Source: Eubacteriales bacterium (GTDB taxonomy: Bacteria > Bacillota > Clostridia > Oscillospirales > CAG-382). From it: a DNA stretch of 64,000 bases. Positions 1 through 64,000 of the stretch are shown here, one piece after another. The stretch spans positions 171-64,170 of the forward strand of contig JAZQFS010000042.1 in the NCBI GenBank assembly GCA_045539625.1, written 5' to 3'. Below the pieces are notes generated by a model that had not been told where the DNA came from, ran no database searches, and saw only the letters and a program-made list of their open reading frames with translations. Position 1 is the stretch's first letter. The number at the start of each line of letters is the position of its first letter. Position numbers and translations under genes: made by a program.

Positions 1-820
1 CAACAAGTCTGATTTTCTCCACCGCAAGCTTCTTGACGGTTTCAATGGGATGCTTCATAAACAGGTCAATTGCAAGGCTTCTGTTGGGATCATCAAGAGT
101 TTCCTTTGTGCCTTGTGCAAAAGCACAGCAAACGTCTGTACCGATATTCATTTTACGTATACCTGCCTTGATTGCAGCCTTCACCTGTTCATCGGGGATT
201 CCCGAGCCGCCGTGAAGTACAAGAGGAAGTCCGCCTGTTGCTTCTCTTATTGCCTTTACTCGGTCAATATCAAGCTTGGGTGTCTTCTTATAGTGTCCGT
301 GTGCGTTACCGATAAGAACGGCAAGACAGCACACCCCTGTTCTCTTTACAAATTCAGCCGCTTCCTTGGGATCGGTATACTCTTCCATGGCATCATCGTT
401 TACGCTTCCAACGTGGCCAAGCTCTCCCTCAACCTCAACGTCAATTGCCGAGCAAATATCAACTATATGCTTGGTATTTTCTATGTTTTCTTCAAAGGGA
501 TGCACCGAGCCGTCATACATAATACCTGTTGCCCCCCATCTGAGTGCCTTCATTACTTCCTTTTCGGAAGGACCGTGGTCAAGGTGGAAGCATACGGGAA
601 CGGTAGCCTTTCTTGCAGCGGCAATTACTGCGGGGCAAAGATAGTAGCCTACCTCTTCATTAAGAAGTCTTGGATAAACCTGAATAATTACAGGAGCTCT
701 CTCCTCTTCTGCCGCTTTGATAACGCCCATTACCGTTTCTGTATTATACACATTGAATGCAGGAATGGCATATCCGCCCTTTTCCGCCATATCTATAATT
801 GTCTTAAGACTTACAAGCAT
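1..820 (-). CDS. class II (metal-dependent) ketose-bisphosphate aldolase, fructose/tagatose-bisphosphate aldolase family; C-terminus runs off the left window edge
   Basis: Minus-strand translation from ATG at 818-820 reads MLVSLKTIIDMAEKGGYAIPAFNVYN...CFHLDHGPSEK...LPLVLHGGSGIPDEQVKAAIKAGIRKMNIGTD. HLDHG and LHGGSG are hallmark class II aldolase motifs. GAGGAGG lies upstream of the ATG. It is absent from the ORF track because no stop lies in the window. The + ORF 50..853 is its antisense shadow. Confidence 0.85.
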   Translation of the reverse strand, partial: MLVSLKTIIDMAEKGGYAIPAFNVYNTETVMGVIKAAEEERAPVIIQVYPRLLNEEVGYYLCPAVIAAARKATVPVCFHLDHGPSEKEVMKALRWGATGIMYDGSVHPFEENIENTKHIVDICSAIDVEVEGELGHVGSVNDDAMEEYTDPKEAAEFVKRTGVCCLAVLIGNAHGHYKKTPKLDIDRVKAIREATGGLPLVLHGGSGIPDEQVKAAIKAGIRKMNIGTDVCCAFAQGTKETLDDPNRSLAIDLFMKHPIETVKKLAVEKIRLV

Positions 821-1881
821 GCTGTTACTGCCTCCTCAAGCTTCATAATCTGAATGTCTTCGGGCTTTGTTGCACACAGCTCATTATACTCTGCCGTGCT
901 TGTTGTTACAAGTATCTTTGCGTTAACATTCTTTGCATTTATCCAGCGGCACTGCGCTGTTTTCTTCATAACATCGGGCATATATTCTGCCATAATATAG
1001 TTTGACGCAAGCATGGTATACTGTCTGTTAAGAAGCATTTCGTTTAAAGAGCCGCAAGCAGAGAGGATATCTCTTACAGGCTGTGTTTCCTCCAAATCTC
1101 TTGCAAGAAGAGGACTGTCCTGTACGGTATATACATTTTCGCTCTTCTTGGGTGTAAGCTTTCCGTCCTTAATGAGAGAAGCAACAAATTCCGTAAAGGT
1201 CACAACCGTTGCTTTAAGGTCTATTCCCCATTCCTTATACTCTCTCTTCATTACCTTGGCATCGGCAGGGTCATAGCAAATAACCGTCTTATAGCCGTTA
1301 AGAGTTTTTGCACAGTTTTCCATAACTTGCTTTGTTTCGTTTGCCGCACCTATCATAAAGTCAAGGCTATAGCCGCTGTTAGGCTCATCACGAAGAACTG
1401 TAACCTTAACGTCTGCTTTATCCAGAAGCTCAAGTGCGCTCTTTGCACAGCCCTTCACTCTTGTATTTTCGCCGAGGAAGAAAAGTACGTCACTATCCTT
1501 CATTTCGGGAATCTTACTAAAATCTGTTTCGCCGTAGATATTGCCTTTTTCAAGTACATTCCTAACCATATCCATTATGTATTCAGGTGTCTTTCCGTCA
1601 AGTGCCGCACCCAGACGTGCTTCCTTTGTGAACATAACGGGATCCCAGCCTGTTACGCAGTCGGTCATACAGCCGCCGCAAAGGGAACATTCGTATACAT
1701 TATCAACTATATCGTCGGAGTAGTCAATTGCATCTCTTGCAACAAGAGAAAGTGACATAGCTCTTGCTCTTACCGAGTTTCTTTCAAGACCTGTTGCAAT
1801 TCCGATGGGACATACGTGGTGGCACATCCAACAGAAACGGCAGGCATCTATATGTTCTTTTGATTTTGTTGTAAACTGCAT
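811..1881 (-). CDS. (Fe-S)-binding oxidoreductase subunit, GlcF/HdrD-like, two 4Fe-4S motifs
   Basis: Two CxxCxxCxxxC(P) motifs (CRFCWMCHHVCP, CSLCGGCMTDC). It sits directly downstream of the FAD-linked oxidase and overlaps the aldolase start by 10 nt, so an operon is likely. Confidence 0.75.
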   Translation of the reverse strand: MQFTTKSKEHIDACRFCWMCHHVCPIGIATGLERNSVRARAMSLSLVARDAIDYSDDIVDNVYECSLCGGCMTDCVTGWDPVMFTKEARLGAALDGKTPEYIMDMVRNVLEKGNIYGETDFSKIPEMKDSDVLFFLGENTRVKGCAKSALELLDKADVKVTVLRDEPNSGYSLDFMIGAANETKQVMENCAKTLNGYKTVICYDPADAKVMKREYKEWGIDLKATVVTFTEFVASLIKDGKLTPKKSENVYTVQDSPLLARDLEETQPVRDILSACGSLNEMLLNRQYTMLASNYIMAEYMPDVMKKTAQCRWINAKNVNAKILVTTSTAEYNELCATKPEDIQIMKLEEAVTACL

Positions 1882-1899
1882 AATATTACCTCCCTAAAA

Positions 1900-3324
1900 T
1901 TACAGACCAAGCTTGAACGGATTCATAATTCCGTTGGGGTCAAGCTGTTTCTTGATGCCTTCGAACACCTGCATTGCAGGGCCGTACTGCTCTTTCATAA
2001 GTCTGCCAAGCTTAATACCTACGCCGTGGTGGTCATTTACAACACCGCCGTTTGCAAGTGCTGTTCTTACGCCGCAGTTCCAGATTTCCTGATGAAGTCT
2101 GAAGGCTTCGTGGGGATCCTGAGGCACGTGCTCGCCGTCAACAATAAATCTGTCGTAAATCATACAGCCCCATTCATACCAATGTGAGAAATGGGCAATA
2201 AAGCGTGCCTGCGGGAAGTTGGTTTCAATAGCTTCCTTCATCTTCCAGTAGATATTTTCAATCTTATCGTAGGGTGCGATTGTATCCATGGTACCGAAGC
2301 ACTGAGGAATATCCATCATATGACCGGGATAGAAGAAGGTAATCTTTTCCTTCCACCACTTTTCGCCGTACTCACTGCCAAGATCCTCAACGTCGTACTT
2401 TTTGAAGGTTTCAAGAAGTATCTTCATTTCAAGGTCAGCCATTTCCTTAATGCCTTCAACGGCAACATTCATAAATGCGCCCTTCTTTTCAACGCCCACT
2501 ATCTTCTTGATAAGTGTTGCGGTTTCCGCTTCATCGTAAAGACGCATAACAGACGGCTTAAACTTCTGAAGAAGCTCACGTCCCGCATTAAAGGCATCTG
2601 TCATATTATGGAACAGAAAACCTCTGAACTGACGTGACTCAGGCTGCTCGTAAATTCTCATCTGTGCCTTTGTGATAACGCCGAGAGTACCCTCGGAGCC
2701 AATGAAAATCTGATTTAAGTCAGGACCTGCTGCGTGCTTTGGTGCAGGCGAGGTTTCAATAATATCGCCGTTGGGAAGTACAACCTCCATCTGCATTACC
2801 ATATCGTCAATCTTACCGTACTTTGTACTTGATACACCGATACCTCTGTGGGCAAGGAAGCCGCCGACGGTAGAGCAAGTAAGCGAGGAAGGATAGTGCA
2901 TTGTTGCATAGCCTCTTTCATTTGCCGCCCACTCAAGATGCTTATAAATAGCACCTGTTCCCGTTTCAATATACAGAGCCTGCTCATTGAACTCGGTTAT
3001 CTCATTCATTCTCTTTGTATCAAGCACGATACCGCCGCATACGGGAAGTGCACCGCCCTGAGAGCCGCCGCCGCCACCCCATGTGGTAACGGGAAGCTTA
3101 TAATAGTTTGCAATTTTAAGCACCTTTGAGGTTTCCTCGGCATTTTTAGGTGCTACGATAAAGTCGCCCTCGGGCATTCTCAGACCTCTGTCCGCCCACA
3201 TTCTTGAGAGCCAGAAGAAGTCTACGCTGTGGGAAATTTTGTCGATTGTTCTTGTTGAACAGTTTTCTCTGCCTACCGCATCTTCAAGCTCGGTGGCAAT
3301 TACATCAAATAAAAAGTCTGTCAT
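1900..3324 (-). CDS. FAD-binding (FAD_binding_4 type) oxidase/dehydrogenase, GlcD / D-lactate dehydrogenase / alkyl-DHAP synthase superfamily
   Basis: The Gly-rich FAD motif PVTTWGGGGGSQGGALP and the C-terminal ...LDPNGIMNPFKLGL are typical of FAD-linked oxidases. It is paired with a GlcF-like Fe-S protein. Confidence 0.8.
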   Translation of the reverse strand: MTDFLFDVIATELEDAVGRENCSTRTIDKISHSVDFFWLSRMWADRGLRMPEGDFIVAPKNAEETSKVLKIANYYKLPVTTWGGGGGSQGGALPVCGGIVLDTKRMNEITEFNEQALYIETGTGAIYKHLEWAANERGYATMHYPSSLTCSTVGGFLAHRGIGVSSTKYGKIDDMVMQMEVVLPNGDIIETSPAPKHAAGPDLNQIFIGSEGTLGVITKAQMRIYEQPESRQFRGFLFHNMTDAFNAGRELLQKFKPSVMRLYDEAETATLIKKIVGVEKKGAFMNVAVEGIKEMADLEMKILLETFKKYDVEDLGSEYGEKWWKEKITFFYPGHMMDIPQCFGTMDTIAPYDKIENIYWKMKEAIETNFPQARFIAHFSHWYEWGCMIYDRFIVDGEHVPQDPHEAFRLHQEIWNCGVRTALANGGVVNDHHGVGIKLGRLMKEQYGPAMQVFEGIKKQLDPNGIMNPFKLGL

Positions 3325-3358
3325 TTCTATACCTCGTTAAAATTAATTATAAACTGTA

Positions 3359-4759
3359 TTATTCGGCAGGATCGTATTCAAGCTCGGGAACGTACTTACA
3401 GAACTCTTCCAGAGCTTCAGTCCAGTCGCCGTAAAGCTCGCTCATATGATGGATATACGGACCTTCTATAATCTTCCTTTCAAGCTTTGCCCAGTCCTTG
3501 AACTGTGCCCACATATATGTACCGAAGGTAAGCGGTCCGTCACATGTTTCAAATGAGCCGCCGAGAAGTGTATACTTACCGTTATCGCCCTGGAAGCGTG
3601 CTATTGTATAGGTACCGTCCTTTACTCTGAAGGAGGGCTTTGTATTGAACAGCTTTGGCTTTACGCCTTCTGCTCTCTGGGAATACGGGAACGGTCCGCA
3701 ATGCCACAGCAGCTCGCTGTTTTTATTCTGAGGATTTCTTACCGTAAACTCGCCGAAAAGCGGAGGTGTTTTACCGCGGGAGGCACACATAAGAAGTGCG
3801 TTTGTAATAGCTCCGTGAATATCGGATTCACAGGTAACAATATATCCCATATCGTAAAGAATACTCATTGCAAGGCAAGGATTTGCACCGAATGCAAGAG
3901 GCATTGCCGTCCAGCACTCACTTGTCATAACGCTTGCGTTGTTTTCGTCAAAGATTTCCTTATAAACATACACAAGGTTAAGCATTTTACCCAGAACCTC
4001 ATCGTCAAGTCCTGCCGTATCGTACTTTTCTTTGAGGTCTGCAATATCCTTTTTAAGCTCATCGGCGCGTGCTTCAAGGTTCTTTTTGAACTTATCGGCA
4101 ACGACAGCCATATTGATATTGTTGAGGTTTATGCCGAATTTCTGATTGAGCTCAAGCTCATTGCACATAATGCTCTTGAACTGAGGGAATCGTGTGCCCA
4201 CCTGTACAACATTGAGGTTTTTGAAATTCTTTACCATGGTAACTACAGACAAGAATTTTGCAAAGCCCTTGGCAAAAACCTCGTCCTCAACCTGACAGTT
4301 TTCAATATATGTAAAGGGTACGTTATAGCGTCTGAGTTGCTTACTGATGGCGAAAAGTCCGCACTGAGCGTCGGTATATCTCTGTCCGTTTTCCTCAAAC
4401 ACCATATCCTGAGGGCCCCACAGAAGCGTGGGAACATTCACCTTCTTTGCAATCTGTCCGCAAACCTCTTCATTACCGAAGTTACAGTTGATGATGAAGA
4501 TTGCATCAACCTTTTCGCTCTTCATATAGTCGGCAACCTTATCGGCATCTGCGTTCTTATAGACAACGCCGTATTCATTAAGCCATTCAAGGTCAACAAA
4601 CTCTGTCATCTCGTCCGCAAAGTTTTCCTTAAGGTATTTCACAAGCTTATTTTTGCTTTCAACGCCCTTGGCAGGCTCGAAAATACCCTTTCGTGTAGCA
4701 AAGTCGAAAAGATCACGCACATCCGGCACAAGTCCGATTTTTACTTTGTAATCCAACAT
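3359..4759 (-). CDS. L-fucose/L-arabinose isomerase family-like sugar isomerase (short, 466 aa)
   Basis: N-terminal KIGLVP...DAIFIINCNFG Rossmann-like part and C-terminal LLWHCGPFP...HH segment resemble the FucI/AraA-like family. This is a family-level call only, made by eye. Confidence 0.65.
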   Translation of the reverse strand: MLDYKVKIGLVPDVRDLFDFATRKGIFEPAKGVESKNKLVKYLKENFADEMTEFVDLEWLNEYGVVYKNADADKVADYMKSEKVDAIFIINCNFGNEEVCGQIAKKVNVPTLLWGPQDMVFEENGQRYTDAQCGLFAISKQLRRYNVPFTYIENCQVEDEVFAKGFAKFLSVVTMVKNFKNLNVVQVGTRFPQFKSIMCNELELNQKFGINLNNINMAVVADKFKKNLEARADELKKDIADLKEKYDTAGLDDEVLGKMLNLVYVYKEIFDENNASVMTSECWTAMPLAFGANPCLAMSILYDMGYIVTCESDIHGAITNALLMCASRGKTPPLFGEFTVRNPQNKNSELLWHCGPFPYSQRAEGVKPKLFNTKPSFRVKDGTYTIARFQGDNGKYTLLGGSFETCDGPLTFGTYMWAQFKDWAKLERKIIEGPYIHHMSELYGDWTEALEEFCKYVPELEYDPAE

Positions 4760-4871
4760 TTAAAGCACCTCTTTTTCTGAAAATAATTTTCATTTTTGCT
4801 ACTTAATCGCAAACACAGTATAACATATATAAAAATATTTTTCAATAGTTTTACGAAAGTTTTTTTCATAA

Positions 4872-4900
4872 TTGACAAATTTTACAAAATGTGATACAAT
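4872..4900 (+). promoter_or_regulatory. sigma-70-type promoter for the RpiR gene
   Basis: TTGACA (4872-4877), 17-nt spacer, TGaTACAAT extended -10 (TACAAT at 4895-4900), 33 nt upstream of the ATG at 4934. Confidence 0.5.
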
Positions 4901-4933
4901 AATAAATGAAAATTTATTCAACACGAGGTAATT

Positions 4934-5770
4934 ATGGAAAAAATCAGCCTTAAAATGAGGCTCATATACAACGAAATGAGCAAATCCGAAAAGCAGATTG
5001 CCGACTGGATAAGCGAAAACCCCGACAAAATCATATCTTTATCCATTGTAGAGCTTGCGGAAAAGTGCCGTTGCTCGGAGGCGACAATAGTACGTTTTTC
5101 AAAAAGACTGGGGCTTTCGGGCTATCAGGAATTAAAAATTTCACTTGCGGCGGAAGGAGATATTTCTCCCATCAGCAGTGAGATTTCCCAAAACGACAGT
5201 CCCTTTGACATATACTCCAAAATCTGCGGTGACATATATTTATCACTTGAGAAAACAAAAAAAGTACTTGACAGCGTCTGTCTTGACAAGGCGTGCCGTG
5301 CCATAGCAGATGCCCACAGGATTGTGGTATTCGGTCTTGGAAACTCCGCCGCAATCAGCACGGATGCCGCGCACAAGTTTTTACGTGCAGGTCTCAGCTG
5401 TGTTGCCTACAGCGACAACCATATGCAGGTTATTGCCGCCTCCCATTTATCGGCAGGCGACGTTGCTCTTGCCATTTCCCATTCAGGCTCATCAAAGGAC
5501 ATTGTTGATGCCTTAAAGCTTGCGAAGGAGCACGGTGCCGTTACCATAGCAATTACCAACGGCGGAAAATCCCCCATTCTCAAGTACACCGACATTGCTT
5601 TGTTTACCTCGGCGGACGAAACGCAGTACAACATTCTCGCCCTCAATTCAAGAATTGTTCAGCTTGCCATTATCGATGTTATTTACAACTACATTGTTCT
5701 CAGCAAATCGGACACGGCGCTTGAGTCAATCAAACAGACCGAGAGAGCGTTGATGTCGAAAAAGTATTAA
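4934..5770 (+). CDS. MurR/RpiR family transcriptional regulator (HTH_6 + SIS domain)
   Basis: N-terminal HTH (LSIVELAEKCRCSEATIVRFSKRLGLSGYQELK) and a SIS domain (VVFGLGNSAAISTDAAHKF...ISHSGSSKD). Divergent from the sugar operon. Confidence 0.85.
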   Translation: MEKISLKMRLIYNEMSKSEKQIADWISENPDKIISLSIVELAEKCRCSEATIVRFSKRLGLSGYQELKISLAAEGDISPISSEISQNDSPFDIYSKICGDIYLSLEKTKKVLDSVCLDKACRAIADAHRIVVFGLGNSAAISTDAAHKFLRAGLSCVAYSDNHMQVIAASHLSAGDVALAISHSGSSKDIVDALKLAKEHGAVTIAITNGGKSPILKYTDIALFTSADETQYNILALNSRIVQLAIIDVIYNYIVLSKSDTALESIKQTERALMSKKY

Positions 5771-5774
5771 AAAA

Positions 5775-5829
5775 GGACGATGCATCCATCGTCCCCTGCT
5801 CCACACTCATTACGGGTGTGGATTTTTTT
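5775..5829. terminator. pair of hairpins forming a bidirectional terminator between the convergent RpiR and MATE genes
   Basis: Hairpin 1 is GGACGATG-n4-CATCGTCC (5775-5794), with an A-run before it, which gives a T-run on the minus strand. Hairpin 2 is TCCACAC-n9-GTGTGGA (5800-5822), followed by TTTTTTT (5823-5829). Confidence 0.55.
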
Positions 5830-5859
5830 ATACTTAAATTTCGTGATATGCTTTTTTCA

Positions 5860-7191
5860 TCAGAACGGCGTATCCATTCCCCGTTTTTTCATAACAGCAA
5901 CACAAACAAGATGCATAACAATTACCGCAACCCATGAAATCGGCCACACATAGTACAGCATTTGCGGGCTTCTGAAGTGAGGAAGCACAAGCCACATCCA
6001 CACCACTCTCAGTCCGCATGCACCTATCAGCGAGTTTATCATCGGCACAACACTGCAGCCAATTCCTCGCAAAGCTCCTGCCAAAACGTCCATCAATCCG
6101 CAAAGAAAATAAGGCAGGCACACGCAAAGTATTCTCAGCCTTCCGAAAGCGACAGCATCAGGCGAGTCGGTAATATATATTTTAAGCAGGCTGTCCGAGA
6201 ACAGTATACAAAGTCCTCCCAGCACAAGTCCCAAAACCGTAACAAGCAGTGCCGAAATACTTACCGTCCTTTTTACTCTGTCGGGCTTCTGTGCTCCGTT
6301 ATTCTGGCTGACTCCCGTTATTGTTGCCTGTGATACGCTGTTCATTGCAACATAAACAAAGCCTTCTATATTTCCTGCCGCAGCATTTCCCGCAACCGCA
6401 ATTTCACCGAAGGAATTTACCGCCGACTGTATTACCGAGTTTGACAGGCTGAATACCGAGCTCTGAAGCCCTGCAGGAAGCCCGATTTTAACTGTTTCCT
6501 TCAGCTCCTGCTTGTGTATTTTCAGCTTGCCGAGGCACAACTTACAGGCGGTATTATTTCGAATAAGCAGTACCGTAACGGCAATTGCCGACACATAATT
6601 GGCAACGCCCGTGGCAATTGCAACGCCTGCAACATTAAGATGGAACAATATTACAAGAACAAGATTGAGCAACACATTTATTATTCCCGACAGCGACAGT
6701 ATATAAAGCGGTCTTCTGGTGTCCCCCACAGCTCTCAGAATTGATGCGCCGAAGTTATACACCATAGTTCCAGGGATTCCGAGAAAATATATTCTCATAT
6801 ACAGAACAGCTCCATCAAGCACCTTGCCTTCGGGTGTTCCCATCAGTGTCAGCATTACCTTTGAGCAGGAAATTCCGCACACAAGTGAAAAAACACCTAA
6901 AATTATGCTTAGAACCATCGCAGTATGCACCGCATTACTAACGCCTTCTTCATCACCTGCTCCGAAGCTTCTTGACACCACAACGCTTGCACCCAGCGAA
7001 AAGCCGACACAAAGGTTTACTATAAGTGCGCTGAGTGCGCCTGTCGCACCAACCGATGCCATGGCACTGCTTCCCGCAAAACGGCTGACAACAACAAGGT
7101 CTGCCGCATTATAAAGAAGCTGAAGCATATTTCCTATTATAAGCGGTATGACAAAAAGAGCAATACTTTTCAGTATTGAGCCTTGTGTCAT
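5860..7191 (-). CDS. MATE family efflux transporter
   Basis: 12-TM-like hydrophobic profile. The N-terminus MTQGSILKSIALFVIPLIIGNMLQLLYNAADLVVVSRFAG is the canonical MATE start. I prefer the ATG at 7191 (residue 31 of the track ORF 5860..7281). Confidence 0.85.
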   Translation of the reverse strand: MTQGSILKSIALFVIPLIIGNMLQLLYNAADLVVVSRFAGSSAMASVGATGALSALIVNLCVGFSLGASVVVSRSFGAGDEEGVSNAVHTAMVLSIILGVFSLVCGISCSKVMLTLMGTPEGKVLDGAVLYMRIYFLGIPGTMVYNFGASILRAVGDTRRPLYILSLSGIINVLLNLVLVILFHLNVAGVAIATGVANYVSAIAVTVLLIRNNTACKLCLGKLKIHKQELKETVKIGLPAGLQSSVFSLSNSVIQSAVNSFGEIAVAGNAAAGNIEGFVYVAMNSVSQATITGVSQNNGAQKPDRVKRTVSISALLVTVLGLVLGGLCILFSDSLLKIYITDSPDAVAFGRLRILCVCLPYFLCGLMDVLAGALRGIGCSVVPMINSLIGACGLRVVWMWLVLPHFRSPQMLYYVWPISWVAVIVMHLVCVAVMKKRGMDTPF

Positions 7192-7361
7192 ATTAATTTC
7201 GTATTTTTTGCTTTCCAAACCATTTCCTCCAAAACCATTCCGATACCTGAGAATTATAATACTTTTCGGCGCAAAATTCAAGGGTTATATGTTAATATTC
7301 CTCCACAAAAACAAAAGCACCGTCCCAGCTTTAAACAAGGACGGTGCAAAAATGTATTTGA

Positions 7362-9542
7362 TTATACGTTTTCTCCGCAGATTTCAAGAATGTCTGTTAC
7401 GAACTTCTTGCTGTTTTTATCAAGTCCGTTATAGCCGCCGTCTCTCAGTGCCTTTGCCACATCAACAACGCTTCTTGCCATAGGATCGCCGTATACTGTC
7501 TGTCCGTCATACTTTACATAAGGTCTTACCACGATAACCTCTTCATAGTTTTTCTTTGAAGGATTAATACCGTAGACAATTGCCGTAAAGTATGTATTCT
7601 TATCATCTGTTCCGAATACACGGTTTACGTTTGCTTCAAGCTTTTCGTCATAGCCGTAGTTTACGCCTGTGAGGTAGAATACATCGTTCTGCTCAAAGGT
7701 GAGGTAGTCATCAGCCTTACCGTTAAGGCGTGCACGTGTTGTTACGATATAGCCGTATTCGGTAGTTTTGCTGTCTGCCTTGATTTCGTTCTTTACGCTT
7801 GACTTAAAGCGGATACCCATAGGATCGTTTACTCTGATGGAGTTTTCGTTATAGGATACAGGCTTTATCTTATCTGACCATACTGCGTAAAGAGTCTTGC
7901 TCTCATTGATAACGGGGTTACCCTCGATTAACTCGCCGCCTGCTGTATATGACCAGCCTTCAAAGCTCAGCGTGCTGTTCTCGGTTGTGCAGGTGATTTC
8001 GGAAAGGTCAAGTGTATCGCCCTTAATCATCTTGACTGCTTCGGGAACAGTCGCCGCATTGCCTGTGGAGTCTTTAAAGGTTACGGTAACGGGTGCTTTG
8101 TAGTAAAGCTTGATGTTATCGACTACAAATGAAGCAGTTTCTCCTATAATCATCATCACATCAAATTCTGTTACCGACTTATAATCAGATACGTAATCCT
8201 TATTCCATGCATGGAAATATACCTTACCGTCAAGCACTGTTACGTAACAACTGAAGTTCTTCTGAACGTCAGGCTCCAAATCCATTGTGTCAAGACCAAC
8301 GTCCCCTGAGCCGCGAAGTCTTGCACTGGCTTGTGTCCACGCTCCTGTTGCTGTCTTGTTTGAAACAACATCATAGGTGATGTAGTATCTGCCATCAGGA
8401 TATTTGGAGCTTGCCTGAATTCCTAATCCGGGATAGTATCTTTTGCCCGCAACAGCTTCAACTTCATTTTTAGCATATACAGCACCGTCTTTAATCTCGG
8501 TTGATGTAAAGCCCGATACAAGCTTTGTTGTAGCTGCTGCAGGGAAGCCTTCGGGGATATTTACAACACCGTAGCTTGCTACAGGCTGATTAAGAGCCAT
8601 ATCATCGTCAAAGTCAAGGCTGTAAATAAGTGTGCCGTATTCTGCGTGTTCCTTTGCAACCCATACTGCTGTAAAGGTTGTATCGGAAGTGATTGCAACC
8701 TTGCCTGACAGCTTATTGCCGTCTTTATCCTGCCAGCCTGCAAAGAGCATGGTGTCGGTATTGTCAAGGTTATACTGTGAAAGGTCAAGCTTTGTTCCGC
8801 CGTTTACCGTAACACCTTCAAGTGTCTGTGCTGTATTTGATGTGCAATCAAAGGTTACGTCTTACATGGGAATATAGTAAAGCTTGATACTATCGTAAAC
8901 AAATGAAGACTTACCCTTTTCACCGATACTTGTATAAAGGTCAAGCTGTCCGAAGTTTGTGGTATTTACCTTCTGCTTATTACTTAAAAGAGTAAGCTCG
9001 TTATTTATAAATGTAAGCTCATTTGTGTATGTAACCGTAGCACCTGCCGCTGCGTCCATACCTCCGAGCCAGCTGTTATCCAAGGCAAAGGTAACATCTC
9101 TCTTACCGTCGGTACAGTTATTTGTAAAGTCAACGCTTACACGGTATTTACCTTCAGGGAATGAGCCGTTTGCATAAATTACAATTCTGGGATAGCTTGC
9201 ACTTGCTCCAACGTAAGCTGCTCCGTCCTTTATTTCATTATCCGTGAATGAGCTTTTGAGTTTAGCATCGGCAAAGCCTGCTACTTCGGTATTGACATAG
9301 CCGTAGCCCGAAACAGGTCTACGTGTTCCGTCAAGCACTGTTTCAGTTCCGTCAAAGGTGATATTATAGATAAGTGTGCCGTAATCCTCTTCCGCCGCTG
9401 TCTGTGCTTCGGGAAGAGCTGTTTGCGAAGCAGCAGTCAATTCTGCAGTTGTTGCGGCTGTACCCATCTGAACGGGCGAGGCAAATGCCGCTGTGGAAAA
9501 AATCATTGCCAGTACAAGAAGTACGCTTAAAAGTTTTTTCAT
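7362..9542 (-). pseudogene. secreted modular protein (paralog of 17149..19392) interrupted by a single in-frame TAA at 8862-8864
   Basis: Track ORFs 8862..9542 and 7362..8750 are in the same frame. The 111 nt between them are open (…IKLYYIPM*DVTFDCTSNTAQTLEGVTVNGGTKLDLSQYNLDNTDTMLFAGWQDKDG…). The joined 726 codons are collinear with the 747-aa paralog: signal peptide, beta-sandwich module ending DSIKLYY, Listeria-Bacteroides-type repeat, second module ending DNIKLYY, second repeat, conserved C-terminal domain. Confidence 0.7.
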
Positions 9543-9572
9543 GGTAGTTTTCTCCTTTAAATTATTTTTTGA

Positions 9573-9695
9573 TCATTCTTCGTCCTGTGTTGTGCCGAAA
9601 AGAGTACTTACATCAATAAGAGTATCGCTGTTATTAAGAATATCCTCTTGTGTCAGCACACAGATTTCAAGCCGGGGACTGTGATACTTTTTCAT
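9573..9695 (-). CDS. 40-aa acidic small protein, paralog of 19422..19544, function unknown
   Basis: ATG at 9695 with GGAG about 12 nt upstream, TGA at 9573-9575. Sequence: MKKYHSPRLEICVLTQEDILNNSDTLIDVSTLFGTTQDEE. It lies 30 nt upstream of the secreted-protein (pseudo)gene. Below the ORF-track length cutoff. Supported by conservation with the second copy. Confidence 0.55.
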   Translation of the reverse strand: MKKYHSPRLEICVLTQEDILNNSDTLIDVSTLFGTTQDEE

Positions 9696-9869
9696 TTTTC
9701 TTACCGTCTCCGCTTATCAAATATGAATAAAATATCTATACGATTTTATAGTACGACTTCATTAAAATAAATTCAAGAAAAGAAATATCAAAATATAGAA
9801 ATATTTTCAATCGGCTATTGAAATTTATTTTGTTTTATAGTAGTATTTTCTATGAAGGAGGCGATTTTT

Positions 9870-10853
9870 ATGAACAGTGTAAAAACAGAAAAGCCCGAAG
9901 GCTTTCAGTATTCAAAAGAACACAAAACAGGCAGTGAGCTTATGCACTACCACAAGCACATCGAAATTATTCACGCCTTTAGCAAAACCCAGCTGAAAAT
10001 CGAAAACGATCACGGAATATACGATTTAGCATCGGGCTCTTATGCCGTAATTATTGACTCGGAAATGCACCGTCTTGAAAATCCCTTTGACGGAGCTTTG
10101 GTGGAGAGCATCAGCTTCCCCGTTTCATTTATTACACTTTCGGGCGAAAGCTTTGTGAGAAGAAGCTTTATTATCCCGCGTGAAGCCTTAAAAAGCCGAG
10201 GAACGGCACAGGCTCTTCTTGACAGTCTTTTTTTAATGCTTCAGGAGCGCTCGGACATAAACGACACCTGCTCGGGACTTGTAAAAAGCCTTTGCTCTGC
10301 CGTTTACACCCTTCTTATCGATATGTACGACAACAGGCTTATCCGCTCCTCAAGAAGTACCCAGAGCACCTTTGTTCACGAGGGCAAGCACAAAAACATC
10401 AGCTTTGAAACGCTGCAGAAGTTTGACAGTATGCTTGACTACGTAAACAACAACTATTGCGACACAGGCATCAATCTTACTGTCCTGTCTGAATATTCAA
10501 GAATAAACAAGACCTTTCTGTCTACCCTGTTCCCCATTATTACGGGCAGCAATTTCACCCGGTATCTTCACAGATTAAGAATTGAGCACGCTATTGAGCT
10601 TATGTACGGCTTTAACAAAAACATCTCCGAAATTGCCTATTCCTGCGGTTTTGAAACAATCCGCTCCTTCAACAACGTATTCAAATCCGTTATGGGTATT
10701 ACGCCAACAGACTTTATAAGCACCGTCAAGAAAAAAGGCAATTCGGGCATTAACACCTCCATAGATGCTGTGGGCAGTAAAATTTTTGACCTCAAGTGGT
10801 TTACAAGTCACGAGGAAAGCGTACGGCTCTCATTTGACAAAAGCAACAATTAG
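9870..10853 (+). CDS. AraC family transcriptional regulator (ends at TAG 10851-10853; see in-frame continuation)
   Basis: C-terminal HTH_18 region (LTVLSEYSRINKTFLSTLFPIITGSNFTRYLHRLRIEHAIELMYGFNKNISEIAYSCGFETIRSFNNVFKSVMGITPTDF). AGGAGG lies 7 nt upstream of the ATG at 9870, preferred over 9852. Confidence 0.85.
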   Translation: MNSVKTEKPEGFQYSKEHKTGSELMHYHKHIEIIHAFSKTQLKIENDHGIYDLASGSYAVIIDSEMHRLENPFDGALVESISFPVSFITLSGESFVRRSFIIPREALKSRGTAQALLDSLFLMLQERSDINDTCSGLVKSLCSAVYTLLIDMYDNRLIRSSRSTQSTFVHEGKHKNISFETLQKFDSMLDYVNNNYCDTGINLTVLSEYSRINKTFLSTLFPIITGSNFTRYLHRLRIEHAIELMYGFNKNISEIAYSCGFETIRSFNNVFKSVMGITPTDFISTVKKKGNSGINTSIDAVGSKIFDLKWFTSHEESVRLSFDKSNN

Positions 10854-11252
10854 CTGCTTCTAAACAACGAAAACAGGTATGCCAATCAATGGTGCCACCT
10901 GATGCTGAGAATGTTATTCTTCCCCGGCAAAACCTATTATGTACGTTACAAGTCAAAGCTGCTTTTCAATTCCGTGGGCACTCCCTCGTCAAAAAACACA
11001 ACCCATATATCCTTCCAGTTCCGTGACAGCAAAACAAACAATATTTATCACTTTCCCGGAAAAACCGACGACACATACCTTGGCGACGGTTGGTTTGAGC
11101 ACGAAACATACTACACCGTTCCCGACTACTATGCCCCTTCGGTTATTGACTTTTTTTCAATTTTTTCAGAGCCCTTAGAGGATCTTGGCGTAAGCTTTAT
11201 TGTAAGTGACGTTGTGGTAAGGCTTGCAGATATGCAGCAATCTGAAAACTGA
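10854..11252 (+). other. in-frame continuation of the AraC ORF after TAG: carbohydrate-binding-module-like beta-sandwich segment (track ORF 10902..11252)
   Basis: Same frame as 9870..10853, with no further stop until 11252. The sequence ...WFTSHEESVRLSFDKSNN*LLLNNENRYANQWCHLMLRMLFFPGKTYYVRYKS...GDGWFEHETYYTVP...SFIVSDVVVRL follows the pattern of the terminal modules of the neighbouring secreted proteins (e.g. GNHAYKLVP..QTWTYF..FKAGTTYKVEFDL..SDGWVRHSFIFTV..MMDNFVVTV). Confidence 0.45.
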
Positions 11253-11291
11253 TTATAAAAACACCTGCCGTCAATTAAGACAAGCAGGTGT

Positions 11292-12128
11292 TTATCCTTC
11301 TGTGCTCTGTTTTCTGTAATGTGAGGGAGTCTGTCCCGTTTTCCTAAGGAATATATTACTGAAGTAATACTCATCGTAAAAGTTTAGGTTTTCCGCAATT
11401 TCTTTTACCTTAAGGCTTGTACCCAGCAAAAGCTCCTTTGCCGCTTCTATGCGTTTATCGAGATGGTAAGCATAAGGTGTTATTCCGTATTGTTTTTTGA
11501 AAATTCGTATAATCTGCGACTGGGACTTTTCGAGCAGCTTTTCAACCTCATCAAGAGAAAAATCCTCGGTTATACGCATATCAATATAGTCCTTGATTTT
11601 CACAGCATCACTTTGGGGGCTGCGTTTTGAATTATACTCATACATTTTAAAGAAAATTCTGTTGATTACCTCAAGCATCGTCACCGTGTGATCGGCCGTT
11701 GTGTCCTTGGCAAGCTCTATTATCTGCTCAAGGTCTTTTTTTATGTCAAGTCCGGGAAAATAGTGTGAGCCTGTAAGCTTATATGCCTCACAAAGCTTTT
11801 TGCACACAGGTCCTCTTATATTAACCCAATACTTTTTCCAAGGGTTTGAGGTGCTTGACCAGTAATGATGATTTTCTCCAACCTGGAGCATATAGGTATC
11901 TCCGCCGTGAGGATTATACCGTTCATTATCGGCACATATTACACCCTCGCCGCTTTCAACATATTCTATACACATTGTGAGAGAGTGATTTCTCAGAATT
12001 CTATAGCTTTCGGACGGAAATGTTATTCCGCAGGCAGATGTCCAGATAAGAGAGCGGCTCAGCTCCGTCTGTGAAATATAGTATATATCCTCAAAACCGC
12101 CTGAATCAGGATGCTTTTTAATTACCAC
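11292..12128 (-). CDS. AraC family transcriptional regulator (cupin-like N-terminus + HTH)
   Basis: C-terminal IKDYIDMRITEDFSLDEVEKLLEKSQSQIIRIFKKQYGITPYAYHLDKRIEAAKELLLGTSLKVKEIAENLNFYDEYYFSNIFLRKTGQTPSHYRK is a canonical AraC double HTH. Confidence 0.85.
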   Translation of the reverse strand: MVIKKHPDSGGFEDIYYISQTELSRSLIWTSACGITFPSESYRILRNHSLTMCIEYVESGEGVICADNERYNPHGGDTYMLQVGENHHYWSSTSNPWKKYWVNIRGPVCKKLCEAYKLTGSHYFPGLDIKKDLEQIIELAKDTTADHTVTMLEVINRIFFKMYEYNSKRSPQSDAVKIKDYIDMRITEDFSLDEVEKLLEKSQSQIIRIFKKQYGITPYAYHLDKRIEAAKELLLGTSLKVKEIAENLNFYDEYYFSNIFLRKTGQTPSHYRKQSTEG

Positions 12129-12161
12129 ACCTTCACCTTCTTTCTAACACATATTTATATA

Positions 12162-12187
12162 CACCGCCGCAAATTACTGCGGCGGTG
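12162..12187 (-). terminator. stem-loop downstream of the 1603-aa gene
   Basis: CACCGCCGC-n8-GCGGCGGTG, a 9-bp GC-rich stem, followed on the minus strand by a T/A-rich tract. Confidence 0.5.
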
Positions 12188-12301
12188 CATTTTAGTCAAG
12201 CTCAAAGCGGAACATCTTGGCAAAAAACATGAAAAATCATGAAAAGGAGAGTTATTAGCCAAGCCGCCGTAAGCTGAGACTCACTTTAATCCCGACACTT
12301 A

Positions 12302-15300
12302 TTACTCAACAACCGTTACAACAAAATTATCCATCATTGCAATGTAATTGGTAAATGTCGTTTTATCACCCTTGGGGTCAACAAATACGGTAAATTCATC
12401 TGTTTCACGTGCAGGACTTGCTTCGCTGACGGTAAAGATAAAGGAATGTCTTACCCAGCCGTCGGAGGTGTTCTGTGTCACAACCTCTTTATTAAGAGGA
12501 TGGTCTACCGAGCCTGTGACAGCACCGTTCTTCACGTCTGTATATCTGGGATTTACCTTTGCCGTAACGCCAACGCCTGCATTTCCGTCAAGGTCGGAAA
12601 TAATTCTCAGGTCAAATTCAACCTTATAGGTTGTGCCTGCCTTGAAGCCTGTTTTTGCTCTGAAGTATGTCCAGGTCTGCTTTTCTGATGCAGGAACAAG
12701 CTTATATGCGTGGTTACCGGCTCTCAAATCATCCTCAACTATTGTTACGGTTGTTGAGCCTGTTGTAAGATTTGCTCTGCTGTTTACGTCCTCGGCATCG
12801 GCGTTTTCAATAAAGAAGGGACCGCCCTCAAGACCTGCCTTTACAGCCTCTTCACGCTTTTTCTGCATTTCCTGCTCTGCTGCAAGATAATCCTTTGTTT
12901 CCTCATTGGGAGTTACTCGGATATAGTCGATTTCATAGAAGCCGCCGTAATTGCCGGGATCTATTCTTAAGGTTGTTACGTTTGTCGTCCACTTTTCGTT
13001 TTTGTTACAATCAAACCTTACGGTAACAAAGCCTTCGGCATCAGGTGTAAGAGACTTATAGGATGACCTGAAGGTTTTCTTTTCGTCAAGACCTGTTTCC
13101 GCTGTTGTTGCAAAATATACCGCCAAGCCGTCCGTTCCAAAGTCAACACCTTCCGAATACAAAGGTCTGTAACGTATCTCAATTACGTTGTAAACATCGG
13201 TGTTAATAAACACACCCTTATTGACTATCTGAGGATCATATCCTGTTTTATTATAGCTTACGGGAGTTGCGGTCAAAACATACTTTCCGTCTAAAACAGC
13301 ACCTGTTGCCGAGCTTGCAGTAAAGCCCTCGGTATCACCGGGAATGTTAAATTCAAAGCTGTTTTCAACCTTTTCCGTACTGATTACCTCGTCTTCTCTT
13401 ACAGTTACCTTAAGCTCGTACTCGTTTTCTTCAAGCTTATAGCCGAAGGTCTCGCAAAGCAGCTTAAAGGGTACTGTCACAATTCCGTCAACCTTATATA
13501 TGGGCTTTGCAACCGTTACGGTCTTTCCGTCAACAATTACCTTATCGCTGCCCACCTCAAGGTGCATTTTGCTTCCGTTATTGCCGAAAACATCAAGCGT
13601 TCCGTTTACTCTGTTATACTCGTAGTAAAGGTTAAGTCCCGAATAAAAGCCAAGCTTGGGTTCTGCTGCAATTAAGTATTCATTATCCAGCTTTTCAATA
13701 AAGTTTTTGCCAATCGGGAATTCCGTGCCGTCTACGTTAAGGGTATATGAGCCGATTTCCTTATCTGTCAAGAATTCAAAGCACTTAATATAGAATTTAC
13801 AAGCATACTGTGCAGGATCAAAGCGAACGCCTGTAATATCGCCCTTCCAGAATGTATTTTTGGTAAGATCAATGTAATAATCATGATATTCGCCGTCAGC
13901 AATTACATTGGAAAAAATTCCCTTATCGGCTGACCACGTTTCATTTGCTCTGTTTACGAAGTAAAGCTGAACCTGAGTAGGCTGTGTTGCTTCAAGCTTG
14001 ATGGAAAGGTGAAGCTTTGTTGCTTCATCGGCATTAAACAGAGCCACTCCTGTATTTACCGTTTTGATATTGCCGTCTGTGCCTGTGGTTTCACCTACAA
14101 GTGCCTTTTCCTGTTCATCAAAATAGATGTCTTTGCATTGGTTCATCTTACTCCAAGACAAGACGTCCTTCTGATTTTCAAAATTCCATATTTTAACAGG
14201 CTGATACTCAATGTCGGAACCTGCATCCTGCATAAATCTTTCACGCTTCATGGGAACGCTCTTTGCAGGATACAAATAGCCAAGTCTTGCCTTCTGGTTA
14301 TCTGTAGGCTCAACGTCAAAGTGTGCTTTATCGTCCTTACCTGCAACAGAGGAGAATACTGCACGGTTACAGTCAACATAGCCGAACTTATTGAGGTTTG
14401 AAGGCATAATATAATGTCCTTCGCCGTATTCGTTCCAGGTTGTATGGAACACCATCTTGCTTATCCAGCTATTCTCTGCCCTTTCGGCAATGAGAGGAAT
14501 ATAAGTATCCTTTGACCACTCCATAACCTCTCTGTGTGCTTCAACCGTTGCAAGAGGAGCTCTTTCCTCTGTCCAGCCTATATCATTGAAGCCAACGCCG
14601 ATTGCGGGAACAAGCGGTACACCGTTCATATTATACGCCTTCATCATAGCATCCTTCTGATACTGTGCGTCGTACGCAAATTCTCCGAAGGTATAGCTGA
14701 GAAGTCCTTCAAAGCTAAGCTCCTTTGCCTTGTTCATCATTTCTTCGGTATAGCCGTTAAAGGTAGGACAGCCAAAAAGCACAACGCCGTCATAGCCAAG
14801 GCGCTTTATATCCTCGTTCATAAAGGCTACAGCTTGCTTTGCACTCTCCATACCGCCCATATTTTTAACGAAGATATCCAGACTGTAAATGGTAATGGGT
14901 GCTCTGTTTTCAATTCTCAGGTATCTTGAATCGTTAAAGTACCATTCGCACCAATAGGGCCAAACGTAGTTATAGAAAAAGTCGGGATTGCTGTAAGTAC
15001 AGCTCTGGTTTTCCCACATAATCATCATATCCATCATATCGGAATACTTTGCGTTCATAAAGCCGTTTGTGATAGCATCCGAAAGGCGGGTATCCTTAAT
15101 AGGCTCACTGCCAAGTGCACCCAAATACCAGCAGTAATGCTGGAAGTCATAGCCGTGTTCAACAAAGAACTTGATTTCCCAGTCGGCAACTTCAGGCAGA
15201 CCTTCATCATAGTAGCCGAGAACAGGGGTGATTTCGTCATAGGGTGAAATGCAGTCCCAGCCGTAGTGAGAGCCTTCTCTCCACAGCGAGCATACGCTCA

Positions 15301-17086
15301 TACCAACAAGCCACTCGTCGTCTGTTACGGGAACAGGCTTTGCTACGTAGTCTGCGTAATCATACACATTATACAATTCAACGTCGTCAAACCAAAGCAC
15401 GTCGCTGCCGCTGTTTACGATTTCAATACCGTCAACTGCATCTGCCGAAAGGTCAACCGTTGCAAACACTTTATTATTGAGCTTGATAACAGCTTTATCC
15501 GCTTCTGTATCGCCTTCGATTCTTACCGACTGCCAGCTTCTTGCGTCAAATTCACGAAGGAGCTTGCCGTTACAGGTGAATTTCTGAGCATCAAATTCTA
15601 TCTTCAATGCATCATTTGCACCGTTTTTAAGTGCAACGTAGCCCTTACCCTGCTTTGTGGGAAGAAGAAAGGTTTCGTACACGAATTTTCCGTTGACAGG
15701 AGCAAACTTCTTGCTTGCACTGCCCGCACCGTCAAGCTTTACGCTGTTTGTATCATAATCCGAGCTCTTAATGTTTTCAACAGTAGTTTTTCCGCTTACA
15801 TTCCAGCCCCATGGCGTCTCACCCAAATTTGAATAGAAGAAGGAGTCGTTAACGTCATAGTTAACATACATCTTTGTCTTTGACGCAGTTAAAGCAAGCT
15901 TATCCTCTTTTGTTGTGGCATAGCTCATTCTTGCAAGGTCTTTTGCAGACTTATTCATGGAAAATGTACCTATATTTTTACCGTCTGCAACAACTGTCGC
16001 CTCATCTTTATCAAGGTCAAGCTCAAAATACAGCTTTTTCAGCTTTGTATATTCACTTACCGCCGTGTTTGTCGCCTGCTCTTTATCTCCAAAAGCCACA
16101 TACTTACCGTCGGTAATACACAGCTTGAACAAATCTGTTCCCTCTGAGTCGGTAAAGATAACCTCAGCTCCGTTATCCGAGCTTGCCGTAAACGCAGACT
16201 CAACCTTAACGATGCCTTTTGTCTGAACGGTTACATCTCTGTGAAGAGCTGTTCTTGCCTTATCTGATACATCGGAAATGGAGTTTGAGGTTTTTTCCTC
16301 GGTGCTTACCACCATTGTTCCCATATTCTCATATCTCCAGCCGGAGGCAACCATGGTTGTTCCTCGAACAGTTCTCACCATTGTCATATCATCAATGAGG
16401 TAAACTGCCTGTTCTCTATTGCCGTATTCCTTTAAAGTGCCCGATACTCTGTTTTCGGGAAGTGCAACTCTATTGATAATTGCGCTTGTTTCGCTTCTCT
16501 TGATTGAGTTTGTAGCATAGAAGTTACCGTAATCGTCAGAGCCGAGAACAACACCTGCACGGTAGAGCATCATAAGCTCATCATAGTAATCTTCTGTTTC
16601 TGCTACGTCGGGAATATCCTTAATATCGTTTTTAGGTGTGAAATAGCTTTCGGGCATTGCATTTGCAAAGAGAAGAGCCATTTCGTATCTCATAATATTG
16701 CGGTCATAGTTTGTGTACTGATTTTCCTCTATAAGACCGTTAGCCTTAGCATATTCGACATACATATCATACCACTTGCCGCCTGTTTTTTCGGCAATTG
16801 TCTTACCGTTATAAATGGAATGTACACATGTTGCCATTGTAATACCTTCGGCAACGGTAACATTTCCTTCGGGAACATAAAGAGTGTCGCTCTTACCGTT
16901 TACAAAACCAAGTTCATATGCACTTTTTACATCAGAAGCATACCATGCCGTGCTTTTTACATCTGCAAACTGACCGTCTGTGTAGGTATTTGTTTTGGTA
17001 AAGCCCTTTGCCTGGGAAGCGGTAACAAGTGCCGCTGCTGCAAGTGACACCGAAAGAATTGCTTTAAGCATTTTGTTCTTAATCAT
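12302..17086 (-). CDS. SLH-anchored giant surface protein with a GH99-like/WbsX-like central domain and several CBM-like beta-sandwich modules
   Basis: Signal peptide MIKNKMLKAILSVSLAAAALVTASQA; start at 17086 is preferred (AAGGAG 6 nt upstream). Three SLH-type repeats (FADVKSTAWYASDVKSAYELGFVNGKSD...). The central region (VGMSVCSLWREG...PVLGYYDEGLPEVADWEIKFFVEHGYDF...HTTWNEYGEGHYIMPS) is paralogous to the 370-aa GH99-like protein at 19704..20816. There is a copper-amine-oxidase-N-like stalk (VDGKTVTVAKPIYKVDGIVTVPFKLL) and a terminal CBM-like module. Confidence 0.85.
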   Translation of the reverse strand: MIKNKMLKAILSVSLAAAALVTASQAKGFTKTNTYTDGQFADVKSTAWYASDVKSAYELGFVNGKSDTLYVPEGNVTVAEGITMATCVHSIYNGKTIAEKTGGKWYDMYVEYAKANGLIEENQYTNYDRNIMRYEMALLFANAMPESYFTPKNDIKDIPDVAETEDYYDELMMLYRAGVVLGSDDYGNFYATNSIKRSETSAIINRVALPENRVSGTLKEYGNREQAVYLIDDMTMVRTVRGTTMVASGWRYENMGTMVVSTEEKTSNSISDVSDKARTALHRDVTVQTKGIVKVESAFTASSDNGAEVIFTDSEGTDLFKLCITDGKYVAFGDKEQATNTAVSEYTKLKKLYFELDLDKDEATVVADGKNIGTFSMNKSAKDLARMSYATTKEDKLALTASKTKMYVNYDVNDSFFYSNLGETPWGWNVSGKTTVENIKSSDYDTNSVKLDGAGSASKKFAPVNGKFVYETFLLPTKQGKGYVALKNGANDALKIEFDAQKFTCNGKLLREFDARSWQSVRIEGDTEADKAVIKLNNKVFATVDLSADAVDGIEIVNSGSDVLWFDDVELYNVYDYADYVAKPVPVTDDEWLVGMSVCSLWREGSHYGWDCISPYDEITPVLGYYDEGLPEVADWEIKFFVEHGYDFQHYCWYLGALGSEPIKDTRLSDAITNGFMNAKYSDMMDMMIMWENQSCTYSNPDFFYNYVWPYWCEWYFNDSRYLRIENRAPITIYSLDIFVKNMGGMESAKQAVAFMNEDIKRLGYDGVVLFGCPTFNGYTEEMMNKAKELSFEGLLSYTFGEFAYDAQYQKDAMMKAYNMNGVPLVPAIGVGFNDIGWTEERAPLATVEAHREVMEWSKDTYIPLIAERAENSWISKMVFHTTWNEYGEGHYIMPSNLNKFGYVDCNRAVFSSVAGKDDKAHFDVEPTDNQKARLGYLYPAKSVPMKRERFMQDAGSDIEYQPVKIWNFENQKDVLSWSKMNQCKDIYFDEQEKALVGETTGTDGNIKTVNTGVALFNADEATKLHLSIKLEATQPTQVQLYFVNRANETWSADKGIFSNVIADGEYHDYYIDLTKNTFWKGDITGVRFDPAQYACKFYIKCFEFLTDKEIGSYTLNVDGTEFPIGKNFIEKLDNEYLIAAEPKLGFYSGLNLYYEYNRVNGTLDVFGNNGSKMHLEVGSDKVIVDGKTVTVAKPIYKVDGIVTVPFKLLCETFGYKLEENEYELKVTVREDEVISTEKVENSFEFNIPGDTEGFTASSATGAVLDGKYVLTATPVSYNKTGYDPQIVNKGVFINTDVYNVIEIRYRPLYSEGVDFGTDGLAVYFATTAETGLDEKKTFRSSYKSLTPDAEGFVTVRFDCNKNEKWTTNVTTLRIDPGNYGGFYEIDYIRVTPNEETKDYLAAEQEMQKKREEAVKAGLEGGPFFIENADAEDVNSRANLTTGSTTVTIVEDDLRAGNHAYKLVPASEKQTWTYFRAKTGFKAGTTYKVEFDLRIISDLDGNAGVGVTAKVNPRYTDVKNGAVTGSVDHPLNKEVVTQNTSDGWVRHSFIFTVSEASPARETDEFTVFVDPKGDKTTFTNYIAMMDNFVVTVVE

Positions 17087-17107
17087 ATTCTTCTCCTTAT
17101 TTTGGGG

Positions 17108-17140
17108 AAGCAAGGCAGAAATTATGCTTCTGCCCTGCTT
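17108..17140 (-). promoter_or_regulatory. intercistronic stem-loop between the 747-aa and 1603-aa genes (no T-run)
   Basis: AAGCAAGGCAGAA-n7-TTCTGCCCTGCTT, a 13-bp stem with one mismatch. It fills most of the 62-nt gap between the stop at 17149 and the start at 17086. Confidence 0.35.
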
Positions 17141-17148
17141 ATTGTCTT

Positions 17149-19392
17149 TTAAAGCTCTTCGCCTGCAAGTATTTTATCTACTGCATCCTTGAAAGACTCA
17201 TATTTATCAGATGCCTTAAGTCTTTCAGCAACCTCATAAATACTTGCGGACATTGCTTCGCCGTAGGTTACATTTTCGCCAATCTTTACATAAGGTCTTA
17301 CAACGATTACGTCCTTATACATATTTGCGGGAATGTTATATACAACTGCTGTAAAGAAGGTTTCATTTTCCTTCGTTTCAAAGATTCTGTCTACCTTTTT
17401 ATCTCCTACCGTACCGTAGCTTACGCCCTGTACATAGTGTGTACCCTTTGTAAGGTTTATGTTTTCCATTGTGAAGTCTGACTTTTCAACGCCAAGAGTT
17501 GTAAGAATTGTCTGTCTTGTTACAATATAGCCGTATTCCGCAAGGTCTGCGTTTTCTCTTACAAGCTTATGAACACTTGCCTTGAAGCGAAGTCCCGAGG
17601 GATCGTCTACACGGATTGAGTTTTCGCTGTAGGAAGTGGGTGCATTGATAGGCTGATAGTAAACCTTGAAGTTATCGGCAAAAAGTCTGTAGCGTGTCTG
17701 AGTTGTACTGGCAGAAGCTACAGTGTAGCTGAAGCCCATGGCAAAAAGTGTATCCTTATCATACGCTCTGGCTGAGCCGCCGTTAAAATAAACATTACCG
17801 TCATAAACAACTATCTGCTGAGCCTGAACATAAGTGGTTTTTCCCTTTTCAAGGTCAATCTTTGAACCTGCAATATCGGCAGTCTTTGTTGTTCCGTTTG
17901 TTGTCTTTTTCGCTTTAACATAGGGTGAAACCTTTACGTATTTTACAAGGTCATTGGCTTCAACGGTAAACTCTGCATACATTGTATAAATACCGTCTGC
18001 AAAGGTCTTGGTTGTGTCAGAAAGCTGCAAAGTCATATTAGGCCATACTTCACCGTCTGCTTTTGCATTTGTATCACCGGCAGATACAAATTCGTCGTCA
18101 AGTGCCGAAATGTCCTTGAGTTCGTAGTTTGCTCTTGAAAGTCCCTGTGTTGTAAACTGAATATCGCAAGGAATTGCATTGCTGTACGCTTCGCCCTTAT
18201 AACCGCCTGAGGTTTCAAGTGTCTTATTCTGGAAATGAGTGTAATGTATACCGTGATTGAAGTGTGCGTGAAACAGAAGCTTTCCTCCTGCAGGTACTTC
18301 TGTGGGAGCATAATAGTTATCGTCCCAGATTGCGTAAAGTGTTGTATGTTCGCTCAATGTAATGGAGGTTACAACCTTACCCTTGGGTGATGTTGCCCAA
18401 CCTACAAAGCGGCTTGTGCCCACATCACTCAGCTTTGTTGCCGAAAGGTCAAGTGTTCCCTTCTGTGCCGTAAGCTTTGCGGGAAGATCTGTAACTGTTT
18501 TGCCGTTTGCATCAAATGTCACAACTGCGTGTGTGGGTGCACATTCAAGAGGCTTGTAGTACATCTGCAGATTATCAATATATACATAGGAAGTTGATGC
18601 AGCCGTAAACTTAGGAATAAAAATAAGTCCGAATTTCTTCACGGTAGAATTTGTATAAGTCTGAACTGCAGCCAATGCTCCCGAGTTATTGTAAACATAC
18701 GCCTTGCCCTCATATACAAAAACGTCCATGGACATATATGTTGCTGTGCCGTTTACTGTATCAAGATTCTTTTTGTATGCTGTGCCAAGTCCACTATCAC
18801 CGCCGTTATAAAACAGTGCGCTGTACTGAACATATTCAAGGTTTGTGTTGGGATTTACGGAAAGCTCTGCACAGATTGTGTAGTGACCGTCTGCAAAAGC
18901 ATTATTTTCACCGTCACCTGCTCTGAAGTAAAACAGAGGATAATTTTCACCTGCGGCTGTTGCCGTGTTTTTAATAGCAAGTGCATCGTCTGCAGTTGTA
19001 AAGCCTGTGTTTGAAACAGAAGCATATTCTCCCGCTGTTGCACTTTGCCAGTCAATATAAATTTTATTATTGCCGTTTGTTCCCGTAACAATTGAGGGTA
19101 CTGTGCCGTTTTCGTTAAAATCAGCACCGTATGTACCGTATTTTGTTACTGCCTGATAGTTTGCAATTGCTGCACCGTTATTATAGGGCACATCAAATAC
19201 AAGCTTACTGCCTTCGGGAATGGTGTAGCTCTCCATTGAAAGCTCTGCCTGTTCCTCACCAACCTCCGGCAAAGTCGGTACATCTACCGCTTCACTTGTT
19301 GTTTCAACCGTTCCTACCATAGTGGGTGCCGCATAGGACAGAGTTGATAAAAGCATCACTAATGCAAGAATTAAGCTAAAATTTCTTTTCAT
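17149..19392 (-). CDS. secreted modular protein (two beta-sandwich modules, Listeria-Bacteroides-type repeat, conserved C-terminal domain)
   Basis: Signal peptide MKRNFSLILALVMLLSTLSYAAP. Modules end IDNLQMYYKP and ADNFKVYYQP. Repeat: VVTFDANGKTVTDLP...FVGWATSPKGKVVTSITLSEHTTLYAIWDD. The C-terminal domain SYSENSIRVDDPSGLRFKASV...VIVVRPYVKIGENVTYGEAM is shared with 7362..9542. Confidence 0.8.
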   Translation of the reverse strand: MKRNFSLILALVMLLSTLSYAAPTMVGTVETTSEAVDVPTLPEVGEEQAELSMESYTIPEGSKLVFDVPYNNGAAIANYQAVTKYGTYGADFNENGTVPSIVTGTNGNNKIYIDWQSATAGEYASVSNTGFTTADDALAIKNTATAAGENYPLFYFRAGDGENNAFADGHYTICAELSVNPNTNLEYVQYSALFYNGGDSGLGTAYKKNLDTVNGTATYMSMDVFVYEGKAYVYNNSGALAAVQTYTNSTVKKFGLIFIPKFTAASTSYVYIDNLQMYYKPLECAPTHAVVTFDANGKTVTDLPAKLTAQKGTLDLSATKLSDVGTSRFVGWATSPKGKVVTSITLSEHTTLYAIWDDNYYAPTEVPAGGKLLFHAHFNHGIHYTHFQNKTLETSGGYKGEAYSNAIPCDIQFTTQGLSRANYELKDISALDDEFVSAGDTNAKADGEVWPNMTLQLSDTTKTFADGIYTMYAEFTVEANDLVKYVKVSPYVKAKKTTNGTTKTADIAGSKIDLEKGKTTYVQAQQIVVYDGNVYFNGGSARAYDKDTLFAMGFSYTVASASTTQTRYRLFADNFKVYYQPINAPTSYSENSIRVDDPSGLRFKASVHKLVRENADLAEYGYIVTRQTILTTLGVEKSDFTMENINLTKGTHYVQGVSYGTVGDKKVDRIFETKENETFFTAVVYNIPANMYKDVIVVRPYVKIGENVTYGEAMSASIYEVAERLKASDKYESFKDAVDKILAGEEL

Positions 19393-19421
19393 GGTTGTTT
19401 ACTCCTTTTATTCTTTATTTT

Positions 19422-19544
19422 TTAGTTTTGGGTTTCGCCAAACAATTCACTTCCGTCAATGAGAACATCGCTGCCGTTAAGAATGTCTTCAATTGTCAAA
19501 AGTACCGTCTCAACTTGGGGACTTAAATATTTTTTCTTATTCAC
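19422..19544 (-). CDS. 40-aa acidic small protein, paralog of 9573..9695, function unknown
   Basis: GTG at 19544 with AGGAAG 8 nt upstream, TAA at 19422-19424. Sequence: (M)NKKKYLSPQVETVLLTIEDILNGSDVLIDGSELFGETQN. It lies 29 nt upstream of the 747-aa gene. Same length and same position as the other copy. Confidence 0.55.
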   Translation of the reverse strand: MNKKKYLSPQVETVLLTIEDILNGSDVLIDGSELFGETQN

Positions 19545-19571
19545 AAAACCCACTTCCTTTCCTATAAGTAT

Positions 19572-19635
19572 ATATTATCATCATTTTTTGCCATCGTGAA
19601 TGGATATTGTTTGCAGCAAGATGTATATAACAGGC
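19572..19635 (-). promoter_or_regulatory. promoter plus AraC-like operator (two 16-bp direct repeats, 21-bp phasing) for the small-ORF/747-aa/1603-aa unit
   Basis: Read on the minus strand: GCCTGTTATATACATC (19635-19620), n5, GCAAACAATATCCATT (19614-19599). The second repeat overlaps the -35 TTCACG (19600-19595). A 17-nt spacer leads to the -10 TAATAT (19577-19572). Geometry is identical to the site at 20869..20932. Confidence 0.5.
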
Positions 19636-19703
19636 GTTTTAACCTTATTTTCGGACATTTTTTAAAAAATACCGATATTTTCGCCTTGCCGTATTTTCTT
19701 TCA

Positions 19704-20816
19704 TTATTCTTCGTCAAGAAAAACCTTCTTGGCAGCCTTCAAATATCCGTAGCCGTTAAGGTCATCGGGCTGGAGATAGCTTGTTTCCGTCCATTCATTC
19801 CAGCTGTTGACGGTAATAAGCGGTGCTTCAAGCTCCGGGTGATTATCAATATATTCCTTCATCATTTCAAAGCCCTTCTTTATGCTTTCGGGCTTACAGT
19901 CATGGCAGATATTATTTGAAAGCTTCTTGTATCTGGGATTTGGATCCCATCCCATTGAAATATGAGGGTAGAAGGGATGCTTTATATTCTTTTCAATATA
20001 GTCCCACTCTGCTCTTACATCTTCAAGCACCTCGTCGTAGGTTCTGTTCATGGGAATATAGTCTACAAAATTATAATGTGTTACGCCGTCAAGGTTTGCC
20101 ATATTGATAAAGTCAAAAATGGTGGTATTTTCGTCAAGCTTTCTGTCCATATAGTTATTTCTTCTTCTGATGGTAAGAAGAAGCTCAAGACCGGGATAGC
20201 CTGCCTTTACCGTTTCTTCACGGAAATACTGCAAAGCATCAAGCGTCTGCTGTACACCGCCAAGACCTCGTACAAGATTCTGCAGGTCAAAGAGAAGATA
20301 TACGGGCTTGCCGTCAATCTTATAGTAGCAAGGGTGAGAAAAATACTTCTCAATTGTACGCTTTACGATAATCTTATCGAAGGTTTCTCTGTTTACCGCA
20401 CCGTCCCATATGGGTGTATGAAGGTCAGCGGTTCTTGTATCCCACTGGCTTTCGGCGGTGTGGTTTGCCCACATGAGGAAAAACTTCATTTTATGGTTAT
20501 TTCTCGCCTTAAGGAAGCCGTTATCAAGGCACTGTTCAAGAAAAGGTCTGTTATCGTACCAATACCAGTCATATATAAACACATTGATACCGTGGCTTGT
20601 TGCCGCCTCAATTTCCATTTCCATAACATACGGATCGGCTTCGTTTACATATCCCCAAAGAGGTTTTCTCGGCCATTGATGACCGGGGAACTTTGGTTGC
20701 ATCGCCTTCACCGTCTGCCACTCACCGTAGCCCTCGGGCCAGAATATTCTGCTTCTTGGCTCATCGCCTGTGTAAGAGGGCCATATATATGCCGCTACAT
20801 CATACTTCTTTTTCAC
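19704..20816 (-). CDS. GH99-like / WbsX-family (PF14307-type) protein, cytoplasmic
   Basis: Family-typical N-terminus AAYIWPSYTGDEPRSRIFWPEGYGEWQTVKAMQPKFPGHQWPRKPLWGYVNEADPYVMEMEIEAATSHGINVFIYDWYWYD and C-terminal SWNEWTETSYLQPD. No signal peptide. GTG start with AAGGAAG RBS. Confidence 0.85.
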   Translation of the reverse strand: MKKKYDVAAYIWPSYTGDEPRSRIFWPEGYGEWQTVKAMQPKFPGHQWPRKPLWGYVNEADPYVMEMEIEAATSHGINVFIYDWYWYDNRPFLEQCLDNGFLKARNNHKMKFFLMWANHTAESQWDTRTADLHTPIWDGAVNRETFDKIIVKRTIEKYFSHPCYYKIDGKPVYLLFDLQNLVRGLGGVQQTLDALQYFREETVKAGYPGLELLLTIRRRNNYMDRKLDENTTIFDFINMANLDGVTHYNFVDYIPMNRTYDEVLEDVRAEWDYIEKNIKHPFYPHISMGWDPNPRYKKLSNNICHDCKPESIKKGFEMMKEYIDNHPELEAPLITVNSWNEWTETSYLQPDDLNGYGYLKAAKKVFLDEE

Positions 20817-20868
20817 GTGCTTTCTTCCTTTCGTCTTTCATAATCTTCCGCCATCATTTTTTATCTAT

Positions 20869-20932
20869 ATTCTATCACCAAATATTCTTTTCGTGAATGT
20901 ATAATACTTGCACTAAAATGTAGATAACTTGC
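20869..20932 (-). promoter_or_regulatory. promoter plus AraC-like operator for the GH99-like gene
   Basis: Read on the minus strand: GCAAGTTATCTACATT (20932-20917), n5, GCAAGTATTATACATT (20911-20896; 13/16 identical to the first repeat). The second repeat overlaps the -35 TTCACG (20897-20892). A 17-nt spacer leads to TGaTAGAAT, with the -10 at 20874-20869. Confidence 0.5.
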
Positions 20933-21073
20933 GTTTTTCAAAAAAATGCGCCGTTATTTCAAGCTTTTTGTCACAGTTTAGGTATAAAACACGCATCAAT
21001 GACTGCAAATCATTTTCATCAATGGGTGCTTCGGCAACTGAAAAACATACAGAAAAACAATCTTTTTTTGCAC

Positions 21074-21107
21074 AAAAAATACGCCATCGTGATAATTTTC
21101 GATGACG
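21074..21107 (-). terminator. rho-independent terminator after the MBL-fold gene
   Basis: Minus strand: CGTCATCG-n10-CGATGGCG (8-bp stem with one G-U pair), followed by TATTTTTT. Confidence 0.5.
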
Positions 21108-21122
21108 TTTCCCGATAAACTG

Positions 21123-22754
21123 TTATTTATACTGTGTTACAAGATATGTCTTGTCCTTCTTGCCGTTCATAACAACCTTGATTTTACCGTATCTTCCCGT
21201 TGTGTACATTTTACTTACATCAAAGCCGTTAACGTGGGTAAGTGCGTAGCGTGTGGTTTTAAGAAAAACGCCCTTTTCACGCATACTGGGTACAACCGCA
21301 AAGGCAGGCATACAGCTATCTATAAACTTATAGTAGCTCTGATATACAATGCCGTGGTGGGCAACCTTAAGAAGGTCACATTTAAGACGTGAGCCATACT
21401 TTTCGGCAAGGCGTTTTTCTGACTTATCGGATATATCTCCGCAAAGAAGTGCGCTGTTTTCTTTATACGTCAGCTTAAATGCCACAGAGTTTTCGTTCAT
21501 ATCAACAGCAGGCTCATCGGTTCTTACGGGATTTATCACAAGCACACTGCAGCCGCCTATATCAAATTCATCGCCGTCTGCAACACGGACGATTTTTGTA
21601 CCGTTCTTTTCTGCGTTATCTATAAGCTCATAATACTCCACAAGTCTTTGCTTTTCCGCCTCAATTACTGGCTGAGCGTTAATATCGGGTATCCACAGCT
21701 CTTTTGCGAAAACATTTTCAAGCAGCTTTGCCGCACAACCCATGTGGTCGCCGTGCGGGTGTGTTATAACAAGGCAGTCAAGCTCTTTTACACAAAGTTT
21801 TGCAAGACCGTCCTTTACTTCATCATAGCTATAGTCGCTTCCCGTATCAACAAGCATATTTTTTCCGTCGGGAAATGTTATATAAATGCAGTCCCCCACA
21901 AAGGGTGTGGGAAAAGGAGTAACCTCGGCAGGCACATCGGGGTGGCGAAGCTCAAAAAGTCTTACAACAAGCTTTCCGTCACAGTCGGCTGTTGAGAAAA
22001 ATTCCTCATCGCTTCCCGAAAGCTTGTTTTCGGGCTCACGGTGTATTGCAGGCAGGTACTCCAGGTGTGCATCTTCCGGAAGCATGGGAAACTGCCCGCC
22101 AACGCCGTTGGGATAAAAGATATTCTCATACAGCTTAAGGTACAGCTCGCCTGTGTTTTCCTTGACAATCATCTTTTCGATATATCCGCCCGAAATCTCA
22201 ATACAGGTATCCTTATCACCGCCGCCTGCGGTAATTGTAAGAATATGTCCGTCGGTCATTTTAAGGTAAGTACCGCCGAGAGCCAAGGCTGTTTTATCCT
22301 TACTTCCCGTATTTACATTGGTGCACACGATACCCGAAAAATCAAGGTCTATCTTTCCGTGTTTTTTACACCGTCCGCCGCCGAAAAATCCGTACTTTAT
22401 TGCTCCGCCCGACACCTTTATTTCAATGTCGCCAACCTCGTCCTCTATTCCGCCGCCGAAAAGGTAGCCGCCTATCATTCCGCCTTCAAGGGACAGAGAG
22501 ATTTTTTCTTCCACACTTCCCTTTTCACTTCCTCCGCAAAGAAGGTAGAGAAAGCCCGACTTCATAACAACCTCGGTTTTTTTTACGGCAATTTCCTTAC
22601 CGCCGCCGAAAACACGTCCGAATTTAAGGTCAGACGTTGAAAGCTGCTCTCCTGTTTGTGTGGAATAAACGTGGGTTTCGCCTTTTTCATTCTGTGCTAC
22701 GGTTATGGGTGTGCCGCAGGCATAGAAAACATTATCTTCCTGTAAGTAATTCAT
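21123..22754 (-). CDS. metallo-beta-lactamase-fold hydrolase (ComEC-type MBL domain) with an N-terminal Gly-rich repeat (solenoid-like) domain
   Basis: C-terminal half: LVDTGSDYSYDEVKDGL...DCLVITHPHGDHMGCAAKLL...LLKVAHHG (HxHxDH motif). The N-terminal ~210 aa contain ~20-aa repeats bounded by GG/GGG (FGGGKEI.., LCGGSEKG.., LFGGGIEDE.., FFGGGRCKK.., TAGGGDKD..). Confidence 0.8.
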   Translation of the reverse strand: MNYLQEDNVFYACGTPITVAQNEKGETHVYSTQTGEQLSTSDLKFGRVFGGGKEIAVKKTEVVMKSGFLYLLCGGSEKGSVEEKISLSLEGGMIGGYLFGGGIEDEVGDIEIKVSGGAIKYGFFGGGRCKKHGKIDLDFSGIVCTNVNTGSKDKTALALGGTYLKMTDGHILTITAGGGDKDTCIEISGGYIEKMIVKENTGELYLKLYENIFYPNGVGGQFPMLPEDAHLEYLPAIHREPENKLSGSDEEFFSTADCDGKLVVRLFELRHPDVPAEVTPFPTPFVGDCIYITFPDGKNMLVDTGSDYSYDEVKDGLAKLCVKELDCLVITHPHGDHMGCAAKLLENVFAKELWIPDINAQPVIEAEKQRLVEYYELIDNAEKNGTKIVRVADGDEFDIGGCSVLVINPVRTDEPAVDMNENSVAFKLTYKENSALLCGDISDKSEKRLAEKYGSRLKCDLLKVAHHGIVYQSYYKFIDSCMPAFAVVPSMREKGVFLKTTRYALTHVNGFDVSKMYTTGRYGKIKVVMNGKKDKTYLVTQYK

Positions 22755-22859
22755 AATGTCACCTTCTTAGGTTCATTATAGCATTTTTAGAGGTGGTTGT
22801 CAATGTACAGTGTTTTATTATAACATATATTTTGGCTGAGGTGCGATGTCAACATCATA

Positions 22860-23321
22860 CTACATCTCACCGATATTTACAATTCTCACAGACTGCCGTT
22901 TCTTTGCATATTCAAGAGTTTTCGCCGCACCTCCGAAGGAGTGTTGCACAAAGCAAACCAAAACAGCCGCATTATCTACCATATACTGATTAGCTTTGAT
23001 TATCTGCAATTGCTTAGGTGTTTTCGGCGGCATATCCGCAACAAGAATATTATCATAATCTTTATAATACTGCTCTTTACAGGTATTAATTTCCGAAGTC
23101 AGATAAGGTATGACAAGATTGAGCATCAAGGACGGGTATTTTCCTTTCAGTTCCCTTACTGCTTTTGCACAAAGCTTATCGAAAGCACCGTAATTTCCCA
23201 CCCAAAATTCGTTTATTTGTTCCGTCAAAATCAATTCTTCAACCGAAGATTTGAGGTTTTTATATATTTCATCTGTTCCGTAAAGCTTCGAGTGACCTGC
23301 AAAGCAACATATCTTTATCAT
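22860..23321 (-). CDS. SLOG-fold protein, YpsA/DUF1273-like
   Basis: MIKICCFAGHSKLYG...INEFWVGNYGAFDKLCAKAVRELKGKYPSLMLNLVIPYL...ANQYMVDNAAVLVCFVQHSFGGAAKTLEYAKK follows the pattern of the B. subtilis YpsA family (G-x-G-x-D, PF..., GG-T). Confidence 0.7.
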   Translation of the reverse strand: MIKICCFAGHSKLYGTDEIYKNLKSSVEELILTEQINEFWVGNYGAFDKLCAKAVRELKGKYPSLMLNLVIPYLTSEINTCKEQYYKDYDNILVADMPPKTPKQLQIIKANQYMVDNAAVLVCFVQHSFGGAAKTLEYAKKRQSVRIVNIGEM

Positions 23322-23477
23322 TTTTACACCTTCTTCACATTCAATAAAACACTTTACATCATTGTAAAAGCAATCTTTTTTGGTGTATTATACCACGCTT
23401 AAGTGCTATTGTCAATCAATTCTGTTGTTTTATCAACCTTACAGATTGTCGATTATACTTTGAAACAGGGGTATAAT

Positions 23478-23726
23478 ATGTATGTAGAGGTGAGGAAAGT
23501 GAAAAATGAGCATTTCGATATTTGGTTAAGCATCGGTTTAAATATTTTGCATTACAGAAAAGAGCAAGGAATGACTCAAATGCAGCTTGCAGACAAAACG
23601 GGCATAAGCAAGAATCATATGCAGAGAATCGAAACCGCCGCCTGCTCCTGCACACTTGACACGCTTATTGACATTGCCGATGCGTTGAACATTCCGCTGA
23701 AAAAGCTTTTTGAATTTAAAGACTGA
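23478..23726 (+). CDS. XRE family HTH transcriptional regulator
   Basis: LNILHYRKEQGMTQMQLADKTGISKNHMQRIETAACSCTLDTLIDIADALNIPLKKLFEF is a canonical HTH_3. The start is uncertain: ATG at 23478, or GTG at 23499 preceded by GAGGTGAGG. Confidence 0.8.
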   Translation: MYVEVRKVKNEHFDIWLSIGLNILHYRKEQGMTQMQLADKTGISKNHMQRIETAACSCTLDTLIDIADALNIPLKKLFEFKD

Positions 23727-23731
23727 TTTAA

Positions 23732-23767
23732 GTTGTCTCATTACTTTGTTTTGAGACAGCTTTTTTT
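23732..23767 (+). terminator. rho-independent terminator after the XRE gene
   Basis: GTTGTCTCA-n11-TGAGACAGC followed by TTTTTTT. Confidence 0.55.
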
Positions 23768-23852
23768 ATTGTTTTTGCACAGTTCAGAGGGCACCGATTT
23801 CTTCGTCCCTGTTTAGGGCAAAAGTAACTGTCAGCTTTCCGGCATATAAAAG

Positions 23853-23886
23853 AAAAAGCAGGTAACAGCACTTTGCCGTTACCTGC
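23853..23886 (-). terminator. rho-independent terminator after the 1856-aa gene
   Basis: Minus strand: GCAGGTAAC-n11-GTTACCTGC followed by TTTTTCTTTT, 32 nt after the TGA at 23918. Confidence 0.6.
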
Positions 23887-23917
23887 AAAAACATATTATT
23901 TTGTCACAGTTTTATAC

Positions 23918-26900
23918 TCAGCTTACCGAAAAGCTTTCATCAACGCTTTCACAAAGGGGTTTCAATGAACCAAGACTGTCAAACAGCATAATCTTATAGC
24001 TGCAAACACCCTCGGCATCAAAATTAAAGACTGCCGCCGTGTTTTGTGCCGATACGGGTTTTATCTGCATACCAATATAACTGCCGTTTTCGCCGTAAAG
24101 TGCAAGGACAGCTTGGGCATTATCCACGCCCTCGTCAAGTACGGCGTTATAAGTGCAGAAATACTGCGTTTTTACCGTCTCGCCGTTTTCGTTCACTTCT
24201 GCAACCGTCACAACGGCACTGTCAGAGGCTATCAAACCCAGCTTATTTTGGTATTCTCTGACAAGAGTCTGACTGCCCTGTGCTTTTACGTATCTTGAAT
24301 TTGCTTCAAGTGTTTTTTCTCCAAGATCAATTTCAACATAGCCCTGAGGTTTATTTGTTCCTGTCACAACTACATTTGCATCGCCACTTGCCGAAAGTGT
24401 GCCCTGTGCATCAATTTCCCCGAAGATATAGTTTCCTGCACCCAAAGTCATACAAGCGTCCTTATGGATATTCACCTTATCTGCCGTCACGAGGTATTGT
24501 CCCGAAGAAATTACGGTATTCTTATGAATATTGATTTCACGAAGCTTCATATCCCCCGTCACATTTTCAAGGCTTCTTTCAAATTCAATATAGTCAACGG
24601 TAAGTGCCGCATCAATACAGTTTGGAACAAGTCTGAAGCCTGTTATTATGCCCGTAACATCTGAAATATCAAAGGAATACTCATTCATTAATGTATCGGG
24701 AATACTCTTTGTACAGGTTATTTCTCCGTCTTTTGTTGTAAGCACAAGTGTAAGAGATGCAGGAACAACGTCAATCATGGAAATTGCAAGCTTTGTATTA
24801 AAGCAGGAGTATTTTTCAGCATCAACAAGCAGGGTGCTGTCATAGATGGAAACACCGCCCTCATAGGAGGTAACGCTTGCAATACCGTTCTGCACCTTTC
24901 CGTGGAAGCCGCCGAGAGAAATGCCCTCTGTATCGCCGTCTGTTTCAAAGTACCAGCTATCGGCATATTCCCAAACAGCGTACACTGTCACGTTTTTATC
25001 GGCAGTTACCGTCTTGACTGTCTTTTCGCTTCCCTCTTCCGTTGTCCAGCCCTTGAACTTATAGCCTGTTCTTTCGGGAACAATTGACGAGAGTGTATAT
25101 TCTCCCTTGGCATAAGCATCGCTTTCGGGAAGACCTGTAACCTCATCATCTGCACCTGCCGAGTATGAAACGGTATAGCAGGGTGTCTGTCCTGTTACGG
25201 TAAATGTTCTTTCGGCAAAAATCGTATCGTCATATGCACATACTGCCTTTACCGTCACCGTACCGTTATTTACGGGTGTGACAGTGCCGTCAGCACCGAT
25301 TGTTGCAATTCTTTCATCATCAACGCTCCAGTTAACCTTATCCGTTGCATCGTCAAGTGTTACCCTGACGGAAAGAGATGTTTCTTTGCTTATTACATCA
25401 TCGCCCAAAATTTCAATGCTGTCTGGCATATAGATATACTGAGCTTCAATTACACGGGGTATTGCCTGTCGGAGCTGTGCAAATACACGCTTTGCAATTT
25501 CGTCCATACCAAGGTCACCTGGATGGCTTCTGAACTCGATTCTTCCGTCGCCAAGAAGGTCATCATAGCCCGGATACTGAGCATATGCAAGGTAAGGATT
25601 ATACTTCCAGCCGCTATTTCCTCTGTCGTAGGTTACGCCGTCCTTTACAAGATACCTGTTATCAGGATTAACCACGCTGTAGGAGTTAATATCTCTCATA
25701 TCGGCAACGTAAAAGCCGTAAACCTTTGCGTATTCCATTGCAGCCCTTGCTCTGTTACAATCGGAAAAGCTTGTGATTATCACAACAACGGAATTTTCAG
25801 GTTTATGCTCTTTGATTTTAGCATACAGCGTATCGTAGAACAGGCACGCCACCTCATAATTATCGGTTTTTAAGTTTTCACCAAGCTGGATTGTGATAAT
25901 ATCGGGCTTTTCGGTTTCAAGGTGCTCTATTCTGTCGGCAAGTGAATTTACAATACTGTTCTTACTGTATTCCTTATCCCAGCCCTCAAAGTTTGTGGTA
26001 TCGTTTGAATCGGCAAGTCCCTTCTTCCATGCAGCCTCTGTATCGGAGCTTGCGAAAACCTCGCCTGTCACCTTTGAATTAAGCTCTGTTCTTAAGTAAT
26101 ACTGTATTCTATGGAAATAGTCAAGCTCAGGATCTGATGCCGCCATTCCTCGAAGCGGCTCATCTGCCTTCATCCATATTGAATAGTTTGGATTATAGCC
26201 GTGACGCAGGTATGAGTTACCGATACTCATAAGCTTTAAGTCATAAACCAACGTCTTTTTTCTCTGTCCCGATATTTCTATTTCAACGCTGTCGGTTGCG
26301 TTTTTATCGGCAAAAGCTGTTGCCGTTACAACAACCGTTCCGTTACCGAGAGCAGTAAGTGTAACCGTACCGTCATCGGCAATATCAAGTCTTGCAATAT
26401 TTGTATCGCTTAACGTATAGTCAACCGATTCATCTTCAAGTGCAATATTTGAAAACAGCCGAGAGGTCAGCGTTACACTGCCGCCGTCAAGTGTGATTTT
26501 ATCATCAGAGGCTGTAAGGCTCAGTGCCGCCTGCAACGGCGTTCCCTCGTTAGGGTTGGTTTTGGAAAAATACATTTCGTCCACCTCTATATTATTCATT
26601 TTCTGATAAGTTACAGGCTTTTTCACATAGTAAAAATCGCCGTCTTTTTCATCGTATACTCCGTCACTGTCAACGTCATACAGGAAGTATTCGTTGGAAA
26701 TGATTGAGCCTGTTATATTGGCAAACATCATTTTTGCGAAATATTCGCCGTTTGCACCGCTTACAAGAGGTCTTAAATCAAGGACGTAGGTTTTATAATC
26801 CGTTGTCATATAAAAGCTTTGAGACACTTTCATAGCTGCGGTATACACAGGGTTTGAGCCGAAGCCCGGGTATACGGAGATACCTCTTTCACCTGCGCTG

Positions 26901-29488
26901 TCGCTTCTTGCAACAACGCAAAGATAGGGATGGGTAGCAATAGACACCTTTTCTGAAAGTATGGATACAGGATTGCTGATGCTTCCGCTTGTATGCTTTT
27001 TCACCTTATACACGCTTTCGCCGTTGACGGTGGTTTCGGTGAGCATTGCACCTGCGGCAGAGGTAAGATCGGGTGTCTTTGCAAAGGTTGACACAATATT
27101 CACGGAAGTGCCTGTATTTGTTGTTGCAAAGCTATGGTAGCCGCCTGAAGTAAAGCCTGTATTTGAAGGATCGTTAAAATCCCATTTATATGCAACATTT
27201 TCAGATATGTCAGGCTCTTCGCTTGTTGTGTAAACATTTACAAACTCGGTATTTGTGCCCGACGTGTTGAGGTTGAAGGCAAGCATAAAGTCATCGATAT
27301 ACTTTGCACCCTCTGTAATATTGGTAAGCTCGCAAAAGCCCGTCTTTGTTCCGTCGCCGTTTGACACAAACTCCGAAATATATGCCCAGCACTTTCTGTT
27401 ATTATCAAAGCCTGTTTCCTTATCCGTTTTATAGTACACGGTTATGCAATTATCGGCGGTGCTGTCTTCGGTAATGGTTATCACAAAATACTTCTGAGTT
27501 GCAGGGGCGCTTGTATTTATAAATCTGATGCCGCCGCTTGTTGCGGTATTTTTGGTATAGGTGACCTTAAGGTTACCGTCGGTTGTAAAATCTGCTGTTG
27601 TGTGATGTACTCCGTTTGTATTTTTCATAAGGAACACATCGTTATAATAGGTTCCGAATTCAAGAGCACCCGATGTCTGTTCCAGAAAATCTATATAATA
27701 GCCGTACTTTGATTCATCAACGCCTACATAAATATCACGTGACACCGACACAGGCGAATTTTTATCGTTGCCTGTTACGGTAACGGTAGCGACACCTGTT
27801 TTTGCCTTGGCTCTGATTTTAAGAGTATTATCCGCCATGACTCTATAGGAAACAACGTCATTATCGTCCTTCACCGACCAGGTATAAGAGGTATCGTACA
27901 CACCTTCAAGCTCGCACGCAAACAATGCCTTAAGGTCTATTTCCTGCCCTGCCTTTGTAAGATATGTAACATCGTTGCTGAAGATATAGGAAGGATTGAC
28001 ATTAAGCGTGGGATAAAGCTTTGTGCCATGCACCGTTATGCCGTCGCCTGTCTGTGAAAGTGTGATTTTTTCTATACAGCCCTGCCAGCCTTCAAGCAAA
28101 GGAAGCTGAAGGAAAAAGTCACGTTTTTTTGTTTCGGCAGGAACGGTTATTTCCGCTTTTACGCTTGTTTTATCCGTCACAAAGGTAAATTCCAGCTTTC
28201 CGTCAAGCTGTGATGAATTGTCTGCCTTTACCGTAATATAATCGTAAGCAAAGGTATCAGCGGAAAATTCTGTCTGCTGTGCCGAAGCAAAATCAAGCAC
28301 ACAAGGCTCTGTTGCAACGGTGACGGTTCTTGTTAAGGTTTTCACCTCGGTATCGGCATAGCTAAACGTAATTACTGCATTACCCTGTGAAAGTGCCGTA
28401 AGAGTTGCGGTGCCGTCGGTATTTTTTTCAACACTTACAACGTCCGAATTACTGCTTGACCAGGATATTTTACTTACATCAATTTCAGGTTTGCCCGAAA
28501 GAGCCGCACTTGCTATTACGCTCTTATCTATTTTGTCAAGCTTTCCGTCAAGTTCAATATATGCTCCGTCAAAGGCATAGCTTTCCCTTGTTGCATACAG
28601 CACAATATCCTTATTATTATCTGCCGTCAAAGCAATTGAGGTAACAGGCACACCGCCCACCTCTGATGCCCAGCCTGCGTATGTAGTAAGTCCTGCAGAA
28701 ATTTCTGAGGGTGTAGAGCTTGTAAGCAGGTTTCCCTCCTCATCTGCTGCAATATAGTCTGTTTTTACTACATTCTTTCCGTCTGCACTGTAATAGGTCA
28801 CCTTATATGCAGGTGCCACAATCATATTATCAAAGTAGTACATAACATCTGCCGTATCCGAAGCCGTAGTCTGTGATGTAAACACAAGTCTGTGGCAGTA
28901 GGTACTGCTGACGGGAGAACCGGTCTGGTTAAGCGAAAGCGCATCAACTATTTTTCCGTAGCTTTGCCGGCCTTTTGTATAATCCACGGAAAAGCTCTGA
29001 ATGGAGTCGGCGGGAACCGCTCTTGCTCCCATTATCCAGAAAGCTTTCTTGTCGGTATACTTTCCTTCCTCCGACACCGCTTTATCATAATCAAAGGCGA
29101 TATACAGATGATTATGTCCTACAAGCGAGCCAAGATCTGAGCCGAAAGGAACAATCATATAAAAATAATCTGCATTCGCATCTTCGGGAAGCAGCCATCT
29201 GATAACGGTATCTTTTTCGTTATCGGGGTTCTTTACGGCTGAAAGAACACCCTTTCCCGAATCAATTTTCACTGCAAGGCTATCAAAATTTTCTCCTGTC
29301 AGCGGCTCTTTTGTGCCTGTCAGAATATTGATTCCGCGGCTGACAACGGTTTCGCCGTAAAGCTCAGAAAGGTCTGCGTTTACCTGTTCCGATGCCGTTC
29401 CTGTGTTTTCTGAAGGTACGGTAGCCGAAAACGCCGTCAAAGAAAAAATCAAACCAAGCAAAAGGAGTATGCCTAAAAGCTTTTTCAT
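23918..29488 (-). CDS. giant secreted modular protein with Ig-like (Big_2-type) domains, an SGNH/GDSL-type hydrolase domain and Listeria-Bacteroides-type repeats
   Basis: Signal peptide MKKLLGILLLLGLIFSLTAFSA. Big_2-like segments (ISWSSSNSDVVSVEKNTDGTATLTALSQGNAVITF; LSDTNIARLDIADDGTVTLTALGNGTVVVTA; WSVDDERIATIGADGTVTPVNNGTVTVKA). SGNH blocks: LKLMSIGNSYLRHG (I), IITIQLGENL (III), FRSHPGDLGMDEIAKRV (V). Repeat: YTVSYSAGADDEVTGLP...YKFKGWTTEEGSEKTVKTVTADKNVTVYAVWEY. No SLH or LPXTG motif seen. Confidence 0.85.
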   Translation of the reverse strand: MKKLLGILLLLGLIFSLTAFSATVPSENTGTASEQVNADLSELYGETVVSRGINILTGTKEPLTGENFDSLAVKIDSGKGVLSAVKNPDNEKDTVIRWLLPEDANADYFYMIVPFGSDLGSLVGHNHLYIAFDYDKAVSEEGKYTDKKAFWIMGARAVPADSIQSFSVDYTKGRQSYGKIVDALSLNQTGSPVSSTYCHRLVFTSQTTASDTADVMYYFDNMIVAPAYKVTYYSADGKNVVKTDYIAADEEGNLLTSSTPSEISAGLTTYAGWASEVGGVPVTSIALTADNNKDIVLYATRESYAFDGAYIELDGKLDKIDKSVIASAALSGKPEIDVSKISWSSSNSDVVSVEKNTDGTATLTALSQGNAVITFSYADTEVKTLTRTVTVATEPCVLDFASAQQTEFSADTFAYDYITVKADNSSQLDGKLEFTFVTDKTSVKAEITVPAETKKRDFFLQLPLLEGWQGCIEKITLSQTGDGITVHGTKLYPTLNVNPSYIFSNDVTYLTKAGQEIDLKALFACELEGVYDTSYTWSVKDDNDVVSYRVMADNTLKIRAKAKTGVATVTVTGNDKNSPVSVSRDIYVGVDESKYGYYIDFLEQTSGALEFGTYYNDVFLMKNTNGVHHTTADFTTDGNLKVTYTKNTATSGGIRFINTSAPATQKYFVITITEDSTADNCITVYYKTDKETGFDNNRKCWAYISEFVSNGDGTKTGFCELTNITEGAKYIDDFMLAFNLNTSGTNTEFVNVYTTSEEPDISENVAYKWDFNDPSNTGFTSGGYHSFATTNTGTSVNIVSTFAKTPDLTSAAGAMLTETTVNGESVYKVKKHTSGSISNPVSILSEKVSIATHPYLCVVARSDSAGERGISVYPGFGSNPVYTAAMKVSQSFYMTTDYKTYVLDLRPLVSGANGEYFAKMMFANITGSIISNEYFLYDVDSDGVYDEKDGDFYYVKKPVTYQKMNNIEVDEMYFSKTNPNEGTPLQAALSLTASDDKITLDGGSVTLTSRLFSNIALEDESVDYTLSDTNIARLDIADDGTVTLTALGNGTVVVTATAFADKNATDSVEIEISGQRKKTLVYDLKLMSIGNSYLRHGYNPNYSIWMKADEPLRGMAASDPELDYFHRIQYYLRTELNSKVTGEVFASSDTEAAWKKGLADSNDTTNFEGWDKEYSKNSIVNSLADRIEHLETEKPDIITIQLGENLKTDNYEVACLFYDTLYAKIKEHKPENSVVVIITSFSDCNRARAAMEYAKVYGFYVADMRDINSYSVVNPDNRYLVKDGVTYDRGNSGWKYNPYLAYAQYPGYDDLLGDGRIEFRSHPGDLGMDEIAKRVFAQLRQAIPRVIEAQYIYMPDSIEILGDDVISKETSLSVRVTLDDATDKVNWSVDDERIATIGADGTVTPVNNGTVTVKAVCAYDDTIFAERTFTVTGQTPCYTVSYSAGADDEVTGLPESDAYAKGEYTLSSIVPERTGYKFKGWTTEEGSEKTVKTVTADKNVTVYAVWEYADSWYFETDGDTEGISLGGFHGKVQNGIASVTSYEGGVSIYDSTLLVDAEKYSCFNTKLAISMIDVVPASLTLVLTTKDGEITCTKSIPDTLMNEYSFDISDVTGIITGFRLVPNCIDAALTVDYIEFERSLENVTGDMKLREINIHKNTVISSGQYLVTADKVNIHKDACMTLGAGNYIFGEIDAQGTLSASGDANVVVTGTNKPQGYVEIDLGEKTLEANSRYVKAQGSQTLVREYQNKLGLIASDSAVVTVAEVNENGETVKTQYFCTYNAVLDEGVDNAQAVLALYGENGSYIGMQIKPVSAQNTAAVFNFDAEGVCSYKIMLFDSLGSLKPLCESVDESFSVS

Positions 29489-29535
29489 AACAAAATCTCC
29501 ACTCTGATAATATTTGCACAGTATCTTTTATTTTA

Positions 29536-29564
29536 ATTTTACACAAATTTCTCTATTTAGTCAA
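29536..29564 (-). promoter_or_regulatory. candidate sigma-70 promoter for the 1856-aa gene
   Basis: Minus strand: TTGACT (29564-29559), 17-nt spacer, TAAAAT (29541-29536), about 48 nt upstream of the ATG at 29488. Confidence 0.4.
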
Positions 29565-29695
29565 GTAACAAAGCAACACTGTTTTTGTACAAATCAATTC
29601 TAACACAAATTACAGGACAAATCCCGCTAAAATCTATGAAGATACGGACAAAATTTGTCATAATGTTATAATTACGGCAAGACAACGGGGATTTT

Positions 29696-29921
29696 TTACG
29701 AAAAAAAGCTCTGACTCGGTTGAATCGAAGCTTTGTGTTTTATTATGTTGGAAAGTGGTGTGGCGGAGCACTTGGAGATTCTGCGGAGGATATTGCGGTA
29801 TCGGTCATAATGTCTTATTGTTCCTTCTCTCAAATTCCGATGTCTGCGGTACTCAAGGTACTTATCACAGCCTTCCTCAAAAGTGATAGCTCTGGCTTCT
29901 GACATTTGTAATTTTTTTCAT
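29696..29921 (-). pseudogene. tyrosine-recombinase (phage-integrase family) N-terminal stub, frameshifted and truncated
   Basis: ...AITFEEGCDKYLEYRRHRNLREGTIRHYDRY... matches the SAM-like N-terminal pattern of site-specific integrases and the second stub at 54132..54245. The upstream ATG (29921, MKKITN) is out of frame. No catalytic domain follows. Confidence 0.5.
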
Positions 29922-29951
29922 TTTAAAATCCCTTTCAAACAGACAAAAAAA

Positions 29952-29995
29952 GTTAGACACATCATAGGAATAAATTCCAAAATGATGTGTCCAAC
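29952..29995. terminator. long hairpin between the GGGtGRT 3' fragment and the integrase stub (left copy)
   Basis: GTTAGACACATCA-n18-TGATGTGTCCAAC, a 13-bp stem with one A-C mismatch. It is the counterpart of 54276..54318. Confidence 0.5.
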
Positions 29996-30061
29996 AAAAA
30001 AAATATACTATTTTAATGTCAAGAGATTTTAAAAAGTTGTAAAAACCTTGATATTACGTGA

Positions 30062-30420
30062 TTACTTGCTTGCTTCTTCAACCGCAACAGCCACTGCAAC
30101 TGTAGCACCAACCATGGGGTTGTTACCTGCGCCGATAAGTCCCATCATTTCTATATGAGCGGGAACGGAGGAAGAACCTGCGAACTGAGCGTCGCCGTGC
30201 ATTCTACCCATAGTATCTGTCATACCGTAGGAAGCAGGACCTGCAGCTATGTTATCGGGGTGAAGTGTACGTCCTGTACCGCCGCCGAAAAGGTAACCAC
30301 CAATCATTCCGCCTTCAAGTGAAAGGGATATTTTTTCTTCAACGCTGCCCTTTTCGTTTTGTGCCACGGTTATAGTGTACCGCAGGCGTAGAATATATTA
30401 TCTTGTTGGATGCAGTTCAT
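30062..30420 (-). pseudogene. chimeric pseudogene: 5' end of an MBL-fold gene (homolog of 21123..22754) fused to the 3' end of a GGGtGRT gene (homolog of 54407..55405)
   Basis: From ATG 30420: MNCIQQDNIFYACGT, then a 1-nt deletion (frameshift), then ..VAQNEKG|SVEEKISLSLEGGMIGGYLFGGG|TGRTLHPDNIAAGPASYG...VAVAVEEASK*. An internal deletion at NEKG|SVEEK removes ~54 codons relative to the full gene. The fusion point is CCGCCGCC (30279-30286), which is present in both parents. About 45 nt of the MBL upstream region are also duplicated. Confidence 0.75.
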
Positions 30421-30480
30421 ATCATTCACCTCGTATGATGGTATTATAGCATTTTATGGAAGGAATGTCAATTATGAGCA

Positions 30481-30512
30481 AAAAAAAGAGCAATACGTTT
30501 TTTGTATCGCTC
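30481..30512 (-). terminator. rho-independent terminator at the end of the EPS operon
   Basis: Minus strand: GAGCGATAC-n7-GTATTGCTC followed by TTTTTTT, 20 nt after the EAL gene stop (30533). Confidence 0.6.
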
Positions 30513-30532
30513 TCAGTAAACATTTCAAGTAT

Positions 30533-31453
30533 TTAATACTTCTCGATAAAAGACTCGCACTCTTCAAGAGGAAGGGGTTTAGAATAGTACCACCCCTGAA
30601 TAAAATCGCATTTAGACTTAGATACGAGGTCATTCTGTTCCTCTGTTTCAACACCTTCACAGATAACTGACAAATTAAGGTTATGGGCAAGTGCAATAAT
30701 ACCTGCGAACAGCTCCTTACCCCGCTGAGTTCCCGTTTTAAGAAGAATATCTCTGTCAATCTTAACTATATTTATGGGATAATCGCACAGATTTGCAAGA
30801 GAGGTATATCCGCTTCCAAGGTCATCAAGATAAATCTTAAATCCAAGCTCACGGCAAAGTCTGACATTTTTCTTAGCCGTTTCTCTATCCTTTTCTATTG
30901 CATCCTCTGTAATTTCAATGGCAAGCTTTGATTTATCAAAATCGTAGCTTTCTGATATAGCCTTCAGTTTATCAATACAATCTTCTTCAGAAAGTGTTAT
31001 CCGTGTAAAGTTACAGGAAATTGTAATATCCTTATACTCGGTATCCTTCCATTTTTCAAGCTGACGGCAGGCAAGGTCAAACATATAGAAATCGTGCTGA
31101 CTGATAAGTCCTGATGTTTCCATATGTCCGATATAATTACCCGGTCCCAAGATTCCCTTTTTAGGGTTATCCCATCTTGAAAGAGCTTCGGCAGAAACAA
31201 TTCTTTTTGTTTTATTATCCACAACAAACTGCAAGTACATCTTGAATTCATTGTTTCGGATTCCCTCCAAGATACTTTCTGCAGCATCGTTATCTTCGGT
31301 TTTGCCTGCATTATCGGCATTGTTCTCCTCAGACGGATTGATATTTTCAAAGCTTCTTTTTTCAATTCGTTTTATGCGAAAAAGTAACGATACGACAACA
31401 GCAGACTGCACAAAAAACACTAATATGAGTATAGTAAGAATTAACTCCTCCAT
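30533..31453 (-). CDS. membrane-anchored EAL-domain c-di-GMP phosphodiesterase
   Basis: One N-terminal TM segment. EAL signature residues are present: SAEALSRW, CNFT, EITE, DDLGSGYTSL, KIDR, EGVETEE, QGWYYSKP. Confidence 0.85.
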   Translation of the reverse strand: MEELILTILILVFFVQSAVVVSLLFRIKRIEKRSFENINPSEENNADNAGKTEDNDAAESILEGIRNNEFKMYLQFVVDNKTKRIVSAEALSRWDNPKKGILGPGNYIGHMETSGLISQHDFYMFDLACRQLEKWKDTEYKDITISCNFTRITLSEEDCIDKLKAISESYDFDKSKLAIEITEDAIEKDRETAKKNVRLCRELGFKIYLDDLGSGYTSLANLCDYPINIVKIDRDILLKTGTQRGKELFAGIIALAHNLNLSVICEGVETEEQNDLVSKSKCDFIQGWYYSKPLPLEECESFIEKY

Positions 31454-31500
31454 TTTCTGTACACCTCCAATTTTAATATATTATTTATACTTTCCAAATG

Positions 31501-32427
31501 CTATTGCTTCTTTTCTGCACTGTTTACACTGGAAGATATGATATATCTGGGTCTTCCCTTTATTTCTTCGTAAATCCGTGCAATATAGTAGCCGATTATA
31601 CCAAGACTTATCATAATTATACTACCGATAAAAATAGTGATTATGATTACCGTTGTCATACCTTCAAGTGCTCTGCCGATTATTTTATCAATCAGTGCCC
31701 ACACGCCGAAGATGACCGATATTGCAAGCATCACAACACCGAGACCCGTTACTATCTGCATTGGTGCAGTTGAAAACGAGGAAATATTGGAAACCGCATA
31801 CTTTATAAGCTTCCACGTTGACCACTTTGACTCGCCGTCAACTCGTTCTTCAACATCATATTCTACAGTAGCTGTTTTATAGCCAACCCAATAGGACAAT
31901 GCTCTGAAGAAGCCTCTTTCAGGCATACTGTTAATAACATCAACCACTTTTCTGTCAAGCAGCTTAAAGTCAGAGGAGTTTGCCATATCAAAGCCTGCCA
32001 TACGGCTGATTACAGAATAGAACATTTTTGCTGCTATTCCGTGAAGCATTTTTTCCCGTCCTCGGCTGCTTTTTATTCCCTCAACAACCTCATATCCCTG
32101 TTCCCACAGGCGGTACATCTCCACAATTTTCTTCACAGGGTGCTGAAGATCGCAGTCTATTACCACGGCACAGTCGCCTTTTACTTTGGAAAGACCTGCG
32201 GTTATGGCAGACTCTTTCCCGAAATTTCTTGAAAAATGAAGTCCCGAAACATTTTCTGCCTCTTTTGACAGTTCTGTTATCATTTCAAAGGTTTTATCCT
32301 GTGAACCGTCGTCAACAAAAATAATTTCGCAATCAATATTATTTTCCAAAAGGAGATTATGTATTTCGGAATATGCACGTTTTATACATTTTTCCTCATT
32401 ATAGGCGGGAATAATTACGGATAGCAT
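31501..32427 (-). CDS. GT2 polyprenyl-phosphate hexosyltransferase, GtrB/ArnC-like (two C-terminal TM helices)
   Basis: MLSVIIPAYNEEKCI...IIFVDDGSQDKT...VIDCDLQHP plus a C-terminal membrane hairpin, which is the GtrB-type architecture. Confidence 0.85.
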   Translation of the reverse strand: MLSVIIPAYNEEKCIKRAYSEIHNLLLENNIDCEIIFVDDGSQDKTFEMITELSKEAENVSGLHFSRNFGKESAITAGLSKVKGDCAVVIDCDLQHPVKKIVEMYRLWEQGYEVVEGIKSSRGREKMLHGIAAKMFYSVISRMAGFDMANSSDFKLLDRKVVDVINSMPERGFFRALSYWVGYKTATVEYDVEERVDGESKWSTWKLIKYAVSNISSFSTAPMQIVTGLGVVMLAISVIFGVWALIDKIIGRALEGMTTVIIITIFIGSIIMISLGIIGYYIARIYEEIKGRPRYIISSSVNSAEKKQ

Positions 32428-32436
32428 TTAATCACC

Positions 32437-33822
32437 TTACTGTTTTTCAAATAATGTTTCAAGCTTTGTGACAGGCATGGGACGGTAAAAATAATACCCC
32501 TGAAGCATATCACAGCCTGCTTCAACAACCGTTTTTCTGTGTTCCTCGGTTTCTATGCCTTCGCACAGCGTTTTAAAGCCAAGGTCATGGGCGGTGTTGA
32601 TAATATTTTTAAGAATCACAAATCCCGTTTTATTTATTGAATTCTGGGATATTGATTTATCAATTTTTACGATGTTAATGTCAAAGTCGGTAAGATCGCC
32701 AAAGCTTGTATATCCTTTGCCGAAATCGTCCAAGAGTATGCGCATGCCTTTTTCCCTCAGACGTTTAAGATTCTTTGTCATCACCGATTTTTCGTCATCA
32801 TTAAGGTCTTTATCCTCAAGAATTTCAACTGCAATACAAGAATAATCAACTCCGTATTTATCGACTATTCCCATAATACGGTCTGCAAGCTCCATATCGC
32901 AAAGAGTAAATCTTGAAAAGTTAATGGTATACACATACTTTGCACGTTTTGCTTTATCGCTTGATATCCATTTACAGTTTTTCTCAAAGATATAGTAATC
33001 GAATCTTTCATTAAGTCCCACGTTGTTAACCGCAGAAAGGAAATGCCGGGGAGACAGCACGCCTTCGGTTTCGGAGTTTAATCTTGACAAAACCTCAGCA
33101 CCTATAATCTTACCTGATTTTGCATCTATTATAGGTTGATACTCAAGAAAGAATCTGTTATTATCAATTTCGCTTTGAATATTGTTTTCAATTTTGATTT
33201 TTCTTTCAAAAGCCTTACCGCTTGTGTTATCCCACTGACAATGAAGCACGTCTTTATCCTCAGCCATACTGCAAGCCTGTTTTGCTCTTGACAGGGCGGT
33301 TTTGAAGTTAACCTCATTTGAGCTTGTGACATGGTATCCGAAGTTTACACGAACAGCATTTACTGCACCGTGTTTAACAAAGGCTTCGTTTATTTCCTCC
33401 ATACACTTATCTATGCAAGCTTCTGTTTTATCCGCCTCAAGATAGGTCAAAGCAACAAAGTTTTCACTTCCGTAAATTGATATCTCGCCGTCTGCCTTAA
33501 GGCTCAAATGGCTGAAAAGTATCTTTTTGATACGTTCATACATTCTTGATGCCTTTGATTCGGAATACAGTCTTTTCATACTGTCGAAAGAAACCGACAC
33601 ATATACAATACACCTTGTATTTCGAAGTGATGCCGCTTTCTCAAAATCGTTTTCTATTTTTCCTATACCGCAAAAGCTCTTTTCAGAAGTGCCTTTTGCA
33701 GTTTTTACGGATTTAAAAGTGAAGTACAGTCCCACAAGTCCCATTGCTATAAAAATCAAAACCAGTATAGTCAATATTACATAGGGAAATTGAAAAATCC
33801 GTGATTCAAAAAATTTCATCAT
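32437..33822 (-). CDS. membrane-anchored degenerate-GGDEF + EAL protein
   Basis: TM segment, then a GGDEF-fold region with YGSENF in place of GGDEF. The EAL domain has an EVL variant (GAEVLSRL) and intact INFS, EILED, DDFGKGYTSF, KIDK, EGIETEE and QGYYFYRP motifs. Confidence 0.8.
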   Translation of the reverse strand: MMKFFESRIFQFPYVILTILVLIFIAMGLVGLYFTFKSVKTAKGTSEKSFCGIGKIENDFEKAASLRNTRCIVYVSVSFDSMKRLYSESKASRMYERIKKILFSHLSLKADGEISIYGSENFVALTYLEADKTEACIDKCMEEINEAFVKHGAVNAVRVNFGYHVTSSNEVNFKTALSRAKQACSMAEDKDVLHCQWDNTSGKAFERKIKIENNIQSEIDNNRFFLEYQPIIDAKSGKIIGAEVLSRLNSETEGVLSPRHFLSAVNNVGLNERFDYYIFEKNCKWISSDKAKRAKYVYTINFSRFTLCDMELADRIMGIVDKYGVDYSCIAVEILEDKDLNDDEKSVMTKNLKRLREKGMRILLDDFGKGYTSFGDLTDFDINIVKIDKSISQNSINKTGFVILKNIINTAHDLGFKTLCEGIETEEHRKTVVEAGCDMLQGYYFYRPMPVTKLETLFEKQ

Positions 33823-33836
33823 TTATGCTCCCGATA

Positions 33837-34901
33837 TCAGTTTTCAAAAATTGGGAATTCATCTGTTCCCGCTGTTCTGCGAAGACCTCTTGCCTTTGCT
33901 GCGGCACAGCACTTTTCAATGTCTTTTTTTGCACTGTGCTTTCTTCTGACAATATCTCTTACAACAAACAAAGGATTGAATTTTAGCATTGCCCTTAAAA
34001 CATCCTTCTTTGATACGCCGCTTCTCTTATATTCTGCAAGAATTTCAATAAGCACATAGTTTACCGTTTCTTTATCTATTTTACCACTGCTTATTCTTTT
34101 GAACCATTTTGCAAATTCAAGATATTTTGAAACATCCGCCTTTTCTTTAAAATAAACACCGCTTATATAAAACTCTTTCATGCTCTCATCCATAGAAGAA
34201 GCAAGAGTACCATAATACTTATCCTGTATTTTAAGCACTTCGGTATGCTGTCTTTCAAGGGTTGTGCTTGTAATCTGCTTATCATGGAGGCGGTATATGA
34301 GAAGACATTCGTCAAGAATCTGCATTTTCTGTGAGTTCATTGCCATTCTTGTCCACAGTTCAAGGTCCTCGGTACAGGTAAGAGTAGTATCATAATTGTA
34401 TTTTTTCATAACCTCAGCTTTTGCAATAACACCGGGATGAAGAATGGGATTTGCCACAAAAAGCATTGCACGAACCGCTCTATCGTCGCACCGTCCGCCT
34501 GCTCCGCCTGACATATAAACTCCGTTTTTTACAGTCATAAATCTGCAGGAGGACAAAGCTACATCATTATGCTCCTCCATAAACTTAAACTGCTTTTCAA
34601 GTCTTTCGGGAAGACAGATATCATCGGCATCCATTCTTGCTATGTACTTTCCTTCAGAAAGAGAAATTGCCTTATTAAGGGATGTGGGAAGTCTTAGATT
34701 AACTTCATTATTATGTACCTTTATTCTTTCATCACTTTTGGACAGTTCACAAAGAATTTCAGCTGTAGAGTCTGTGGAGCAGTCGTTTATTATCACAAGC
34801 TCCCAGTCCTTAAAGGTCTGGTTTATGACGCTTTCTACAGCTTCTTTCAGATATGCTTCGCCGTTATATACGCTCATTATTACTGAAATTGCGGGTTTCA
34901 T
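33837..34901 (-). CDS. family 2 glycosyltransferase
   Basis: ISVIMSVYNGEAYLKEAVESVINQTFKDWELVIINDCSTDST...MDADD. Confidence 0.85.
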   Translation of the reverse strand: MKPAISVIMSVYNGEAYLKEAVESVINQTFKDWELVIINDCSTDSTAEILCELSKSDERIKVHNNEVNLRLPTSLNKAISLSEGKYIARMDADDICLPERLEKQFKFMEEHNDVALSSCRFMTVKNGVYMSGGAGGRCDDRAVRAMLFVANPILHPGVIAKAEVMKKYNYDTTLTCTEDLELWTRMAMNSQKMQILDECLLIYRLHDKQITSTTLERQHTEVLKIQDKYYGTLASSMDESMKEFYISGVYFKEKADVSKYLEFAKWFKRISSGKIDKETVNYVLIEILAEYKRSGVSKKDVLRAMLKFNPLFVVRDIVRRKHSAKKDIEKCCAAAKARGLRRTAGTDEFPIFEN

Positions 34902-34911
34902 GATGGGTGCT

Positions 34912-35931
34912 TCATCCTTTCTTGAGGACTCTTTTTATATTCTTACACATATTGAGAAAGTAAAACGCTGTTCTATAGCATTTTTTCTGCATTAAAAACA
35001 CGGTTATTTTACTTTTACGTGATATACTCTCAAATCTCGCTTTAGAGATTCTCTCTCCATGTATGGAGTTTTTGATATTTTCTTTAAGCGGCTTTATGCT
35101 TTTAAAATGGTTACCTTCTGCTGCCGATGCAAGTATTGCAAAGCACATAAAGCAGGAATAACGGCAAATTTGTTCTTCAAAATCAGGAATCACTGTGAAG
35201 TCATTTTTACCTATTTCATTTATCACGTTTTCCACAAGGAAAATCTGTTTAGTATTAAACTCCTTTGACAGTGAATCTTCTCTTACTGTATACAAATAAG
35301 TTTCTTTTTTACTGATATACACGCTTTTTGCCGCAAGATAGCAAGGCACAACACAGCAAAGGTCTTCGCCAAGAGAGATTGATTCACTGACACTAAGCTG
35401 AATTGGTGTGAGAAGTTCTCTTCTTACAGCCTTTCCCGACAAATAGTAGGAAACGTGATTCATATTCTTATCCATTAAAAGTCTCGGGAAAATATACTGC
35501 TGTATTCCCTTCTCGTCATAAAAGCCTTCTTCAAGACCGTCATTGGTGACATTTACCATTTTTTCGCCTTTTACCCATCTATATGAGAAGGATACAATAT
35601 CACATTTTGTTTCGCATATTTTATTATACGCACATTCAAGTGTATCGTTTTCTATAAGGTCATCGGAATCAAGGTTAAAAACGTATTCACCCACAGCTTC
35701 CTTTATCCCCGCTCTTCTTGCACTTGCAAGACCGCCGTTGCTCTTATGAACAACCTTTACACGGCTATCCTTTTCTTTATAGCTGTCACAGATTGCAGGA
35801 CAGTTATCGGGAGAGCCGTCATCCACAAGAACAAGTTCAAAATCTGAAAAGCTCTGTTTCAACACACTGTCAACACAAGCCTTCAAGTACTTTTCCACCT
35901 TATATACCGGAACTATTACCGAAAAAAACAT
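34912..35931 (-). CDS. family 2 glycosyltransferase
   Basis: FSVIVPVYKVEKYLKACVDSVLKQSFSDFELVLVDDGSPDN...LDSDD. Confidence 0.85.
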   Translation of the reverse strand: MFFSVIVPVYKVEKYLKACVDSVLKQSFSDFELVLVDDGSPDNCPAICDSYKEKDSRVKVVHKSNGGLASARRAGIKEAVGEYVFNLDSDDLIENDTLECAYNKICETKCDIVSFSYRWVKGEKMVNVTNDGLEEGFYDEKGIQQYIFPRLLMDKNMNHVSYYLSGKAVRRELLTPIQLSVSESISLGEDLCCVVPCYLAAKSVYISKKETYLYTVREDSLSKEFNTKQIFLVENVINEIGKNDFTVIPDFEEQICRYSCFMCFAILASAAEGNHFKSIKPLKENIKNSIHGERISKARFESISRKSKITVFLMQKKCYRTAFYFLNMCKNIKRVLKKG

Positions 35932-35940
35932 AGACTACTC

Positions 35941-37008
35941 CTATTTGCTTCTTAATTCAACCAGTAATTTCATAAGAAAATACAATCTGCACTTCATACA
36001 GTATGCAAACACTCTTTGTTTAAGCGGAAGTGTTGCAATGGGATACATTTTCAGAGCTTTTATACTTTGCTTATGGGTACAAATCTTTTTAAGCATTTTC
36101 CCTGTTTCAGAAAACTTGATACCGTTAACTTTACCGTACATTATTTCCTGTGTACAGATAACTCTGCACATAGCCTGCCAAAATCTGTTTATATAGATAC
36201 CGTATTCTTTTTCATCAATGTCGTTTTTAAAATTCTTTTCAACTTCACTCACAAAAACAAGGCTCTTTTCAAATCTATCCTGTTTACGGGATTTTGAAAT
36301 TGAATCTTCATTTCGGCAGTAATTGTAATATGCACCGTCTATTCCCGTAGCCTTACTTATATTGGAAATATAATCAATCATGAAAAGTGCATCCTCCGAA
36401 AGCATTTCACGTTCAGATTTGAAGGTTATTTTATTCTTCTTTATTATCTCAGTTCTGAAAAGATTTTTCCAGATACTCATGCCGTATTTACTGTCGTCGT
36501 CATCCCCCGGCAATGCACCTACAATACCCATTCTCAGTTTTTTCAGCATTTCGGGAGTATCAAAATGAGTATCCTTATCGAAGTAGCTTTTCCTGTCGCA
36601 GCCACCCTTTTCGCTGAACATATTTCCGTCAACAAATATTACCCCGGACATTACAAGGTCACTGTCATACTGTACTGCCTTATTATACAGAGTCTTAAAC
36701 ATACAAGGCTCTGCATAATCGTCGGAATCGCAAAAGCCGACGTATTCTCCGCTGACAAGCTCAAGTCCTGCATTACGTGCATAGCCTGCACCCTCATTCA
36801 CCTTATGTATAACCTTGATTCGGGAATCTTCCTTCGCCATTTTATTACACATTTCAAGTGAAGAATCGGTTGACGAATCATCAACAAGGATTATTTCAAT
36901 ATCACAAAGTGTCTGATTCTGCAACGAGCTTACACATCTTTCAAGATATTTTTCAGCATTGTACACGGGAACAACAATACTGACCTTAGGCTGTGACAAG
37001 TATCTCAC
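35941..37008 (-). CDS. family 2 glycosyltransferase
   Basis: VSIVVPVYNAEKYLERCVSSLQNQTLCDIEIILVDDSSTDSS...CDSDD. Confidence 0.85.
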   Translation of the reverse strand: MRYLSQPKVSIVVPVYNAEKYLERCVSSLQNQTLCDIEIILVDDSSTDSSLEMCNKMAKEDSRIKVIHKVNEGAGYARNAGLELVSGEYVGFCDSDDYAEPCMFKTLYNKAVQYDSDLVMSGVIFVDGNMFSEKGGCDRKSYFDKDTHFDTPEMLKKLRMGIVGALPGDDDDSKYGMSIWKNLFRTEIIKKNKITFKSEREMLSEDALFMIDYISNISKATGIDGAYYNYCRNEDSISKSRKQDRFEKSLVFVSEVEKNFKNDIDEKEYGIYINRFWQAMCRVICTQEIMYGKVNGIKFSETGKMLKKICTHKQSIKALKMYPIATLPLKQRVFAYCMKCRLYFLMKLLVELRSK

Positions 37009-38213
37009 CTCTTAGTTAATCTTTCATATTCCTCGAACAGAATATTGGCGTAGCTTTCTACGCTGAGAATATTATCTTTTTCGTTTTTACAGTTTTGCTC
37101 AAGGGTATTATAATAATCCTCATTTTCCAGTGTCGCTTTGATTTTTTCAGCAATTCCATGAGGTGTCGGTTCATTTACAAGAGTTCCTGTAACGCCGTCC
37201 TTCACAAGCTCTGCCATTCCTCCGCTGTTCATTGTGACAACGGGAACACCCATGGCATGTGCTTCGAGAATTGACAGCGGGCAGTTTTCATAGCATACCG
37301 ACGGAAGCAGCAGCACCTTTGCATTTCCGACAAGCTTTGTCAGTTCATCGCCGGTAAGAAATCCTGCAAGCTTTACATTGGGTATATCTTTAAGAACAGC
37401 CTCATCAGGACCGTTTCCTGCAACAACAAAGTTATATTGCGGCAAAAGCTTTGCCGTACCTGCTATATTTTCGATGCCCTTCTCCTTGGAAAGTCTGCCC
37501 ACATAAGCTATATAATCTTCCCTGTTCCGCTGTGAACCTGAAAACTTTTCTTTATTTATGAAATTATGTATTGTTTTGGTTTTACCTTTATAATACGTCT
37601 TTGAGGACAGCAGTTTATTCTCAAGAAAATTACTTGGGCACACGTACAAGTCAACTTTTTTATAAGTTTTAAGAAGTGAATAAAGCTTTGCTTCCACAAC
37701 TCCCAGTATACTTTTCACCAAAGAGCCGTGGATACATTTATTCTTGATACATCCGATATGCGAGCCCTTCAGGCACTTTTCGCAAGGGGTATTTTTATCA
37801 AAATTATAAAGAAGGTGATTGGGACAAATCATCTGATAGTCATGAACTGTCTGAACAAGAGGAACGCCCTTCTTCTTTACGCCATGAATAATTGAGGGAG
37901 TAAGCTGGAAGTTAATATTGTTCATATGGACGATATCAGGCTTAAAATCGTCTATTACCTGCATAATCTTCTTTTTTGCTTCAAAGGAATAGATAATTTT
38001 AAAGGGATAGAGAAATCTTGCAAGCCCTGTGGAATGAAAGTCCATATTTTTTGTATACAAGCCTTTGGCATTACCCACTGTATTTTTCTCATCGTACATT
38101 CCGAAAAACTGTACCTCATGCCCCATTTTCTGAAAACACTCAGCTAAGTATAACATATAGCTTTCGCTTCCGCCCCTTGGGTAGAGAAATTTATTAACCA
38201 TCAGAATTTTCAT
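37005..38213 (-). CDS. family 4 (GT-B) glycosyltransferase
   Basis: N-terminal MKILMVNKFLYPRGGSESYML and C-terminal Glycos_transf_1 pattern (LLLPSVCYENCPLSILEAHAMGVPVVT). 4-nt overlap with the next gene. Confidence 0.85.
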   Translation of the reverse strand: MKILMVNKFLYPRGGSESYMLYLAECFQKMGHEVQFFGMYDEKNTVGNAKGLYTKNMDFHSTGLARFLYPFKIIYSFEAKKKIMQVIDDFKPDIVHMNNINFQLTPSIIHGVKKKGVPLVQTVHDYQMICPNHLLYNFDKNTPCEKCLKGSHIGCIKNKCIHGSLVKSILGVVEAKLYSLLKTYKKVDLYVCPSNFLENKLLSSKTYYKGKTKTIHNFINKEKFSGSQRNREDYIAYVGRLSKEKGIENIAGTAKLLPQYNFVVAGNGPDEAVLKDIPNVKLAGFLTGDELTKLVGNAKVLLLPSVCYENCPLSILEAHAMGVPVVTMNSGGMAELVKDGVTGTLVNEPTPHGIAEKIKATLENEDYYNTLEQNCKNEKDNILSVESYANILFEEYERLTKR

Positions 38214-39529
38214 AGCAGTGCATCACTTTCCTCTTTTTGATTAGCCTTTGACACAACGCCGAATATTTTTTTCTCGTTGTGTATTACGTTATCTTCATAG
38301 GAATTTCCCATCATCAGCATTGCAAGAACGCCTGTAAGCAAGGGATAGTTCATGGTATTATCGGTTGACGATACAACTATAAGATAAACGGTAAGCATAA
38401 AGGTTATAATAGCATCATCAACTCTGCCTTTTCTGCCGAAATACCACACTCTTACCAAGGTCATTGACACAAGCCACACAATATATCCCCAAAATCCAAG
38501 GTCAATAAAGTGCTGAAGAAAGTCGTTATGCACAGATGCAACGCCCACATTCATAAAGGTATTGAGCTGATATGTGAGAAAACCGATACCGTTACCTAAA
38601 AAGCCGGGATCAAATTCATAAAACTTATCCACGGCGTTATAGATTTCTACTCGTCCGCTGGTGTTTATTCCCGCTTTTTCAAGCAGTTCAAAAGCATCCA
38701 TTTTAATAAGGGCAATATATCCGATAAGCAGTGCTATTACAACAATCGAAAAGAAAGTCACAAGTCTGCTTGCCGTTTTACCGTTATACTTTGCAACAAA
38801 CTTCAGAAAGTACCCAAATACCAAAGCCAGAACTATTGCAATCATGGCAATTCGCTTGAATGCCGACAAAAAACAAAATCCGCTGAGAGCAAGAAGTACA
38901 AAATACACTATATTTTTTCTCGGCTTATACAGCATATAAATAAGATATGCACCGAGACAAAAGGCAAGCTCGTGGATTTCCGCCTGAACGATAATATCTC
39001 CCGTAACACCTGCAAAGGTGGTTACAAGGGTGATAAATTCAGACATATAGCTTGAAAGTCCGTACCTTGCGATAACCGTCAGTATCATAAGCAGATTTGC
39101 AATAATTATTGCCAAAAGGTTATACCATATTCCTTTTTTTCCGAACACATACAGCAGTGCTCCCGATGCCAATGCAAAGGACAGCATATTTGCGTATATA
39201 AAGGAGCTTGAAAGTCCTCTTGACATAACTCCCACATCCACCGTTTCCATAAACCACACAAACAGGGATACTACCGTTGTCACAAGCAAAGGAACACTGT
39301 AAATACAGGCATCCGCAAAGGATGTGAAGCCTCTTGCAATATTGGGTTTATACAAAAACAGAAGTGTTGCCGAGCCAAAGAGAACAAGAGCAAATGCGTG
39401 GCGGAATGTGACGTGCAAGCCTATGTCTATATATTCATTGAGAAAATAATACATCATTACGGCTACTGCCACAAAATAAACCTTTTTAGCTTTTTCAACC
39501 AATTTATTCTCCAAGCATTTGCCCTCCAT
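38210..39529 (-). CDS. O-antigen ligase/polymerase family membrane protein (Wzy-like)
   Basis: About 10-12 TM segments with a larger loop in the C-terminal third. It sits between the GTs and the PCP genes. Assigned by architecture and context only. Confidence 0.65.
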   Translation of the reverse strand: MEGKCLENKLVEKAKKVYFVAVAVMMYYFLNEYIDIGLHVTFRHAFALVLFGSATLLFLYKPNIARGFTSFADACIYSVPLLVTTVVSLFVWFMETVDVGVMSRGLSSSFIYANMLSFALASGALLYVFGKKGIWYNLLAIIIANLLMILTVIARYGLSSYMSEFITLVTTFAGVTGDIIVQAEIHELAFCLGAYLIYMLYKPRKNIVYFVLLALSGFCFLSAFKRIAMIAIVLALVFGYFLKFVAKYNGKTASRLVTFFSIVVIALLIGYIALIKMDAFELLEKAGINTSGRVEIYNAVDKFYEFDPGFLGNGIGFLTYQLNTFMNVGVASVHNDFLQHFIDLGFWGYIVWLVSMTLVRVWYFGRKGRVDDAIITFMLTVYLIVVSSTDNTMNYPLLTGVLAMLMMGNSYEDNVIHNEKKIFGVVSKANQKEESDALL

Positions 39530-39550
39530 TCCCTGATTCTTGTTTATGTA

Positions 39551-41419
39551 CTATGCGTTTTTATCCCTCATATCGGAGCTATAGTTCTTTTTGTCCCGGA
39601 TTGCTTCAGAAAGCAGCTTTCGTGCCGTTTTATTTTCCTTGAAGGTTTCGGCAATACCAATCTTATACTCAATTACAACATTATCAAACTGTTCTCTTTC
39701 ATCAAGTCTCAGTCTGAACAGTCTCATTATATCTTCAACCGTGATATAATCCGAGTCTTCCGTCAGCATAACAAAGCTTCCGTTACCGTTATATATATAG
39801 TCAGTCTTGGATTTACCGTAGGTCTCTTTAAGATAACGTGTGAACATCTTTATGATTTCATCACCTGTTTCTCTTGAATACTCGGTATTGATATGTACAA
39901 GATTTGTTATATCAACTACACAGTAAACATTACCGTCATCAAGCAGCTTTTTATCCTTGGATTTCAAGTACTTATCAAGGTATGCTCTGTTATTGAGTTC
40001 CGTAAGGTGGTCAGTATAGAAGATATAGCTTATAATATCGCCTGTTCTGCCAAGCACGACTGTACCGCCGCAGCAAAGAATCATAAGGAAGAAAAATGCA
40101 ATTGCCGTATAAAGCTTTACATTTACGCTTTCTCTGATTGATGCCGACGAAAGCACAGAAATATAGCTTGCACCGAGATACTTATTATACTCATCATTGG
40201 TTTTCATGGTAATATCGTAAAGCACATTAAGTTCTGAAAGAAGGGTATCAATTCCGCTTTCTACCTCAGCTCTTTCAGCAGCATACTGATTATCGCAGAT
40301 TTCTCTGCACGTCATATTGGAATTTGCACAGATGCCGCCGCAATTACCTGTACAGCTTGTAAATGTCTCAAGAACATAATTACAGTATGCTGAATCAATT
40401 ATTGCGTGTTCTCTGCTTTCATTCAGGTCTCTCCAACTGTAAATCAGTTCGTCATAAGTAACCGTCTGATCTCCGAAATAATCCTGAACGTCTCTTTCAT
40501 GAAGATTATCAAGAATATACTCGTATGTAATATTCGTATTGCCCGATTCTCTCATTTTTGTGACATAAGCATCAATTACTTCTACAACGTCCTCAATAAT
40601 ACTTTCATCCTTTTCATTGGAAATATTATTATTGTCTATTCTGGTGGTGTAGTCAGAAACAAGCACAGGCTTATTCTTTGTAATCTGATACTTATAAATC
40701 TTTGAGAAAAGTGCCGACACTTTTACCTGTCTTAAATAATTAAAGTCATCAGCAAGCTCGGCGAATGAAAATCCGGTCTCTGTTGATCTGTAGTAATTAT
40801 TCTGGTCTATTCTCTGATACAAGGTTGCAAGAGTATTATCAATACTTGTATCTATCAGCTCAAGCATTTCAATATAATCATAGTCGTTTTTATCAAGATT
40901 ATCTATGGTATTATTTGCAGGAGCTACATTTACGTACTTCTGGCTGAACTGCTCGAAATAAACATCAAGTATTTCATCAAGTACCGTTCTTGCAAAATCA
41001 GGACCTTCTCCGCTTGTAGCAGCGAAAGACACTATGAATGTGCTTGGCTTATAAACATATTCTTCGCCTTCTTCAAGCTTTGCATCCTTTTGAGCCACCT
41101 TATCGGCATCCTCAATCGGGTATATATCAATTCGTGAGATAAGGCTGTCTACCGAATAAATACCTGTAAGTCCCATTCTGTCAACAACCTTTGACATTAC
41201 TGCCGATGACTTTATTTCATTGACATCCAGTTTTTCGCCTGTAGGTGCAAGACCTTGCTCTGCCTGAGAGTCGTTATAGTGAATAACCTCTGAGGCAATA
41301 TAGGTGTTGGATTTTGAAAGCTTGAAATATACTGCACAAGTTGCCAGAAGGCAAACAACAAAGATGACAGGCAAAAGCTTTTTTAAATATCTTAAAATCT
41401 GAAGATTTTTCATTGTCAT
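39551..41419 (-). CDS. polysaccharide co-polymerase (Wzz/PCP-like) fused to a C-terminal degenerate GGDEF domain
   Basis: Wzz-type N-terminus with TM1 (LLPVIFVVCLLATCAVYF), a ~400-aa loop, and TM2 (LYTAIAFFFLMILCCGGTVVLG). The GGDEF fold follows: TDHLTELNNRAYLDKYL...INTEYSRETGDEIIKMF...IYNGNGSFVML, with GNGSF replacing GGDEF. Confidence 0.7.
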   Translation of the reverse strand: MTMKNLQILRYLKKLLPVIFVVCLLATCAVYFKLSKSNTYIASEVIHYNDSQAEQGLAPTGEKLDVNEIKSSAVMSKVVDRMGLTGIYSVDSLISRIDIYPIEDADKVAQKDAKLEEGEEYVYKPSTFIVSFAATSGEGPDFARTVLDEILDVYFEQFSQKYVNVAPANNTIDNLDKNDYDYIEMLELIDTSIDNTLATLYQRIDQNNYYRSTETGFSFAELADDFNYLRQVKVSALFSKIYKYQITKNKPVLVSDYTTRIDNNNISNEKDESIIEDVVEVIDAYVTKMRESGNTNITYEYILDNLHERDVQDYFGDQTVTYDELIYSWRDLNESREHAIIDSAYCNYVLETFTSCTGNCGGICANSNMTCREICDNQYAAERAEVESGIDTLLSELNVLYDITMKTNDEYNKYLGASYISVLSSASIRESVNVKLYTAIAFFFLMILCCGGTVVLGRTGDIISYIFYTDHLTELNNRAYLDKYLKSKDKKLLDDGNVYCVVDITNLVHINTEYSRETGDEIIKMFTRYLKETYGKSKTDYIYNGNGSFVMLTEDSDYITVEDIMRLFRLRLDEREQFDNVVIEYKIGIAETFKENKTARKLLSEAIRDKKNYSSDMRDKNA

Positions 41420-41425
41420 CCTCCT

Positions 41426-42781
41426 TTATGCCTTCTTGGGAAATTTGCGGGATATAAGGTACAGCATTACAGACAAATATGAAATAACGGCAAACACCAC
41501 AAGTGTTTTAAGCTCGCTCATGATGGAAATTCCGTAAATACTTACTGCTATACACTGATTCATCTTATGACGTGAATACTCTCTGCCTGCAGTTATGGCT
41601 TCTTTTTCAAAATCCTTTATGCTGTCATAAATTGACTCTATCAGCAAATCTGCGGAAGATGCAATTTGTGTATCCTTATTACCTGAATATATTTTATTTA
41701 TTATCAGATTATTATCCATGATTTCTTTTTCATTGGAAGCAACATAATTACTGAAATTTGTTGCCATTACAGACAGCTCATCAATTCCGACCTTTGTTCT
41801 TCCCATGTAGTATTTTCCGGACTTGTCCCATGTAGGAACAAGAACAATACGTGTCATTTCCTCGCTGTACATTGCAATTGCTTCGTTGCAAAGTCTATAG
41901 GAAGCGTCGTTTTTCTGTCTGTCAAAATCCACATTTTTATTATGGTATGAGAGTCTGTCAACGTAGCCGTCTTCGTCTCTTACAATTCCGTTCTGCAAAA
42001 TGAGAGAACGCAAATTCTGATTTATCTGTGTTTCCTTAAACTGGTAAACCTTTCCTGCAATTGAATTAAAGGTGCTTCCGTTTGAAGTAACAAAGCTGGG
42101 ATTCTTTCCTGCCATTCCGTAAAGGTAATTGAGTACAGCCTGTGTTTCTTTTTCAAAATACAGCACTATATCCATATATTCCATTTTGGAAAAGTCAGGC
42201 TTTTCAGCATCAAGCATGAAATTATCGGTATATTTTTCGATATAATACTCTTTATAAGCTGCTGTTATAAGCTTAATTACATTTTCCGAATCAAGATGCT
42301 GAGTATCCTTTGATGCGTGATATTCAACTGCAAATTCCGTTGAAATATGGTACTGCGATTCATCTGCTACACCGCCCTGCACACAAGGATACACCACAAG
42401 ACAGCTTTTAAGCTGTTTTACCGTTACATCCTCAAGAGCACCTTTTTCTATTGCTCTTGCAACAACCTCGTCGCTTATAATTTCCGCCATATTATATCTT
42501 GTACCGTTGGAATTAAGTGCCTGTGATGCTTCGGAATAATTAAGTGCCACCACTGCATGTACCGACTTTTTCATTTCAAAGTGGTTAAACACTCCGTAGA
42601 GAACGGTTGCAACAAAGCATATAAGAATTACCCATGCGTTAAAGTATTCCGCTGTTTTAAAAATACGTGCACGTTCATTACGGTTTACATTTTTCATTCT
42701 GAAAAATATCACCGCAGCCGATGCCGCAAACAGCACACCGACAATTAAAAGAATTACTTTCTGAAGTATATCGGTAAGCAT
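41426..42781 (-). CDS. second PCP/Wzz-like membrane protein (TM - large loop - TM, no cytoplasmic domain)
   Basis: N-terminal TM (VILLIVGVLFAASAAVIFF plus a second hydrophobic segment) and C-terminal TM (LVVFAVISYLSVMLYLI). Start at 42781 is preferred (GAGAGGGGA RBS). Call is based on topology and context. Confidence 0.55.
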   Translation of the reverse strand: MLTDILQKVILLIVGVLFAASAAVIFFRMKNVNRNERARIFKTAEYFNAWVILICFVATVLYGVFNHFEMKKSVHAVVALNYSEASQALNSNGTRYNMAEIISDEVVARAIEKGALEDVTVKQLKSCLVVYPCVQGGVADESQYHISTEFAVEYHASKDTQHLDSENVIKLITAAYKEYYIEKYTDNFMLDAEKPDFSKMEYMDIVLYFEKETQAVLNYLYGMAGKNPSFVTSNGSTFNSIAGKVYQFKETQINQNLRSLILQNGIVRDEDGYVDRLSYHNKNVDFDRQKNDASYRLCNEAIAMYSEEMTRIVLVPTWDKSGKYYMGRTKVGIDELSVMATNFSNYVASNEKEIMDNNLIINKIYSGNKDTQIASSADLLIESIYDSIKDFEKEAITAGREYSRHKMNQCIAVSIYGISIMSELKTLVVFAVISYLSVMLYLISRKFPKKA

Positions 42782-42800
42782 ATTACATCCCCTCTCTAAA

Positions 42801-44048
42801 CTAAAATTTGTTAATATCAATAACAACCAATTCAGGCTGGTTATTTATACGAAGTACATTTGAATTTTCAAGTCCTCCGCTTACTATCAGAGGTTTTCCT
42901 GACGCATCGTATCTTCCGTACACAAAGCTTCCGCTTCTTTCGGGGAACAAGCCGCCTTCGTAGGTATATAAAGGTCCGAGAACCGGTACACGTACAACAC
43001 CCCCGTGTGTATGTCCGCACACCATAAGGTCACCCCAGAATTCAGGGGCAAACTCTTCAAAAATGAAAGGCTCATGTACCGCCGTTATTTTAAGATTATC
43101 GGTATCGTTATAGATATAATCTGCAAATGCTTTTTCAGAATAAGACCAGAAGCAGGAAGGATTGGAGGTTAAAACACCGTAAACATCTATCTTCATGTTT
43201 TTAACGGTAATTGTATCCTTTTCATTCTTGAGCACATTGATACCTGCTTCTTCAAGCTGCTGTTCAAAGCTATCCTCTACTTCAAGCAAAGCATTTTCAT
43301 CACGGTATGTGCTGTCAAATTCAAAATACTCATCAAGCTCTTTTTCATTAAGGGCAAAATCGTATATACCTTCTACTTCGTTATTGCCGTACACATAGTA
43401 GGACGGTGCAATCTCCGACAGTCCCTTTGCAAGAGAAACAGCATATTGGGCATCTTCCTCAACAGAGTTAACAATATCACCCGTACAGATTATTATATCC
43501 GGCTCAAGTGCCGCAACACGTTTCAAAAGCTGTTCATTATCTTTACCGTATGAGGTATTATGCAAATCCGAAAGCTGAATTACACGTATATTACTGTCAA
43601 CCTTAATACTGCTTGTGCTGTAAAAGGTTTCTCTGAAATTACGGTTACCGATATAGCTGCATATCACAACTATAACCGCAGAAGCTATGCACACAAAAAT
43701 CATACCGATAACAAAGAATTTAAATGCCCTGATGTTCTTTTTAACCTTAGGACTGAGTGCATTATAGCCGCTGACCTTTACAATTTTAATTTTCTTTCCT
43801 TCACCCATTACAGAGCAAATACAGGAAAGAATTGTTTTTTTACATTCTTTCTTAAACTTTCCGATGCTTTCACTGCCGTGATACACAACTGTGACAGTTT
43901 TTTCATCATCCGTTTCAATGTCAAAAGCATCCGCCCACGAGTCATAAAGCTCAACCGGTGCAAGCTCCTTGAAAAGCTCTTTTATCTTTTCCTGATACTT
44001 TTCCGTATTCTCTATGTTTTTTATATTATCCATAAAAATGTCCTTCAC
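42801..44048 (-). CDS. membrane-anchored calcineurin-like metallophosphoesterase with an extra ~105-aa N-terminal domain
   Basis: MPE motifs: IQLSDLHN, CTGDIVN, YGNNE, CGHTHGG. A central TM segment (FFVIGMIFVCIASAVIVVICSYI). The N-terminal domain has a DnaA-domain-I-like pattern (YDSWADAF...EKTVTVVYHGSESIGKFKKECKKTILSCICSVMGEGKKIKIV). Confidence 0.75.
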   Translation of the reverse strand: MKDIFMDNIKNIENTEKYQEKIKELFKELAPVELYDSWADAFDIETDDEKTVTVVYHGSESIGKFKKECKKTILSCICSVMGEGKKIKIVKVSGYNALSPKVKKNIRAFKFFVIGMIFVCIASAVIVVICSYIGNRNFRETFYSTSSIKVDSNIRVIQLSDLHNTSYGKDNEQLLKRVAALEPDIIICTGDIVNSVEEDAQYAVSLAKGLSEIAPSYYVYGNNEVEGIYDFALNEKELDEYFEFDSTYRDENALLEVEDSFEQQLEEAGINVLKNEKDTITVKNMKIDVYGVLTSNPSCFWSYSEKAFADYIYNDTDNLKITAVHEPFIFEEFAPEFWGDLMVCGHTHGGVVRVPVLGPLYTYEGGLFPERSGSFVYGRYDASGKPLIVSGGLENSNVLRINNQPELVVIDINKF

Positions 44049-44050
44049 TT

Positions 44051-45169
44051 TTATTTTTGATAAAGCTCAATTGTTTGCTTGGCAACATCCTGCCAGCTGT
44101 ATTTATTTAAAATGAATTCATCTGCGCCTTCACGGTATTTTTCCACAAGTGTGAAGTCTTCACACAATTGCCGCAGCTTTTGAGCAAGGTCCTCAACATT
44201 ACCTTTTTTGAAGTACATTGCCCTGTCTTCTGCAACTGCCGTGTTTTCGGGAATATCCGAACAAAGAAGTGCATTACCGTATGCAAGTGCTTCAAGCAGG
44301 CACAGTGACATTCCTTCAAGGTCTGAGGGGAGCACGTTTATATACGCATTTGAATATATTTCACAAAGTGTATCTCCCGACACAAAGCCTGTAAATATAA
44401 TATTGGGGTTATTTTTTGCTTTTTGCTTAAGGCTTTCAACATAATCGTCGGTATCACTGGTATCGCCTGCAATGACAAGCTTTTTATCTGTCTCAATGCT
44501 GTTATAGGCATCAATGAGATAATGAATTCCCTTTTCGGCGGTAAGTCTTGAAACAACGCAAATATATTCATCCTTTTTCAGTCCGAACTTTTCGGTAATT
44601 ATCTGTGCTTGCTTCTTTTCGGGACGGCTTATGCCGTTATGAATAATCGTGGTTTGGCGTCCATAGGTTTCTTCAAAGTAGTCATAAGCGGCTTTACTGA
44701 GCACTATGACCTCATCGGCGTGCTTTGCAAGTACTTTTTCACCGAATTTTATATACTTGGAAGCAAATCCTTTACCCCACTTTTCTCTCTGCCAGTCTAG
44801 TCCGTGCACGGTAGCTACGCACTTTTTACCAAAGAGTTTCGGAATCCACAGTGCCGCACAAGGACCTTCGGCATGGAAATGTACAACATCGTACTTTCTG
44901 AAGGATGCCGCTATTGCCGCAGTAAATGATGCTATCATTGCAGCAAAGCCTCGCACATTCAGTGTAGGAGCTTTTTTAATTTTTACTCCCTTATACTTTT
45001 TGTCCACCACCGTTCCAATGTATTCATTTTCAACCTTATCGCTTGATCGGTTATAGCAGGTAACATCATGTCCCATTTCAACAAGTATGGGGCAAAGCGT
45101 TGTCAGCACATTTTCAATTCCGCCGCGTCTTGACGGAACAACCTTATGCCCTATCATGGCAATTTTCAT
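44051..45169 (-). CDS. family 4 (GT-B) glycosyltransferase
   Basis: MKIAMIGHKVVPSRRGGIENVL... and C-terminal LPSDLEGMSLCLLEALAYGNALLCSD. ATG at 45169 is preferred (GGAG 8 nt upstream). Confidence 0.85.
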   Translation of the reverse strand: MKIAMIGHKVVPSRRGGIENVLTTLCPILVEMGHDVTCYNRSSDKVENEYIGTVVDKKYKGVKIKKAPTLNVRGFAAMIASFTAAIAASFRKYDVVHFHAEGPCAALWIPKLFGKKCVATVHGLDWQREKWGKGFASKYIKFGEKVLAKHADEVIVLSKAAYDYFEETYGRQTTIIHNGISRPEKKQAQIITEKFGLKKDEYICVVSRLTAEKGIHYLIDAYNSIETDKKLVIAGDTSDTDDYVESLKQKAKNNPNIIFTGFVSGDTLCEIYSNAYINVLPSDLEGMSLCLLEALAYGNALLCSDIPENTAVAEDRAMYFKKGNVEDLAQKLRQLCEDFTLVEKYREGADEFILNKYSWQDVAKQTIELYQK

Positions 45170-45190
45170 TTTAATCACTCCAAAATTCCA

Positions 45191-45871
45191 TCATCTTCCT
45201 GTAGCCGTCAGCATAACTATAGGTGTTTTAAGCATAATCTTCAGGTCATTAAGGTAGGTTCTTGTCTGTATGTATTCGATATCCATTTCAACCCACTGTT
45301 CAAAAGGAATATCGTTTCTGTTTTTGGAAATCTGCCAGGTACAGGTAAGGCCCGGTGTTACCAGAAGTCTCAGCCTCTGATAGTCGGTATAGTGCTGCAC
45401 TTCTCTTGGCAGCGGAGGTCTCGGCCCTACAAGAGTCATATCTCCTTTAAGAACATTAAAGAACTGCATAAGCTCGTCCAGCGACAGCTTTCTCAACCAC
45501 TTACCAACTCTTGTTATACGCGGGTCCTCCTTGATTTTGAACACGGGACCGTCCATTTCGTTCTGCTTTGCAAGCTCTTCAATCATCTTGTCGGCATTCT
45601 TTCTCATGGTTCTGAACTTATACATATAAAATTCCTTACCGTGACGTCCCACTCTTATCTGTTTATAAAATGGACCTGCTTTTGGGTCGTCGATAACTAT
45701 GACAATGGAAATTATAATCATCAAAGGTAGGAAAAACAGCAAAATCAAGGTTGCAAAAAAGATATCGAAAAGTCTCTTACTCATCCAAAATGTGGAATAT
45801 GATTTTTCAATGATTTTTTCCAGCTTTTCTCTTGTTCTGGCGTCAACCTTTTCCTGGTCAATATAAGGCAT
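45191..45871 (-). CDS. polyprenyl-phosphate sugar-1-phosphate transferase (bacterial sugar transferase family, priming enzyme)
   Basis: KRLFDIFFATLILLFFLPLMIIISIVIVIDD...PFYKQIRVGRHGKEFYMYKFRTM...LDELMQFFNVLKGDMTLVGPRP is the PF02397-type signature. Confidence 0.85.
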   Translation of the reverse strand: MPYIDQEKVDARTREKLEKIIEKSYSTFWMSKRLFDIFFATLILLFFLPLMIIISIVIVIDDPKAGPFYKQIRVGRHGKEFYMYKFRTMRKNADKMIEELAKQNEMDGPVFKIKEDPRITRVGKWLRKLSLDELMQFFNVLKGDMTLVGPRPPLPREVQHYTDYQRLRLLVTPGLTCTWQISKNRNDIPFEQWVEMDIEYIQTRTYLNDLKIMLKTPIVMLTATGR

Positions 45872-46740
45872 TATTCTTTAACACTTCTTTCTGATATATT
45901 TCGTACACATTCAAATTCGGTTTTCCGTCCCGAGGAAAAATAAAAATCCTTAAATACAACGTTTTTATCTGCCAACTGATATTCAAGCTTATCTATATAA
46001 CCGGGATGGAACAGAACCTCAACGTCTTTTCCTTGTTTTTCGGCAAGCTTTTCGTATTTCGGCAAAAGCTTTTTTACACGTTTTTCATCCATTTTTCCCG
46101 AAAACAGTATTCCGAAAAAGTACGCTGTTTTTATCTCATAATCTTTTGTATGCTTTTTATTGCACAGCCAAAGAAATTTCAATAGCAACTGTTTTATAAC
46201 ATTCACTGCGTTATAGGTAAAATACAGTGACTGTGTTGTAACAAAAGGCAACATCGGTTCTGCAGGTATTCTCACATAGTCCGCCTGTATTTTCTCATCC
46301 TTCAGCACTCTTACCAATGCCCTGAACACCGCAGGTATCATGTGTGTATGCTGATGGCTGTCGATGCAAAACGGAATATCTTTTGGCAAAATGCTTTGCC
46401 AATATCTGACCTGAGCCAAAATTTCTTTATACAGCTGTTCTTCAAGCTTTTTACCGCACAGGAAATTCAGCCTGAAAAGTCCTCCGAAGCGGTGCTTCAG
46501 ATTACCGTCCTTATGGGCAATCAGGTCTATTTCCTCAGGATTTGCCATGCACTTTCCTTCAACAAGATTAAGATGAAGTGAAAGTCTTACATTTTTTATT
46601 TCAGTAAGCTCCTTCAAATCAACTTCACCGAAATTTGGAAATACGCTTATTTTATTCAGTACCCCGTCACGAAGGCACTTTTTTATATTTGTCGATGTAT
46701 CTCTGCAAAGCCCGAAATCATCGGCACAGTAATAAATCAC
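45871..46740 (-). CDS. ChbG/YdjC-family carbohydrate deacetylase-like protein
   Basis: N-terminal MIYYCADDFGL and the mid-protein HQHTHM motif, at the right size for the YdjC family. Confidence 0.75.
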   Translation of the reverse strand: MIYYCADDFGLCRDTSTNIKKCLRDGVLNKISVFPNFGEVDLKELTEIKNVRLSLHLNLVEGKCMANPEEIDLIAHKDGNLKHRFGGLFRLNFLCGKKLEEQLYKEILAQVRYWQSILPKDIPFCIDSHQHTHMIPAVFRALVRVLKDEKIQADYVRIPAEPMLPFVTTQSLYFTYNAVNVIKQLLLKFLWLCNKKHTKDYEIKTAYFFGILFSGKMDEKRVKKLLPKYEKLAEKQGKDVEVLFHPGYIDKLEYQLADKNVVFKDFYFSSGRKTEFECVRNISERSVKE

Positions 46741-48308
46741 TTGTTTTCACACTCCGAGCCAAGCTTTATGACAATAACATCCTCAATTACGGCAATACAG
46801 CCTTTATCAGGCCATGTTTCCATAGTCTTAACGTCCTGTCTTTGGAGGAAGGACTTCTTTTCCTCACCGTAAACAAAGTTATAGTTCTTATCACAGTAAT
46901 CATTGAGAGCACTGCAAAGCACGCTTTGTCCCACCGTTTCATCATCGGCACGAAGTATATATCCGTCGGTGATGCCGGTAATATCGGGGGTGAGGTTTAC
47001 ACTATAGTCACGGCTGTTACTAAGCGCACCGACTACCAGAATTCTGCCGCACTCCTTTGTGCCGTCTGTCAGGTCTATACGGTCAGCAATACGCACAAGA
47101 GTGCCGTAGGACTTTTCGTAAGCCATCTGTGCTTTATGATAGCTGACATTTGCAATAACAATCTGATTTGCAACAAGCAAAGCAGATATTGCAAGCACGC
47201 ACCAGCACTTAACCGCACCTCTGTTTTCATTTGCTTCACTTCCTCTTTCATACACAAGGATAAAAAACAAATAAAACACACTGTAGCCCATAAGCATAAG
47301 GTTATGATAATCAACGCCCGCATTTACAAATGCAAGTGCCGATGCACCCCAAACAAGCATAACACCTATAACGGCAAGCAGCACAAGATTATGCGGTTTT
47401 TTATAAACCTTATTTTTTATAATGCTCTTTATGTAATATGCAAGTGTAAACAGCATGATTATGACATTAAGCACCACATACACGTTTACGCCGTCCGACA
47501 CGTCAAAAAAGCACTTAACAAAGGTTTCTTTAACGGTATAGAGTGATGCAAAAATATCAATTTCCGAAAGGGATGCCGCACTGTCAAGCCCCTGATATTC
47601 AAGAAGATTTGTTTTGCTGAGTGCAAGTACTGCTTTCATTACAACAGCATACAGAACAGCTCCTGCAAAACCCGACAGCAGTATCTGCATTGCCTTTTTG
47701 AAAAGCTTCTTAAAGGCTGCACCGCCGAACACCAGCTCATCTGTAAGGTGAAGCAAAACAAGCATTATTGTCACTGTTACATACGCCTGATATATGCCCA
47801 TGGACAGTGCAATAAGAGTTGCTGAAATCAGGTACTTCGGCTTTGGTCTTGTAAGAAAATATGCTGCCAGAACTGCAAGGAAGAATGATATACCGTATCC
47901 GTCTGCAACATAGTTATACATCATAACAGAGGTTACTGTGGGAAAGGAAACGGTAACTGCACCGATTATTGCAGCAGTTATCCTCTTTCTGACATCAAGC
48001 ATACCGCAGATGAACACAGCACCGAGAGCATGAAACACTATTGAAAGCAAACCGTTCAACAACGGCAAATCATAAAATGAACTGAAGGAGCACACAACAG
48101 GCAGAAACCATCTGCCAAGACCTATCATATTCTGGGAATCATATCTGAACACCAACGAGTCCCAGTTTGGCAGCCAGTTTGTTATTTTATAAAGATGTGC
48201 CGCAAGTCCTGTCAGCAATGCTGCAAAAAAGCACACTTTCCATTGGGGCAGGATACTTTTATTCAGTTTTTTCAATACTTTTTCAGGCAAAACTACCACT
48301 CCAGCCAT
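46737..48308 (-). CDS. GtrII-type (PF14264-like) membrane glucosyltransferase
   Basis: Polytopic membrane protein with the family-typical N-terminus (FFAALLTGLAAHLYKITNWLPNWDSLVFRYDSQNMIGLGRWFLP) and a soluble C-terminal part. Confidence 0.65.
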   Translation of the reverse strand: MAGVVVLPEKVLKKLNKSILPQWKVCFFAALLTGLAAHLYKITNWLPNWDSLVFRYDSQNMIGLGRWFLPVVCSFSSFYDLPLLNGLLSIVFHALGAVFICGMLDVRKRITAAIIGAVTVSFPTVTSVMMYNYVADGYGISFFLAVLAAYFLTRPKPKYLISATLIALSMGIYQAYVTVTIMLVLLHLTDELVFGGAAFKKLFKKAMQILLSGFAGAVLYAVVMKAVLALSKTNLLEYQGLDSAASLSEIDIFASLYTVKETFVKCFFDVSDGVNVYVVLNVIIMLFTLAYYIKSIIKNKVYKKPHNLVLLAVIGVMLVWGASALAFVNAGVDYHNLMLMGYSVFYLFFILVYERGSEANENRGAVKCWCVLAISALLVANQIVIANVSYHKAQMAYEKSYGTLVRIADRIDLTDGTKECGRILVVGALSNSRDYSVNLTPDITGITDGYILRADDETVGQSVLCSALNDYCDKNYNFVYGEEKKSFLQRQDVKTMETWPDKGCIAVIEDVIVIKLGSECENK

Positions 48309-49027
48309 TTGAATTTATGCAAAAATTTTCCGTACAGTTTATCGTACATTTTAACACCCACAATACGCTTTAAAAACAATGTGCGTTTTGATGTTTTGGA
48401 TGTCCACGAAGCACAAAAATGATGTATTGAATAGGTATTCTTTGTTATCTTTTTCTTTCCCGTATAATATTTCATAGGGCAAAGATAGTCTTCGGGAAGC
48501 ATGTGTATTCCCATAAAAACCTGATTCTGATTGGTTATATCCAAACCAAGCTTTTCCATGGTTTTGGTATTTCTGTCGGGACAGGGAGTCATATCAAAGC
48601 TTCCGTCCTCAAGGACAAAAGGGATATGGTCATAATCTGCCAAAAGTGCACCCACCAGCTCATTGCCCTTTTCACAGCCAAAGCCCAACCCCGTTGAAAT
48701 AACGCCGTTATCGTCAAAGCCCATATAGCCGGATTCTTTTACAAGCTCATCAATGGGTTTTATAATCTCAACATCTGTATCAAGGTATATTCCACCTTGG
48801 TCATAAAGTACCTTCAATCGTACGTAGTCACTGACAAATGCCCACTTTTTTGCTTCATAGGCTTGTCTTGCGTATTTATTATGACTGATGTCAAAGTTAT
48901 CCTCGTTATGGCATTCTATTTCATAATCGGGGCAATACTTCTGCCAGCTTTTTATACATTTTTGTGCAAGCGCGGGCATTTTGCCTCTACCGAACCAGCA
49001 GTAGTGTATTACCTTTGGAATACTCAT
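48293..49027 (-). CDS. family 32-type glycosyltransferase (OCH1/capsular sugar transferase, DXD)
   Basis: IPKVIHYCWFGRGKMP...WAFVSDYVRLKVLYDQGGIYLDTDVE. Confidence 0.75.
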   Translation of the reverse strand: MSIPKVIHYCWFGRGKMPALAQKCIKSWQKYCPDYEIECHNEDNFDISHNKYARQAYEAKKWAFVSDYVRLKVLYDQGGIYLDTDVEIIKPIDELVKESGYMGFDDNGVISTGLGFGCEKGNELVGALLADYDHIPFVLEDGSFDMTPCPDRNTKTMEKLGLDITNQNQVFMGIHMLPEDYLCPMKYYTGKKKITKNTYSIHHFCASWTSKTSKRTLFLKRIVGVKMYDKLYGKFLHKFKWLEW

Positions 49028-50529
49028 TTACTTTTCTTCCCCCTATAAAGCTCAAGAGCTGTTTTAAATGCTTTTCTGTTAAATACGAAATTTACAAGTA
49101 AATACAATCCCACAATCCATACGGCATTTGCCATTCCGTAAAGCAACAGCTTAAAAAACGGAGTATTACTGAAGGAGTCAACAAAGAACACCGACATAAT
49201 TACGGCAAAAACCGCTGTATTTACAAGGATTATTCTATATGTACAAAACGCACTTCTGCCCAGAATCTTTTTATTTGAGTGGTAAACCGTCACAACCGAA
49301 CGGTACACAAGTGCCGCAATTGTTCCCACAATAGCACCGCAGATACCCATATAGTAAATTGCGGCAACTGACACTGTTATATTTATAATCATTTCCCAAA
49401 GGGCGTGGCGGCGTGTCTTCTGAAAATCGCCTGAGTATTCAATAATTCCGTTTATGGGAAGTTTTGAAGCGGCAATCAAATTCATAACAACAAAAAGAAT
49501 CAGAAGAAGCGGATTTGTATACTGAGCATCCTCTATTCCGCCTGTATAAATCTGAATGAGCGGCAGAAGAAAAACTGCCATAAGAGTATAAACAATAAAG
49601 TTTGCGGTTATATAAAAGGTTTCGTAAACATTAAACAGCTTATCAAACTTTTCTCTGTCGGTATTGAACATCTGACCCAGTGCAAAGGTAAAAGAAGAAA
49701 CAACACTTGTTATAAAGTTCTGCACCTGTGAAAAGAAGATGTTATATATTGCATAAATACTTACCGCTTTAAAATCGCAGAGAACGGAAATAAGTATTAC
49801 ATCGGTATTATTGAACACCATTCCCGAAAGCTGATGCACAAGCACCGAGTTTTTCTGTGATATTGCTTGAAAATCAGGCTTTGCCTTAAGGTCCAGCCAC
49901 GTATATCTGCGTTTTGCGTAAAAATAAAGAAAGCCAAGCTGAAAAAGTGCAATAACGCAATACACAAGCTGTATGAGAACAAGGCTGTCTGTGAGAAACA
50001 GCACCAATATCTTACCTGCATTTGATGCAAGCTGTAAAAATGTTTCCGAGTTATTTATTACATATTTTCTGCCGTCAACCTCCATGAGGATTCTGTACTT
50101 TGACTGCACAAAATAGTTGAAAAGCGAAGGGATTGCATTTAATATTACCATAACAAACAGCACATTACTGTCTATTGATGTGGGAACAAAATATGCGTAC
50201 ACCACCCCAATTGCAAGGACTATTGCAGCATATATTACGCCTGTTCTTTTATAATAGGAATGGGTTGCTGAAAGAACGGCACTTGCACTTTCATAATCCT
50301 TCTCGCCTATTCTCTTATAAAGCGCCTGAGTTGTGGCAAGTCCTACGCCCGCTTCAAGAAGGCACAGGTATGTAAAAATCTGCTTTATTGTGGAAAGTAC
50401 ACCGTTTACCTCTGAGCCGAAGTTTTCAAGATACAGTCTCGGAAGCAGAAAGCTCAAGGATATGAGAACTACCTGATACACAAGTGACGATATCAGGTTA
50501 TGCTTTATTCTTGAATCCTTAAAAGCCAA
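49024..50529 (-). CDS. Wzx-type oligosaccharide flippase (MOP superfamily)
   Basis: About 12-14 TM segments. N-terminus NLISSLVYQVVLISLSFLLPRLYLENFGSEVNGV is typical of polysaccharide biosynthesis proteins. Confidence 0.75.
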   Translation of the reverse strand: MAFKDSRIKHNLISSLVYQVVLISLSFLLPRLYLENFGSEVNGVLSTIKQIFTYLCLLEAGVGLATTQALYKRIGEKDYESASAVLSATHSYYKRTGVIYAAIVLAIGVVYAYFVPTSIDSNVLFVMVILNAIPSLFNYFVQSKYRILMEVDGRKYVINNSETFLQLASNAGKILVLFLTDSLVLIQLVYCVIALFQLGFLYFYAKRRYTWLDLKAKPDFQAISQKNSVLVHQLSGMVFNNTDVILISVLCDFKAVSIYAIYNIFFSQVQNFITSVVSSFTFALGQMFNTDREKFDKLFNVYETFYITANFIVYTLMAVFLLPLIQIYTGGIEDAQYTNPLLLILFVVMNLIAASKLPINGIIEYSGDFQKTRRHALWEMIINITVSVAAIYYMGICGAIVGTIAALVYRSVVTVYHSNKKILGRSAFCTYRIILVNTAVFAVIMSVFFVDSFSNTPFFKLLLYGMANAVWIVGLYLLVNFVFNRKAFKTALELYRGKKSK

Positions 50530-50572
50530 GTTCTCACCTCCGAAAAGTACTTACTGCGTTTTACCGAAAACA

Positions 50573-51115
50573 TCACACACGGTTATCAATATATCCCTCG
50601 GTGGCATTTTCTCTTTCAATTATTCGTGCAGGATTTCCCACAACGATGCTATGGTCGGGTACATCAAAATTAACATAGGCAAGAGGTGCTATAAGAACAT
50701 CGCTGCCAATCTTTACGTTTCCCACAACAACCGCATTGGTTCCTATCCAGCAATTATCCAAAATCGTGGGAGCACCTTTTCTTTTGCCACGGTTTTCAGC
50801 ACCGATTGTAACACCTGTTCCAAGATTCACATTCTTACCCAAAACCGCATTTGGATTTATAATAACTCTTCCCGTATGTCCGATATAAAATCCTTCTCCG
50901 ATTTTTGTGCGTGCAGGAATCTGTATATGTGTCTTTGCCGAAAGGTGTCTAAGTCTCAACATATAGTAAAGCTTAAGAGGCAAAAAAGAGCATTTATTTG
51001 CCTTTCTGAACATTGCTATGTATTTAATTTCCAAGGGACGGAACACTCTTTTAAGGAAAGGCTCGCCTTTTTCACCGTAGTAGCGGTAAAGGTCTTTTTT
51101 GAAGATACTATTCAT
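50573..51115 (-). CDS. hexapeptide-repeat O-acetyltransferase (serine acetyltransferase-like)
   Basis: Left-handed beta-helix repeats (IGEGFYIGHTGRVIINPNAVLGKNVNLGTGVTIG...IGTNAVVVGNVKIGSDVLIAP). Confidence 0.8.
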   Translation of the reverse strand: MNSIFKKDLYRYYGEKGEPFLKRVFRPLEIKYIAMFRKANKCSFLPLKLYYMLRLRHLSAKTHIQIPARTKIGEGFYIGHTGRVIINPNAVLGKNVNLGTGVTIGAENRGKRKGAPTILDNCWIGTNAVVVGNVKIGSDVLIAPLAYVNFDVPDHSIVVGNPARIIERENATEGYIDNRV

Positions 51116-51124
51116 AATTCACAC

Positions 51125-51541
51125 TCATTTTTCTTTGGACTCAAGAAAAATCTTTCTTGTTACAAAATTGTACACAGGCACAATTACCATGGCAAGGAAT
51201 TTGATTACAAGGTAGTAAATCTTCGTAAAGCTTACGCCTACCCACAAAATGAATTGGTTAAGGCAAAGTCCACCGATGCTGAGAAGCACAAACAGCACAA
51301 ATTCACGAAGCTTACTTTGATTTTTGCTTTTAAACACAAAGCTCATACTTAATATGTAATTAACCACAACAGATGCAGTAAAGGAAAGTGCCGAAGCGAC
51401 AAGAACGTCAATATGCAAAAGCTCTTTCAGTGCAACAAGCACCCCTACATCCACAACTGCTGCAATAACGCCCACTACCGCAAACTTTATCAGCTGAAGA
51501 ATCACGTACAAACCCTCCGTTATTCTCTTGCGAATACCCAA
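51125..51541 (-). CDS. GtrA family membrane protein (lipid-linked sugar translocase-like)
   Basis: 138 aa, 4 TM. KFAVVGVIAAVVDVGVLVAL...SFTASVVVNYILSMSFVFKSK is the GtrA signature. Confidence 0.8.
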   Translation of the reverse strand: MGIRKRITEGLYVILQLIKFAVVGVIAAVVDVGVLVALKELLHIDVLVASALSFTASVVVNYILSMSFVFKSKNQSKLREFVLFVLLSIGGLCLNQFILWVGVSFTKIYYLVIKFLAMVIVPVYNFVTRKIFLESKEK

Positions 51542-53817
51542 AGAGTATCCTTTACATCACCGCTGTTATCATCAAGATTATGTACACTGAGAATTACTGT
51601 TTCTCCGTTTACCTTTTTATATGTAATTGACACGGCTTTACCGTCAAGCAACTGACGTTTTATTGCATCAATGTTCAGGAAAGTGGAAACTGCACGGTGA
51701 AAATCGGGATGTACATAGTCACTGATATACTTTTTCAGCACATTTGAAAAGCTTGTATCAGTTTCACCGCAGCCCAGATATGAAGGCATAAGAATTCCCT
51801 GTGCACTGTCGGTATCAAGAGACACTCTGTATATGCCGTTATAGTGTTCTTTAAGCACGGAAATCATTGTATCAATTTCTCTGATACCTGTCTTCATCTG
51901 GCTGAAATTCGTATTTGAATCATCAGAAACCGAAGGCTGTTCCTTATTCTGATAGTACAAAGCCTTTGCTTCATACATTCTTATCTCAGCTTCACGAACC
52001 ATTTCTTCGCAGTTGATATTACAGCTTCTGAAGGACATACCTATTGCAACAGTATAGCCTTTGGGTTTAAGCTGCTCTACAAAGGTCTCAATATTCTGTT
52101 TGACAACGTCATGGGATATTTTCTTTGCAAATACAAGAAATTCATCACCGCCCATGCGGTAAATGCTCTGTCCGTAGAACACTTCCTTCAAGGAGTTTGC
52201 AATAAAGATAAGCATTTCGTCACCTGCGGCGTGACCGTACTTATTATTTCTGATATGAAGCTCATTTACGTCAATATAAATGCACGAAAAATCTTCAGGA
52301 TTTTCTTCATCAAATACAAGAATATCCTTTTTATAAGCAACCCTGTTCATTGCTCCCGTAAGAGAGTCGGTTGTTGCGGCAAGTTCAGTTTTATTAAGGT
52401 GTTTCTTATTATAAATAGCAATTGAGAAGCATACTGCAACATCGCCGATAAGCTTTCTTATAAAGATGCTCTTTTTAGGGTTAATTGTACCGAGAATACT
52501 TACATGATTATTTTTATCAGAGATAATTGCAAAGGATATATCTCTGATATCATGCCCGGTAAGAAATTCGTAAAGTTCGGGATTTGTCTTTGCAAGATGT
52601 CCGTTAGGGAGAATCTGCATAAAGCCTGTCACAAGGCTGTCTGTATGCACATTTGCCGCATATCTGAACAACTCGCCTATTAAATATGTTTTTTCCTCGC
52701 CCTTTATCTCTTTTTCCTTTAACGAGGGTTTGATATAGTTATAGTACTCTCCATCGGTATCGGCGAAAAAGCAGGAACGTGCACTTGAAAATTCCTTTAT
52801 TCTCTTAAGAGCCGTATTTATATTTTCATGGTTTTGGTTAATCTCAAGGAGAAGGTGTCTTATTGAAGAAGACTCGGAATTCAACTTTGCCCTTTTCTTT
52901 TCATTCTTAAGTATAAGTTCAAGATATACAGCCATAATGAGAATAATCACTACAAAAACTATCATAACACTATATGAAATCTTATGTGTTTCCTCAAAAA
53001 CCTGTGTTTCATAACGGGCAAGCATGATTCCCCAGTCAAAATCTTCAATGGTAGAATAATGGATATACAAATCCTCACCGGTAATGATTGACTTAAATGA
53101 AGAAAATCCCTTATCGCCTTGTGCCATAGCTTCATAAGAATAGTCATCATTATAAACTCTATCCTTAAAGTCTGACAGTTCACCCGGTTTATCATCAAGG
53201 GTATCAATAACAAATTTTCCTGTTTCTTTATCATATACAAAAAGCTGTGCATTAAGCTCTTTTGCCATAGCATTATACTTTTCGCCTATAACATCAAGCT
53301 GAATTACACCGTAAAGAATTCCAACCGTTTCACCGTTTACTTTAATGGGCACAGCACTTCTGACAATATCTTTATCTGCGCCTGTAAGGTCGGGAATTCT
53401 GCCGCTTATATACTCTCCTCTTGCCGCTTCGTCTTGAAAGGAAATAATACCATTAAGATCAATTTCTCCCTTTTTGGTAACAAAAGTATTATCCGGATTA
53501 AGAATACCGATATTTGATATGAGACCTATGGGCTTGAAGGACTCAAACATAATATTATAGCTTTCCCCGTTAGTATGAAGCTTTGAGGCAAAGTTTGCCA
53601 TTGTTACAAGATTTTCTCTATCAGACTCCAGCTGCAGTTCAAGATGATCCTTAATTTGCTTTGTCTGGATGTGGAGCATCTCATAGGCATCATTTTCTGC
53701 CTTTATATAAAAAGACGTAACCATTGCCAAGAAAACGGCACATATCAATACCGTTGTAACAACGGTATAAACAATGTTATTTTGTCTTTGTTTTTTTCTT
53801 TCGTAGGTTATTGCCAA
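51520..53817 (-). CDS. sensor diguanylate cyclase: TM - Cache-like extracytoplasmic domain - TM - GAF/PAS-like - GGDEF (intact) - ~125-aa C-terminal domain of unknown function
   Basis: DSLTGAMNRVAYKKD...NNKYGHAAGDEMLIFIANSL...IYRMGGDEFLVFA (intact GGDEF; no RxxD I-site seen). Two TM segments flank a ~250-aa domain. TTG start at 53817. Confidence 0.85.
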   Translation of the reverse strand: MAITYERKKQRQNNIVYTVVTTVLICAVFLAMVTSFYIKAENDAYEMLHIQTKQIKDHLELQLESDRENLVTMANFASKLHTNGESYNIMFESFKPIGLISNIGILNPDNTFVTKKGEIDLNGIISFQDEAARGEYISGRIPDLTGADKDIVRSAVPIKVNGETVGILYGVIQLDVIGEKYNAMAKELNAQLFVYDKETGKFVIDTLDDKPGELSDFKDRVYNDDYSYEAMAQGDKGFSSFKSIITGEDLYIHYSTIEDFDWGIMLARYETQVFEETHKISYSVMIVFVVIILIMAVYLELILKNEKKRAKLNSESSSIRHLLLEINQNHENINTALKRIKEFSSARSCFFADTDGEYYNYIKPSLKEKEIKGEEKTYLIGELFRYAANVHTDSLVTGFMQILPNGHLAKTNPELYEFLTGHDIRDISFAIISDKNNHVSILGTINPKKSIFIRKLIGDVAVCFSIAIYNKKHLNKTELAATTDSLTGAMNRVAYKKDILVFDEENPEDFSCIYIDVNELHIRNNKYGHAAGDEMLIFIANSLKEVFYGQSIYRMGGDEFLVFAKKISHDVVKQNIETFVEQLKPKGYTVAIGMSFRSCNINCEEMVREAEIRMYEAKALYYQNKEQPSVSDDSNTNFSQMKTGIREIDTMISVLKEHYNGIYRVSLDTDSAQGILMPSYLGCGETDTSFSNVLKKYISDYVHPDFHRAVSTFLNIDAIKRQLLDGKAVSITYKKVNGETVILSVHNLDDNSGDVKDTLWVFARE

Positions 53818-53921
53818 CTACATACATCTTCTTTCATAGGACAGTAATTTTAACATAAAATATCATCCGTCTATACACCATTTAACATCACAAATGTACA
53901 GTCCACCTGATTTTATACTCC

Positions 53922-53950
53922 AGTATATCATATAATTACAAAAAAATCAA
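53922..53950 (-). promoter_or_regulatory. candidate promoter for the EPS operon
   Basis: Minus strand: TTGATT (53950-53945), 17-nt spacer, TATACT (53927-53922), about 105 nt upstream of the cyclase start. Confidence 0.35.
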
Positions 53951-54131
53951 TAAACAAAGAACATTTTTTTAATAAACAAACATAAAACAATAGCTATTTT
54001 TACCGTTTTTTTACAAGTTTTGAAAGGACACTATAAAAGGGTGGATCTTATACAATGACAAAAGAAAAGGACGGAATATCCGCCCAAAGTACTTTATTTA
54101 CTTGTACAAATCTGATTGATTTTATCCTGCA

Positions 54132-54245
54132 TTAATGTCTTATAGTTCCATCTCTTAAATTTCTCTGTCTGCAGTACTCCAGATACTTATCGCAACCTTC
54201 TTTGAAAGTAAGCGTTGCACCTTTCGCCATCTTAATCTTTTTCAT
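54132..54245 (-). pseudogene. tyrosine-recombinase N-terminal stub (37 codons then stop)
   Basis: MKKIKMAKGATLTFKEGCDKYLEYCRQRNLRDGTIRH* with AAGGAG RBS. Homologous to 29696..29921. No catalytic domain. Confidence 0.5.
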
Positions 54246-54275
54246 CGAAAAATTCTCCTTATATGCGAAAAAATA

Positions 54276-54318
54276 TTGGACACATCACCGTGCAAAAATA
54301 CACAAATGATGTGTCCAA
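54276..54318 (-). terminator. terminator hairpin after the GGGtGRT operon
   Basis: TTGGACACATCA-n19-TGATGTGTCCAA, a perfect 12-bp stem, followed on the minus strand by TATTTTTT. Confidence 0.55.
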
Positions 54319-54406
54319 CTCTTTTATTATTAAATTTCAGTAATCGGATTTTTTCGATGCTTTAAGGAAATTTCAAAAAGTTCCAAAAGCCTTGAAAATC
54401 AAGGAA

Positions 54407-55405
54407 TTACTTGCTTGCTTCTTCAACAGCAACAGCCACAGCAACTGTAGCACCAACCATGGGGTTGTTGCCCATGCCGATGAGACCCATCATTTCTACG
54501 TGAGCAGGAACTGAGGAAGAACCTGCGAACTGAGCGTCGCCGTGCATTCTACCCATAGTATCTGTCATACCGTAGGAAGCAGGACCTGCAGCCATGTTAT
54601 CGGGGTGAAGTGTACGTCCTGTACCGCCGCCTGATGCAACGGAGAAGTACTGCTTACCGTTTTCTGTACACCACTTCTTGTAGGTACCTGCAACGGGGTG
54701 CTGGAATCTTGTGGGGTTGGTGGAGTTACCTGTGATGGATACACCAACGTTTTCAAGTCTCATGATTGCAACGCCTTCGGGAACGCTGTCAGCACCGTAG
54801 CACTTAACGTCAGCTCTGGGACCCTTGGAGTAAGGAGTTTCAGAAATAACTGTAACTTCTTCTGTAGCAGGATCGAACTGTGTCTTAACATAGGTAAAGC
54901 CGTTGATTCTGGAAATGATGAATGCAGCGTCCTTGCCGAGACCGTTAAGAATAACCTTAAGAGGCTTTGTTCTTACCTTGTTTGCGTTGAGAGCGATTTT
55001 GATAGCGCCTTCAGCAGCAGCAAAGGATTCGTGACCTGCCAGGAAGCAGAAGCACTCTGTTTCTTCGGAGAGAAGCATCTTACCGAGGTTACCGTGACCG
55101 AGACCAACCTTTCTGTTTTCTGCAACGGAACCGTTAATACAGAAAGCCTGAAGACCGATACCGATAGCAGCAGCAGCGTCAGCAGCCTTTGTGCAACCCT
55201 TCTTGATTGCGATAGCTGCACCTACTGTGTATGCCCAAACTGCGTTTTCGAAGCAGATAGGCTGTGTTTCTCTTACGATTTTGTCGCAGTCGATGCCCTT
55301 TGCAAGGGTGATTTCCTTACATTCTTCAACGGACTTAATGCCGTATTCAGCAAGAACTGCATTGATTTTGTCAATTCTTCTTTCGTAGCTTTCAAATAAT
55401 GCCAT
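54407..55405 (-). CDS. GGGtGRT family protein (function unknown)
   Basis: Contains the eponymous motif ...VASGGGTGRTLHPDN... AAGGAGG RBS. Confidence 0.85.
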   Translation of the reverse strand: MALFESYERRIDKINAVLAEYGIKSVEECKEITLAKGIDCDKIVRETQPICFENAVWAYTVGAAIAIKKGCTKAADAAAAIGIGLQAFCINGSVAENRKVGLGHGNLGKMLLSEETECFCFLAGHESFAAAEGAIKIALNANKVRTKPLKVILNGLGKDAAFIISRINGFTYVKTQFDPATEEVTVISETPYSKGPRADVKCYGADSVPEGVAIMRLENVGVSITGNSTNPTRFQHPVAGTYKKWCTENGKQYFSVASGGGTGRTLHPDNMAAGPASYGMTDTMGRMHGDAQFAGSSSVPAHVEMMGLIGMGNNPMVGATVAVAVAVEEASK

Positions 55406-55427
55406 TGTATTTTTCCTCCTTCACTTA

Positions 55428-56120
55428 TTATTCATGACGGGGATCAATGTACTTTGCAGCATCATTGAATCTACCGTAATTGCCCTTAGCCTTTTCGTAT
55501 GCGGTGTTGGGATCGTCGCCCTTCTTGATGAAGTCTGTCATCTTGGCGAGGGATACGAATTCGTAACCGATAACCTGATCGTCTTCGTCAAGAGCCATTC
55601 TTGTTACATAGCCTTCAGCCATTTCAAGGTATCTTACGCCCTTAGCCTTTGTGCCGTACATTGTACCAACCTGGCTTCTGAGGCCCTTACCAAGGTCTTC
55701 AAGACCTGCGCCTACTGTAAGACCGTCTTCAGAGAATGCGGACTGTGAACGTCCGTAAACGATCTGGAGGAAAAGCTCACGCATTGCTGTATTGATCGCA
55801 TCGCAAACAAGGTCAGTGTTGAGAGCTTCGAGGATTGTCTTGCCCTGGAGAATTTCTGCTGCCATAGCTGCAGAGTGTGTCATACCGGAGCAACCGATTG
55901 TTTCAACGAGAGCTTCTTCGATAACGCCGTTCTTAACGTTAAGAGAAAGCTTACATGCGCCCTGCTGAGGAGCACACCAGCCGATACCGTGTGTAAAACC
56001 GGAAATGTCGGCGATTTCTTTAGCCTGTACCCACTTACCTTCTTCGGGAATGGGAGCGGGACCGTGGTTGGGACCCTTGGCTACACAGCACATATTGTTT
56101 ACTTCAGATGTGTAATTCAT
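55428..56120 (-). CDS. NifU-N/IscU-like domain protein with C-terminal extension
   Basis: Start at 56120 is preferred (AGGAAG RBS). Cys-containing scaffold-like segment: GIGWCAPQQGACKLSLNVKNGVIEEALVETIGCSGMTHSAAMAAEILQGKTILEAL. Family call made by eye. Confidence 0.65.
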   Translation of the reverse strand: MNYTSEVNNMCCVAKGPNHGPAPIPEEGKWVQAKEIADISGFTHGIGWCAPQQGACKLSLNVKNGVIEEALVETIGCSGMTHSAAMAAEILQGKTILEALNTDLVCDAINTAMRELFLQIVYGRSQSAFSEDGLTVGAGLEDLGKGLRSQVGTMYGTKAKGVRYLEMAEGYVTRMALDEDDQVIGYEFVSLAKMTDFIKKGDDPNTAYEKAKGNYGRFNDAAKYIDPRHE

Positions 56121-56269
56121 GTGTATACTTCCTTTCTGATTTTTCATGTATTTCAATTTTATTGAAAACAAATTCTTTGCTGACAATTCGTGAATTGTCC
56201 CTACATTTTTTGTTTCGCAATATCATGCGACTGTCAACCCAAGAAACGGGACGTCGAGGACGCCGTACC

Positions 56270-56842
56270 CTACTTAATGATTTCGCCCATCATGCCGGGT
56301 GTGCAGCAAGCAGCGTTGGATTCGTCTGTATCGATGTGCATTGCGGGAGCAAACTTTTCGCTTACTCTTACTACAACGTCGCCGAATACAAGGCTTCTGC
56401 CTTGGGATTCAACCTTAACGGAAACAACTTCCTTATCTGCAACTCCCCATTTTGCAGCAACATCGGGTGTTGTGTGAATGTGACGCTTTGCAGCGATAAC
56501 GCCTTCGGAAAGCTCTACCTCGCCGCAAGGACCAACCAGCTTACAAGCTCCTGAGCCTGCAATGTCGCCTGATTCTCTGATTGGAGCATTTACGCCGATG
56601 CTTCTTGCATCTGTGAGAGAAATTTCAACCTGTGATGCAGGTCTTGCAGGACCGAGAATGCTGACGCCTGCCAGCTCCTTCTTGGAACCTACTACCGTTA
56701 CTCTTTCTTCGCAAGCGAACTGACCGGGCTGTGACAAATCCTTCTTATGTGTAAGTTCGTGTCCCTTACCGAAAAGAATTTCGATGTGCTCGGCTGTGAG
56801 ATGTACGTGTCTTGCTGATGTTTCAACTAAAACCTGTGCCAT
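56270..56842 (-). CDS. pduL: phosphate propanoyltransferase (PduL-type phosphotransacylase)
   Basis: Duplicated PduL motif: VETSARHVHLTAEHIEILFG...GPARPASQVEISLTDARSIG and AAKRHIHTTPDVAAKWG...RVSEKFAPAMHIDTDESNA. Confidence 0.85.
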   Translation of the reverse strand: MAQVLVETSARHVHLTAEHIEILFGKGHELTHKKDLSQPGQFACEERVTVVGSKKELAGVSILGPARPASQVEISLTDARSIGVNAPIRESGDIAGSGACKLVGPCGEVELSEGVIAAKRHIHTTPDVAAKWGVADKEVVSVKVESQGRSLVFGDVVVRVSEKFAPAMHIDTDESNAACCTPGMMGEIIK

Positions 56843-56879
56843 TTTTCTGACTCCTTTAATATATGTTATTTATTTTTTA

Positions 56880-57257
56880 TTATTCAACAGGGTATGCAAT
56901 GGTTGTCATAAGTGCCATTTCAACTGCGCTTGTATCAAGTCTTGAATACTGTACAACAAGCTCGGTGTTTGATTCAACGAGAATTGCATAGGGTACGTCT
57001 CTTGCTATCTTTTCGCCGTGCTTTGACACCATTTTATCAAGTCTGATATGATGTGTTCTGCCTGCCTTACACTGGCTTACAAATTCGCCCTCAATCTTAT
57101 CTCTGTCCTCATAGAAAAGAGTAAGGTTAATTTCTGCATCAACGTCGCTTGTATTGATAACGCATATAGCCTCGTGGCTTACGTTCTCATTCTTTGAAAC
57201 GGAGTTGAGGAAGCAGTCAGGTATAAGCCATGTCTTTTTTCCGTATGTTTTGCCCAT
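56880..57257 (-). CDS. ASRT (sensory rhodopsin transducer-like) family small beta-sandwich protein
   Basis: MGKTYGKKTWLIPDCFL...SHEAICVINTSDVDAEINLTLFYEDRD...RTHHIRLD...VPYAILVESNTELVVQYSRLDTS...ALMTTIAYP parallels the Anabaena ASRT pattern. ATG at 57257 is preferred over GTG at 57266. Confidence 0.75.
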   Translation of the reverse strand: MGKTYGKKTWLIPDCFLNSVSKNENVSHEAICVINTSDVDAEINLTLFYEDRDKIEGEFVSQCKAGRTHHIRLDKMVSKHGEKIARDVPYAILVESNTELVVQYSRLDTSAVEMALMTTIAYPVE

Positions 57258-57311
57258 TTGTGTCACCTCTCGAAATAATTGTTAAAGATTGACATTTTTT
57301 CAACAATTTAC

Positions 57312-57340
57312 ATTATAGCACGTAATAATCAAAAAATCAA
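57312..57340 (-). promoter_or_regulatory. sigma-70 promoter for the ASRT-pduL-NifU-like-GGGtGRT operon
   Basis: Minus strand: TTGATT (57340-57335), 17-nt spacer, TATAAT (57317-57312). Confidence 0.5.
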
Positions 57341-57480
57341 GTGTTTTTTTGCTGTTTTGACACTTTCATACCAATCGCACAAAACGGCGGTGTTTTTGCC
57401 TTTATGTTTTTTTCGATTTATGCATTGAAGCACACTTTTACCGCGGACGTTTCCACTGCACACTCCCCTGCTCCATAACA

Positions 57481-57507
57481 AAAAAATCCGCTGTTTGCGG
57501 ACTTTTT
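57481..57507 (-). terminator. short terminator after 57521..57898
   Basis: Minus strand: TCCGC-AAACA-GCGGA followed by TTTTTT. The stem is only 5 bp, flanked by A and T tracts. Confidence 0.45.
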
Positions 57508-57520
57508 CATCATCAGTTCA

Positions 57521-57898
57521 TTATTTTAACAGCTCGTCTGTCAGGCGCATTATTTCAGGTGCCGCCTTTTTTCTTTCACGGGCAAGTGTTTTATTATACA
57601 AGGGATACGCAAGAATTACAAGCACAATTCCGATCATTCCCACTGCAACGCCGGGTGCAAACAGGCTGTTCTGCCACACAAGACAACAGCTCATTCCAAG
57701 CCCCAAAGCAAGTATTCCCACAATACCTGCCGCAAGAGAAAATGCCGTCGCCTTCCCGTAAACAGCCGAGTCAAGCATTTTCAGCCTCTGAAGCTTATCC
57801 TCCTCTTGGGGAATGTACTTTTTTCGTATACTTTTTATTTCCTCCTGCTGTTTTGCACTGTAAGTATAGTTAAATGAGTTATTTACATTATTCTCCAT
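57521..57898 (-). CDS. small 2-TM membrane protein, paralog of 60925..61290
   Basis: Cytoplasmic helical N-terminus (KQQEEIKSIRKKYIPQEEDKLQRLKMLD), two TM segments, and a basic C-terminal tail. Collinear with the other copy. Confidence 0.6.
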   Translation of the reverse strand: MENNVNNSFNYTYSAKQQEEIKSIRKKYIPQEEDKLQRLKMLDSAVYGKATAFSLAAGIVGILALGLGMSCCLVWQNSLFAPGVAVGMIGIVLVILAYPLYNKTLARERKKAAPEIMRLTDELLK

Positions 57899-58793
57899 TA
57901 TTCGGTCTTCTCCTCTGATTTTTTATAAGCCTTATTTTTCTGTTACTGTTGACTATCATATAAACTGCCGTCACTATTAAAAATACCGATACTGCGCCGC
58001 CGCTTAATGACAGGAACACAAGCCGTGTTTTATCTGTCAGCGTTTCACCGCCAAAGGCTGTAAGCATGGTGCTTTCAAGAGTGAGCATTGAAACACAGGC
58101 GTTTGCAAGGCTTATTGCCTTTGATGCCGAAAACACGGGGCTGTTATACTTTCTGTATCTTACAATATTCACGGTTGCCGCCGTAAACGATGTGAAGGTA
58201 TATGCCGCCATGGCTATTGCGGTAATCTGATGGTGGTTAAAGGTTCTGTTCCAATACACCATAAAGAAAACCACCGCCGACAAAATAACGTTCAGAAACA
58301 GAAATACAACAGCACACATACGGTATTTCACAAGCTCTTTATACATTCTTTGTCCCGGTTTATACTTTCTTGAATGACAGGCAAGAAAAAACCTCATTAC
58401 CGCAAGCAGAATGTAATACACCGACAGCGACAAAAACCAAAAGCTTTTATGGCGCAAGCCCAGCACCAGATGCATAAGAGCATACGCCGTATTCCATACA
58501 AAAGTTCCGTACAGCGATATTATCACACGCACTCTCGGGTCTGAAAAGTATATTTTTGCATATTTATTATTGCTTTTAAAGCTTGCGAAAAAGCGTATTA
58601 TCTCAGGTATCCTTATGCACCACACAACAAGTGTATAAAAAGATGTGGCATAAGAAACAGCCGCCGCAATGGATTTTGCGCCGAATTTTACCGAGGTATA
58701 CGCCGTCAAGGCTGCGGATATTACAAGCAACGGCACCAAAGCTTTTGTGTTCGGGTAAAGCAGAAGCTTAAGTATTTTCACTGTTTTTTTCAT
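57888..58793 (-). CDS. polytopic membrane protein, function unknown
   Basis: About 8 hydrophobic segments. Start at 58793 (MKKTVKILK) is preferred. It overlaps the kinase stop. Confidence 0.6.
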   Translation of the reverse strand: MKKTVKILKLLLYPNTKALVPLLVISAALTAYTSVKFGAKSIAAAVSYATSFYTLVVWCIRIPEIIRFFASFKSNNKYAKIYFSDPRVRVIISLYGTFVWNTAYALMHLVLGLRHKSFWFLSLSVYYILLAVMRFFLACHSRKYKPGQRMYKELVKYRMCAVVFLFLNVILSAVVFFMVYWNRTFNHHQITAIAMAAYTFTSFTAATVNIVRYRKYNSPVFSASKAISLANACVSMLTLESTMLTAFGGETLTDKTRLVFLSLSGGAVSVFLIVTAVYMIVNSNRKIRLIKNQRRRPNNGE

Positions 58794-59868
58794 ACAAGCC
58801 TCTGCCAATTCTGACGGTGAAGGTAGTGCCTGAGTTCTGCAGGCTTTCAACACCTATTTCGCCGTGTAAAATATCCACAACCTTTTTTACAAGAGCAAGT
58901 CCCAGTCCGTTACCCTGTGATGAGCGTGAAGTATCGCCCTGATAGAATTTTTCAAATATATGCTTTCCCACGTCCTCCGACATTCCGCAGCCTGTATCGG
59001 CTACCGAAACGGTTGCATGGTGCTGTGTTGCACAAAGCTTCACCGTCACCTTTCCGCCGTCGTCCGTAAACTTGAAGGCATTGGAAAACAGATTATTCCA
59101 CACAAGTGCCAACAACTCGCTGTCGGCGTTTACCGTGACGTTTTCCTCAATATCGGTTTCTATTTCAATATTCTTACTCTCCCACACATTTTCGTACTGC
59201 AAAAGGCAGGAGCAAAGCTGTTCACCCAAATCGTACAGTTGTACATTGGGATATATTTTCTGACTTTCGAGACGGTTGAGACGCAGAATATTTGTCATCA
59301 TATCCGCAAGTCTCTTTGAGCCGTCCGCCACGCCCACGGCATACTCCATTCGCTTTTCTTCGCTTAAGTTTTCCTGCATCAGCAATGTTGCATAATTACC
59401 CATCACCGACAGCGGTGTTTTCATTTCGTGAGACACATTGGAAACAAAGTCGCACCTTAAGGTTTCAACGCCCGACAGTTCCTTTGCCATTTTATTGAAG
59501 CTGTCTATGATTTTATTGAAGGTATCGTCCGCACCAAACCGTCCCAGAGGCTTTATTCTTACCGAAAAATCCCCCTGTATTATTTTCTCAGCCGCCTGCT
59601 CTATCTGCTTTACAGGTCTTTCCACGGTATACCTTCTTCTCACCGAATCGAGGACGGTAAAAACAAGGCTTAACAGTATTACATTGAGAAATGTAATCTT
59701 TGCCGCAAGGCTTATGTTTTCATCTGTCAGCGTAACATTCAAAGTATTACTGAGGATTGTTACAAAAAGCATTGTACAGCAGGTAATTACAAAAGCCACA
59801 ATCAAAAAGAATGTCATATAGTGATTAAGCCATTTCAGTGCTTTTTTTACATTTATTCTGCCCTTCAC
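58768..59868 (-). CDS. sensor histidine kinase (2 TM, HAMP, HisKA, HATPase_c)
   Basis: H-box FVSNVSHEMKTPLSV, N-box LVWNNLFSNAFKFT, G-boxes VADTGCGM and GNGLGLALV. Confidence 0.85.
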   Translation of the reverse strand: MKGRINVKKALKWLNHYMTFFLIVAFVITCCTMLFVTILSNTLNVTLTDENISLAAKITFLNVILLSLVFTVLDSVRRRYTVERPVKQIEQAAEKIIQGDFSVRIKPLGRFGADDTFNKIIDSFNKMAKELSGVETLRCDFVSNVSHEMKTPLSVMGNYATLLMQENLSEEKRMEYAVGVADGSKRLADMMTNILRLNRLESQKIYPNVQLYDLGEQLCSCLLQYENVWESKNIEIETDIEENVTVNADSELLALVWNNLFSNAFKFTDDGGKVTVKLCATQHHATVSVADTGCGMSEDVGKHIFEKFYQGDTSRSSQGNGLGLALVKKVVDILHGEIGVESLQNSGTTFTVRIGRGLYEKNSENT

Positions 59869-60536
59869 TTAATCACCGCCTTATACCCAAGTCCGTGTAC
59901 TGTTTTGATTTCAAAATCCGAGCACCCCGAAAGCTTTGAGCGCAGTTTTGTCATATAAACATCCACAGCTCTTGGTGCTGTATCGGAATCGGCATCCCAA
60001 AATTCATCCATAAGCTGTGTTCTTGTGAAGGTCTTTTTGGGATAGCTGAGGAGCTTATAAAGTATACTGAATTCACGGTTGGTAAGGGATATTTCCTCGC
60101 CGTCAAGGTATGCGGTATGCTCATCGGCGTCCATAACAAACAATCCGATTTCAAGCTTTCTGCTCTGTGCTATTTTTGCTCTTCTCAAAAGTGCCCCTAT
60201 TCTTAAAAACAGCTCATCAAGGTCAATGGGCTTTACCATATAATCGTCAACGCCTATGCGGAAGCCTCTCTGCTTTGAAGCAATATCATCACGTGCCGTC
60301 ATAAACAGTATTGGAATATCGCAATTCAGCTCACGCACCGTTCTTGCAAACTCAAAGCCGTCAATTTTTGGCATCATTATATCCGACACTATAAGGTCAA
60401 ACATATTCTCGTACATAGCATCATACGCTTCGTTTGCTCCGAGACAGCCTACCGCTTCATATCCCGAATGATTGAGAAACGAGCACACCGTTTTATTAAG
60501 TTCTTTATCGTCTTCCACAACAAGTATCTTGAACAT
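59865..60536 (-). CDS. OmpR/PhoB-type response regulator
   Basis: Receiver domain (ILVVEDD...DLIVSDIMMPKIDG...TARD) plus winged-helix domain (LTNREFSILYKLL...VDVYMTKLRSKL...IKTVHGLGYK). ATGA overlap with the kinase gene. Confidence 0.9.
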   Translation of the reverse strand: MFKILVVEDDKELNKTVCSFLNHSGYEAVGCLGANEAYDAMYENMFDLIVSDIMMPKIDGFEFARTVRELNCDIPILFMTARDDIASKQRGFRIGVDDYMVKPIDLDELFLRIGALLRRAKIAQSRKLEIGLFVMDADEHTAYLDGEEISLTNREFSILYKLLSYPKKTFTRTQLMDEFWDADSDTAPRAVDVYMTKLRSKLSGCSDFEIKTVHGLGYKAVIK

Positions 60537-60621
60537 TTCAGCCTCCGCAACATTTTTCTGTTATCTGACACCTATTATAACACCCAAATGTTTCTGTTTT
60601 GTTTAAATACTCAGTTTTTCG

Positions 60622-60652
60622 AAAAAAAATGAGCTGATTTTATTCAGCTCAT
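60622..60652 (-). terminator. rho-independent terminator after 60660..60923
   Basis: Minus strand: ATGAGCTGA-n6-TCAGCTCAT (9-bp stem) followed by TTTTTTTT. Confidence 0.6.
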
Positions 60653-60659
60653 CTTGAAA

Positions 60660-60923
60660 TTATTCGCCCTTTGCCTCTTTTATTCGCTCCTGTGCCGCTT
60701 CCATTCGCTCATTAGCCTTGGCAATCTGCTCATTTCTTTGGTTCTGCATAAGTTCGTTACGTCTTTCGGCACTGCCCATTGCCTTTGCTTCTTCCCACTG
60801 TGCCTTGGATTCTGCTTTTGCTGCCGCGAAATTTGCCTTATCAACCTTATGCTGTGCCTTTGCACTTTCCTTCATATCGGAAAACGCTTTCTCGAAAAAC
60901 TTCACAATTCCCATATTCCACAC
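60660..60923 (-). CDS. small charged coiled-coil-like protein, function unknown
   Basis: Lys/Glu/Ala-rich 87-codon ORF with its own terminator. Start is either GTG at 60923 or ATG at 60914. No recognisable family. Confidence 0.45.
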   Translation of the reverse strand: MWNMGIVKFFEKAFSDMKESAKAQHKVDKANFAAAKAESKAQWEEAKAMGSAERRNELMQNQRNEQIAKANERMEAAQERIKEAKGE

Positions 60924-60924
60924 C

Positions 60925-61290
60925 TTAACCTTTCATTATTTCGTCGCTGAGCGCCACGATTTTTCCTGCGTACTTTTGGCGGCGGCCTGTAAGAATTTTC
61001 TTATAAACGGGATAGTTTACTATTGCCATAAGCATACCCACAATTCCCACCGCAATGCCTGTTGTCATACTGTTCTGTATACCAACAGTGCTTCCGATAT
61101 CCGTCATAACAAGGCTCATTCCGCTTCCCATTACAAGAGCCGAGATGCTTCCGAACACATATGCAAAAATCTCGGCAGGTCTTCTTACAGTTCTGTCAAG
61201 CTTTTTCAGCTCATCAAGCTGTGTATTTTCCTTTTCCGTGTACTGTGTGCGGATTTTCTGTACGAGAAATTCTTTGTCGTTTTTGTTCAT
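60925..61290 (-). CDS. small 2-TM membrane protein, paralog of 57521..57898
   Basis: MNKNDKEFLVQKIRTQYTEKENTQLDELKKLD..., two TM segments, then ..YPVYKKILTGRRQKYAGKIVALSDEIMKG. ATG at 61290 is preferred (AAGAGG RBS). Confidence 0.6.
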   Translation of the reverse strand: MNKNDKEFLVQKIRTQYTEKENTQLDELKKLDRTVRRPAEIFAYVFGSISALVMGSGMSLVMTDIGSTVGIQNSMTTGIAVGIVGMLMAIVNYPVYKKILTGRRQKYAGKIVALSDEIMKG

Positions 61291-61382
61291 TGTCATTACC
61301 TCTTTCTTTATTTTACGCACACATTATATCTGCTGTTTGTTTTTGATTTTTTTGAGAAATGTTTAAGTTTTATTAAAAAGGC

Positions 61383-61413
61383 AAAAAAACACCGTCGGCA
61401 TTAACCGACGGCG
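61383..61413 (-). terminator. rho-independent terminator after 61431..62411
   Basis: Minus strand: CCGTCGG-n6-CCGACGG followed by TGTTTTTTT. Confidence 0.6.
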
Positions 61414-61430
61414 TATGTATCATAAATCAA

Positions 61431-62411
61431 TTACTGCTGCTGTACAGGATTCTGAGGCTGTACGGGAGCCTGAGGTGCCTGAGGCTGTGCAGGCTGCTGG
61501 GGTGCCTGATACTGAGGCTGTGCAGGCTGCTGATACTGAGGCTGTACGGGCTGCTGATACTGAGGCTGCACAGGCTGCTGGTACTGAGGCTGTACGGGCT
61601 GCTGGTACTGAGGCTGTACAGGCTGCTGATACTGAGGCTGTACACGAACCTTCTTTACAGGCTTGGGAAGCTTATAAAATGATGCCTTATAAAGTCCTTG
61701 GAAAATAGGAAGGAAAACAAAGCAAACAATTGTAAACAAAAGTGAAATAATGCCGAAAATTCCGCCAACAAAGGGAATACGACCTGTTGCACCTGCAAGT
61801 GCGCCGAGAATAAGTCCTGCAAAGAACACAGCTGCATTGCAAACAAGGTCTGCAAGCCACATATGAAGAATCTTGCCGTTTGTCATCTTCATAGAAATAC
61901 GAAGAGCCTCTGTAGCATTTACTTCGGGCTGTGTCATAAGCACATAGGGAACAAATTCATAAGAATAGTTCTTATATACCACAAGAACAATGGAAGCAAG
62001 GGCACACACAACCGTTACAAAAATAGCAAGAGCTGTACCCATTCCGAAGGGAAGCCATCCGAAGAGAAGGCTGATTACAAGTCCCACTACAATTGATGCA
62101 CCTATACCTGCAAGGGTCCAGATAACAGACCAAAGCTGGCGCCAAGCCATACCGCCTGCAACTCTGAAGAACTTCTTTGTTCCTTCAAAAAGCTGGTCAG
62201 CAAAAACTTCCTTGCCGTCAAGTCCATCAAGGTATACCTTAGCCATACCTGCGGTGATTACAAGTGAAAATGCTGTTCCCACAATTCCTACGGGGAAGGT
62301 TACGATTGATGCTATTGCACAGATTAAAGTGCTGAGCAGTGAAAGACCAAGAAGTCTTAAAGGCTTTTTGGCAAGAACGGAAAATGCCATAGAGTACGCT
62401 TTGATAAACAT
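61431..62411 (-). CDS. polytopic membrane protein with a C-terminal Pro/Gln/Tyr-rich repeat tail
   Basis: About 6 TM segments, then VRVQPQYQQPVQPQYQQPVQPQYQQPVQPQYQQPVQPQYQQPAQPQYQAPQQPAQPQAPQAPVQPQNPVQQQ. Confidence 0.7.
   Translation of the reverse strand: MFIKAYSMAFSVLAKKPLRLLGLSLLSTLICAIASIVTFPVGIVGTAFSLVITAGMAKVYLDGLDGKEVFADQLFEGTKKFFRVAGGMAWRQLWSVIWTLAGIGASIVVGLVISLLFGWLPFGMGTALAIFVTVVCALASIVLVVYKNYSYEFVPYVLMTQPEVNATEALRISMKMTNGKILHMWLADLVCNAAVFFAGLILGALAGATGRIPFVGGIFGIISLLFTIVCFVFLPIFQGLYKASFYKLPKPVKKVRVQPQYQQPVQPQYQQPVQPQYQQPVQPQYQQPVQPQYQQPAQPQYQAPQQPAQPQAPQAPVQPQNPVQQQ
61445..61645 (-). repeat. 24-nt coding tandem repeat (unit ACTGAGGCTGTRCRGGCTGCTGRT on the + strand; QPQYQQPV on the coding strand)
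   Basis: Five near-perfect units at 61511-61630, plus degenerate units on both sides. Confidence 0.8.
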
Positions 62412-62516
62412 AAAAATATCTCCTTAATAAATATTAGCTGTACGCTTACAATTATATTAACACACTAACACAAAAATGTCAACCGATTTTAGTTATTTTA
62501 TGACAAAATACGACAA

Positions 62517-62999
62517 TTATTTATGGTACTTCTCCCCTGCATTTATGGTAAACGCTCTGTAAATCTGCTCACACAGCATTACCCCGAAAAGTCCGTGTGC
62601 AAAGGTCATGGGCGAAAAAGAAAGCCTTAAGTCACACGCCTTCTTTACACTCTCGGAAAGTCCGTGAGACGAGCCTACGACAAAAACAATCTCGCTTCTT
62701 CCCATATTTGCCGACTTTTCAAAAAGGTCTGCAAACTGTTCGCTTGACATGGTTTTTCCTTCTACGCACATGGCAATTTTATAAGCACCTCCCGTAAGAT
62801 ACGGCAAAACAAGCTTTGCCTCCTTTTCAAGTGCTGTGTTAATTTCATTCCCAGTAGGATTATCGGGAATATTTTCGGGCTTGAGCACCTTTTCCGAAAA
62901 TTTTGCATATTTGCCGATACGTTTTATATACTCATCCATTCCACGTCTGAAATACTCATCCTTCTGCTGTCCGAAGTACAGGTAGGTTATACTAAGCAT
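62517..62999 (-). CDS. rlmH: 23S rRNA (pseudouridine1915-N3)-methyltransferase RlmH
   Basis: SPOUT-type ~160-aa protein: ...YIKRIGKYAKFSEKVLKPE...GKTMSSEQFADLF...EIVFVVGSSHGLSESVKKACDLRLSFSPMTFAHGLFGVMLCEQIYRAFTI. ATG at 62999 with AAGGAG RBS. Confidence 0.85.
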   Translation of the reverse strand: MLSITYLYFGQQKDEYFRRGMDEYIKRIGKYAKFSEKVLKPENIPDNPTGNEINTALEKEAKLVLPYLTGGAYKIAMCVEGKTMSSEQFADLFEKSANMGRSEIVFVVGSSHGLSESVKKACDLRLSFSPMTFAHGLFGVMLCEQIYRAFTINAGEKYHK

Positions 63000-63057
63000 T
63001 TTTACTCCTTTTCCCGGCTTAATGTTCAAGATAGTTCAATCTTTACATTTCCCGCTA

Positions 63058-63086
63058 TTGACTTATAATTAAAAATGTGGTAGACT
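63058..63086 (+). promoter_or_regulatory. candidate promoter for kdgK
   Basis: TTGACT (63058-63063), 17-nt spacer, TGgTAGACT (-10 at 63081-63086). Confidence 0.4.
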
Positions 63087-63215
63087 AAAAATGATATTGA
63101 GGGAAGTTTGTGTTATTTTACTGTTTTTTACATTATACCACCAAAAACAACGTAATGCAACCACCCCACAAAAAAATCATAATTTATTGCCAAAACGGCA
63201 GAAAGGGATATAAAA

Positions 63216-64000
63216 ATGAAAGCAGTATGCTTCGGCGAAATCATGTTAAGACTTACACCCAACCTTTACGACAGATTTGTGCAGACCGAAAAATTCTGTG
63301 CAAGCTTTGGCGGCGGCGAAGCCAATGTTTCCGTTTCACTTCAGAATTACGGAATTGACTCCTCCTTTGTAACAAAGCTTCCCACCCACGAAATCGGTCA
63401 GATGGCAGTTAACAGTCTTCGCAAATACGGCGTTGACACAAGCGATATAGCAAGAGGCGGCGAAAGAGTGGGAATATACTACCTTGAAAAGGGTGCTTCC
63501 GTTCGCGGATCAAAGGTTGTATATGACAGAGCTCATTCTTCAATTGCAACAGCTGCAAAGGAAGACTTCGACTGGAACGCTATCCTTGACGGTGCTGATT
63601 GGTTCCACTTTACAGGTATTACTCCCGCTCTCGGCGACAATGTTGCAGAAATTACTCTTGAAGCTTTAAAGGCTGCAAAGGAAAAGGGAATCACCGTTTC
63701 CTGCGACCTCAACTACAGAAAGAAGCTGTGGAGCAAGGAAAAGGCAAGAGAAGTTATGGCAACACTTATGCCCTATGTTGACGTTTGCATTGCCAACGAA
63801 GAGGACGCTGACGACGTATTCGGCATCAAGGCTGAGGGCACAGACGTAAATGCAGGTAAGCTCAACCACGAAGGCTACAAGAGCGTTGCAAAGCAGCTCG
63901 CCGACAGATTTGGCTTCAAGTATGTTGCAATCACTCTTCGTGAAAGCATCAGTGCCAACGACAACAACTGGGGTGCTATGCTCTACGACGGCACAGACTA
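63216..64000 (+). CDS. kdgK: 2-dehydro-3-deoxygluconokinase-type PfkB sugar kinase; 3' end beyond the window
   Basis: MKAVCFGEIMLRLTPNLYDRFVQTEKFCASFGGGEANVSVSLQNYGIDSSFVTKLPTHEIGQ...VYDRAHSSIA...DWFHFTGITPAL is the typical KdgK N-terminal pattern. The ORF is open to the window end. Confidence 0.75.
   Translation, partial: MKAVCFGEIMLRLTPNLYDRFVQTEKFCASFGGGEANVSVSLQNYGIDSSFVTKLPTHEIGQMAVNSLRKYGVDTSDIARGGERVGIYYLEKGASVRGSKVVYDRAHSSIATAAKEDFDWNAILDGADWFHFTGITPALGDNVAEITLEALKAAKEKGITVSCDLNYRKKLWSKEKAREVMATLMPYVDVCIANEEDADDVFGIKAEGTDVNAGKLNHEGYKSVAKQLADRFGFKYVAITLRESISANDNNWGAMLYDGTD

What the first reader, a model, noticed from the sequence alone, without database searches (positions are those of the whole stretch)
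19422..19544. Conserved 40-codon acidic small ORF heading the operon of a secreted modular protein (two paralogous copies)
An unannotated ORF lies 29-30 nt upstream of each of the two paralogous secreted-protein genes (17149..19392 and 7362..9542). Both copies are the same length, and each has its own RBS.
- Copy 1 (19422..19544): (M)NKKKYLSPQVETVLLTIEDILNGSDVLIDGSELFGETQN
- Copy 2 (9573..9695): MKKYHSPRLEICVLTQEDILNNSDTLIDVSTLFGTTQDEE

By my hand count 23 of 36 aligned positions are identical. The consensus is KYxSPxxExxxLTxEDILNxSDxLIDxSxLFGxTQ.

There is no signal peptide and no TM segment, and the net charge is negative. Conservation of sequence, length and position across a duplication argues that it is translated and functionally tied to the downstream exported protein. 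Possible roles are a chaperone or escort, a secretion or regulatory peptide, or a leader-peptide-type cis regulator. I cannot assign it to any family from memory.
Basis: seen in the sequence. Interest (0 to 1): 0.65.

Follow-up and report, generated by a model that had tools for sequence, protein, structure and literature searches.

The report
Small acidic peptide partnering secreted proteins
Two 40-codon genes in this window belong to a widespread, unannotated family of about 38-residue acidic peptides in Clostridia that almost always sit right next to genes for large secreted surface proteins sharing one new C-terminal domain, so the peptide is probably a dedicated partner of those proteins, but its job is unknown.

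Summary
Two 40-codon ORFs on the minus strand (19422..19544 and 9573..9695) are 24/37 identical (E 7e-16). Each lies 29-30 nt upstream of a signal-peptide modular protein.

They are real genes:
- An exhaustive HMM search found 123 cluster representatives, nearly all 35-45 aa. Consensus: MKKxYxxPEhEhxxhSxEDILxGSDVhIDxxxLFxEE.
- Synonymous sites are saturated while dN/dS is about 0.13.
- Shine-Dalgarno sequences precede nearly all copies.
- No RNA family or stable RNA fold explains the conservation.

In 11 of 15 independent contexts (a 12th is marginal) the peptide gene directly abuts a secreted protein carrying the same unannotated ~170-aa C-terminal domain (CTD). More often it lies 12-28 nt downstream than upstream. 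One CTD protein carries the peptide core fused to its C-terminus.

Residues 1-12 resemble lasso-peptide leaders (YxxPxL), but scores are below threshold and no maturation genes are nearby.

Best reading: a disordered, acidic partner peptide that binds the co-encoded CTD protein. This is inferred, not shown. A cis-acting leader peptide is not supported. No Pfam, NCBIfam, PADLOC, PHROGs or PDB family fits.

The parts
19422..19544 (-). Small ORF copy 1: 40 codons, GTG start, (M)NKKKYLSPQVETVLLTIEDILNGSDVLIDGSELFGETQN
   Evidence: It matches the family HMM at E 1e-19. Database cluster P0001 was called from the upstream GTG.
9573..9695 (-). Small ORF copy 2: 40 codons, ATG start, MKKYHSPRLEICVLTQEDILNNSDTLIDVSTLFGTTQDEE
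   Evidence: It matches the family HMM at E 1e-19. dN/dS against copy 1 is 0.13.
17149..19392 (-). 747-aa secreted modular protein. It has a Sec-type signal peptide, then a conserved 'AP.MVGTVET' mature N-terminus, then jelly-roll-like modules and Flg_new-like repeats, then the CTD.
   Evidence: Translation. No Pfam, NCBIfam or PDB sequence hit. Homologous CTD proteins are found in the related loci.
17152..17670 (-). C-terminal domain (CTD, aa 575-747): NSIRVDDPSGLRFK...VVRPYVK...VDKILAGEEL
   Evidence: A CTD HMM hits the partner proteins in 11 contexts at E 1e-31 to 1e-60. The AF2 model is a low-confidence beta-sandwich plus two helices, pLDDT 59. Foldseek against PDB finds nothing significant.
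7362..9542 (-). Paralogous CTD protein gene, interrupted by an in-frame TAA at 8862..8864 (226 aa + 462 aa). Its CTD lies at about 7365..7880.
   Evidence: CTD HMM E 5e-58.
12302..17113 (-). 1603-aa SLH / WbsX-like / Cu_amine_oxidN1 wall-associated protein immediately downstream of the 747-aa gene. It is a recurrent neighbour of peptide-CTD pairs.
   Evidence: Pfam. Homologues lie next to the peptide in L009, L018, L020 and L031.
19704..20816 (-). 370-aa WbsX-like protein without a signal peptide, ending 160 nt upstream of copy 1
   Evidence: PF14307, E 8e-45.
19567..19594 (-). Promoter-like site (ATGGCA-16-TATACT) just upstream of copy 1
   Evidence: This is a consensus match only.
9764..9791 (-). 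Promoter-like site (TTGATA-16-TATTTT) upstream of copy 2
   Evidence: This is a consensus match only.
9852..10853 (+). AraC-family regulator, divergent from copy 2. AraC-type genes recur near family members.
   Evidence: AraC genes are also present in L001, L025 and L028, but they share only the HTH region.
5860..7281 (-). MATE transporter 80 nt downstream of the interrupted paralogue, on the same strand
   Evidence: MatE also occurs about 4 kb upstream of the peptide in L025 but is absent from most contexts.

Best explanation
Shown: each small ORF is a genuine protein-coding gene of a previously unannotated family of about 38-residue, strongly acidic peptides. The peptides have no signal peptide, no transmembrane segment and almost no cysteine. 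The family occurs in Clostridia (Eubacteriales MAGs). The gene is co-transcribed, and often translationally coupled, with a Sec-secreted modular surface protein that ends in a conserved, unannotated ~170-aa C-terminal domain (CTD).

Inferred: the peptide is a dedicated binding partner of that CTD protein. It is disordered on its own. It consists of:
- an N-terminal leader-like strand (MKKxYxxPxh);
- a DILxGS-DVhID hairpin-like core resembling a strand-turn-strand of bacterial Ig-like repeats;
- an LF/LW motif and an acidic tail.

The most likely mode of action is docking by strand addition onto the CTD or onto its not-yet-exported precursor. There it would act as an escort or holdase, or as a trans-supplied C-terminal piece that controls folding, export or surface attachment of the partner. 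Where binding happens (cytoplasm or outside the cell) and what it changes are not known.
For: Coding:
- The exhaustive profile search found 123 representatives at E<=1e-3, nearly all 35-45 aa, with invariant Y and P and near-invariant D, I, S, D, L.
- Between the window copies pS is 0.72 and pN 0.26 (dN/dS 0.13). Close relatives L024/L025 give 0.11.
- AGGAGG-like sequences lie 6-10 nt upstream of nearly all copies.

Linkage, from 15 independent contexts:
- 11 have a CTD protein directly adjacent: window x2, L001, L009/10, L013, L017, L020, L027, L028, L029, L031. A 12th (L021) is marginal, CTD HMM E 0.0075.
- The spacings are 12-28 nt (peptide downstream) or 29-37 nt (peptide upstream).
- One MAG carries at least 4 copies, 3 of them next to CTD genes.
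- Peptide and adjacent CTD identities co-vary weakly (Mantel r 0.34, p 0.03).

Fusion: the CTD protein L020:7491-9734 ends ...SSYADIMNGSDSDADLGELWK. It matches peptide-HMM positions 13-35 at its extreme C-terminus (domain E 7.5e-4 among 810 ORFs).

Structure:
- AF2 with 53 sequences predicts an extended chain with one short helix, pLDDT 73.
- The core also matches repeated strand-turn-strand motifs of Ig-like adhesin repeats (P0098, homologous to MpAFP RII, PDB 4p99).
Against: - No physical interaction was tested, and complex prediction was not possible with these tools.
- The partner proteins have classical Sec signal peptides, so they cross the membrane unfolded, while the peptide has no export signal. 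A stable extracellular complex therefore needs an unexplained export route.
- The fusion is a single case from one MAG and could be an accidental deletion.
- Profile-profile comparison of the peptide and CTD families finds nothing.
- One subfamily (L023-26, L033-34) is not next to a CTD gene. It heads a ThuA / 139-aa / UDP-galactopyranose mutase / GT2 operon. One copy (L019) is an orphan.
- The CTD model is of low confidence.
Confidence: 0.4

Rival explanations
1. The peptide is a RiPP-type precursor (lasso-like or another leader-dependent class) or an exported signalling peptide. Residues 1-22 would be a leader recognised by an RRE-type domain, and GSDVLIDGSELFG... would be the core. The maturation and export genes would lie elsewhere in the genome.
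For: - The N-terminus matches the lasso leader motif YxxPxL. PDB 6jx3 (TfuA leader, KKKYTAPQL) scores E 0.48. NCBIfam NF033528 (lasso_cyano) is hit weakly by 11 of 79 members, best E 0.014. The motif is described in PMC10368454.
- Rumen Clostridia lasso leaders have the same layout (PMC7533575).
- Under this reading the Y-to-core distance is 18 in 99/119 members, G is at +1 in 76/119, an acidic residue is at core position 7 in 82/119, and the median core length is 17.
- The peptide is disordered.
Against: - The HMM match covers only profile positions 1-11 of 35 and scores 15.4 bits against a cutoff of 33.
- The residues needed for lasso chemistry are not the conserved ones. Position +1 is N, K, T, L, Q, E, M, R or D in a quarter of members, and N in window copy 2. 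Position -2 is Leu/Met, not Thr/Ile/Val. The invariant residues are instead S(+2), D(+3), D(-4) and I(-3).
- No PqqD/RRE, transglutaminase-like protease, Asn-synthetase-like cyclase, radical SAM maturase, YcaO, LanM, ATP-grasp or C39 transporter appears in the annotated genes of the 64-kb window or in any of the 15 contexts.
- The linkage is to CTD proteins.
Confidence: 0.15
2. The peptide is an immunity- or antitoxin-like inhibitor. It would neutralise an activity of the CTD inside the producer, as small acidic immunity proteins do when encoded just downstream of colicin or polymorphic-toxin C-terminal domains.
For: - A small acidic ORF lies 12-28 nt downstream of a large secreted protein's C-terminal domain in 7 contexts, 8 with the marginal L021.
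- There are several diverged copies per genome.
- Peptide and CTD co-vary weakly.
Against: - The CTD is the conserved part and the N-terminal modules vary, which is the reverse of polymorphic toxins.
- The CTD has no toxin, Pfam or PADLOC match.
- 38 aa is far below known immunity proteins.
- The peptide is more conserved than the CTD (33-73% against 27-62% identity).
- Peptide-first, orphan and ThuA-operon contexts do not fit.
Confidence: 0.1
3. The peptide is a free-standing small regulatory protein, for example one that modulates an AraC-type regulator or envelope-glycan synthesis. Its link to CTD genes would be co-regulation, not binding.
For: - AraC-type genes flank several contexts: the window, L001, L025 and L028.
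- The ThuA-GLF-GT2 context and the orphan copy show that the peptide can exist away from CTD genes.
- The window is rich in surface-polysaccharide and c-di-GMP genes.
Against: - The AraC proteins share only their HTH region and are absent from most contexts.
- The tight 12-15 nt coupling to CTD genes and the C-terminal fusion point to a stoichiometric partner.
Confidence: 0.1
4. The ORF is a cis-acting leader peptide (uORF or arrest peptide) controlling the downstream secreted-protein gene.
For: In the window, L013 and L017 the ORF lies 29-37 nt upstream of the big gene.
Against: - In most contexts it lies downstream of the big gene. In L019, L027 and L031 the next gene is convergent, and in L021 it is an unrelated gene about 400 nt away.
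- The whole peptide sequence is conserved across highly diverged loci.
- No terminator or alternative structure fits in the spacer.
- The downstream genes have their own strong RBS.
Confidence: 0.04
5. The conservation reflects an RNA or DNA element, not a protein.
For: None found.
Against: - Synonymous sites are saturated while the amino-acid sequence is kept.
- No Rfam hit overlaps either small ORF at E<=1.
- RNA folding z-scores are -0.57 and -0.39.
- The flanking DNA does not align beyond the ORF and the RBS of the next gene.
Confidence: 0.01

Closest known systems
Lasso-peptide precursor peptides (leader YxxPxL recognised by the RRE/B1 protein; e.g. TfuA/fusilassin, paeninodin, NCBIfam NF033528)
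   Same: - Similar size (about 38 aa).
- MKKxYxxPxh N-terminus with invariant Y and P.
- A hydrophobic residue two positions before a frequent Gly.
- Frequent Asp seven residues after that Gly.
- A bulky F/W downstream.
- Disordered on its own.
   Different: - Scores are below threshold and cover the leader only.
- The ring-forming residues are not the conserved ones.
- There is no Thr/Ile/Val at -2.
- No B1/B2/C/D genes lie nearby.
- The conserved neighbour is a secreted CTD protein instead.
Small acidic immunity proteins encoded downstream of colicin or polymorphic-toxin C-terminal domains
   Same: A small acidic ORF a few nucleotides after a large secreted protein's C-terminal domain, in multiple diverged copies.
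   Different: - The C-terminal domain is conserved rather than polymorphic and has no toxin signature.
- The peptide is far smaller.
- It is sometimes upstream of the big gene, or alone.
Dedicated secretion chaperones and escorts (small acidic partners of exported proteins) and trans-acting propeptides
   Same: Small, acidic, cytoplasmic by sequence, and co-expressed one-to-one with a specific exported partner.
   Different: - Known examples are folded proteins of 100 aa or more and serve non-Sec systems.
- There is no sequence or structural similarity.
- No such escort is known to me for Sec substrates in Clostridia (own knowledge).
Split or strand-donating Ig-like domains (donor-strand complementation in pili; strand-turn-strand of BIg/RII adhesin repeats, PDB 4p99)
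   Same: The peptide core (LTxEDILNGSDVLID) resembles the 'VVLTEEDIANGSVGVSF' hairpin of Ig-like adhesin repeats. The CTD is predicted, weakly, to be a beta-sandwich.
   Different: The similarity is a short motif only. No evidence shows that the CTD lacks a strand. The export topology is unexplained.

Membership tests
Lasso peptide precursor | Leader with a YxxPxL recognition motif about 17 residues before the core | tested here: met
   Y and P are invariant and a hydrophobic residue sits at P+2. The Y-to-putative-core distance is 18 in 99/119 members. Weak hits to the TfuA leader and NF033528 positions 1-11.
Lasso peptide precursor | Family HMM score above the curated cutoff | tested here: not met
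   Best score is 15.4 bits against a cutoff of 33, over profile positions 1-11 of 35 only. The window copies do not hit at E<=1.
Lasso peptide precursor | Conserved small residue (G/A/S/C) at core position 1 and ring-closing Asp/Glu at positions 7-9; Thr (rarely Ile/Val) at -2 | tested here: not met
   Only 79/119 members satisfy G/A/S/C plus D/E at 7-9. Window copy 2 has N at +1. Position -2 is Leu/Met. The invariant residues are elsewhere.
Lasso peptide precursor | Co-located B1 (PqqD/RRE), B2 protease and C cyclase genes | tested here: not met
   None among the annotated ORFs of the 64-kb window or in the 15 contexts examined. Whole genomes could not be searched.
Double-glycine-leader bacteriocin or pheromone | LSxxELxxIxGG-type leader and a C39-peptidase ABC exporter nearby | tested here: not met
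   The LTxEDILxGS spacing is two residues short of the consensus register (read from the sequence). No Peptidase_C39 or ABC exporter appears among the neighbours.
Polymorphic toxin / immunity pair | Variable C-terminal toxin domain on a conserved delivery scaffold, followed by a cognate immunity gene | tested here: not met
   The C-terminal domain is the conserved part (E 1e-31 to 1e-60 across loci) and the N-terminal modules vary. There is no toxin or defence HMM hit. The gene order is inconsistent.
Cis-acting leader peptide / attenuator | Always upstream of the regulated gene, with alternative RNA structures or a stall site | tested here: not met
   The peptide lies downstream of the partner in 7 of 11 CTD-linked contexts (8 of 12 with L021). 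No terminator-like site lies between the small ORF and the downstream gene. Folding z-scores are -0.4 to -0.6.
Any curated protein or RNA family (Pfam, NCBIfam, PADLOC, PHROGs, PDB sequences, Rfam) | A significant profile match | tested here: not met
   Source annotations are absent or read 'hypothetical protein'.
Dedicated secretion chaperone / escort | Direct, specific binding to the exported partner, and dependence of export or stability on it | not testable with these tools
   Only genetic linkage, weak co-variation and one fusion are available.

The most novel reading that the evidence does not exclude
A lasso-leader-like peptide has been recruited as a trans-acting module of Sec-secreted surface proteins. 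Its YxxPxh strand would dock on a new C-terminal sorting or anchoring domain, and its hairpin core would complete or cap that domain. This would be a split-domain or strand-donation system, or alternatively a new leader-dependent peptide class whose 'enzyme' or receptor is the CTD protein. It would define a previously unrecognised protein-sorting or assembly route in Clostridia.
Probability: 0.15. Interest if true: 0.8.

Novelty: categorically new. Interest (0 to 1): 0.58.

Why it matters
Small proteins are under-annotated. This family has at least 120 sequence clusters and several copies per genome, and no name in any source.

It has an unusually clear genetic partner, an equally unannotated C-terminal domain on large secreted modular proteins. 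These sit in loci for SLH-anchored and glycan-active wall proteins.

If the peptide binds that domain, it would reveal a new accessory step in how Clostridia fold, export or attach surface proteins.

If instead it is a leader-bearing precursor, it would be a RiPP-like class found without its enzymes.

Either way, the peptide-CTD pair gives a simple, testable handle on two families of unknown function.

Tried and rejected
1. Pfam, NCBIfam, PADLOC and PHROGs scans of the peptides and the 747-aa protein found nothing significant.
2. A PDB sequence search with the peptide profile gave only marginal hits: RPC1 N-terminus E 0.06, TfuA leader 0.48, MpAFP RII 0.94. I treat RPC1 as chance.
3. Profile-profile comparison of the peptide against the CTD showed no relation.
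4. I tested whether CTD tails generally mimic the peptide's DILNGSD motif. A PSSM rank test gave Fisher p 0.02 on non-independent sequences. It is convincing only for L020_747 and suggestive for win747 and P0168, so I do not rely on it.
5. The CTD structure model had pLDDT 59, and Foldseek against PDB had a best E of 0.14. This was uninformative.
6. A profile search for more CTD proteins returned only 4 fragments, so I could not run a family-wide scan for fused tails.
7. The genome and metagenome pattern scans returned few loci, and the viral scan returned none.
8. Rfam, terminator scans and RNA folding found no RNA explanation.
9. Read-through or frameshift fusion of the peptide to the upstream CTD gene is rejected. 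The spacers are 12, 13, 14, 15 and 28 nt, so there is no consistent frame.
10. Hand comparison with EF-hand/dockerin Ca2+ loops, the ACP phosphopantetheine motif and an N-glycosylation sequon showed that the motifs do not match or are not conserved.
11. Literature searches found no description of the family.

Full report
**Observation**

Both ORFs are present on the minus strand as described.
- Copy 1 (19422..19544) begins with GTG. An AAGGAAG Shine-Dalgarno-like sequence sits about 10 nt upstream.
- Copy 2 (9573..9695) begins with ATG.
- BLASTP gives 24/37 identities with no gaps, E 7e-16.
- The DNA alignment shows that similarity is confined to the ORF and the RBS/start of the next gene. The upstream flanks do not align.
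- The spacers to the downstream ATGs are 29 and 30 nt.
- No further copy exists in the window.

**Is it a gene?**

The evidence says yes.
- A first database search with the two copies found 11 called proteins of 37-60 aa, several with extended called starts.
- An exhaustive profile search of 1.84 billion representatives found 123 at E<=1e-3. Nearly all are 35-45 aa and start at the same MKKxY.
- The few long hits are repeat adhesins that match a short internal motif many times.
- The family consensus is MKKxYxxPEhEhxxhSxEDILxGSDVhIDxxxLFxEE. Y and P are invariant; D, I, S, D and L are near-invariant.
- Between the window copies 72% of synonymous sites differ but only 26% of non-synonymous sites do (dN/dS about 0.13). 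Close relatives give 0.11-0.28.
- AGGAGG-like sequences lie 6-10 nt upstream of nearly every homologue.
- No Rfam hit overlaps either small ORF, no terminator-like site lies between either small ORF and its downstream gene, and folding z-scores are -0.57 and -0.39.

None of them is met.

**Context**

I gathered 15 independent genomic contexts.

In 11 of them the peptide gene directly abuts a large protein with three shared features:
- a Sec-type signal peptide;
- a conserved mature N-terminus (AP.MVGTVE..);
- a shared ~170-aa C-terminal domain (NSIRVxDPxGLRF ... VVRPYVK ... helix-helix), which I call the CTD.

An HMM built from the CTD hits these partners at E 1e-31 to 1e-60. A 12th context, L021, has only a marginal CTD match (E 0.0075).

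The window arrangement is peptide, then 29-37 nt, then the CTD gene. It recurs in L013 and L017.

The commoner arrangement is the CTD gene, then 12-28 nt, then the peptide. It occurs in L001, L009/10, L020, L027, L028, L029 and L031, and in L021 if counted.
- Three times a second CTD gene lies further downstream.
- SLH/WbsX-like/Cu_amine_oxidN1 wall proteins homologous to window 12302..17113 are often nearby.

One MAG (GCA_052842715.1) has at least four diverged copies, three of them next to CTD genes.

Exceptions:
- L019 is an orphan copy.
- In L018 the contig ends just after the peptide.
- One subfamily (MKKAYEAPS..ITVF) heads a ThuA / 139-aa / UDP-galactopyranose mutase / GT2 operon in six contigs with different upstream genes.

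The source organisms are Eubacteriales (Clostridia) MAGs. L028 carries spoIIIA genes. No member was found on viral contigs.

**Hints of a physical link**

1. The CTD protein L020:7491-9734 ends ...GECYESSYADIMNGSDSDADLGELWK. This matches the peptide core of the same locus (..NEDIMNGSDTFIDVGTLWSE..) and peptide-HMM positions 13-35, at domain E 7.5e-4 among 810 ORFs. The tail lacks the N-terminal YxxP part, as expected if that part only tethers a free peptide. This is a single case and could be an accidental deletion.
2. Peptide and adjacent-CTD identities co-vary weakly (Mantel r 0.34, p 0.03). The peptide is the better-conserved partner.
3. The extreme C-termini of the window 747-aa protein (AVDKILAGEEL) and its closest relatives (TVDKILNGEEI) resemble the peptide's TIEDILNGSDV. 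A rank test is only suggestive, and profile-profile comparison finds no relation.

**What the peptide looks like**

- It is acidic (pI 4.0-4.6, charge -2.5 to -9.5), has no hydrophobic segment and almost never contains Cys.
- AF2 with 53 homologues predicts an extended chain with one short helix at EDIL (pLDDT 73). This suggests a peptide that orders only on binding.
- Residues 1-12 resemble the RRE-recognition motif of lasso-peptide leaders (YxxPxL; PMC10368454).
  - The profile hits the TfuA leader in PDB 6jx3 (KKKYTAPQL, E 0.48).
  - 11 of 79 members weakly hit NCBIfam NF033528, but only over profile positions 1-11 of 35, at 15.4 bits against a cutoff of 33.
- Read as a lasso precursor, two-thirds of members have G/A/S/C at '+1' and an acidic residue at positions 7-9.
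  - The residues lasso chemistry needs are not the invariant ones.
  - Window copy 2 has N at +1.
  - Position -2 is Leu/Met.
  - No B1/B2/C gene, or any other RiPP maturase, lies among the annotated genes of the window or in any context (and the context calls).
- The core LTxEDIL-NG-SDVLID resembles the strand-turn-strand 'VVLTEEDIANGSVGVSF' of Ig-like adhesin repeats related to MpAFP RII. This fits a beta-hairpin with an NG turn.

**The CTD**

It has no Pfam, NCBIfam, PADLOC or PDB sequence match. With only six sequences, AF2 gave a low-confidence beta-sandwich plus two terminal helices (pLDDT 59). Foldseek found nothing significant. I therefore make no fold claim.

**Mechanism**

Shown: this is a translated, selected small-protein family, co-transcribed and often translationally coupled with CTD-bearing secreted proteins.

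Inferred (confidence about 0.4): the peptide binds the CTD or its precursor, probably by strand addition through the YxxPxh strand and/or the hairpin core. It would act as a dedicated escort or holdase, or as a trans-supplied C-terminal piece.

The main difficulty is topology. Sec substrates cross the membrane unfolded, and the peptide has no export signal. Either the interaction is cytoplasmic and transient, or an unknown export route exists.

Rivals and confidences:

| Rival | Confidence | Main reason |
|---|---|---|
| RiPP or exported-signal precursor with distant maturases | 0.15 | Leader-like N-terminus, but no maturases nearby |
| Immunity-like inhibitor of the CTD | 0.10 | The conservation pattern is the reverse of polymorphic toxins |
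| Free-standing regulator | 0.10 | Orphan and ThuA-operon contexts; AraC neighbours |
| Cis-acting leader peptide | 0.04 | Contradicted by downstream and terminal positions |
| RNA element | 0.01 | Contradicted by codon-level evidence |

**Novelty**

No curated family, source annotation or paper that I could find describes the peptide or the CTD. It fails the defining tests for every known class I considered, while borrowing a lasso-type leader motif. I rate it as lying outside known kinds. The caveat is that the function is unproven.

Noticed in passing
window 8862..8864 (within 7362..9542, minus strand): An in-frame TAA ('YYIPM*DVTF') splits the second CTD paralogue into a 226-aa signal-peptide fragment and a 462-aa remainder. 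This could be a pseudogene, a split gene or a sequencing error. The small ORF upstream of it is intact.
   Followed up: partly
window 30533..53817 (minus strand): A surface-polysaccharide biosynthesis cluster (four GT2, two GT4, Wzy_C, Bac_transf, GtrII, YdjC, hexapeptide transferase). It is interleaved with four c-di-GMP signalling proteins: EAL 30533..31453, EAL 32437..33822, GGDEF 39551..41419 and dCache-GGDEF 51520..53817.
   Followed up: partly
N-termini of window 17149..19392 and 7362..9542, and of CTD proteins in L001, L013, L017, L020, L027-L029: Directly after the signal peptide, all CTD proteins share a conserved acidic motif ('AP.MVGTVE[ST]A.E' or 'AIGMVGVE[ST]ADE'). Both ends of these proteins are therefore conserved while the middle modules vary. 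This may be a second sorting or anchoring signal.
   Followed up: no
L020:7491-9734 (MAG GCA_052842715.1, contig JAZMYC010000051): This CTD protein's C-terminus carries the peptide core (..SSYADIMNGSDSDADLGELWK*) in place of the usual terminal helices. It is followed by a terminator-like hairpin.
   Followed up: partly
L023-L026, L033, L034: A peptide subfamily (MKKAYEAPS..ITVF...) is conserved upstream of a ThuA / 139-aa acidic protein / UDP-galactopyranose mutase / GT2 operon, not next to a CTD gene. The genes upstream of the peptide differ between L025 (TrmO) and L033 (CtpB-like peptidase).
   Followed up: partly
family members P0043, P0069, P0073, P0078, P0086, P0120: A subfamily carries a 10-20-aa C-terminal extension ending in a conserved 'SEYTGEPIEE' motif.
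   Followed up: no
window 23918..29488 (minus strand): A 1856-aa signal-peptide protein with Big_2 and Flg_new domains. It shares modules with the CTD proteins but has no CTD and no adjacent peptide gene.
   Followed up: no
peptide profile against PDB: The top hit of the family profile is the N-terminus of RNA polymerase III RPC1 (residues 16-41, 'LEFSALSAADIVAQSEVEVSTRDLFD', E 0.06). This is probably chance, but it covers 26 of the 38 profile positions.
   Followed up: no
window 54407..55405 (minus strand): A GGGtGRT-family protein (PF14057, E 5e-195) of unknown function.
   Followed up: no

Follow-up and report, generated by a model that had tools for sequence, protein, structure and literature searches.

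The DNA analysed here is a 64,000-nt stretch of an Eubacteriales contig (the window) from an uncultured member of the gut Clostridia, and loci from other assemblies that we compared with it carry L numbers. Read on the minus strand, the locus opens with an intact GGGtGRT gene, the final gene of a conserved PTAC / NifU-like / GGGtGRT operon, and continues through a hairpin, a truncated integrase gene and an EPS operon to a scar in which a fragment of an MBL-fold gene (MBL') is fused to a GGGtGRT fragment (GGGtGRT'). Beyond the scar lie a second hairpin and integrase stub, a surface-protein module and an intact, resident MBL gene, downstream of which are WbsX and SLH-domain genes (Table 1).

Table 1. 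Features of the locus, with positions in the window.
Feature	Positions	Strand	Details
Intact GGGtGRT gene	54407..55405	-	332 aa; Pfam PF14057, E=5e-195, profile positions 1-327 of 327
Repeat copy B (outer)	54133..54631	-	GGGtGRT 3' 226 nt, spacer, hairpin, first 37 integrase codons
Hairpin B	54278..54316		Outer stem GGACACATCA / TGATGTGTCC; A-tract and T-tract flanks
Integrase stub B	54132..54245	-	37 codons, then stop; tblastn with full-length integrases
Linker	54086..54132	-	47-48 nt, integrase breakpoint to shared EPS block; window and L107 only
Terminator-like hairpin	54069..54085	-	Left edge of shared EPS block; homology boundary in four relatives
EPS operon	30533..53817	-	~20 genes (Pfam); dCache-GGDEF (765 aa) first, EAL (306 aa) last
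Terminator after EAL gene	30486..30514	-	Right edge of EPS block shared with L001
Donor-type MBL promoter kept in scar	30443..30471	-	TTGACA-17-TATAAT with TG extension, 12/12 matches
MBL' pseudogene fragment, donor type	30287..30420	-	97.9% to L097 MBL, 79% to resident-type MBL
Illegitimate joint	30277..30286	-	10-nt microhomology GGCGGCGGTA, common to MBL (FGGG) and GGGtGRT (SGGGTGRT)
Repeat copy A (inner)	29808..30286	-	GGGtGRT' 226 nt, spacer, hairpin, integrase 5' end
Hairpin A	29955..29992		Hairpin of copy A
Integrase stub A	29696..29905	-	69-codon ORF; homologous to copy B and full-length integrases down to 29808 only
Second module	22860..29488	-	1856-aa Big_2/Flg_new surface protein, XRE-type HTH, YpsA/SLOG (Pfam)
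XRE-type HTH gene of second module	23403..23726	+	Pfam
Resident intact MBL-fold gene	21123..22754	-	543 aa; Pfam Lactamase_B; conserved right flank

Pfam searches of the 24-kb interval identified four GT2, two GT4, Wzy_C, Bac_transf, GtrA, GtrII, YdjC, a hexapeptide transferase, two GGDEF and two EAL. GC content is 0.37-0.40 over most of the interval and at most 0.42 near 47-48 kb, compared with 0.42-0.47 in the flanks. The same scan found no mobility genes in the EPS block. Homologues of its first gene number 943 at E<=1e-50, and L104 has the operon in synteny but in other surroundings. A conserved operon of this kind does not bear out the view, taken from sequence alone, that it was integrase cargo. 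Moreover, the EPS operon is 98-99.6% identical in L001, L097, L098, L100-L103 and L105-L107 despite diverged flanks. These comparisons mark it as a conserved cassette, common to lineages at 98-99% identity though their GGGtGRT operons are only 83% identical. Homology of L101, L103, L105 and L106 to the EPS region begins at 54085, and the linker beside this edge is missing from these four and 100% identical in L107; at the other edge, homology of L001 to the block ends at 30489.

Direct repeats and integrase stubs

Gapped BLAST aligned 29808-30286 with 54133-54631 over 501 columns at 78.6% identity (E=3e-115), and gapless detection recovered the 226 nt of 30061-30286 and 54406-54631 at 94%. Besides the matches of the scar, this pair was the sole large repeat found by BLAST of the window. 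The sequence-only reading had proposed 0.5-kb direct repeats around a 24-kb EPS island, which both searches confirmed; the arrangement at 54132..54631 does recur, but the inner limit given, 29696, is the end of the stub A ORF, and the repeated part ends at 29808. Identity between the copies is 94.2% in the GGGtGRT 3' end, 48% in the spacer, 77% in the hairpin, 61% from hairpin to ATG and 74.5% in the integrase stub, with longest perfect runs of 80 nt and 38 nt. In the inner copy, the ORF at 30062..30367 (minus strand) matches the Pfam GGGtGRT profile at positions 256-327 only. Hairpin B, with its A-tract and T-tract flanks, resembles a bidirectional terminator. A hairpin downstream of GGGtGRT was seen in the loci of 13 of 80 other species, and 3 of the 11 pairs predicted in its stem have compensatory changes.

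Both stubs proved to be integrase N-termini, as had been suspected. Searches by tblastn matched residues 1-37 of stub B to full-length integrases of L026, L030, L072 and L014 at 59-76% identity, and covered residues 5-38 of stub A. Against the integrase family phrog_1, stub A alone scored E=4.9e-5 (residues 4-54; 14.8 bits for the first 32 aa alone, 23.8 for the whole ORF) and stub B gave a weak E=0.16; a 37-aa stub ORF of identical length was called in L107. The full-length homologues, of 310-312 aa, occupy the equivalent position in L014, L026, L030 and L072, directly after GGGtGRT and the hairpin and with different cargo in each; the two that were scanned (L026 and L030) have Phage_integrase and Phage_int_SAM_5 domains. 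The full-length gene is patchy: some 6 of 80 species loci have it, and the cargo linked to it varies. Because of this distribution and cargo, it behaves like the integrase of a mobile element. In the window, both copies lose homology to the full-length integrases at the same nucleotide (29808 and 54133), followed by unrelated DNA, and tblastn with full-length integrases found the C-terminal sequence nowhere, which agrees with the earlier statement that both integrases are reduced to stubs; both genes are dead.

In several species, other integrative elements genuinely use the GGGtGRT 3' end as an attachment site. Inserted DNA is bordered by copies of the gene end in L001, L027, L046, L049, L052, L056, L061 and L095, with multiple copies in L027 and L049 and up to three around inserted DNA. 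Each of the ten attachment-type copies comprises no more than the final 54-125 nt of the gene, mostly 54-90 nt, and five of them begin near GGTAACAACCC. A 492-aa integrase adjoins the site in conspecific L082-L084 and in L046. These duplications and integrases, together with the intact integrases that carry differing cargo in four relatives, are what would be expected if two integrase-borne islands had inserted in turn at the GGGtGRT 3' end, leaving attL/attR-type repeats, and their integrases had decayed later. We consider this quite unlikely. The inner copy starts at the microhomology joint, 226 nt long where attachment-type copies span 54-125 nt; the repeat runs through the hairpin into the integrase gene, unlike an att duplication; the EPS block is a conserved operon that lacks mobility genes; and BLAST of the window found no third GGGtGRT' remnant ahead of the resident MBL. 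Integrase-mediated stacking at this site, proposed earlier, was not upheld, the inner copy beginning at the GGCGGCGGTA joint with donor-type MBL' and not at an attachment core. As a candidate, integrase accretion was rejected on the donor-type MBL' sequence observed at that joint.

The best explanation of the two repeats is that they are diverged copies of one chromosomal block, which runs from the last 226 nt of GGGtGRT through a conserved hairpin of terminator type to codon ~37 of a gene for an Xer-like tyrosine integrase, intact at this spot in other Clostridia. This block is best explained, in turn, as the left flank common to alternative alleles of a variable GGGtGRT-MBL region. One of these alleles has an EPS operon linked to c-di-GMP, and the other codes for a giant surface protein, an XRE regulator and a SLOG protein; in the window, the two stand head to tail.

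The MBL'::GGGtGRT' joint and alleles in relatives

The scar reported from sequence alone is real, as supported by a three-way alignment and by BLAST matches to the resident MBL gene (30270-30355 to 22439-22526, 85%; 30347-30455 to 22680-22787, 77%). It reads ...TTCGGCGGCGGTA followed directly by CAGGACGT, where L097 MBL has TTCGGCGGCGGTATTGAAG and GGGtGRT has TCAGGCGGCGGTACAGGACG, with 10 nt in common, and it fuses codon ~101 of donor-type MBL in frame to codon ~258 of GGGtGRT. MBL' stands ahead of GGGtGRT', so the order is permuted, as expected of a circle or duplication joint. The promoter in the scar is identical, save one base, to the sequence upstream of intact MBL in L097. Among the assemblies compared, the joint was seen in the window alone.

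The GGGtGRT-MBL interval had been read as a replacement hotspot holding two stacked alternative cargo versions, and the relatives bear this out. In L097 and L098, the same EPS operon lies directly beside an intact MBL, without the surface module, and matches window positions 40420-30347 at 99.3%, through the EAL gene and MBL promoter into intact MBL. L107, an independent assembly, has the same GGGtGRT-hairpin-stub-EPS left junction, with EPS 98.4-99.5% identical and the GGGtGRT operon only 83%. The order in L001 and L094 is hairpin-stub-surface-XRE-SLOG-MBL, and the surface module also lies upstream of MBL in L093, L095 and L096. The search for single-cargo variants thus succeeded for EPS only (L097/L098); a surface-only allele directly adjoining GGGtGRT was not found among the relatives compared. 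These arrangements support the EPS allele and the surface/XRE/SLOG allele as probable alternatives at one variable site.

The flanks differ in their affinities. Resident MBL is 98.3% identical in L001/L094 and 77.9% in L097. Outer GGGtGRT and the gene of conspecific L082 are 99.6% identical over 54632-55405, but 96% in the final 226 nt. GGGtGRT'(A) is not of resident type, because it is only 92% identical to the L082 gene; its best match among the sampled lineages is 92.5%, and that of the hairpin A region is 86% over 50 nt. Homology of L001 and L094 to copy A begins exactly at 29992, and their hairpin and stub 5' part are 92-94% identical to copy B. Up to ~codon 12, the stub of L001, L094 and L095 agrees with B at 92% identity and with A at 66%; past this point, the figures are 96% for A and 80% for B. 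Such a mosaic is the reciprocal pattern expected of a resident before integration or after excision.

The earlier reading had allowed that the repeats might be assembly duplications. They are not, because identity between the copies is just 79%, the left junction is also present in L107, an independent assembly, and the scar has private decay relative to intact donor-type MBL (1 nt lost after codon 15 and 162 nt lost between 9-nt repeats GAAAAGGGC). A chimera, in which contigs of an EPS-allele strain and a surface-allele strain living together were misjoined, is highly improbable. The DNA probably comes from a metagenome-assembled genome, and contigs of relatives repeatedly end at exactly these junctions, L094 at the hairpin and L100 and L102 at 55 nt ahead of the GGDEF gene; however, 10 nt in common at the joint would not suffice for a join in a k-mer graph, the lesions of MBL' are missing from the intact allele, and repeats 79% identical would neither collapse nor mis-join.

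Routes to the stacked arrangement

On balance, we favour a route in which a donor segment, closed at the microhomology or tandemly duplicated, entered the surface-protein allele by Campbell-type integration. A donor GGGtGRT'-hairpin-stub-EPS-MBL' would have closed on itself at GGCGGCGGTA, or would already have been tandemly duplicated, and a homologous crossover within the repeat block of the resident allele, near stub codon 12, would then have integrated it; the integrase would play no part in this step. The mosaic stub of the conspecific strains fits such an insertion or its reversal, so that the direction of the event may have been either. We counted the donor-type MBL', the non-resident inner GGGtGRT'(A), the permuted order at the joint, the L107 junction and the dead integrases for the Campbell model, and against it that the joint is known from the window only and that the putative donor GGGtGRT'(A)-hairpin(A) has no close match in the sampled lineages. 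Also counted against it was the hairpin and stub 5' part of copy B, for which ~97% identity to L001/L094 would be expected if it were strictly resident. The model moves the shared stub breakpoint back to the origin of the alleles and leaves the coincidence itself unexplained. In conspecific L001-type strains, too, EPS lies upstream of the surface module, but the modules meet there at a different junction; the actual history must hence have involved steps that the Campbell model lacks.

The joint could also have arisen by homology-facilitated illegitimate recombination, which we regard as unlikely. A linear donor (GGGtGRT operon-hairpin-stub B-EPS-MBL') would have been anchored in the GGGtGRT operon and its free MBL' end joined into resident GGGtGRT 226 nt before the stop, displacing the gene end and surface module downstream. 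The sole novel joint does have a 10-nt microhomology, recombination of this type is known to occur in transformation and conjugation (PMC3240628), and the incoming module stands upstream of a displaced old module with a 3' gene stub, as in the T6SS effector-immunity arrays of V. cholerae and in Rhs loci (PMC5361080). Yet this route predicts a resident inner copy, whereas it is the outer copy that is 96-99.6% identical to L082-L084 and the inner one 92%; moreover, the hairpin and stub 5' part of conspecific L001/L094 are B-like and not A-like, which needs an extra recombination.

Distinctly improbable is a tandem duplication in situ. Here, an EPS-only genome would have gained a second GGGtGRT'...MBL' through unequal exchange between sister chromosomes at GGCGGCGGTA, and homologous recombination would later have put the surface allele in place of the distal copy, beginning at the stub. 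It would yield the same joint and gene order, and replacement of this kind is evident from EPS operons 98-99% identical in backgrounds diverged to 83%. However, two large events are needed instead of one, copies that should have been identical at first differ by 6% in coding and ~35% in non-coding sequence, and outer GGGtGRT looks conspecific with L082 and the right flank with L001, but MBL' does not look conspecific.

Under the Campbell-type route, homologous deletion of the EPS island between the repeats, suggested earlier, appears physically plausible and feasible given the 80-nt and 38-nt perfect runs. This reverse event would excise the island, and the GGGtGRT gene that remained would be an intact hybrid. 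The stacked cassettes are real but ordinary genome plasticity.

Comparison with known systems

Like T6SS/Rhs-CDI displacement arrays, the locus has an acquired module at a conserved upstream anchor, an older one downstream with a truncated 3' piece, a novel joint in microhomology and alternative modules at the same site in relatives. The locus differs from those arrays in that its displaced 3' piece is of non-resident type, with the reciprocal mosaic in a conspecific strain; for this reason, homologous integration of a circular or duplicated intermediate suits it better than an illegitimate join at one end. Its modules are also not toxin-immunity pairs: one is the 24-kb EPS operon, the other the surface-protein module.

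Capsule and O-antigen types switch by homologous recombination in conserved flanks, as with pneumococcal cps between dexB and aliA. The polysaccharide operon of the window is likewise a cassette between conserved flanks, 98-99.6% identical in backgrounds whose flanks differ by 3-22%. Capsule switching replaces the cassette, whereas the window keeps both alternatives in tandem because one end joined illegitimately.

The locus shares with tandem island accretion at the 3' ends of tRNA and protein genes a real attachment site, the GGGtGRT 3' end of this clade. It departs from accretion in its 0.5-kb repeat, which extends into the integrase gene, in an inner boundary formed by the illegitimate MBL joint, and in having no functional integrase or excisionase in the window. 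Finally, the relatives of the stubs resemble Xer recombinases (XerC/XerD/XerA, and XerS beside its difSL) in their size of 310-312 aa and in adjoining a conserved inverted repeat. The full-length L026 integrase scores best against the XerA/XerC/XerD models, with all scores far below the family cut-offs (136 bits compared with 220 for XerA). Unlike a dif site, the inverted repeat has 10-11-bp arms, and the 17-19 nt between them pair themselves.

A direct repeat and the scar at its inner edge

Repeat detection across 27-57 kb uncovered a single large direct repeat, 30061-30286 versus 54406-54631 (226 nt, 94% identity), which gapped alignment and self-BLAST lengthened to 29808-30286 (inner copy, A) versus 54133-54631 (outer copy, B), with 78.6% identity over 501 columns and E about 1e-115. 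The sequence-only reading had set the left edge at 29696; the repeat stops at 29808, and 29696 is the end of the open reading frame (ORF) of the integrase stub in copy A. Read on the minus strand, each copy comprises the 3' end of a GGGtGRT gene, a spacer, a hairpin and the 5' end of an integrase gene (stub A or stub B). Identity between the copies is 94.2% in the GGGtGRT coding end, 48% in the spacer, 77% in the hairpin, 61% from hairpin to ATG and 74.5% in the integrase stub. The outer copy belongs to a complete GGGtGRT gene (332 aa, Pfam PF14057 profile positions 1-327 of 327, E=5e-195), and the inner copy, GGGtGRT', is a fragment in which Pfam matches only positions 256-327. Perfect-identity runs of 80 nt and 38 nt, with one mismatch between them, are common to both repeats and should be enough for RecA-dependent deletion of the EPS island at low frequency. 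Such a deletion is predicted to leave an intact GGGtGRT gene that differs by three conservative substitutions near its C-terminus, with hairpin A and the surface module coming next; no product of this kind was seen. Elsewhere, a weak direct repeat (7736-7856 versus 17514-17634; 122 nt, 70%) lies within two large ORFs (7362..8750 and 17149..19392) and probably represents paralogous domains.

Next to copy A, window positions 30270-30355 (85%) and 30347-30455 (77%) correspond to the promoter region and 5' portion of the resident metallo-beta-lactamase-fold (MBL) gene. These matches, together with the GGGtGRT fragment at the joint, confirm the previously proposed MBL'::GGGtGRT' scar. MBL' has lost 1 nt after codon 15 and, in frame, 162 nt (54 codons) of the MBL N-terminal region between 9-nt direct repeats GAAAAGGGC (window 30347-30355 versus 10076-10237 of L097, a related contig), and is fused in frame to GGGtGRT at about codon 258. 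The 162-nt deletion looks like replication slippage; the MBL region involved holds two FGGG-ending repeat units. The scar promoter reads into a chimeric 101-codon MBL'-GGGtGRT' ORF (30062..30367) and onward to hairpin A, and promoter and ORF are probably inert. At the joint, 10 nt are common to MBL (TTCGGCGGCGGTATTG) and GGGtGRT (TCAGGCGGCGGTACAGG), a microhomology whose source is the glycine codons behind the GGGtGRT name. On the chromosome the order is the opposite of the MBL'-then-GGGtGRT' order seen here, a permutation that marks the joint of a circle or a tandem duplication rather than an attachment site.

Coordinates of hairpins, scar elements and joint in the window
Feature	Position	Strand	Remarks
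EPS block edge (left)	54085-54069		terminator hairpin
Hairpin	54278-54316, 29955-29992		outer stem GGACACATCA / TGATGTGTCC
EPS block edge (right)	30514-30486		terminator hairpin
Consensus sigma-70 promoter in scar	30471-30443	-	12/12 matches, TTGACA-17-TATAAT with TG extension
MBL' start codon in scar	30420	-	scar reading
Illegitimate joint	30286-30277	-	GGCGGCGGTA, 10-nt microhomology between otherwise unrelated sequences

Two cell-surface modules and their alleles in relatives

By Pfam, the EPS operon contains Bac_transf (E=4e-65), Wzy_C (E=5e-8), four GT2, two GT4, GtrA, GtrII, YdjC and a hexapeptide transferase. Four c-di-GMP turnover proteins are also encoded in it (30533-53817), a dCache-GGDEF protein of 765 aa, a GGDEF protein of 622 aa and EAL proteins of 461 aa and 306 aa. 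No Wzx-type flippase, a component expected of a Wzy-dependent polysaccharide locus along with the initiating transferase, polymerase and glycosyltransferases, was matched in the operon, where ORFs 41426..42826 and 49024..50529 are without a Pfam match. GC content in this interval is mostly 0.37-0.40 (up to 0.42 near 47-48 kb) versus 0.42-0.47 in the flanks. The second module encodes a 1856-aa Big_2/Flg_new surface protein, an XRE-type HTH protein and a YpsA/SLOG protein, and the gene for the 543-aa MBL-fold protein follows. Exact-sequence look-ups of the 306-aa EAL, SLOG and hexapeptide-transferase proteins returned no record, and a JGI metagenome scan with the MBL protein gave merely 26-29% relatives, which were of no use.

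Two JGI contigs recovered by MBL-protein search, L097 and L098, are 99.3% identical to window 40420-30347 and carry, in order, the EPS operon, the EAL gene, the MBL promoter and an intact MBL gene, without the surface module. The MBL gene of L097 is 77.9% identical to the resident gene and 97.9% to the scar, so that an EPS-only allele exists and the scar derives from it; MBL' is donor-type, being 79% identical to resident-type MBL. The conspecific loci L001 and L093-L096 (MBL 98% identical) show the order hairpin, stub, surface protein, XRE, SLOG, MBL. Their upstream junction differs in L001 and L095, where a 64-87-nt GGGtGRT' remnant and a gene for a 293-aa MBL-fold protein are found; in L001 a GH39 gene lies further upstream (L095 ends earlier), and so does a 99% identical EPS operon. 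A surface-only allele adjoining GGGtGRT was not recovered among the relatives, L094 breaking at the hairpin. L107 (contig JAZQIW010000071.1 of GCA_045541355.1) is colinear with window 57269-41520 through the hairpin, a 37-aa stub, a 48-nt linker and the EPS genes, with identity rising from 83% for the GGGtGRT operon through 88-90% for GGGtGRT itself and 91% for hairpin plus stub to 100% for the linker, the EPS part being at 98.4-99.5%. The alternative contents of L097/L098, L107 and the L001-type loci support the earlier suggestion of a replacement hotspot between GGGtGRT and MBL, and the EPS-only allele, together with the left junction shared with L107, bears out the view that two cargo versions are stacked here.

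Another stacked variant, L105 (1408-6900), consists of GGGtGRT, a gene for an 828-aa GH20-like protein on the opposite strand, a 249-nt GGGtGRT' copy (83-aa ORF), XRE, SHOCT and EPS. Homology of the EPS block to the window begins at 54085 in L105 as well as in L101, L103 and L106; remnants of the SHOCT gene are present in L101 (its last 18 nt) and L106 (a longer 3' piece). Strain-to-strain homology breakpoints fall at hairpin or terminator edges, namely 54085 (EPS left), 30489 (EAL terminator) and 29992 (hairpin A), and several metagenome contigs also end at these edges.

The first EPS gene has 943 homologues at E<=1e-50, and the gene order of the operon is kept at 74% identity, in a different context, in the distant species represented by L104. 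Near-identical EPS DNA in diverged lineages, combined with this distant conservation, points to a conserved cassette that recently moved between lineages. The 24-kb c-di-GMP-linked operon is 98-99.6% identical in lineages that share only 78-83% identity in the adjacent core genes, from which it follows that surface-polysaccharide switching by recombination operates in this poorly studied family.

Variation is also seen elsewhere in the locus. The XRE-SLOG segment (22860-23917) is just 87% identical to conspecific L001 and L094, to which its flanks are much closer (surface protein 97.3%, MBL 98.3%); this may reflect hypervariability confined to the segment or another small import by recombination. 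The genes after MBL (12302-20816), which encode WbsX, a 747-aa protein and a 1603-aa protein with SLH, Cu_amine_oxidN1 and WbsX-like domains, differ by 9-22% from L097 and L099 despite 99% identical EPS DNA, a pattern reminiscent of S-layer cassette variation.

Integrase remnants, the hairpin and the GGGtGRT 3' end

Integrase remnants in the window are limited to N-terminal codons, 37 in stub B and about 37-54 in stub A. Searches by tblastn with four full-length relatives recovered no C-terminal integrase sequence from any part of the window. It has neither a complete tyrosine or serine recombinase gene at one island end nor a catalytic domain with R-H-R-Y residues; the L026 and L030 relatives do carry that domain (Phage_integrase, E=2.5e-31 for L026). 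Pfam gave nothing for stub A and a spurious sub-threshold Phage_BR0599 match for stub B; because the stubs are too short for Pfam, homology to full-length relatives was used instead. The stubs align at 59-79% identity with residues 1-38 of these relatives, whose Phage_int_SAM_5 domain spans residues 17-103, and stub A matches the PHROGs integrase family phrog_1 (E=4.9e-5; stub B weakly, E=0.16). The phrog_1 match of stub A and the alignment to the SAM-like region agree with the earlier identification of the stubs as integrase N-termini. Both integrase genes are dead, and site-specific excision is therefore excluded. A split-integrase model of the SSV type, with attP within the integrase gene, was rejected, as the other end of either module holds no C-terminal integrase part.

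Scanning GTDB species representatives with the GGGtGRT protein yielded 80 loci (<=92% amino-acid identity) from Acutalibacteraceae, Oscillospiraceae and other Clostridia MAGs. In four of them (L014, L026, L030 and L072) a full-length ORF of 310-312 aa, opening with the same sequence as the stubs (LTFEEGCxKYLxxCRxRNLREGTIxHY), lies on the same strand directly 3' of GGGtGRT and the hairpin. The two proteins scanned, from L026 and L030, contain Phage_integrase and Phage_int_SAM_5; the top NCBIfam scores for L026 are Xer models, but far under the cut-offs. Degenerate copies of this integrase occur in L021 and L046. A protein-database search with stub A returned one match, a 74-aa stub that led to the key relative L001, and tblastn of stub A against phage genomes gave no match.

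We found that stub A, stub B and the stubs of L001 and L107 all lose integrase homology within 1 nt of one position, after ...AGACATTA (window 29808 and 54133, L001 about 10113, L107 about 9685). Beyond it, the DNA is of two types, one shared by stub A and L001 and the other by stub B and L107. These two types are unrelated, the local alignment score 3' of the two stubs (24) being no better than that of shuffled sequences (20.8 +/- 2.9; 45 of 300 shuffles reach 24). A common breakpoint by chance is unlikely. The stub-A ORF continues for 32 codons past the breakpoint, and these add 9 bits to its integrase profile match (23.8 versus 14.8), so about 54 integrase codons, derived from a different allele, may survive in stub A; the tail alone has no integrase profile match, and neither has a matched control segment of a real integrase. 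We regard as very improbable the idea that the GGGtGRT 3' end, hairpin and 37 codons form a dedicated docking module, with the breakpoint as a specific crossover site for unrelated multi-gene cassettes (EPS, surface protein) across lineages. If true, gut Clostridia would possess a chromosomal system for exchanging cassettes that is neither an integron nor a classical att-flanked island.

The hairpin, flanked by an A-tract and a T-tract, lies 3' of GGGtGRT or its copies in 13 of the 80 species loci. Beyond the window it was seen in L014, L015, L021, L026, L027 (twice), L028 (twice), L030, L033, L046, L056 (twice), L061, L072 and L107. Its outer stem is almost invariant, 3 of the 11 pairs predicted for the hairpin carry compensatory changes, and its inner sequence varies but, by eye, stays self-complementary; this degree of sequence conservation exceeds the need of a plain terminator. 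It often lies about 30 nt before the start codon of an Xer-like integrase and is often duplicated along with inserted DNA. Rfam gave a chance snoRNA match alone (E=0.77) in the repeat region.

Copies of the GGGtGRT 3' end also flank inserted DNA in L027, L046, L049, L052, L056 and L061, with three copies each in L027 and L049. Attachment-type copies (n=10, including the L001 and L095 remnants) comprise its final 54-125 nt, in most cases 54-90 nt, and half of them begin near GGTAACAACCC. Three downstream copies in two species (L046 10907-10978; L049 10485-10593 and 12564-12672) carry a variant, CCCA(A)GGCT.AAATGACC (also given as AGGCT.AAATGACC), that is absent from the local gene, which suggests an origin from the attP of a related mobile element family. 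In the conspecific loci L082-L084, which encode an identical GGGtGRT protein, the stop codon is precisely where homology to the window ends, and next comes a convergent gene for a 492-aa tyrosine integrase (SAM_3 plus Phage_integrase; region 4430-6199 of L082); the 492-aa integrase is likewise found at the GGGtGRT 3' end in L046 (7637-11046). These duplicated gene ends around inserts, the attP-like variant and the 492-aa integrase argue that other elements do use the 3' end of GGGtGRT as an attachment site. An HTH_17 excisionase-like gene adjoins this integrase in L082 and L083. The last ~10 nt of the L082 GGGtGRT gene use different synonymous codons (GCGTCTAAG versus GCAAGCAAG), as if the gene end had been supplied by the element. 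The 64-87-nt remnant in L001 (8625-8710) and L095 (143-216) is the displaced original gene end.

Origin of the stacked arrangement and comparison with known systems

A site-specific, integrase-borne island flanked by att sites would account for the full-length outer GGGtGRT gene, a target left intact with a replacement 3' end, and for integrases of the same family lying at the same site with different cargo in L014, L026, L030 and L072. This reading is not supported in the window, which has no complete recombinase gene and where the inner repeat starts at a 10-nt microhomology joint with donor-type MBL rather than at an attachment core. The 226-nt GGGtGRT' copy is also without attachment-type structure. 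Joint and copy together argue against integrase-mediated insertion, the cause of stacking assumed in the sequence-only reading.

Compared with the L082 GGGtGRT gene across the 226-nt gene end, copy B reaches 96% identity (99.6% upstream) and GGGtGRT' of copy A 92%. The L001-type stub resembles B between the hairpin and about codon 12 (92% identity, versus 66% with A) and from there on abruptly resembles A (96%, versus 80% with B). In a reciprocal-mosaic test, the L001-type stub was B-like on the left and A-like on the right, but the same strain type carries EPS upstream in another arrangement and its B-like left is only 92% identical. These identities are consistent with a resident allele resembling L001, with a B-like left and an A-like right part, and a donor block of the opposite make-up (A-like left, B-like right) on a circular or duplicated segment closed at the MBL'::GGGtGRT' joint. 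A single homologous crossover near codon 12, that is, a Campbell-type integration, would then give exactly both window copies, and the reverse event would explain the L001-type mosaic just as well. Recombination inside the block would thereby connect stacked and unstacked states, in either direction.

Homology-facilitated illegitimate recombination, proposed for stacked T6SS effector-immunity arrays (PMC5361080; PMC3240628), would make the stack by illegitimate joining into the resident GGGtGRT gene with a homology anchor. It explains the joint as well as the Campbell-type route does, and the observations expected of a duplicative insertion with an illegitimate joint are present: the microhomology joint, a donor-type insert side and an EPS single-module allele in relatives. 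This mechanism fits less well, however, as it predicts that copy A is the resident one, whereas A is 92% and B 96-99.6% identical to L082.

With Campbell-type integration as the preferred route, the locus documents, in uncultured gut Clostridia, two alternative cell-surface cassettes united in one genome, a union that would have needed one microhomology joint and homologous recombination, without a mobile-element enzyme. It also presents the 3' end of GGGtGRT, an abundant and uncharacterised gene, with its hairpin as a hotspot of integration and recombination that spans several lineages and serves at least two integrase families, which is useful for island annotation in Oscillospirales MAGs.

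An integron-like cassette platform was considered and rejected. In integrons, cassettes are bounded by folded attC-like hairpins and the integrase lies beside the insertion site; in the window, by contrast, the integrase is co-directional and truncated, the modules are multi-gene and bounded by ordinary terminators, and the one conserved hairpin stands ahead of the integrase gene instead of bordering every module. The feature is best read as cassette exchange at a hotspot through a microhomology joint and homologous integration. It overturns no current idea, and is a fresh and well-resolved example of known processes.

Follow-up and report, generated by a model that had tools for sequence, protein, structure and literature searches.

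Architecture of the Fusion Segment

The window, the whole 64,000-nt stretch of Eubacteriales DNA that was analyzed, carries near its middle a segment in which the 5′ part of an MBL-fold gene is joined to the 3′ end of a GGGtGRT gene. The features of this segment and of its immediate surroundings, all on the minus strand, are as follows.

30486..30514, minus: intrinsic terminator of the EAL gene (30533..31453), located by a terminator scan; part of the block shared with contig L072
30475..30062, minus: fusion segment, comprising a perfect σ70 promoter, MBL codons 1–25 and 80–102, and the last 74 GGGtGRT codons
30443..30471, minus: orphan promoter of the truncated MBL gene (TTGACA, 17 nt, TG-TATAAT; consensus 12/12)
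30347..30420, minus: MBL version A codons 1–25 (MNCIQQDNIFYACGT-ITVAQNEKG), by alignment with L072
30347..30355, minus: single remaining copy of the 9-nt direct repeat GAAAAGGGC, scar of a 162-nt deletion
30277..30355, minus: MBL version A codons 77–102 (EKGSVEEKISLSLEGGMIGGYLFGGG), 77/79 nt identical to L072 10229..10307
30277..30286, minus: junction microhomology GGCGGCGGTA, 10 nt, common to MBL-A (..FGGG-I) and GGGtGRT (..GGG-T); the k-mer spanning the junction is TACCTTTTCGGCGGCGGTACAGGACG
30168..30286, minus: GGGtGRT nt 775–893 (GGGTGRTLHPDN...AGSS), species-type, near-identical to the resident gene
30062..30167, minus: GGGtGRT nt 894–999 with the stop codon, a divergent 3′ end of the type borne by phages beside an integrase gene
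30062..30367, minus: 101-aa ORF across the fusion with a GTG start, from the program-made ORF list
29952..29995, minus: hairpin separating the GGGtGRT stop from the integrase start (fold −23.2 kcal/mol, z −7.8)
29808..29921, minus: tyrosine integrase vestige, codons 1–37 with a 1-nt insertion; homology stops after ...GGAACAATAAGACATTA

The three-piece anatomy and its placement on the minus strand are as described in a first-pass annotation of this DNA. Self-BLAST of 29400..30600 against the window pairs 29808..30286 with 54133..54631 (78.6% over 501 columns, E 5e-117), 30270..30355 with 22439..22526 (85%, E 1.5e-22), and 30347..30455 with 22680..22787 (77%, E 7e-14). The GGGtGRT piece does not end at its stop codon, as had been thought; its homology extends a further 254 nt, to 29808, and takes in the hairpin and integrase codons 1–37.

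The EAL terminator (fold −14.1 kcal/mol, z −4.7) is identical in sequence in L072, which is a JGI contig. The ∼45 nt of promoter-proximal homology reported earlier are present, and the upstream homology includes the entire 12/12 promoter at 30471..30443, which is followed by an AGGTGA ribosome-binding site and an ATG at 30420. This stretch is collinear with the EAL–MBL intergenic region of L072, being 112 nt in both. Within the coding part, two lesions are visualized. The 1-nt frameshift is the loss of one C after codon 15 (30376/30375), leading to a stop at 30372..30370, and the internal deletion, correctly noticed at first pass, lies between copies of the 9-nt repeat GAAAAGGGC and comprises 162 nt, or MBL codons 26–79 (54 codons), in frame. 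The intact L072 gene has this repeat at either end of the 162 nt that are missing from the stump.

The join itself falls in Gly-Gly-Gly codons, as had been proposed. The octamer given as the fusion point holds for a comparison with the resident MBL gene (8 nt), whereas the true MBL parent shares 10 nt, GGCGGCGGTA, with the GGGtGRT sequence. This junction is G+C-rich and is located inside a conserved gene, next to a possible homologous anchor region.

The 101-aa ORF matches the Pfam GGGtGRT family (PF14057) with E 3.4e-44 but only at profile positions 256–327 of 327, well short of a full-length domain. Similarly, the Lactamase_B domain of the intact MBL protein spans residues 283–474, and the fragment holds N-terminal codons only. 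The region 30062..30420 is probably a nonfunctional recombination scar at the right-hand edge of a ∼24-kb exopolysaccharide (EPS)/c-di-GMP block, even though an annotation pipeline would label the stump ORF a GGGtGRT protein.

The Exopolysaccharide Block and Its Flanking Repeats

The partners of the fusion segment elsewhere in the window, again on the minus strand, and the block that separates the two repeat copies are as follows.

54407..55405, minus: intact resident GGGtGRT gene, source of the left repeat's 3′ 225 nt
54133..54631, minus: left copy of the ∼480-nt direct repeat, comprising the GGGtGRT 3′ 225 nt, hairpin, and integrase vestige
54245..54135, minus: left 37-codon integrase vestige, with a TAA stop at 54134..54132
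30533..53817, minus: block between the repeats, with an exopolysaccharide cluster, two GGDEF genes, and two EAL genes (Pfam)
21123..22787, minus: intact resident MBL gene (version B), including a promoter of its own, in the diverged right-hand block

The exopolysaccharide cluster encodes GT1, GT2, Wzy, Bac_transf, GtrA, GtrII, YdjC, and hexapeptide transferase families, and by Pfam the genes between the repeats are of the EPS, GGDEF, and EAL types only, with no phage genes among them. The GC content of the block (35–41%) is about 5 points lower than that of both flanks (41–46%). Block 30533..53817 is 99.1–99.3% identical to L011 and L072 and 98–100% identical to L012. Upstream of its GGGtGRT stop codon, L012 differs strongly from the window (78–93% identity from the ASRT gene to GGGtGRT, with 118 mismatches in the GGGtGRT gene), whereas from the stop codon on it is 96–100% identical. 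Upstream of GGGtGRT, L001 and L002/L003 are 98.5–99% identical to the window; L002/L003 are contigs from two of the samples that gave L011 and L075–L077, and L001 was obtained from another sample in this series. The right-hand block (window 29992..22861 and 22821..14591) is 93–97% identical to the conspecific contigs L011 and L075–L077.

The scar fixes the right boundary of the 24-kb block. The block is 98–100% identical in three contig lineages, and the flanking genes differ by 12–22% in the two that can be compared, which is direct evidence that a cell-surface trait has recently been exchanged.

Origin of the MBL Piece

A search with the full-length MBL protein led to P0122, whose N terminus is exactly that of the fragment; the 48-aa conceptual MBL N terminus used as a protein query returned no candidates. 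One degenerate and one exact DNA pattern likewise gave no hits in a metagenome contig collection that lacks L072, a contig with both patterns. The contigs bearing P0122, L072 and L073, have the order EAL, 112 nt, intact MBL-A, and then WbsX. The fragment is 97.5–99% identical in nucleotide sequence to the P0122 gene versus 77–85% for the resident MBL gene, and the stump as a whole differs from L072 by three mismatches and one gap over 186 nt. Moreover, L072 is collinear with the window up to the junction: L072 1..10075 corresponds to window 40420..30347 at 99.3% and L072 10229..10307 to window 30355..30277 at 97.5%. Beyond the junction, identity between L072 and the window is 77.7% in the MBL gene, 83–87% in WbsX, and 78.7% in the 1603-aa gene. 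The MBL piece is what remains, in its original place, of the MBL gene ordinarily found after the EAL gene, as in L072, and not a fragment copied into place as was first suggested.

The resident MBL protein is 99% identical in amino acid sequence to P0121 of conspecific contigs. Its gene is 77.7% identical to L072 MBL-A over its whole length, and the idea that it is a hybrid with a version-A 3′ part was therefore rejected. Among the genome contigs scanned with MBL, L004 was the one close relative (78% amino acid identity), and its MBL is as distant from the fragment as the resident MBL is.

The 3′ End of GGGtGRT as a Phage Attachment Module

The hairpin at 29952..29995 is conserved by alignment in the resident copy, in L011, L012, and L013, and in phage contig L015. 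This phage contig contains the last ∼33 GGGtGRT codons (from about nt 901) together with this hairpin and an intact integrase of 312 aa, which is the full-length homologue of the vestige. In the window, the integrase genes beside both repeats are 37-codon vestiges only; intact homologues sit at the vestige position in L015, L044, L047, L048, and L066. A profile search with the vestige gave 120 hits with Phage_int_SAM domains, and the 38-aa integrase start gave no match at E ≤ 0.01 in tblastn against plasmids and phages.

GGGtGRT 3′ ends are found on 56 IMG/VR contigs, at least 11 of which have an integrase gene within ∼1 kb downstream: five carry L015-family integrases (45–69% identical, or identical, to that of L015), and six carry integrases that are 26–32% identical to the L001 integrase (492 aa). 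In L047/L049, a perfect 336-nt GGGtGRT 3′ repeat encloses ∼38 kb of a single provirus contig, and the left repeat copy adjoins the integrase gene. The last ∼100 nt of GGGtGRT, the hairpin, and the integrase start constitute a module of temperate phages that integrate into this gene. Temperate phages with integrases of at least two families commonly integrate at the GGGtGRT 3′ end, which is of use when prophages and islands are to be delimited in genomes of the Clostridia type.

The repeat in the window shares part of this logic: the last 225 nt of GGGtGRT are present twice, and phages such as L015 and L047/L049 carry a GGGtGRT 3′ end that can complete the reading frame, as expected of an attachment-site duplication. 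Its edge is not that of an attachment site, however: the displaced copy starts at residue 259, and divergence switches at nt ∼894. GGGtGRT fragments that start inside contigs begin at residues 224, 274, 277, 296, 303, 308, and 311. With fragment starts and the divergence switch lying elsewhere, the GGG motif was rejected as an integrase crossover. An attachment crossover at integrase codon 37 was likewise rejected, the L047/L049 repeat ending 5 nt past the GGGtGRT stop.

Synonymous Bias and Allele History

Synonymous and nonsynonymous differences were counted by the Nei–Gojobori method, with significance from a Fisher test. The MBL pieces differ from the resident MBL gene at 20.5 synonymous and 4.5 nonsynonymous sites (pS 0.64, pN 0.038; p 5e-13), and the GGGtGRT piece differs from the resident gene at 8.7 and 4.3 sites, respectively (pS 0.16, pN 0.026; p 6e-4). 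The synonymous excess reported at first pass is thus significant on both sides. For the stretch EKGSVEEK...FGGG, the bias is real but the count of 10 third-position differences becomes 11 synonymous and no nonsynonymous differences in 26 codons, including the junction codon.

The earlier view that both pieces derive from functional but diverged alleles and not from the resident genes holds; the MBL piece matches the P0122 allele far better. The search for better-matching alleles succeeded for MBL, in L072/L073; for GGGtGRT, none of 77 loci held a better allele for the fragment, and its 3′ module was matched at 86% at most. Furthermore, the GGGtGRT piece is not uniformly diverged. Over nt 775–893 the fragment has 1 mismatch in 119 nt to the resident gene and 3 to L001, and L012, of a different lineage, has 12 mismatches to the resident gene over nt 775–894. 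Over nt 894–999 the fragment and resident gene differ at 12 of 106 nt (Fisher p 0.0008 versus the preceding 119 nt). Their divergence is concentrated in these 106 nt and in the next 254 nt. The resident gene in turn is 99.6% identical to L001 over nt 1–809. The GGGtGRT 3′ end is a mosaic in all comparisons, with no single left crossover point, which counts against the reading favored below.

The GGGtGRT 3′ end would exist in two differing versions because temperate phages bring this module on integration, and the differences would be mostly synonymous because every phage module had to complete a working reading frame. Synonymous-biased divergence in a pseudogene can come from the history of its parents, and selection on the pseudogene itself need not follow.

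Formation of the Junction

The comparisons are best explained if two versions of the GGGtGRT...MBL interval were joined illegitimately, the likely event that left the EPS block between ∼480-nt direct repeats; illegitimate recombination of this kind had been offered at first pass, and it is essentially what the comparative data show. Version A would have the order GGGtGRT, hairpin, integrase vestige, GGDEF, EPS cluster, EAL, MBL-A, and WbsX, and version B the order GGGtGRT, hairpin, integrase vestige, 1856-aa Big_2 protein, YpsA, MBL-B, and WbsX; both would exist in the lineage or in close relatives. A single join via the 10-nt GGCGGCGGTA would connect MBL-A, broken after codon 102, to GGGtGRT-B, broken at nt 775. 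The most economical route would be homology-facilitated illegitimate recombination (HFIR), in which incoming version-A DNA pairs upstream by ordinary homology and its other end joins at a microhomology. The product would contain an intact GGGtGRT gene (A side) and an intact MBL-B gene, with a dead MBL-A-5′::GGGtGRT-B-3′ stump between them that lost 1 nt and 162 nt after the join. The GGGtGRT piece would be the displaced 3′ end from another version of the locus.

The direction of transfer and a homologous crossover on the left are presumed in this scheme, and which version was the recipient would be judged from GC content and the 99% identity across lineages. A pure version-B chromosome is also presumed, and the search for one, with an intact GGGtGRT gene matching 30062..30286 and the 1856-aa gene directly after it, found none, which speaks against an illegitimate join. 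So does conspecific contig L011, in which the connector at this place is a different one, 3.3 kb long and carrying GH39, a GGGtGRT remnant of 64 nt, and an MBL of 293 aa; the locus must therefore have undergone more than one rearrangement.

A two-step history, in which a larger version-A segment (complete MBL-A and its sequel) came to lie upstream of a complete version B and a later deletion occurred between GGCGGCGGTA copies, is unlikely. It would yield the same final structure and microhomology as a one-step join. The stump already bears a second microhomology deletion, that of 162 nt between 9-nt repeats, so such deletions do occur at this locus, and the connector region has been repeatedly remodeled, as L011 attests. 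This history requires, however, an extra intermediate in which GGGtGRT and MBL are each present as two complete genes, and no contig with such a doubled arrangement was found.

Site-specific recombination could also be considered. In its broader form, the EPS/c-di-GMP block would be a present or recent integrative island at the GGGtGRT 3′ end, with the fusion an attR formed as the integrase excised the island via a GGCGGCGGTA... look-alike in MBL and the codon-37 breakpoint a second site; this is unlikely. The breakpoint at integrase codon 37 does recur with three unrelated right-hand partners, and if the island reading were true, it would be an unrecognized site-specific recombination site for cargo exchange downstream of GGGtGRT. 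Also unlikely is the narrower proposal that an integrase of the 29808..29921 vestige family joined the GGGtGRT attachment site to an MBL-A look-alike, making the fusion an attR-type junction of a mobile EPS island, with aberrant excision or secondary-site integration as variants. The direct GGGtGRT 3′-end repeats that bound the block, each followed by an integrase start, would suit this proposal, as would the 99% identity of the block across lineages whose flanks diverge by 12–22%. Related phages attach at the GGGtGRT gene, tandem arrays are seen (e.g., L065/L066), and similarity around the join exceeds 10 nt (GGCGGCGGTATTGAAG at the MBL-A site versus GGCGGCGGTACAGGAC). The GGGtGRT segments of related phages, however, start at residues 296–311 and the other fragments at 224, 274, and 277; none starts at residue 259, the fusion point. 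The fragment/resident switch at nt ∼894 lies about 120 nt downstream of the join, and the likely integrase crossover region therefore lies away from the junction. In addition, both window integrase genes are 37-codon vestiges, and phage and transfer genes are absent inside the block by Pfam.

That the fusion is a working gene, with the 101-aa ORF expressed from the kept promoter by reinitiation at the GTG and held under selection, is highly improbable. The promoter is perfect, a ribosome-binding site is present, both deletions and the fusion are in frame from the GTG at 30367, and the leader stop (TAA, 30372..30370) is followed by this GTG 2 nt later. The GTG, however, has no preceding Shine–Dalgarno sequence, the product would cover no more than the final 22% of the GGGtGRT domain, the whole segment is missing from the conspecific strain of L011, and the histories of the parents fully account for the synonymous bias. 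There is also no record identical to the 101-aa product, in an exact-product look-up of a collection that evidently lacks the genome of the window, the EAL, resident MBL, 69-aa integrase vestige, and 308-aa GT2 products being absent as well.

The first-pass annotation also read the join as the junction expected of a tandem-duplication-type event, but tandem duplication of the resident interval from GGGtGRT to MBL, with diverged copies and loss of the second interior, is excluded for practical purposes because the histories of the two sides differ greatly (99.3% versus 78–87% identity to L072; pS 0.64 versus 0.16 for the two halves of the fusion). The order GGGtGRT...fusion...MBL is that of a duplication junction; the differences, however, are overwhelmingly synonymous, which is unexpected in a decaying duplicate, and the MBL half is 97.5–99% identical to the intact L072 gene, to which the resident MBL is 78% identical. 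By self-BLAST, the interiors on either side of the fusion share only the 480-nt repeat, and nothing beyond this repeat and the MBL 5′ pieces recurs. Scarcely credible, too, is an assembly chimera that misjoined contigs of two strains: both versions of the locus are present in metagenomes, but the parents share just 10 nt at the join, far under any assembler k-mer, misjoining intact genes does not produce the 1-nt and 162-nt deletions of the stump, and the independent L011 assembly from another sample also has the EPS/EAL block directly upstream of the integrase vestige and 1856-aa gene.

Comparison with Known Systems

With an illegitimate join as the preferred reading, the scar is of a known kind, an ordinary by-product of bacterial gene exchange, and of modest interest. 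Its value lies in being a natural illegitimate-recombination junction resolved to the nucleotide, with one parent intact and the other recognized as a displaced gene tail; junctions of this kind are usually encountered only in laboratory transformation experiments.

HFIR has been described in Streptococcus pneumoniae, Acinetobacter baylyi, and Pseudomonas stutzeri, with junction microhomologies of 3–10 bp and experimental inserts of typically ∼1 kb (summarized in PMC3240628). As in these systems, variant DNA would here be held by homology at one end and joined by microhomology at the other, and the 10 nt of GGCGGCGGTA fall within the described range. Of the two parents, MBL-A is intact in L072/L073, and the GGGtGRT-B 3′ module has its best match at 86%. 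In contrast to the experimental systems, the insert is ∼24 kb, which counts against HFIR, and the process is deduced from its product only.

In Vibrio cholerae, T6SS effector genes are sequentially displaced, orphan 3′ ends persist as at Rhs/CDI loci, and HFIR is the proposed mechanism (PMC5361080). Similar to the present locus, an incoming module takes the conserved 5′ part and the old 3′ part persists downstream as an orphan. The toxin–immunity logic is absent here, however, and the displaced piece is a housekeeping-type GGGtGRT tail, fused to an unrelated MBL stump and without evident function.

A further parallel is icd/icdC of Escherichia coli K-12, in which the cryptic prophage e14 enters a protein-coding gene at its 3′ end and brings a replacement for that end, and icdC is the C-terminal pseudogene copy at the other end of e14, with mostly conservative or synonymous differences (PMC13626634). 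The main differences from icd/icdC are that an EPS cluster, not a prophage, lies between the repeats, that an integrase start follows both repeat copies, as in a tandem or two-version arrangement, and that the displaced copy is bounded on its left by an illegitimate join to a different gene rather than by an attachment-site boundary. The counterpart of the e14 arrangement here is the module of GGGtGRT 3′ end, hairpin, and integrase, visualized in the window, in L015, and in L047/L049.

Architecture of the Fusion Segment

The segment lies between an EAL gene and an integrase vestige, and all of its features are carried on the minus strand.

30533..31453, minus strand: EAL gene, the upstream neighbour of the fusion
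30514..30486, minus strand: terminator of the EAL gene
30471..30443, minus strand: perfect promoter, TTGACA-17-TATAAT, 3' of the EAL terminator
After the promoter, minus strand: AGGTGA ribosome-binding site, then ATG at 30420
From the ATG at 30420, minus strand: MBL-fold codons 1-25, with one C missing after codon 15, leading to a stop at 30372..30370
Directly abutting codons 1-25, minus strand: MBL codons 80-102 (...EKG/SVEEKISLSLEGGMIGGYLFGGG)
Ending with the stop at 30062, minus strand: last 74 codons of a GGGtGRT gene, in frame with MBL codons 80-102
29995..29952, minus strand: hairpin, -23 kcal/mol, z -7.8
29921..29808, minus strand: first 37 codons of a tyrosine integrase

The three-piece fusion described in the first-pass annotation is confirmed, and self-BLAST gives three matches: 29808..30286 matches 54133..54631 (E 5e-117), 30270..30355 matches 22439..22526 (E 1.5e-22), and 30347..30455 matches 22680..22787 (E 7e-14). 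This similarity to the resident copies, the intact GGGtGRT (54407..55405) and MBL (21123..22754) genes, is far beyond chance. The mechanically called ORF 30062..30367 (101 aa) matches Pfam GGGtGRT (E 3.4e-44) at profile positions 256-327 of 327 only. The excess of synonymous differences noted earlier is real on both sides of the join by Nei-Gojobori counts, with 20.5 synonymous and 4.5 non-synonymous differences from the resident gene in the MBL pieces (pS 0.64, pN 0.038, Fisher p 5e-13) and 8.7 and 4.3, respectively, in the GGGtGRT piece (pS 0.16, pN 0.026, Fisher p 6e-4). The two halves are thus very unequally diverged from the resident genes, which argues against a single duplication of the resident interval.

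Parentage of the MBL Piece

A query with the resident MBL protein returned P0122, an 81% identical protein whose N terminus (MNCIQQDNIFYACGTPITVAQNEKG...) and GSVEEKISLSLEGGMIGGYLFGGG are exactly those of the fragment; an MBL allele closer to the fragment than the resident one therefore exists. P0122 is encoded on two JGI metagenome contigs, L072 and L073, in the order ...Wzy, GTs, EAL, GT2, EAL, 112 nt, intact MBL (543 aa), WbsX, 739 aa, and 1609 aa. Two DNA scans of the metagenome_contigs collection were empty though L072 has both patterns, so empty scans of that collection are not evidence of absence.

Correspondence of contig L072 with the window
L072 1..10075; window 40420..30347; 99.3% identity
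L072 10229..10307; window 30355..30277; 97.5% identity
L072 MBL past the junction; resident MBL; 77.7% identity
L072 WbsX; window WbsX; 83-87% identity
L072 1609-aa gene; window 1603-aa gene; 78.7% identity

Because identity to L072 is high up to the junction and drops past it, the MBL piece is the in-place stump of the MBL gene of the exopolysaccharide (EPS) block (version A: GGGtGRT...EPS cluster, EAL, MBL-A, WbsX), and resident MBL 21123..22754 belongs to a diverged block (version B, with the presumed order GGGtGRT...1856-aa Big_2 protein, YpsA, MBL-B, WbsX). The core of the earlier proposal, origin from a functional but diverged allele, is supported by the fit of the P0122/L072 gene to the fragment (97.5-99%, with the resident gene at 77.7% to L072); the proposed copying of the fragment is not supported, the piece being a stump in place. 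Relative to the L072 gene, the stump carries five substitutions in 265 nt and two deletions, one of 1 nt and one of 162 nt, the latter bounded by 9-nt direct repeats, GAAAAGGGC. When it is aligned with this true parent, the microhomology at the junction (30277..30286) comes to 10 nt, GGCGGCGGTA.

The 543-aa MBL family (21123..22754 and homologues P0121-P0144) has a Gly-rich, repeated N-terminal half with several GGG motifs, followed by a ComEC-like Lactamase_B domain. Its alleles are mutually 75-81% identical, and a WbsX glycosyltransferase gene lies 3' of it in every examined contig showing that downstream region.

The GGGtGRT 3' End as a Phage Module

Homology on the GGGtGRT side reaches farther than the first-pass annotation had placed it: it passes the stop codon by 254 nt, to 29808, at 69% identity, and this extension includes the hairpin and the integrase start. 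Downstream of the intact GGGtGRT gene (54407..55405), the same hairpin is followed by a 37-codon integrase vestige at 54245..54135 and a TAA stop at 54134..54132. Since hairpin and vestige follow both copies, the intervening 24 kb is flanked by a direct repeat of ~480 nt. A profile built from both vestiges retrieved 120 short proteins with Phage_int_SAM domains.

Within the displaced tail, nt 775-893 of the gene (30286..30168) differ from the resident gene at 1/119 positions, versus 12/106 for nt 894-999 (Fisher p 0.0008). The switch coincides with the start of the copy in an IMG/VR phage contig, L015, at ~nt 901 (...AHVEMMG). The tail thus consists of species-type gene sequence and a different, phage-derived terminal module, for which the best match among the alleles compared is 86%. 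The synonymous bias on this side is readily accounted for, each terminal module having once completed a working GGGtGRT frame.

In L015, tail-fibre and holin-like genes are followed by the last ~33 GGGtGRT codons, this hairpin again, and a complete 312-aa integrase gene from the vestige family. A scan with the 74-aa C terminus located GGGtGRT 3' ends on 56 viral IMG/VR contigs. In L044, L047, and L048, a full GGGtGRT gene is followed within ~135 nt by an L015-type integrase. L047 and L049 come from one 46-kb provirus contig (IMGVR_UViG_3300029175_000063) with a perfect 336-nt GGGtGRT 3' repeat, its copies ~38 kb apart and the integrase gene after the left one, and L065/L066 (IMGVR_UViG_3300018878_002442) carry two tandem modules of GGGtGRT 3' fragment and integrase 7.8 kb apart. 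Together, the 3' end of GGGtGRT, the hairpin, and the start of the integrase gene therefore make up a phage module, an arrangement also known from E. coli, where prophage e14 sits at icd/icdC (PMC13626634).

Metagenome contigs L001-L003, from the same species, encode a GGGtGRT protein identical to that of the window, and nucleotide homology ends at the stop codon. A 492-aa tyrosine integrase gene and an HTH_17 (excisionase-like) gene lie immediately beyond it in convergent orientation (L001 4299..6291, also L002 and L003). Of the 12 mismatches to the window gene, 9 are confined to its final 190 nt, among them a serine codon changed from AGC to TCT. Thus, a second integrase family also swaps the GGGtGRT 3' end. 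Integrases 26-32% identical to the 492-aa protein occur at six further loci.

Vestige homology, also against the intact phage integrase, stops at one nucleotide, after GGAAC(A/T)ATAAGACATTA at codon 37 (window 29808 and 54133, L011 ~10113, L012 ~6113, L013 ~6110), and three unrelated sequences, varying by lineage, lie beyond. Several database ORFs of the family end at codon 37 or continue from codon ~37 straight into the last ~45 integrase codons (P0002, P0119). One ancient deletion cannot account for a shared endpoint with varied partners, and a recombination hotspot inside the integrase gene at codon ~37 is possible.

Mobility of the EPS Block

30533..53817 (23 kb): EPS cluster with two GGDEF and two EAL genes

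Enclosed by the repeat copies, 24 kb of sequence encodes an EPS cluster (GT1, GT2, Wzy, Bac_transf, GtrA, GtrII, YdjC, hexapeptide transferase) in addition to two GGDEF and two EAL proteins. GC content is 35-41% inside the block versus 41-46% on both flanks (~5 points lower). Block identity to the window is 99.1% in L011 (conspecific), 99.3% in L072, and 98-100% in L012 (another lineage). Flank divergence was compared in L012 and L072, two of the three lineages sharing the block. Scored in 300-nt windows, the L012 flank shows 7-36% divergence, and the GGGtGRT gene alone has 118 mismatches; from the GGGtGRT stop codon on, identity climbs to 96-100%. L072 flanking genes differ by 13-22%. On the right-hand side of the junction, conspecific L011 and L075-L077 (four samples, two of which also gave L002 and L003) share 93-97% identity with the window, and upstream of GGGtGRT L001-L003 (L001 from a fifth sample of the series) share 98.5-99%. 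High sharing despite diverged flanks, together with lower GC, shows that the block moves between lineages, with the fusion at its right-hand edge, and argues that a surface polysaccharide locus linked to c-di-GMP (30533..53817) has recently spread horizontally.

A Proposed Join between Two Versions of the Interval

We infer an illegitimate join between versions A and B, in agreement with one of the two routes suggested in the first-pass annotation and supported by the version-A parent (L072) and the 10-nt junction. A single join at the microhomology would connect version A, cut behind codon 102 of MBL-A, with version B, cut at GGGtGRT nt 775. Both cargos would be retained, along with MBL-A-5'::GGGtGRT-B-3' as a dead stump. 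Homology-facilitated illegitimate recombination would be the simplest route, in which incoming DNA pairs by homology at one end and is joined at microhomology at the other; 3-10 bp are described for the latter (PMC3240628), and the fusion has 10 nt. A corresponding explanation has been put forward for the orphan 3' ends displaced in T6SS and Rhs loci (PMC5361080), which the displaced GGGtGRT tail resembles. The fusion is well resolved and represents a known type of scar, of modest interest.

Import followed by a separate microhomology deletion would yield the same product as the one-step join and is an unlikely variant. Less probable still, and disfavoured, is a join made by an integrase at a look-alike site: GGGtGRT fragments starting inside other contigs begin at residues 224, 274, 277, 296, 303, 308, and 311, never 259, and the divergence switch lies ~120 nt from the join. 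That the fusion encodes a working protein is very improbable because L011 lacks the whole segment. Tandem duplication of the resident GGGtGRT...MBL interval, the other suggested route, is contradicted by the unequal divergence (pS 0.64 vs 0.16) and by the version-A MBL parent in L072, and is scarcely credible. An assembly chimera is equally hard to credit, since the parents have only 10 nt in common at the join, the stump bears lesions of its own, and in the independent assembly L011 the EPS/EAL block is likewise followed directly by the integrase vestige and 1856-aa gene.

Variation at the Same Locus

In place of window 29993..30488 (496 nt), L011 has 3318 nt (6612..9929) comprising a 45-aa ORF, a gene for a GH39 enzyme, a GGGtGRT 3' remnant that matches the resident gene at 64/64 nt, a terminator, and an unrelated 293-aa Lactamase_B (MBL) gene. 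Both window copies are represented in the mosaic integrase vestige of L011, which has a resident-like 5' end and a fragment-like 3' end. The locus has been rearranged repeatedly.

The cargo directly after the second integrase vestige is a 1856-aa secreted Big_2-domain protein (23918..29488), ~95% conserved in L011 and L075-L077. Elsewhere in the window, same-species L001 lacks ~4 kb (57385..61385) that holds unknown ORFs and a pair of genes for a histidine kinase and a response regulator (58768..60536); in its place L001 carries a 116-aa ORF and a gene of the TetR family.
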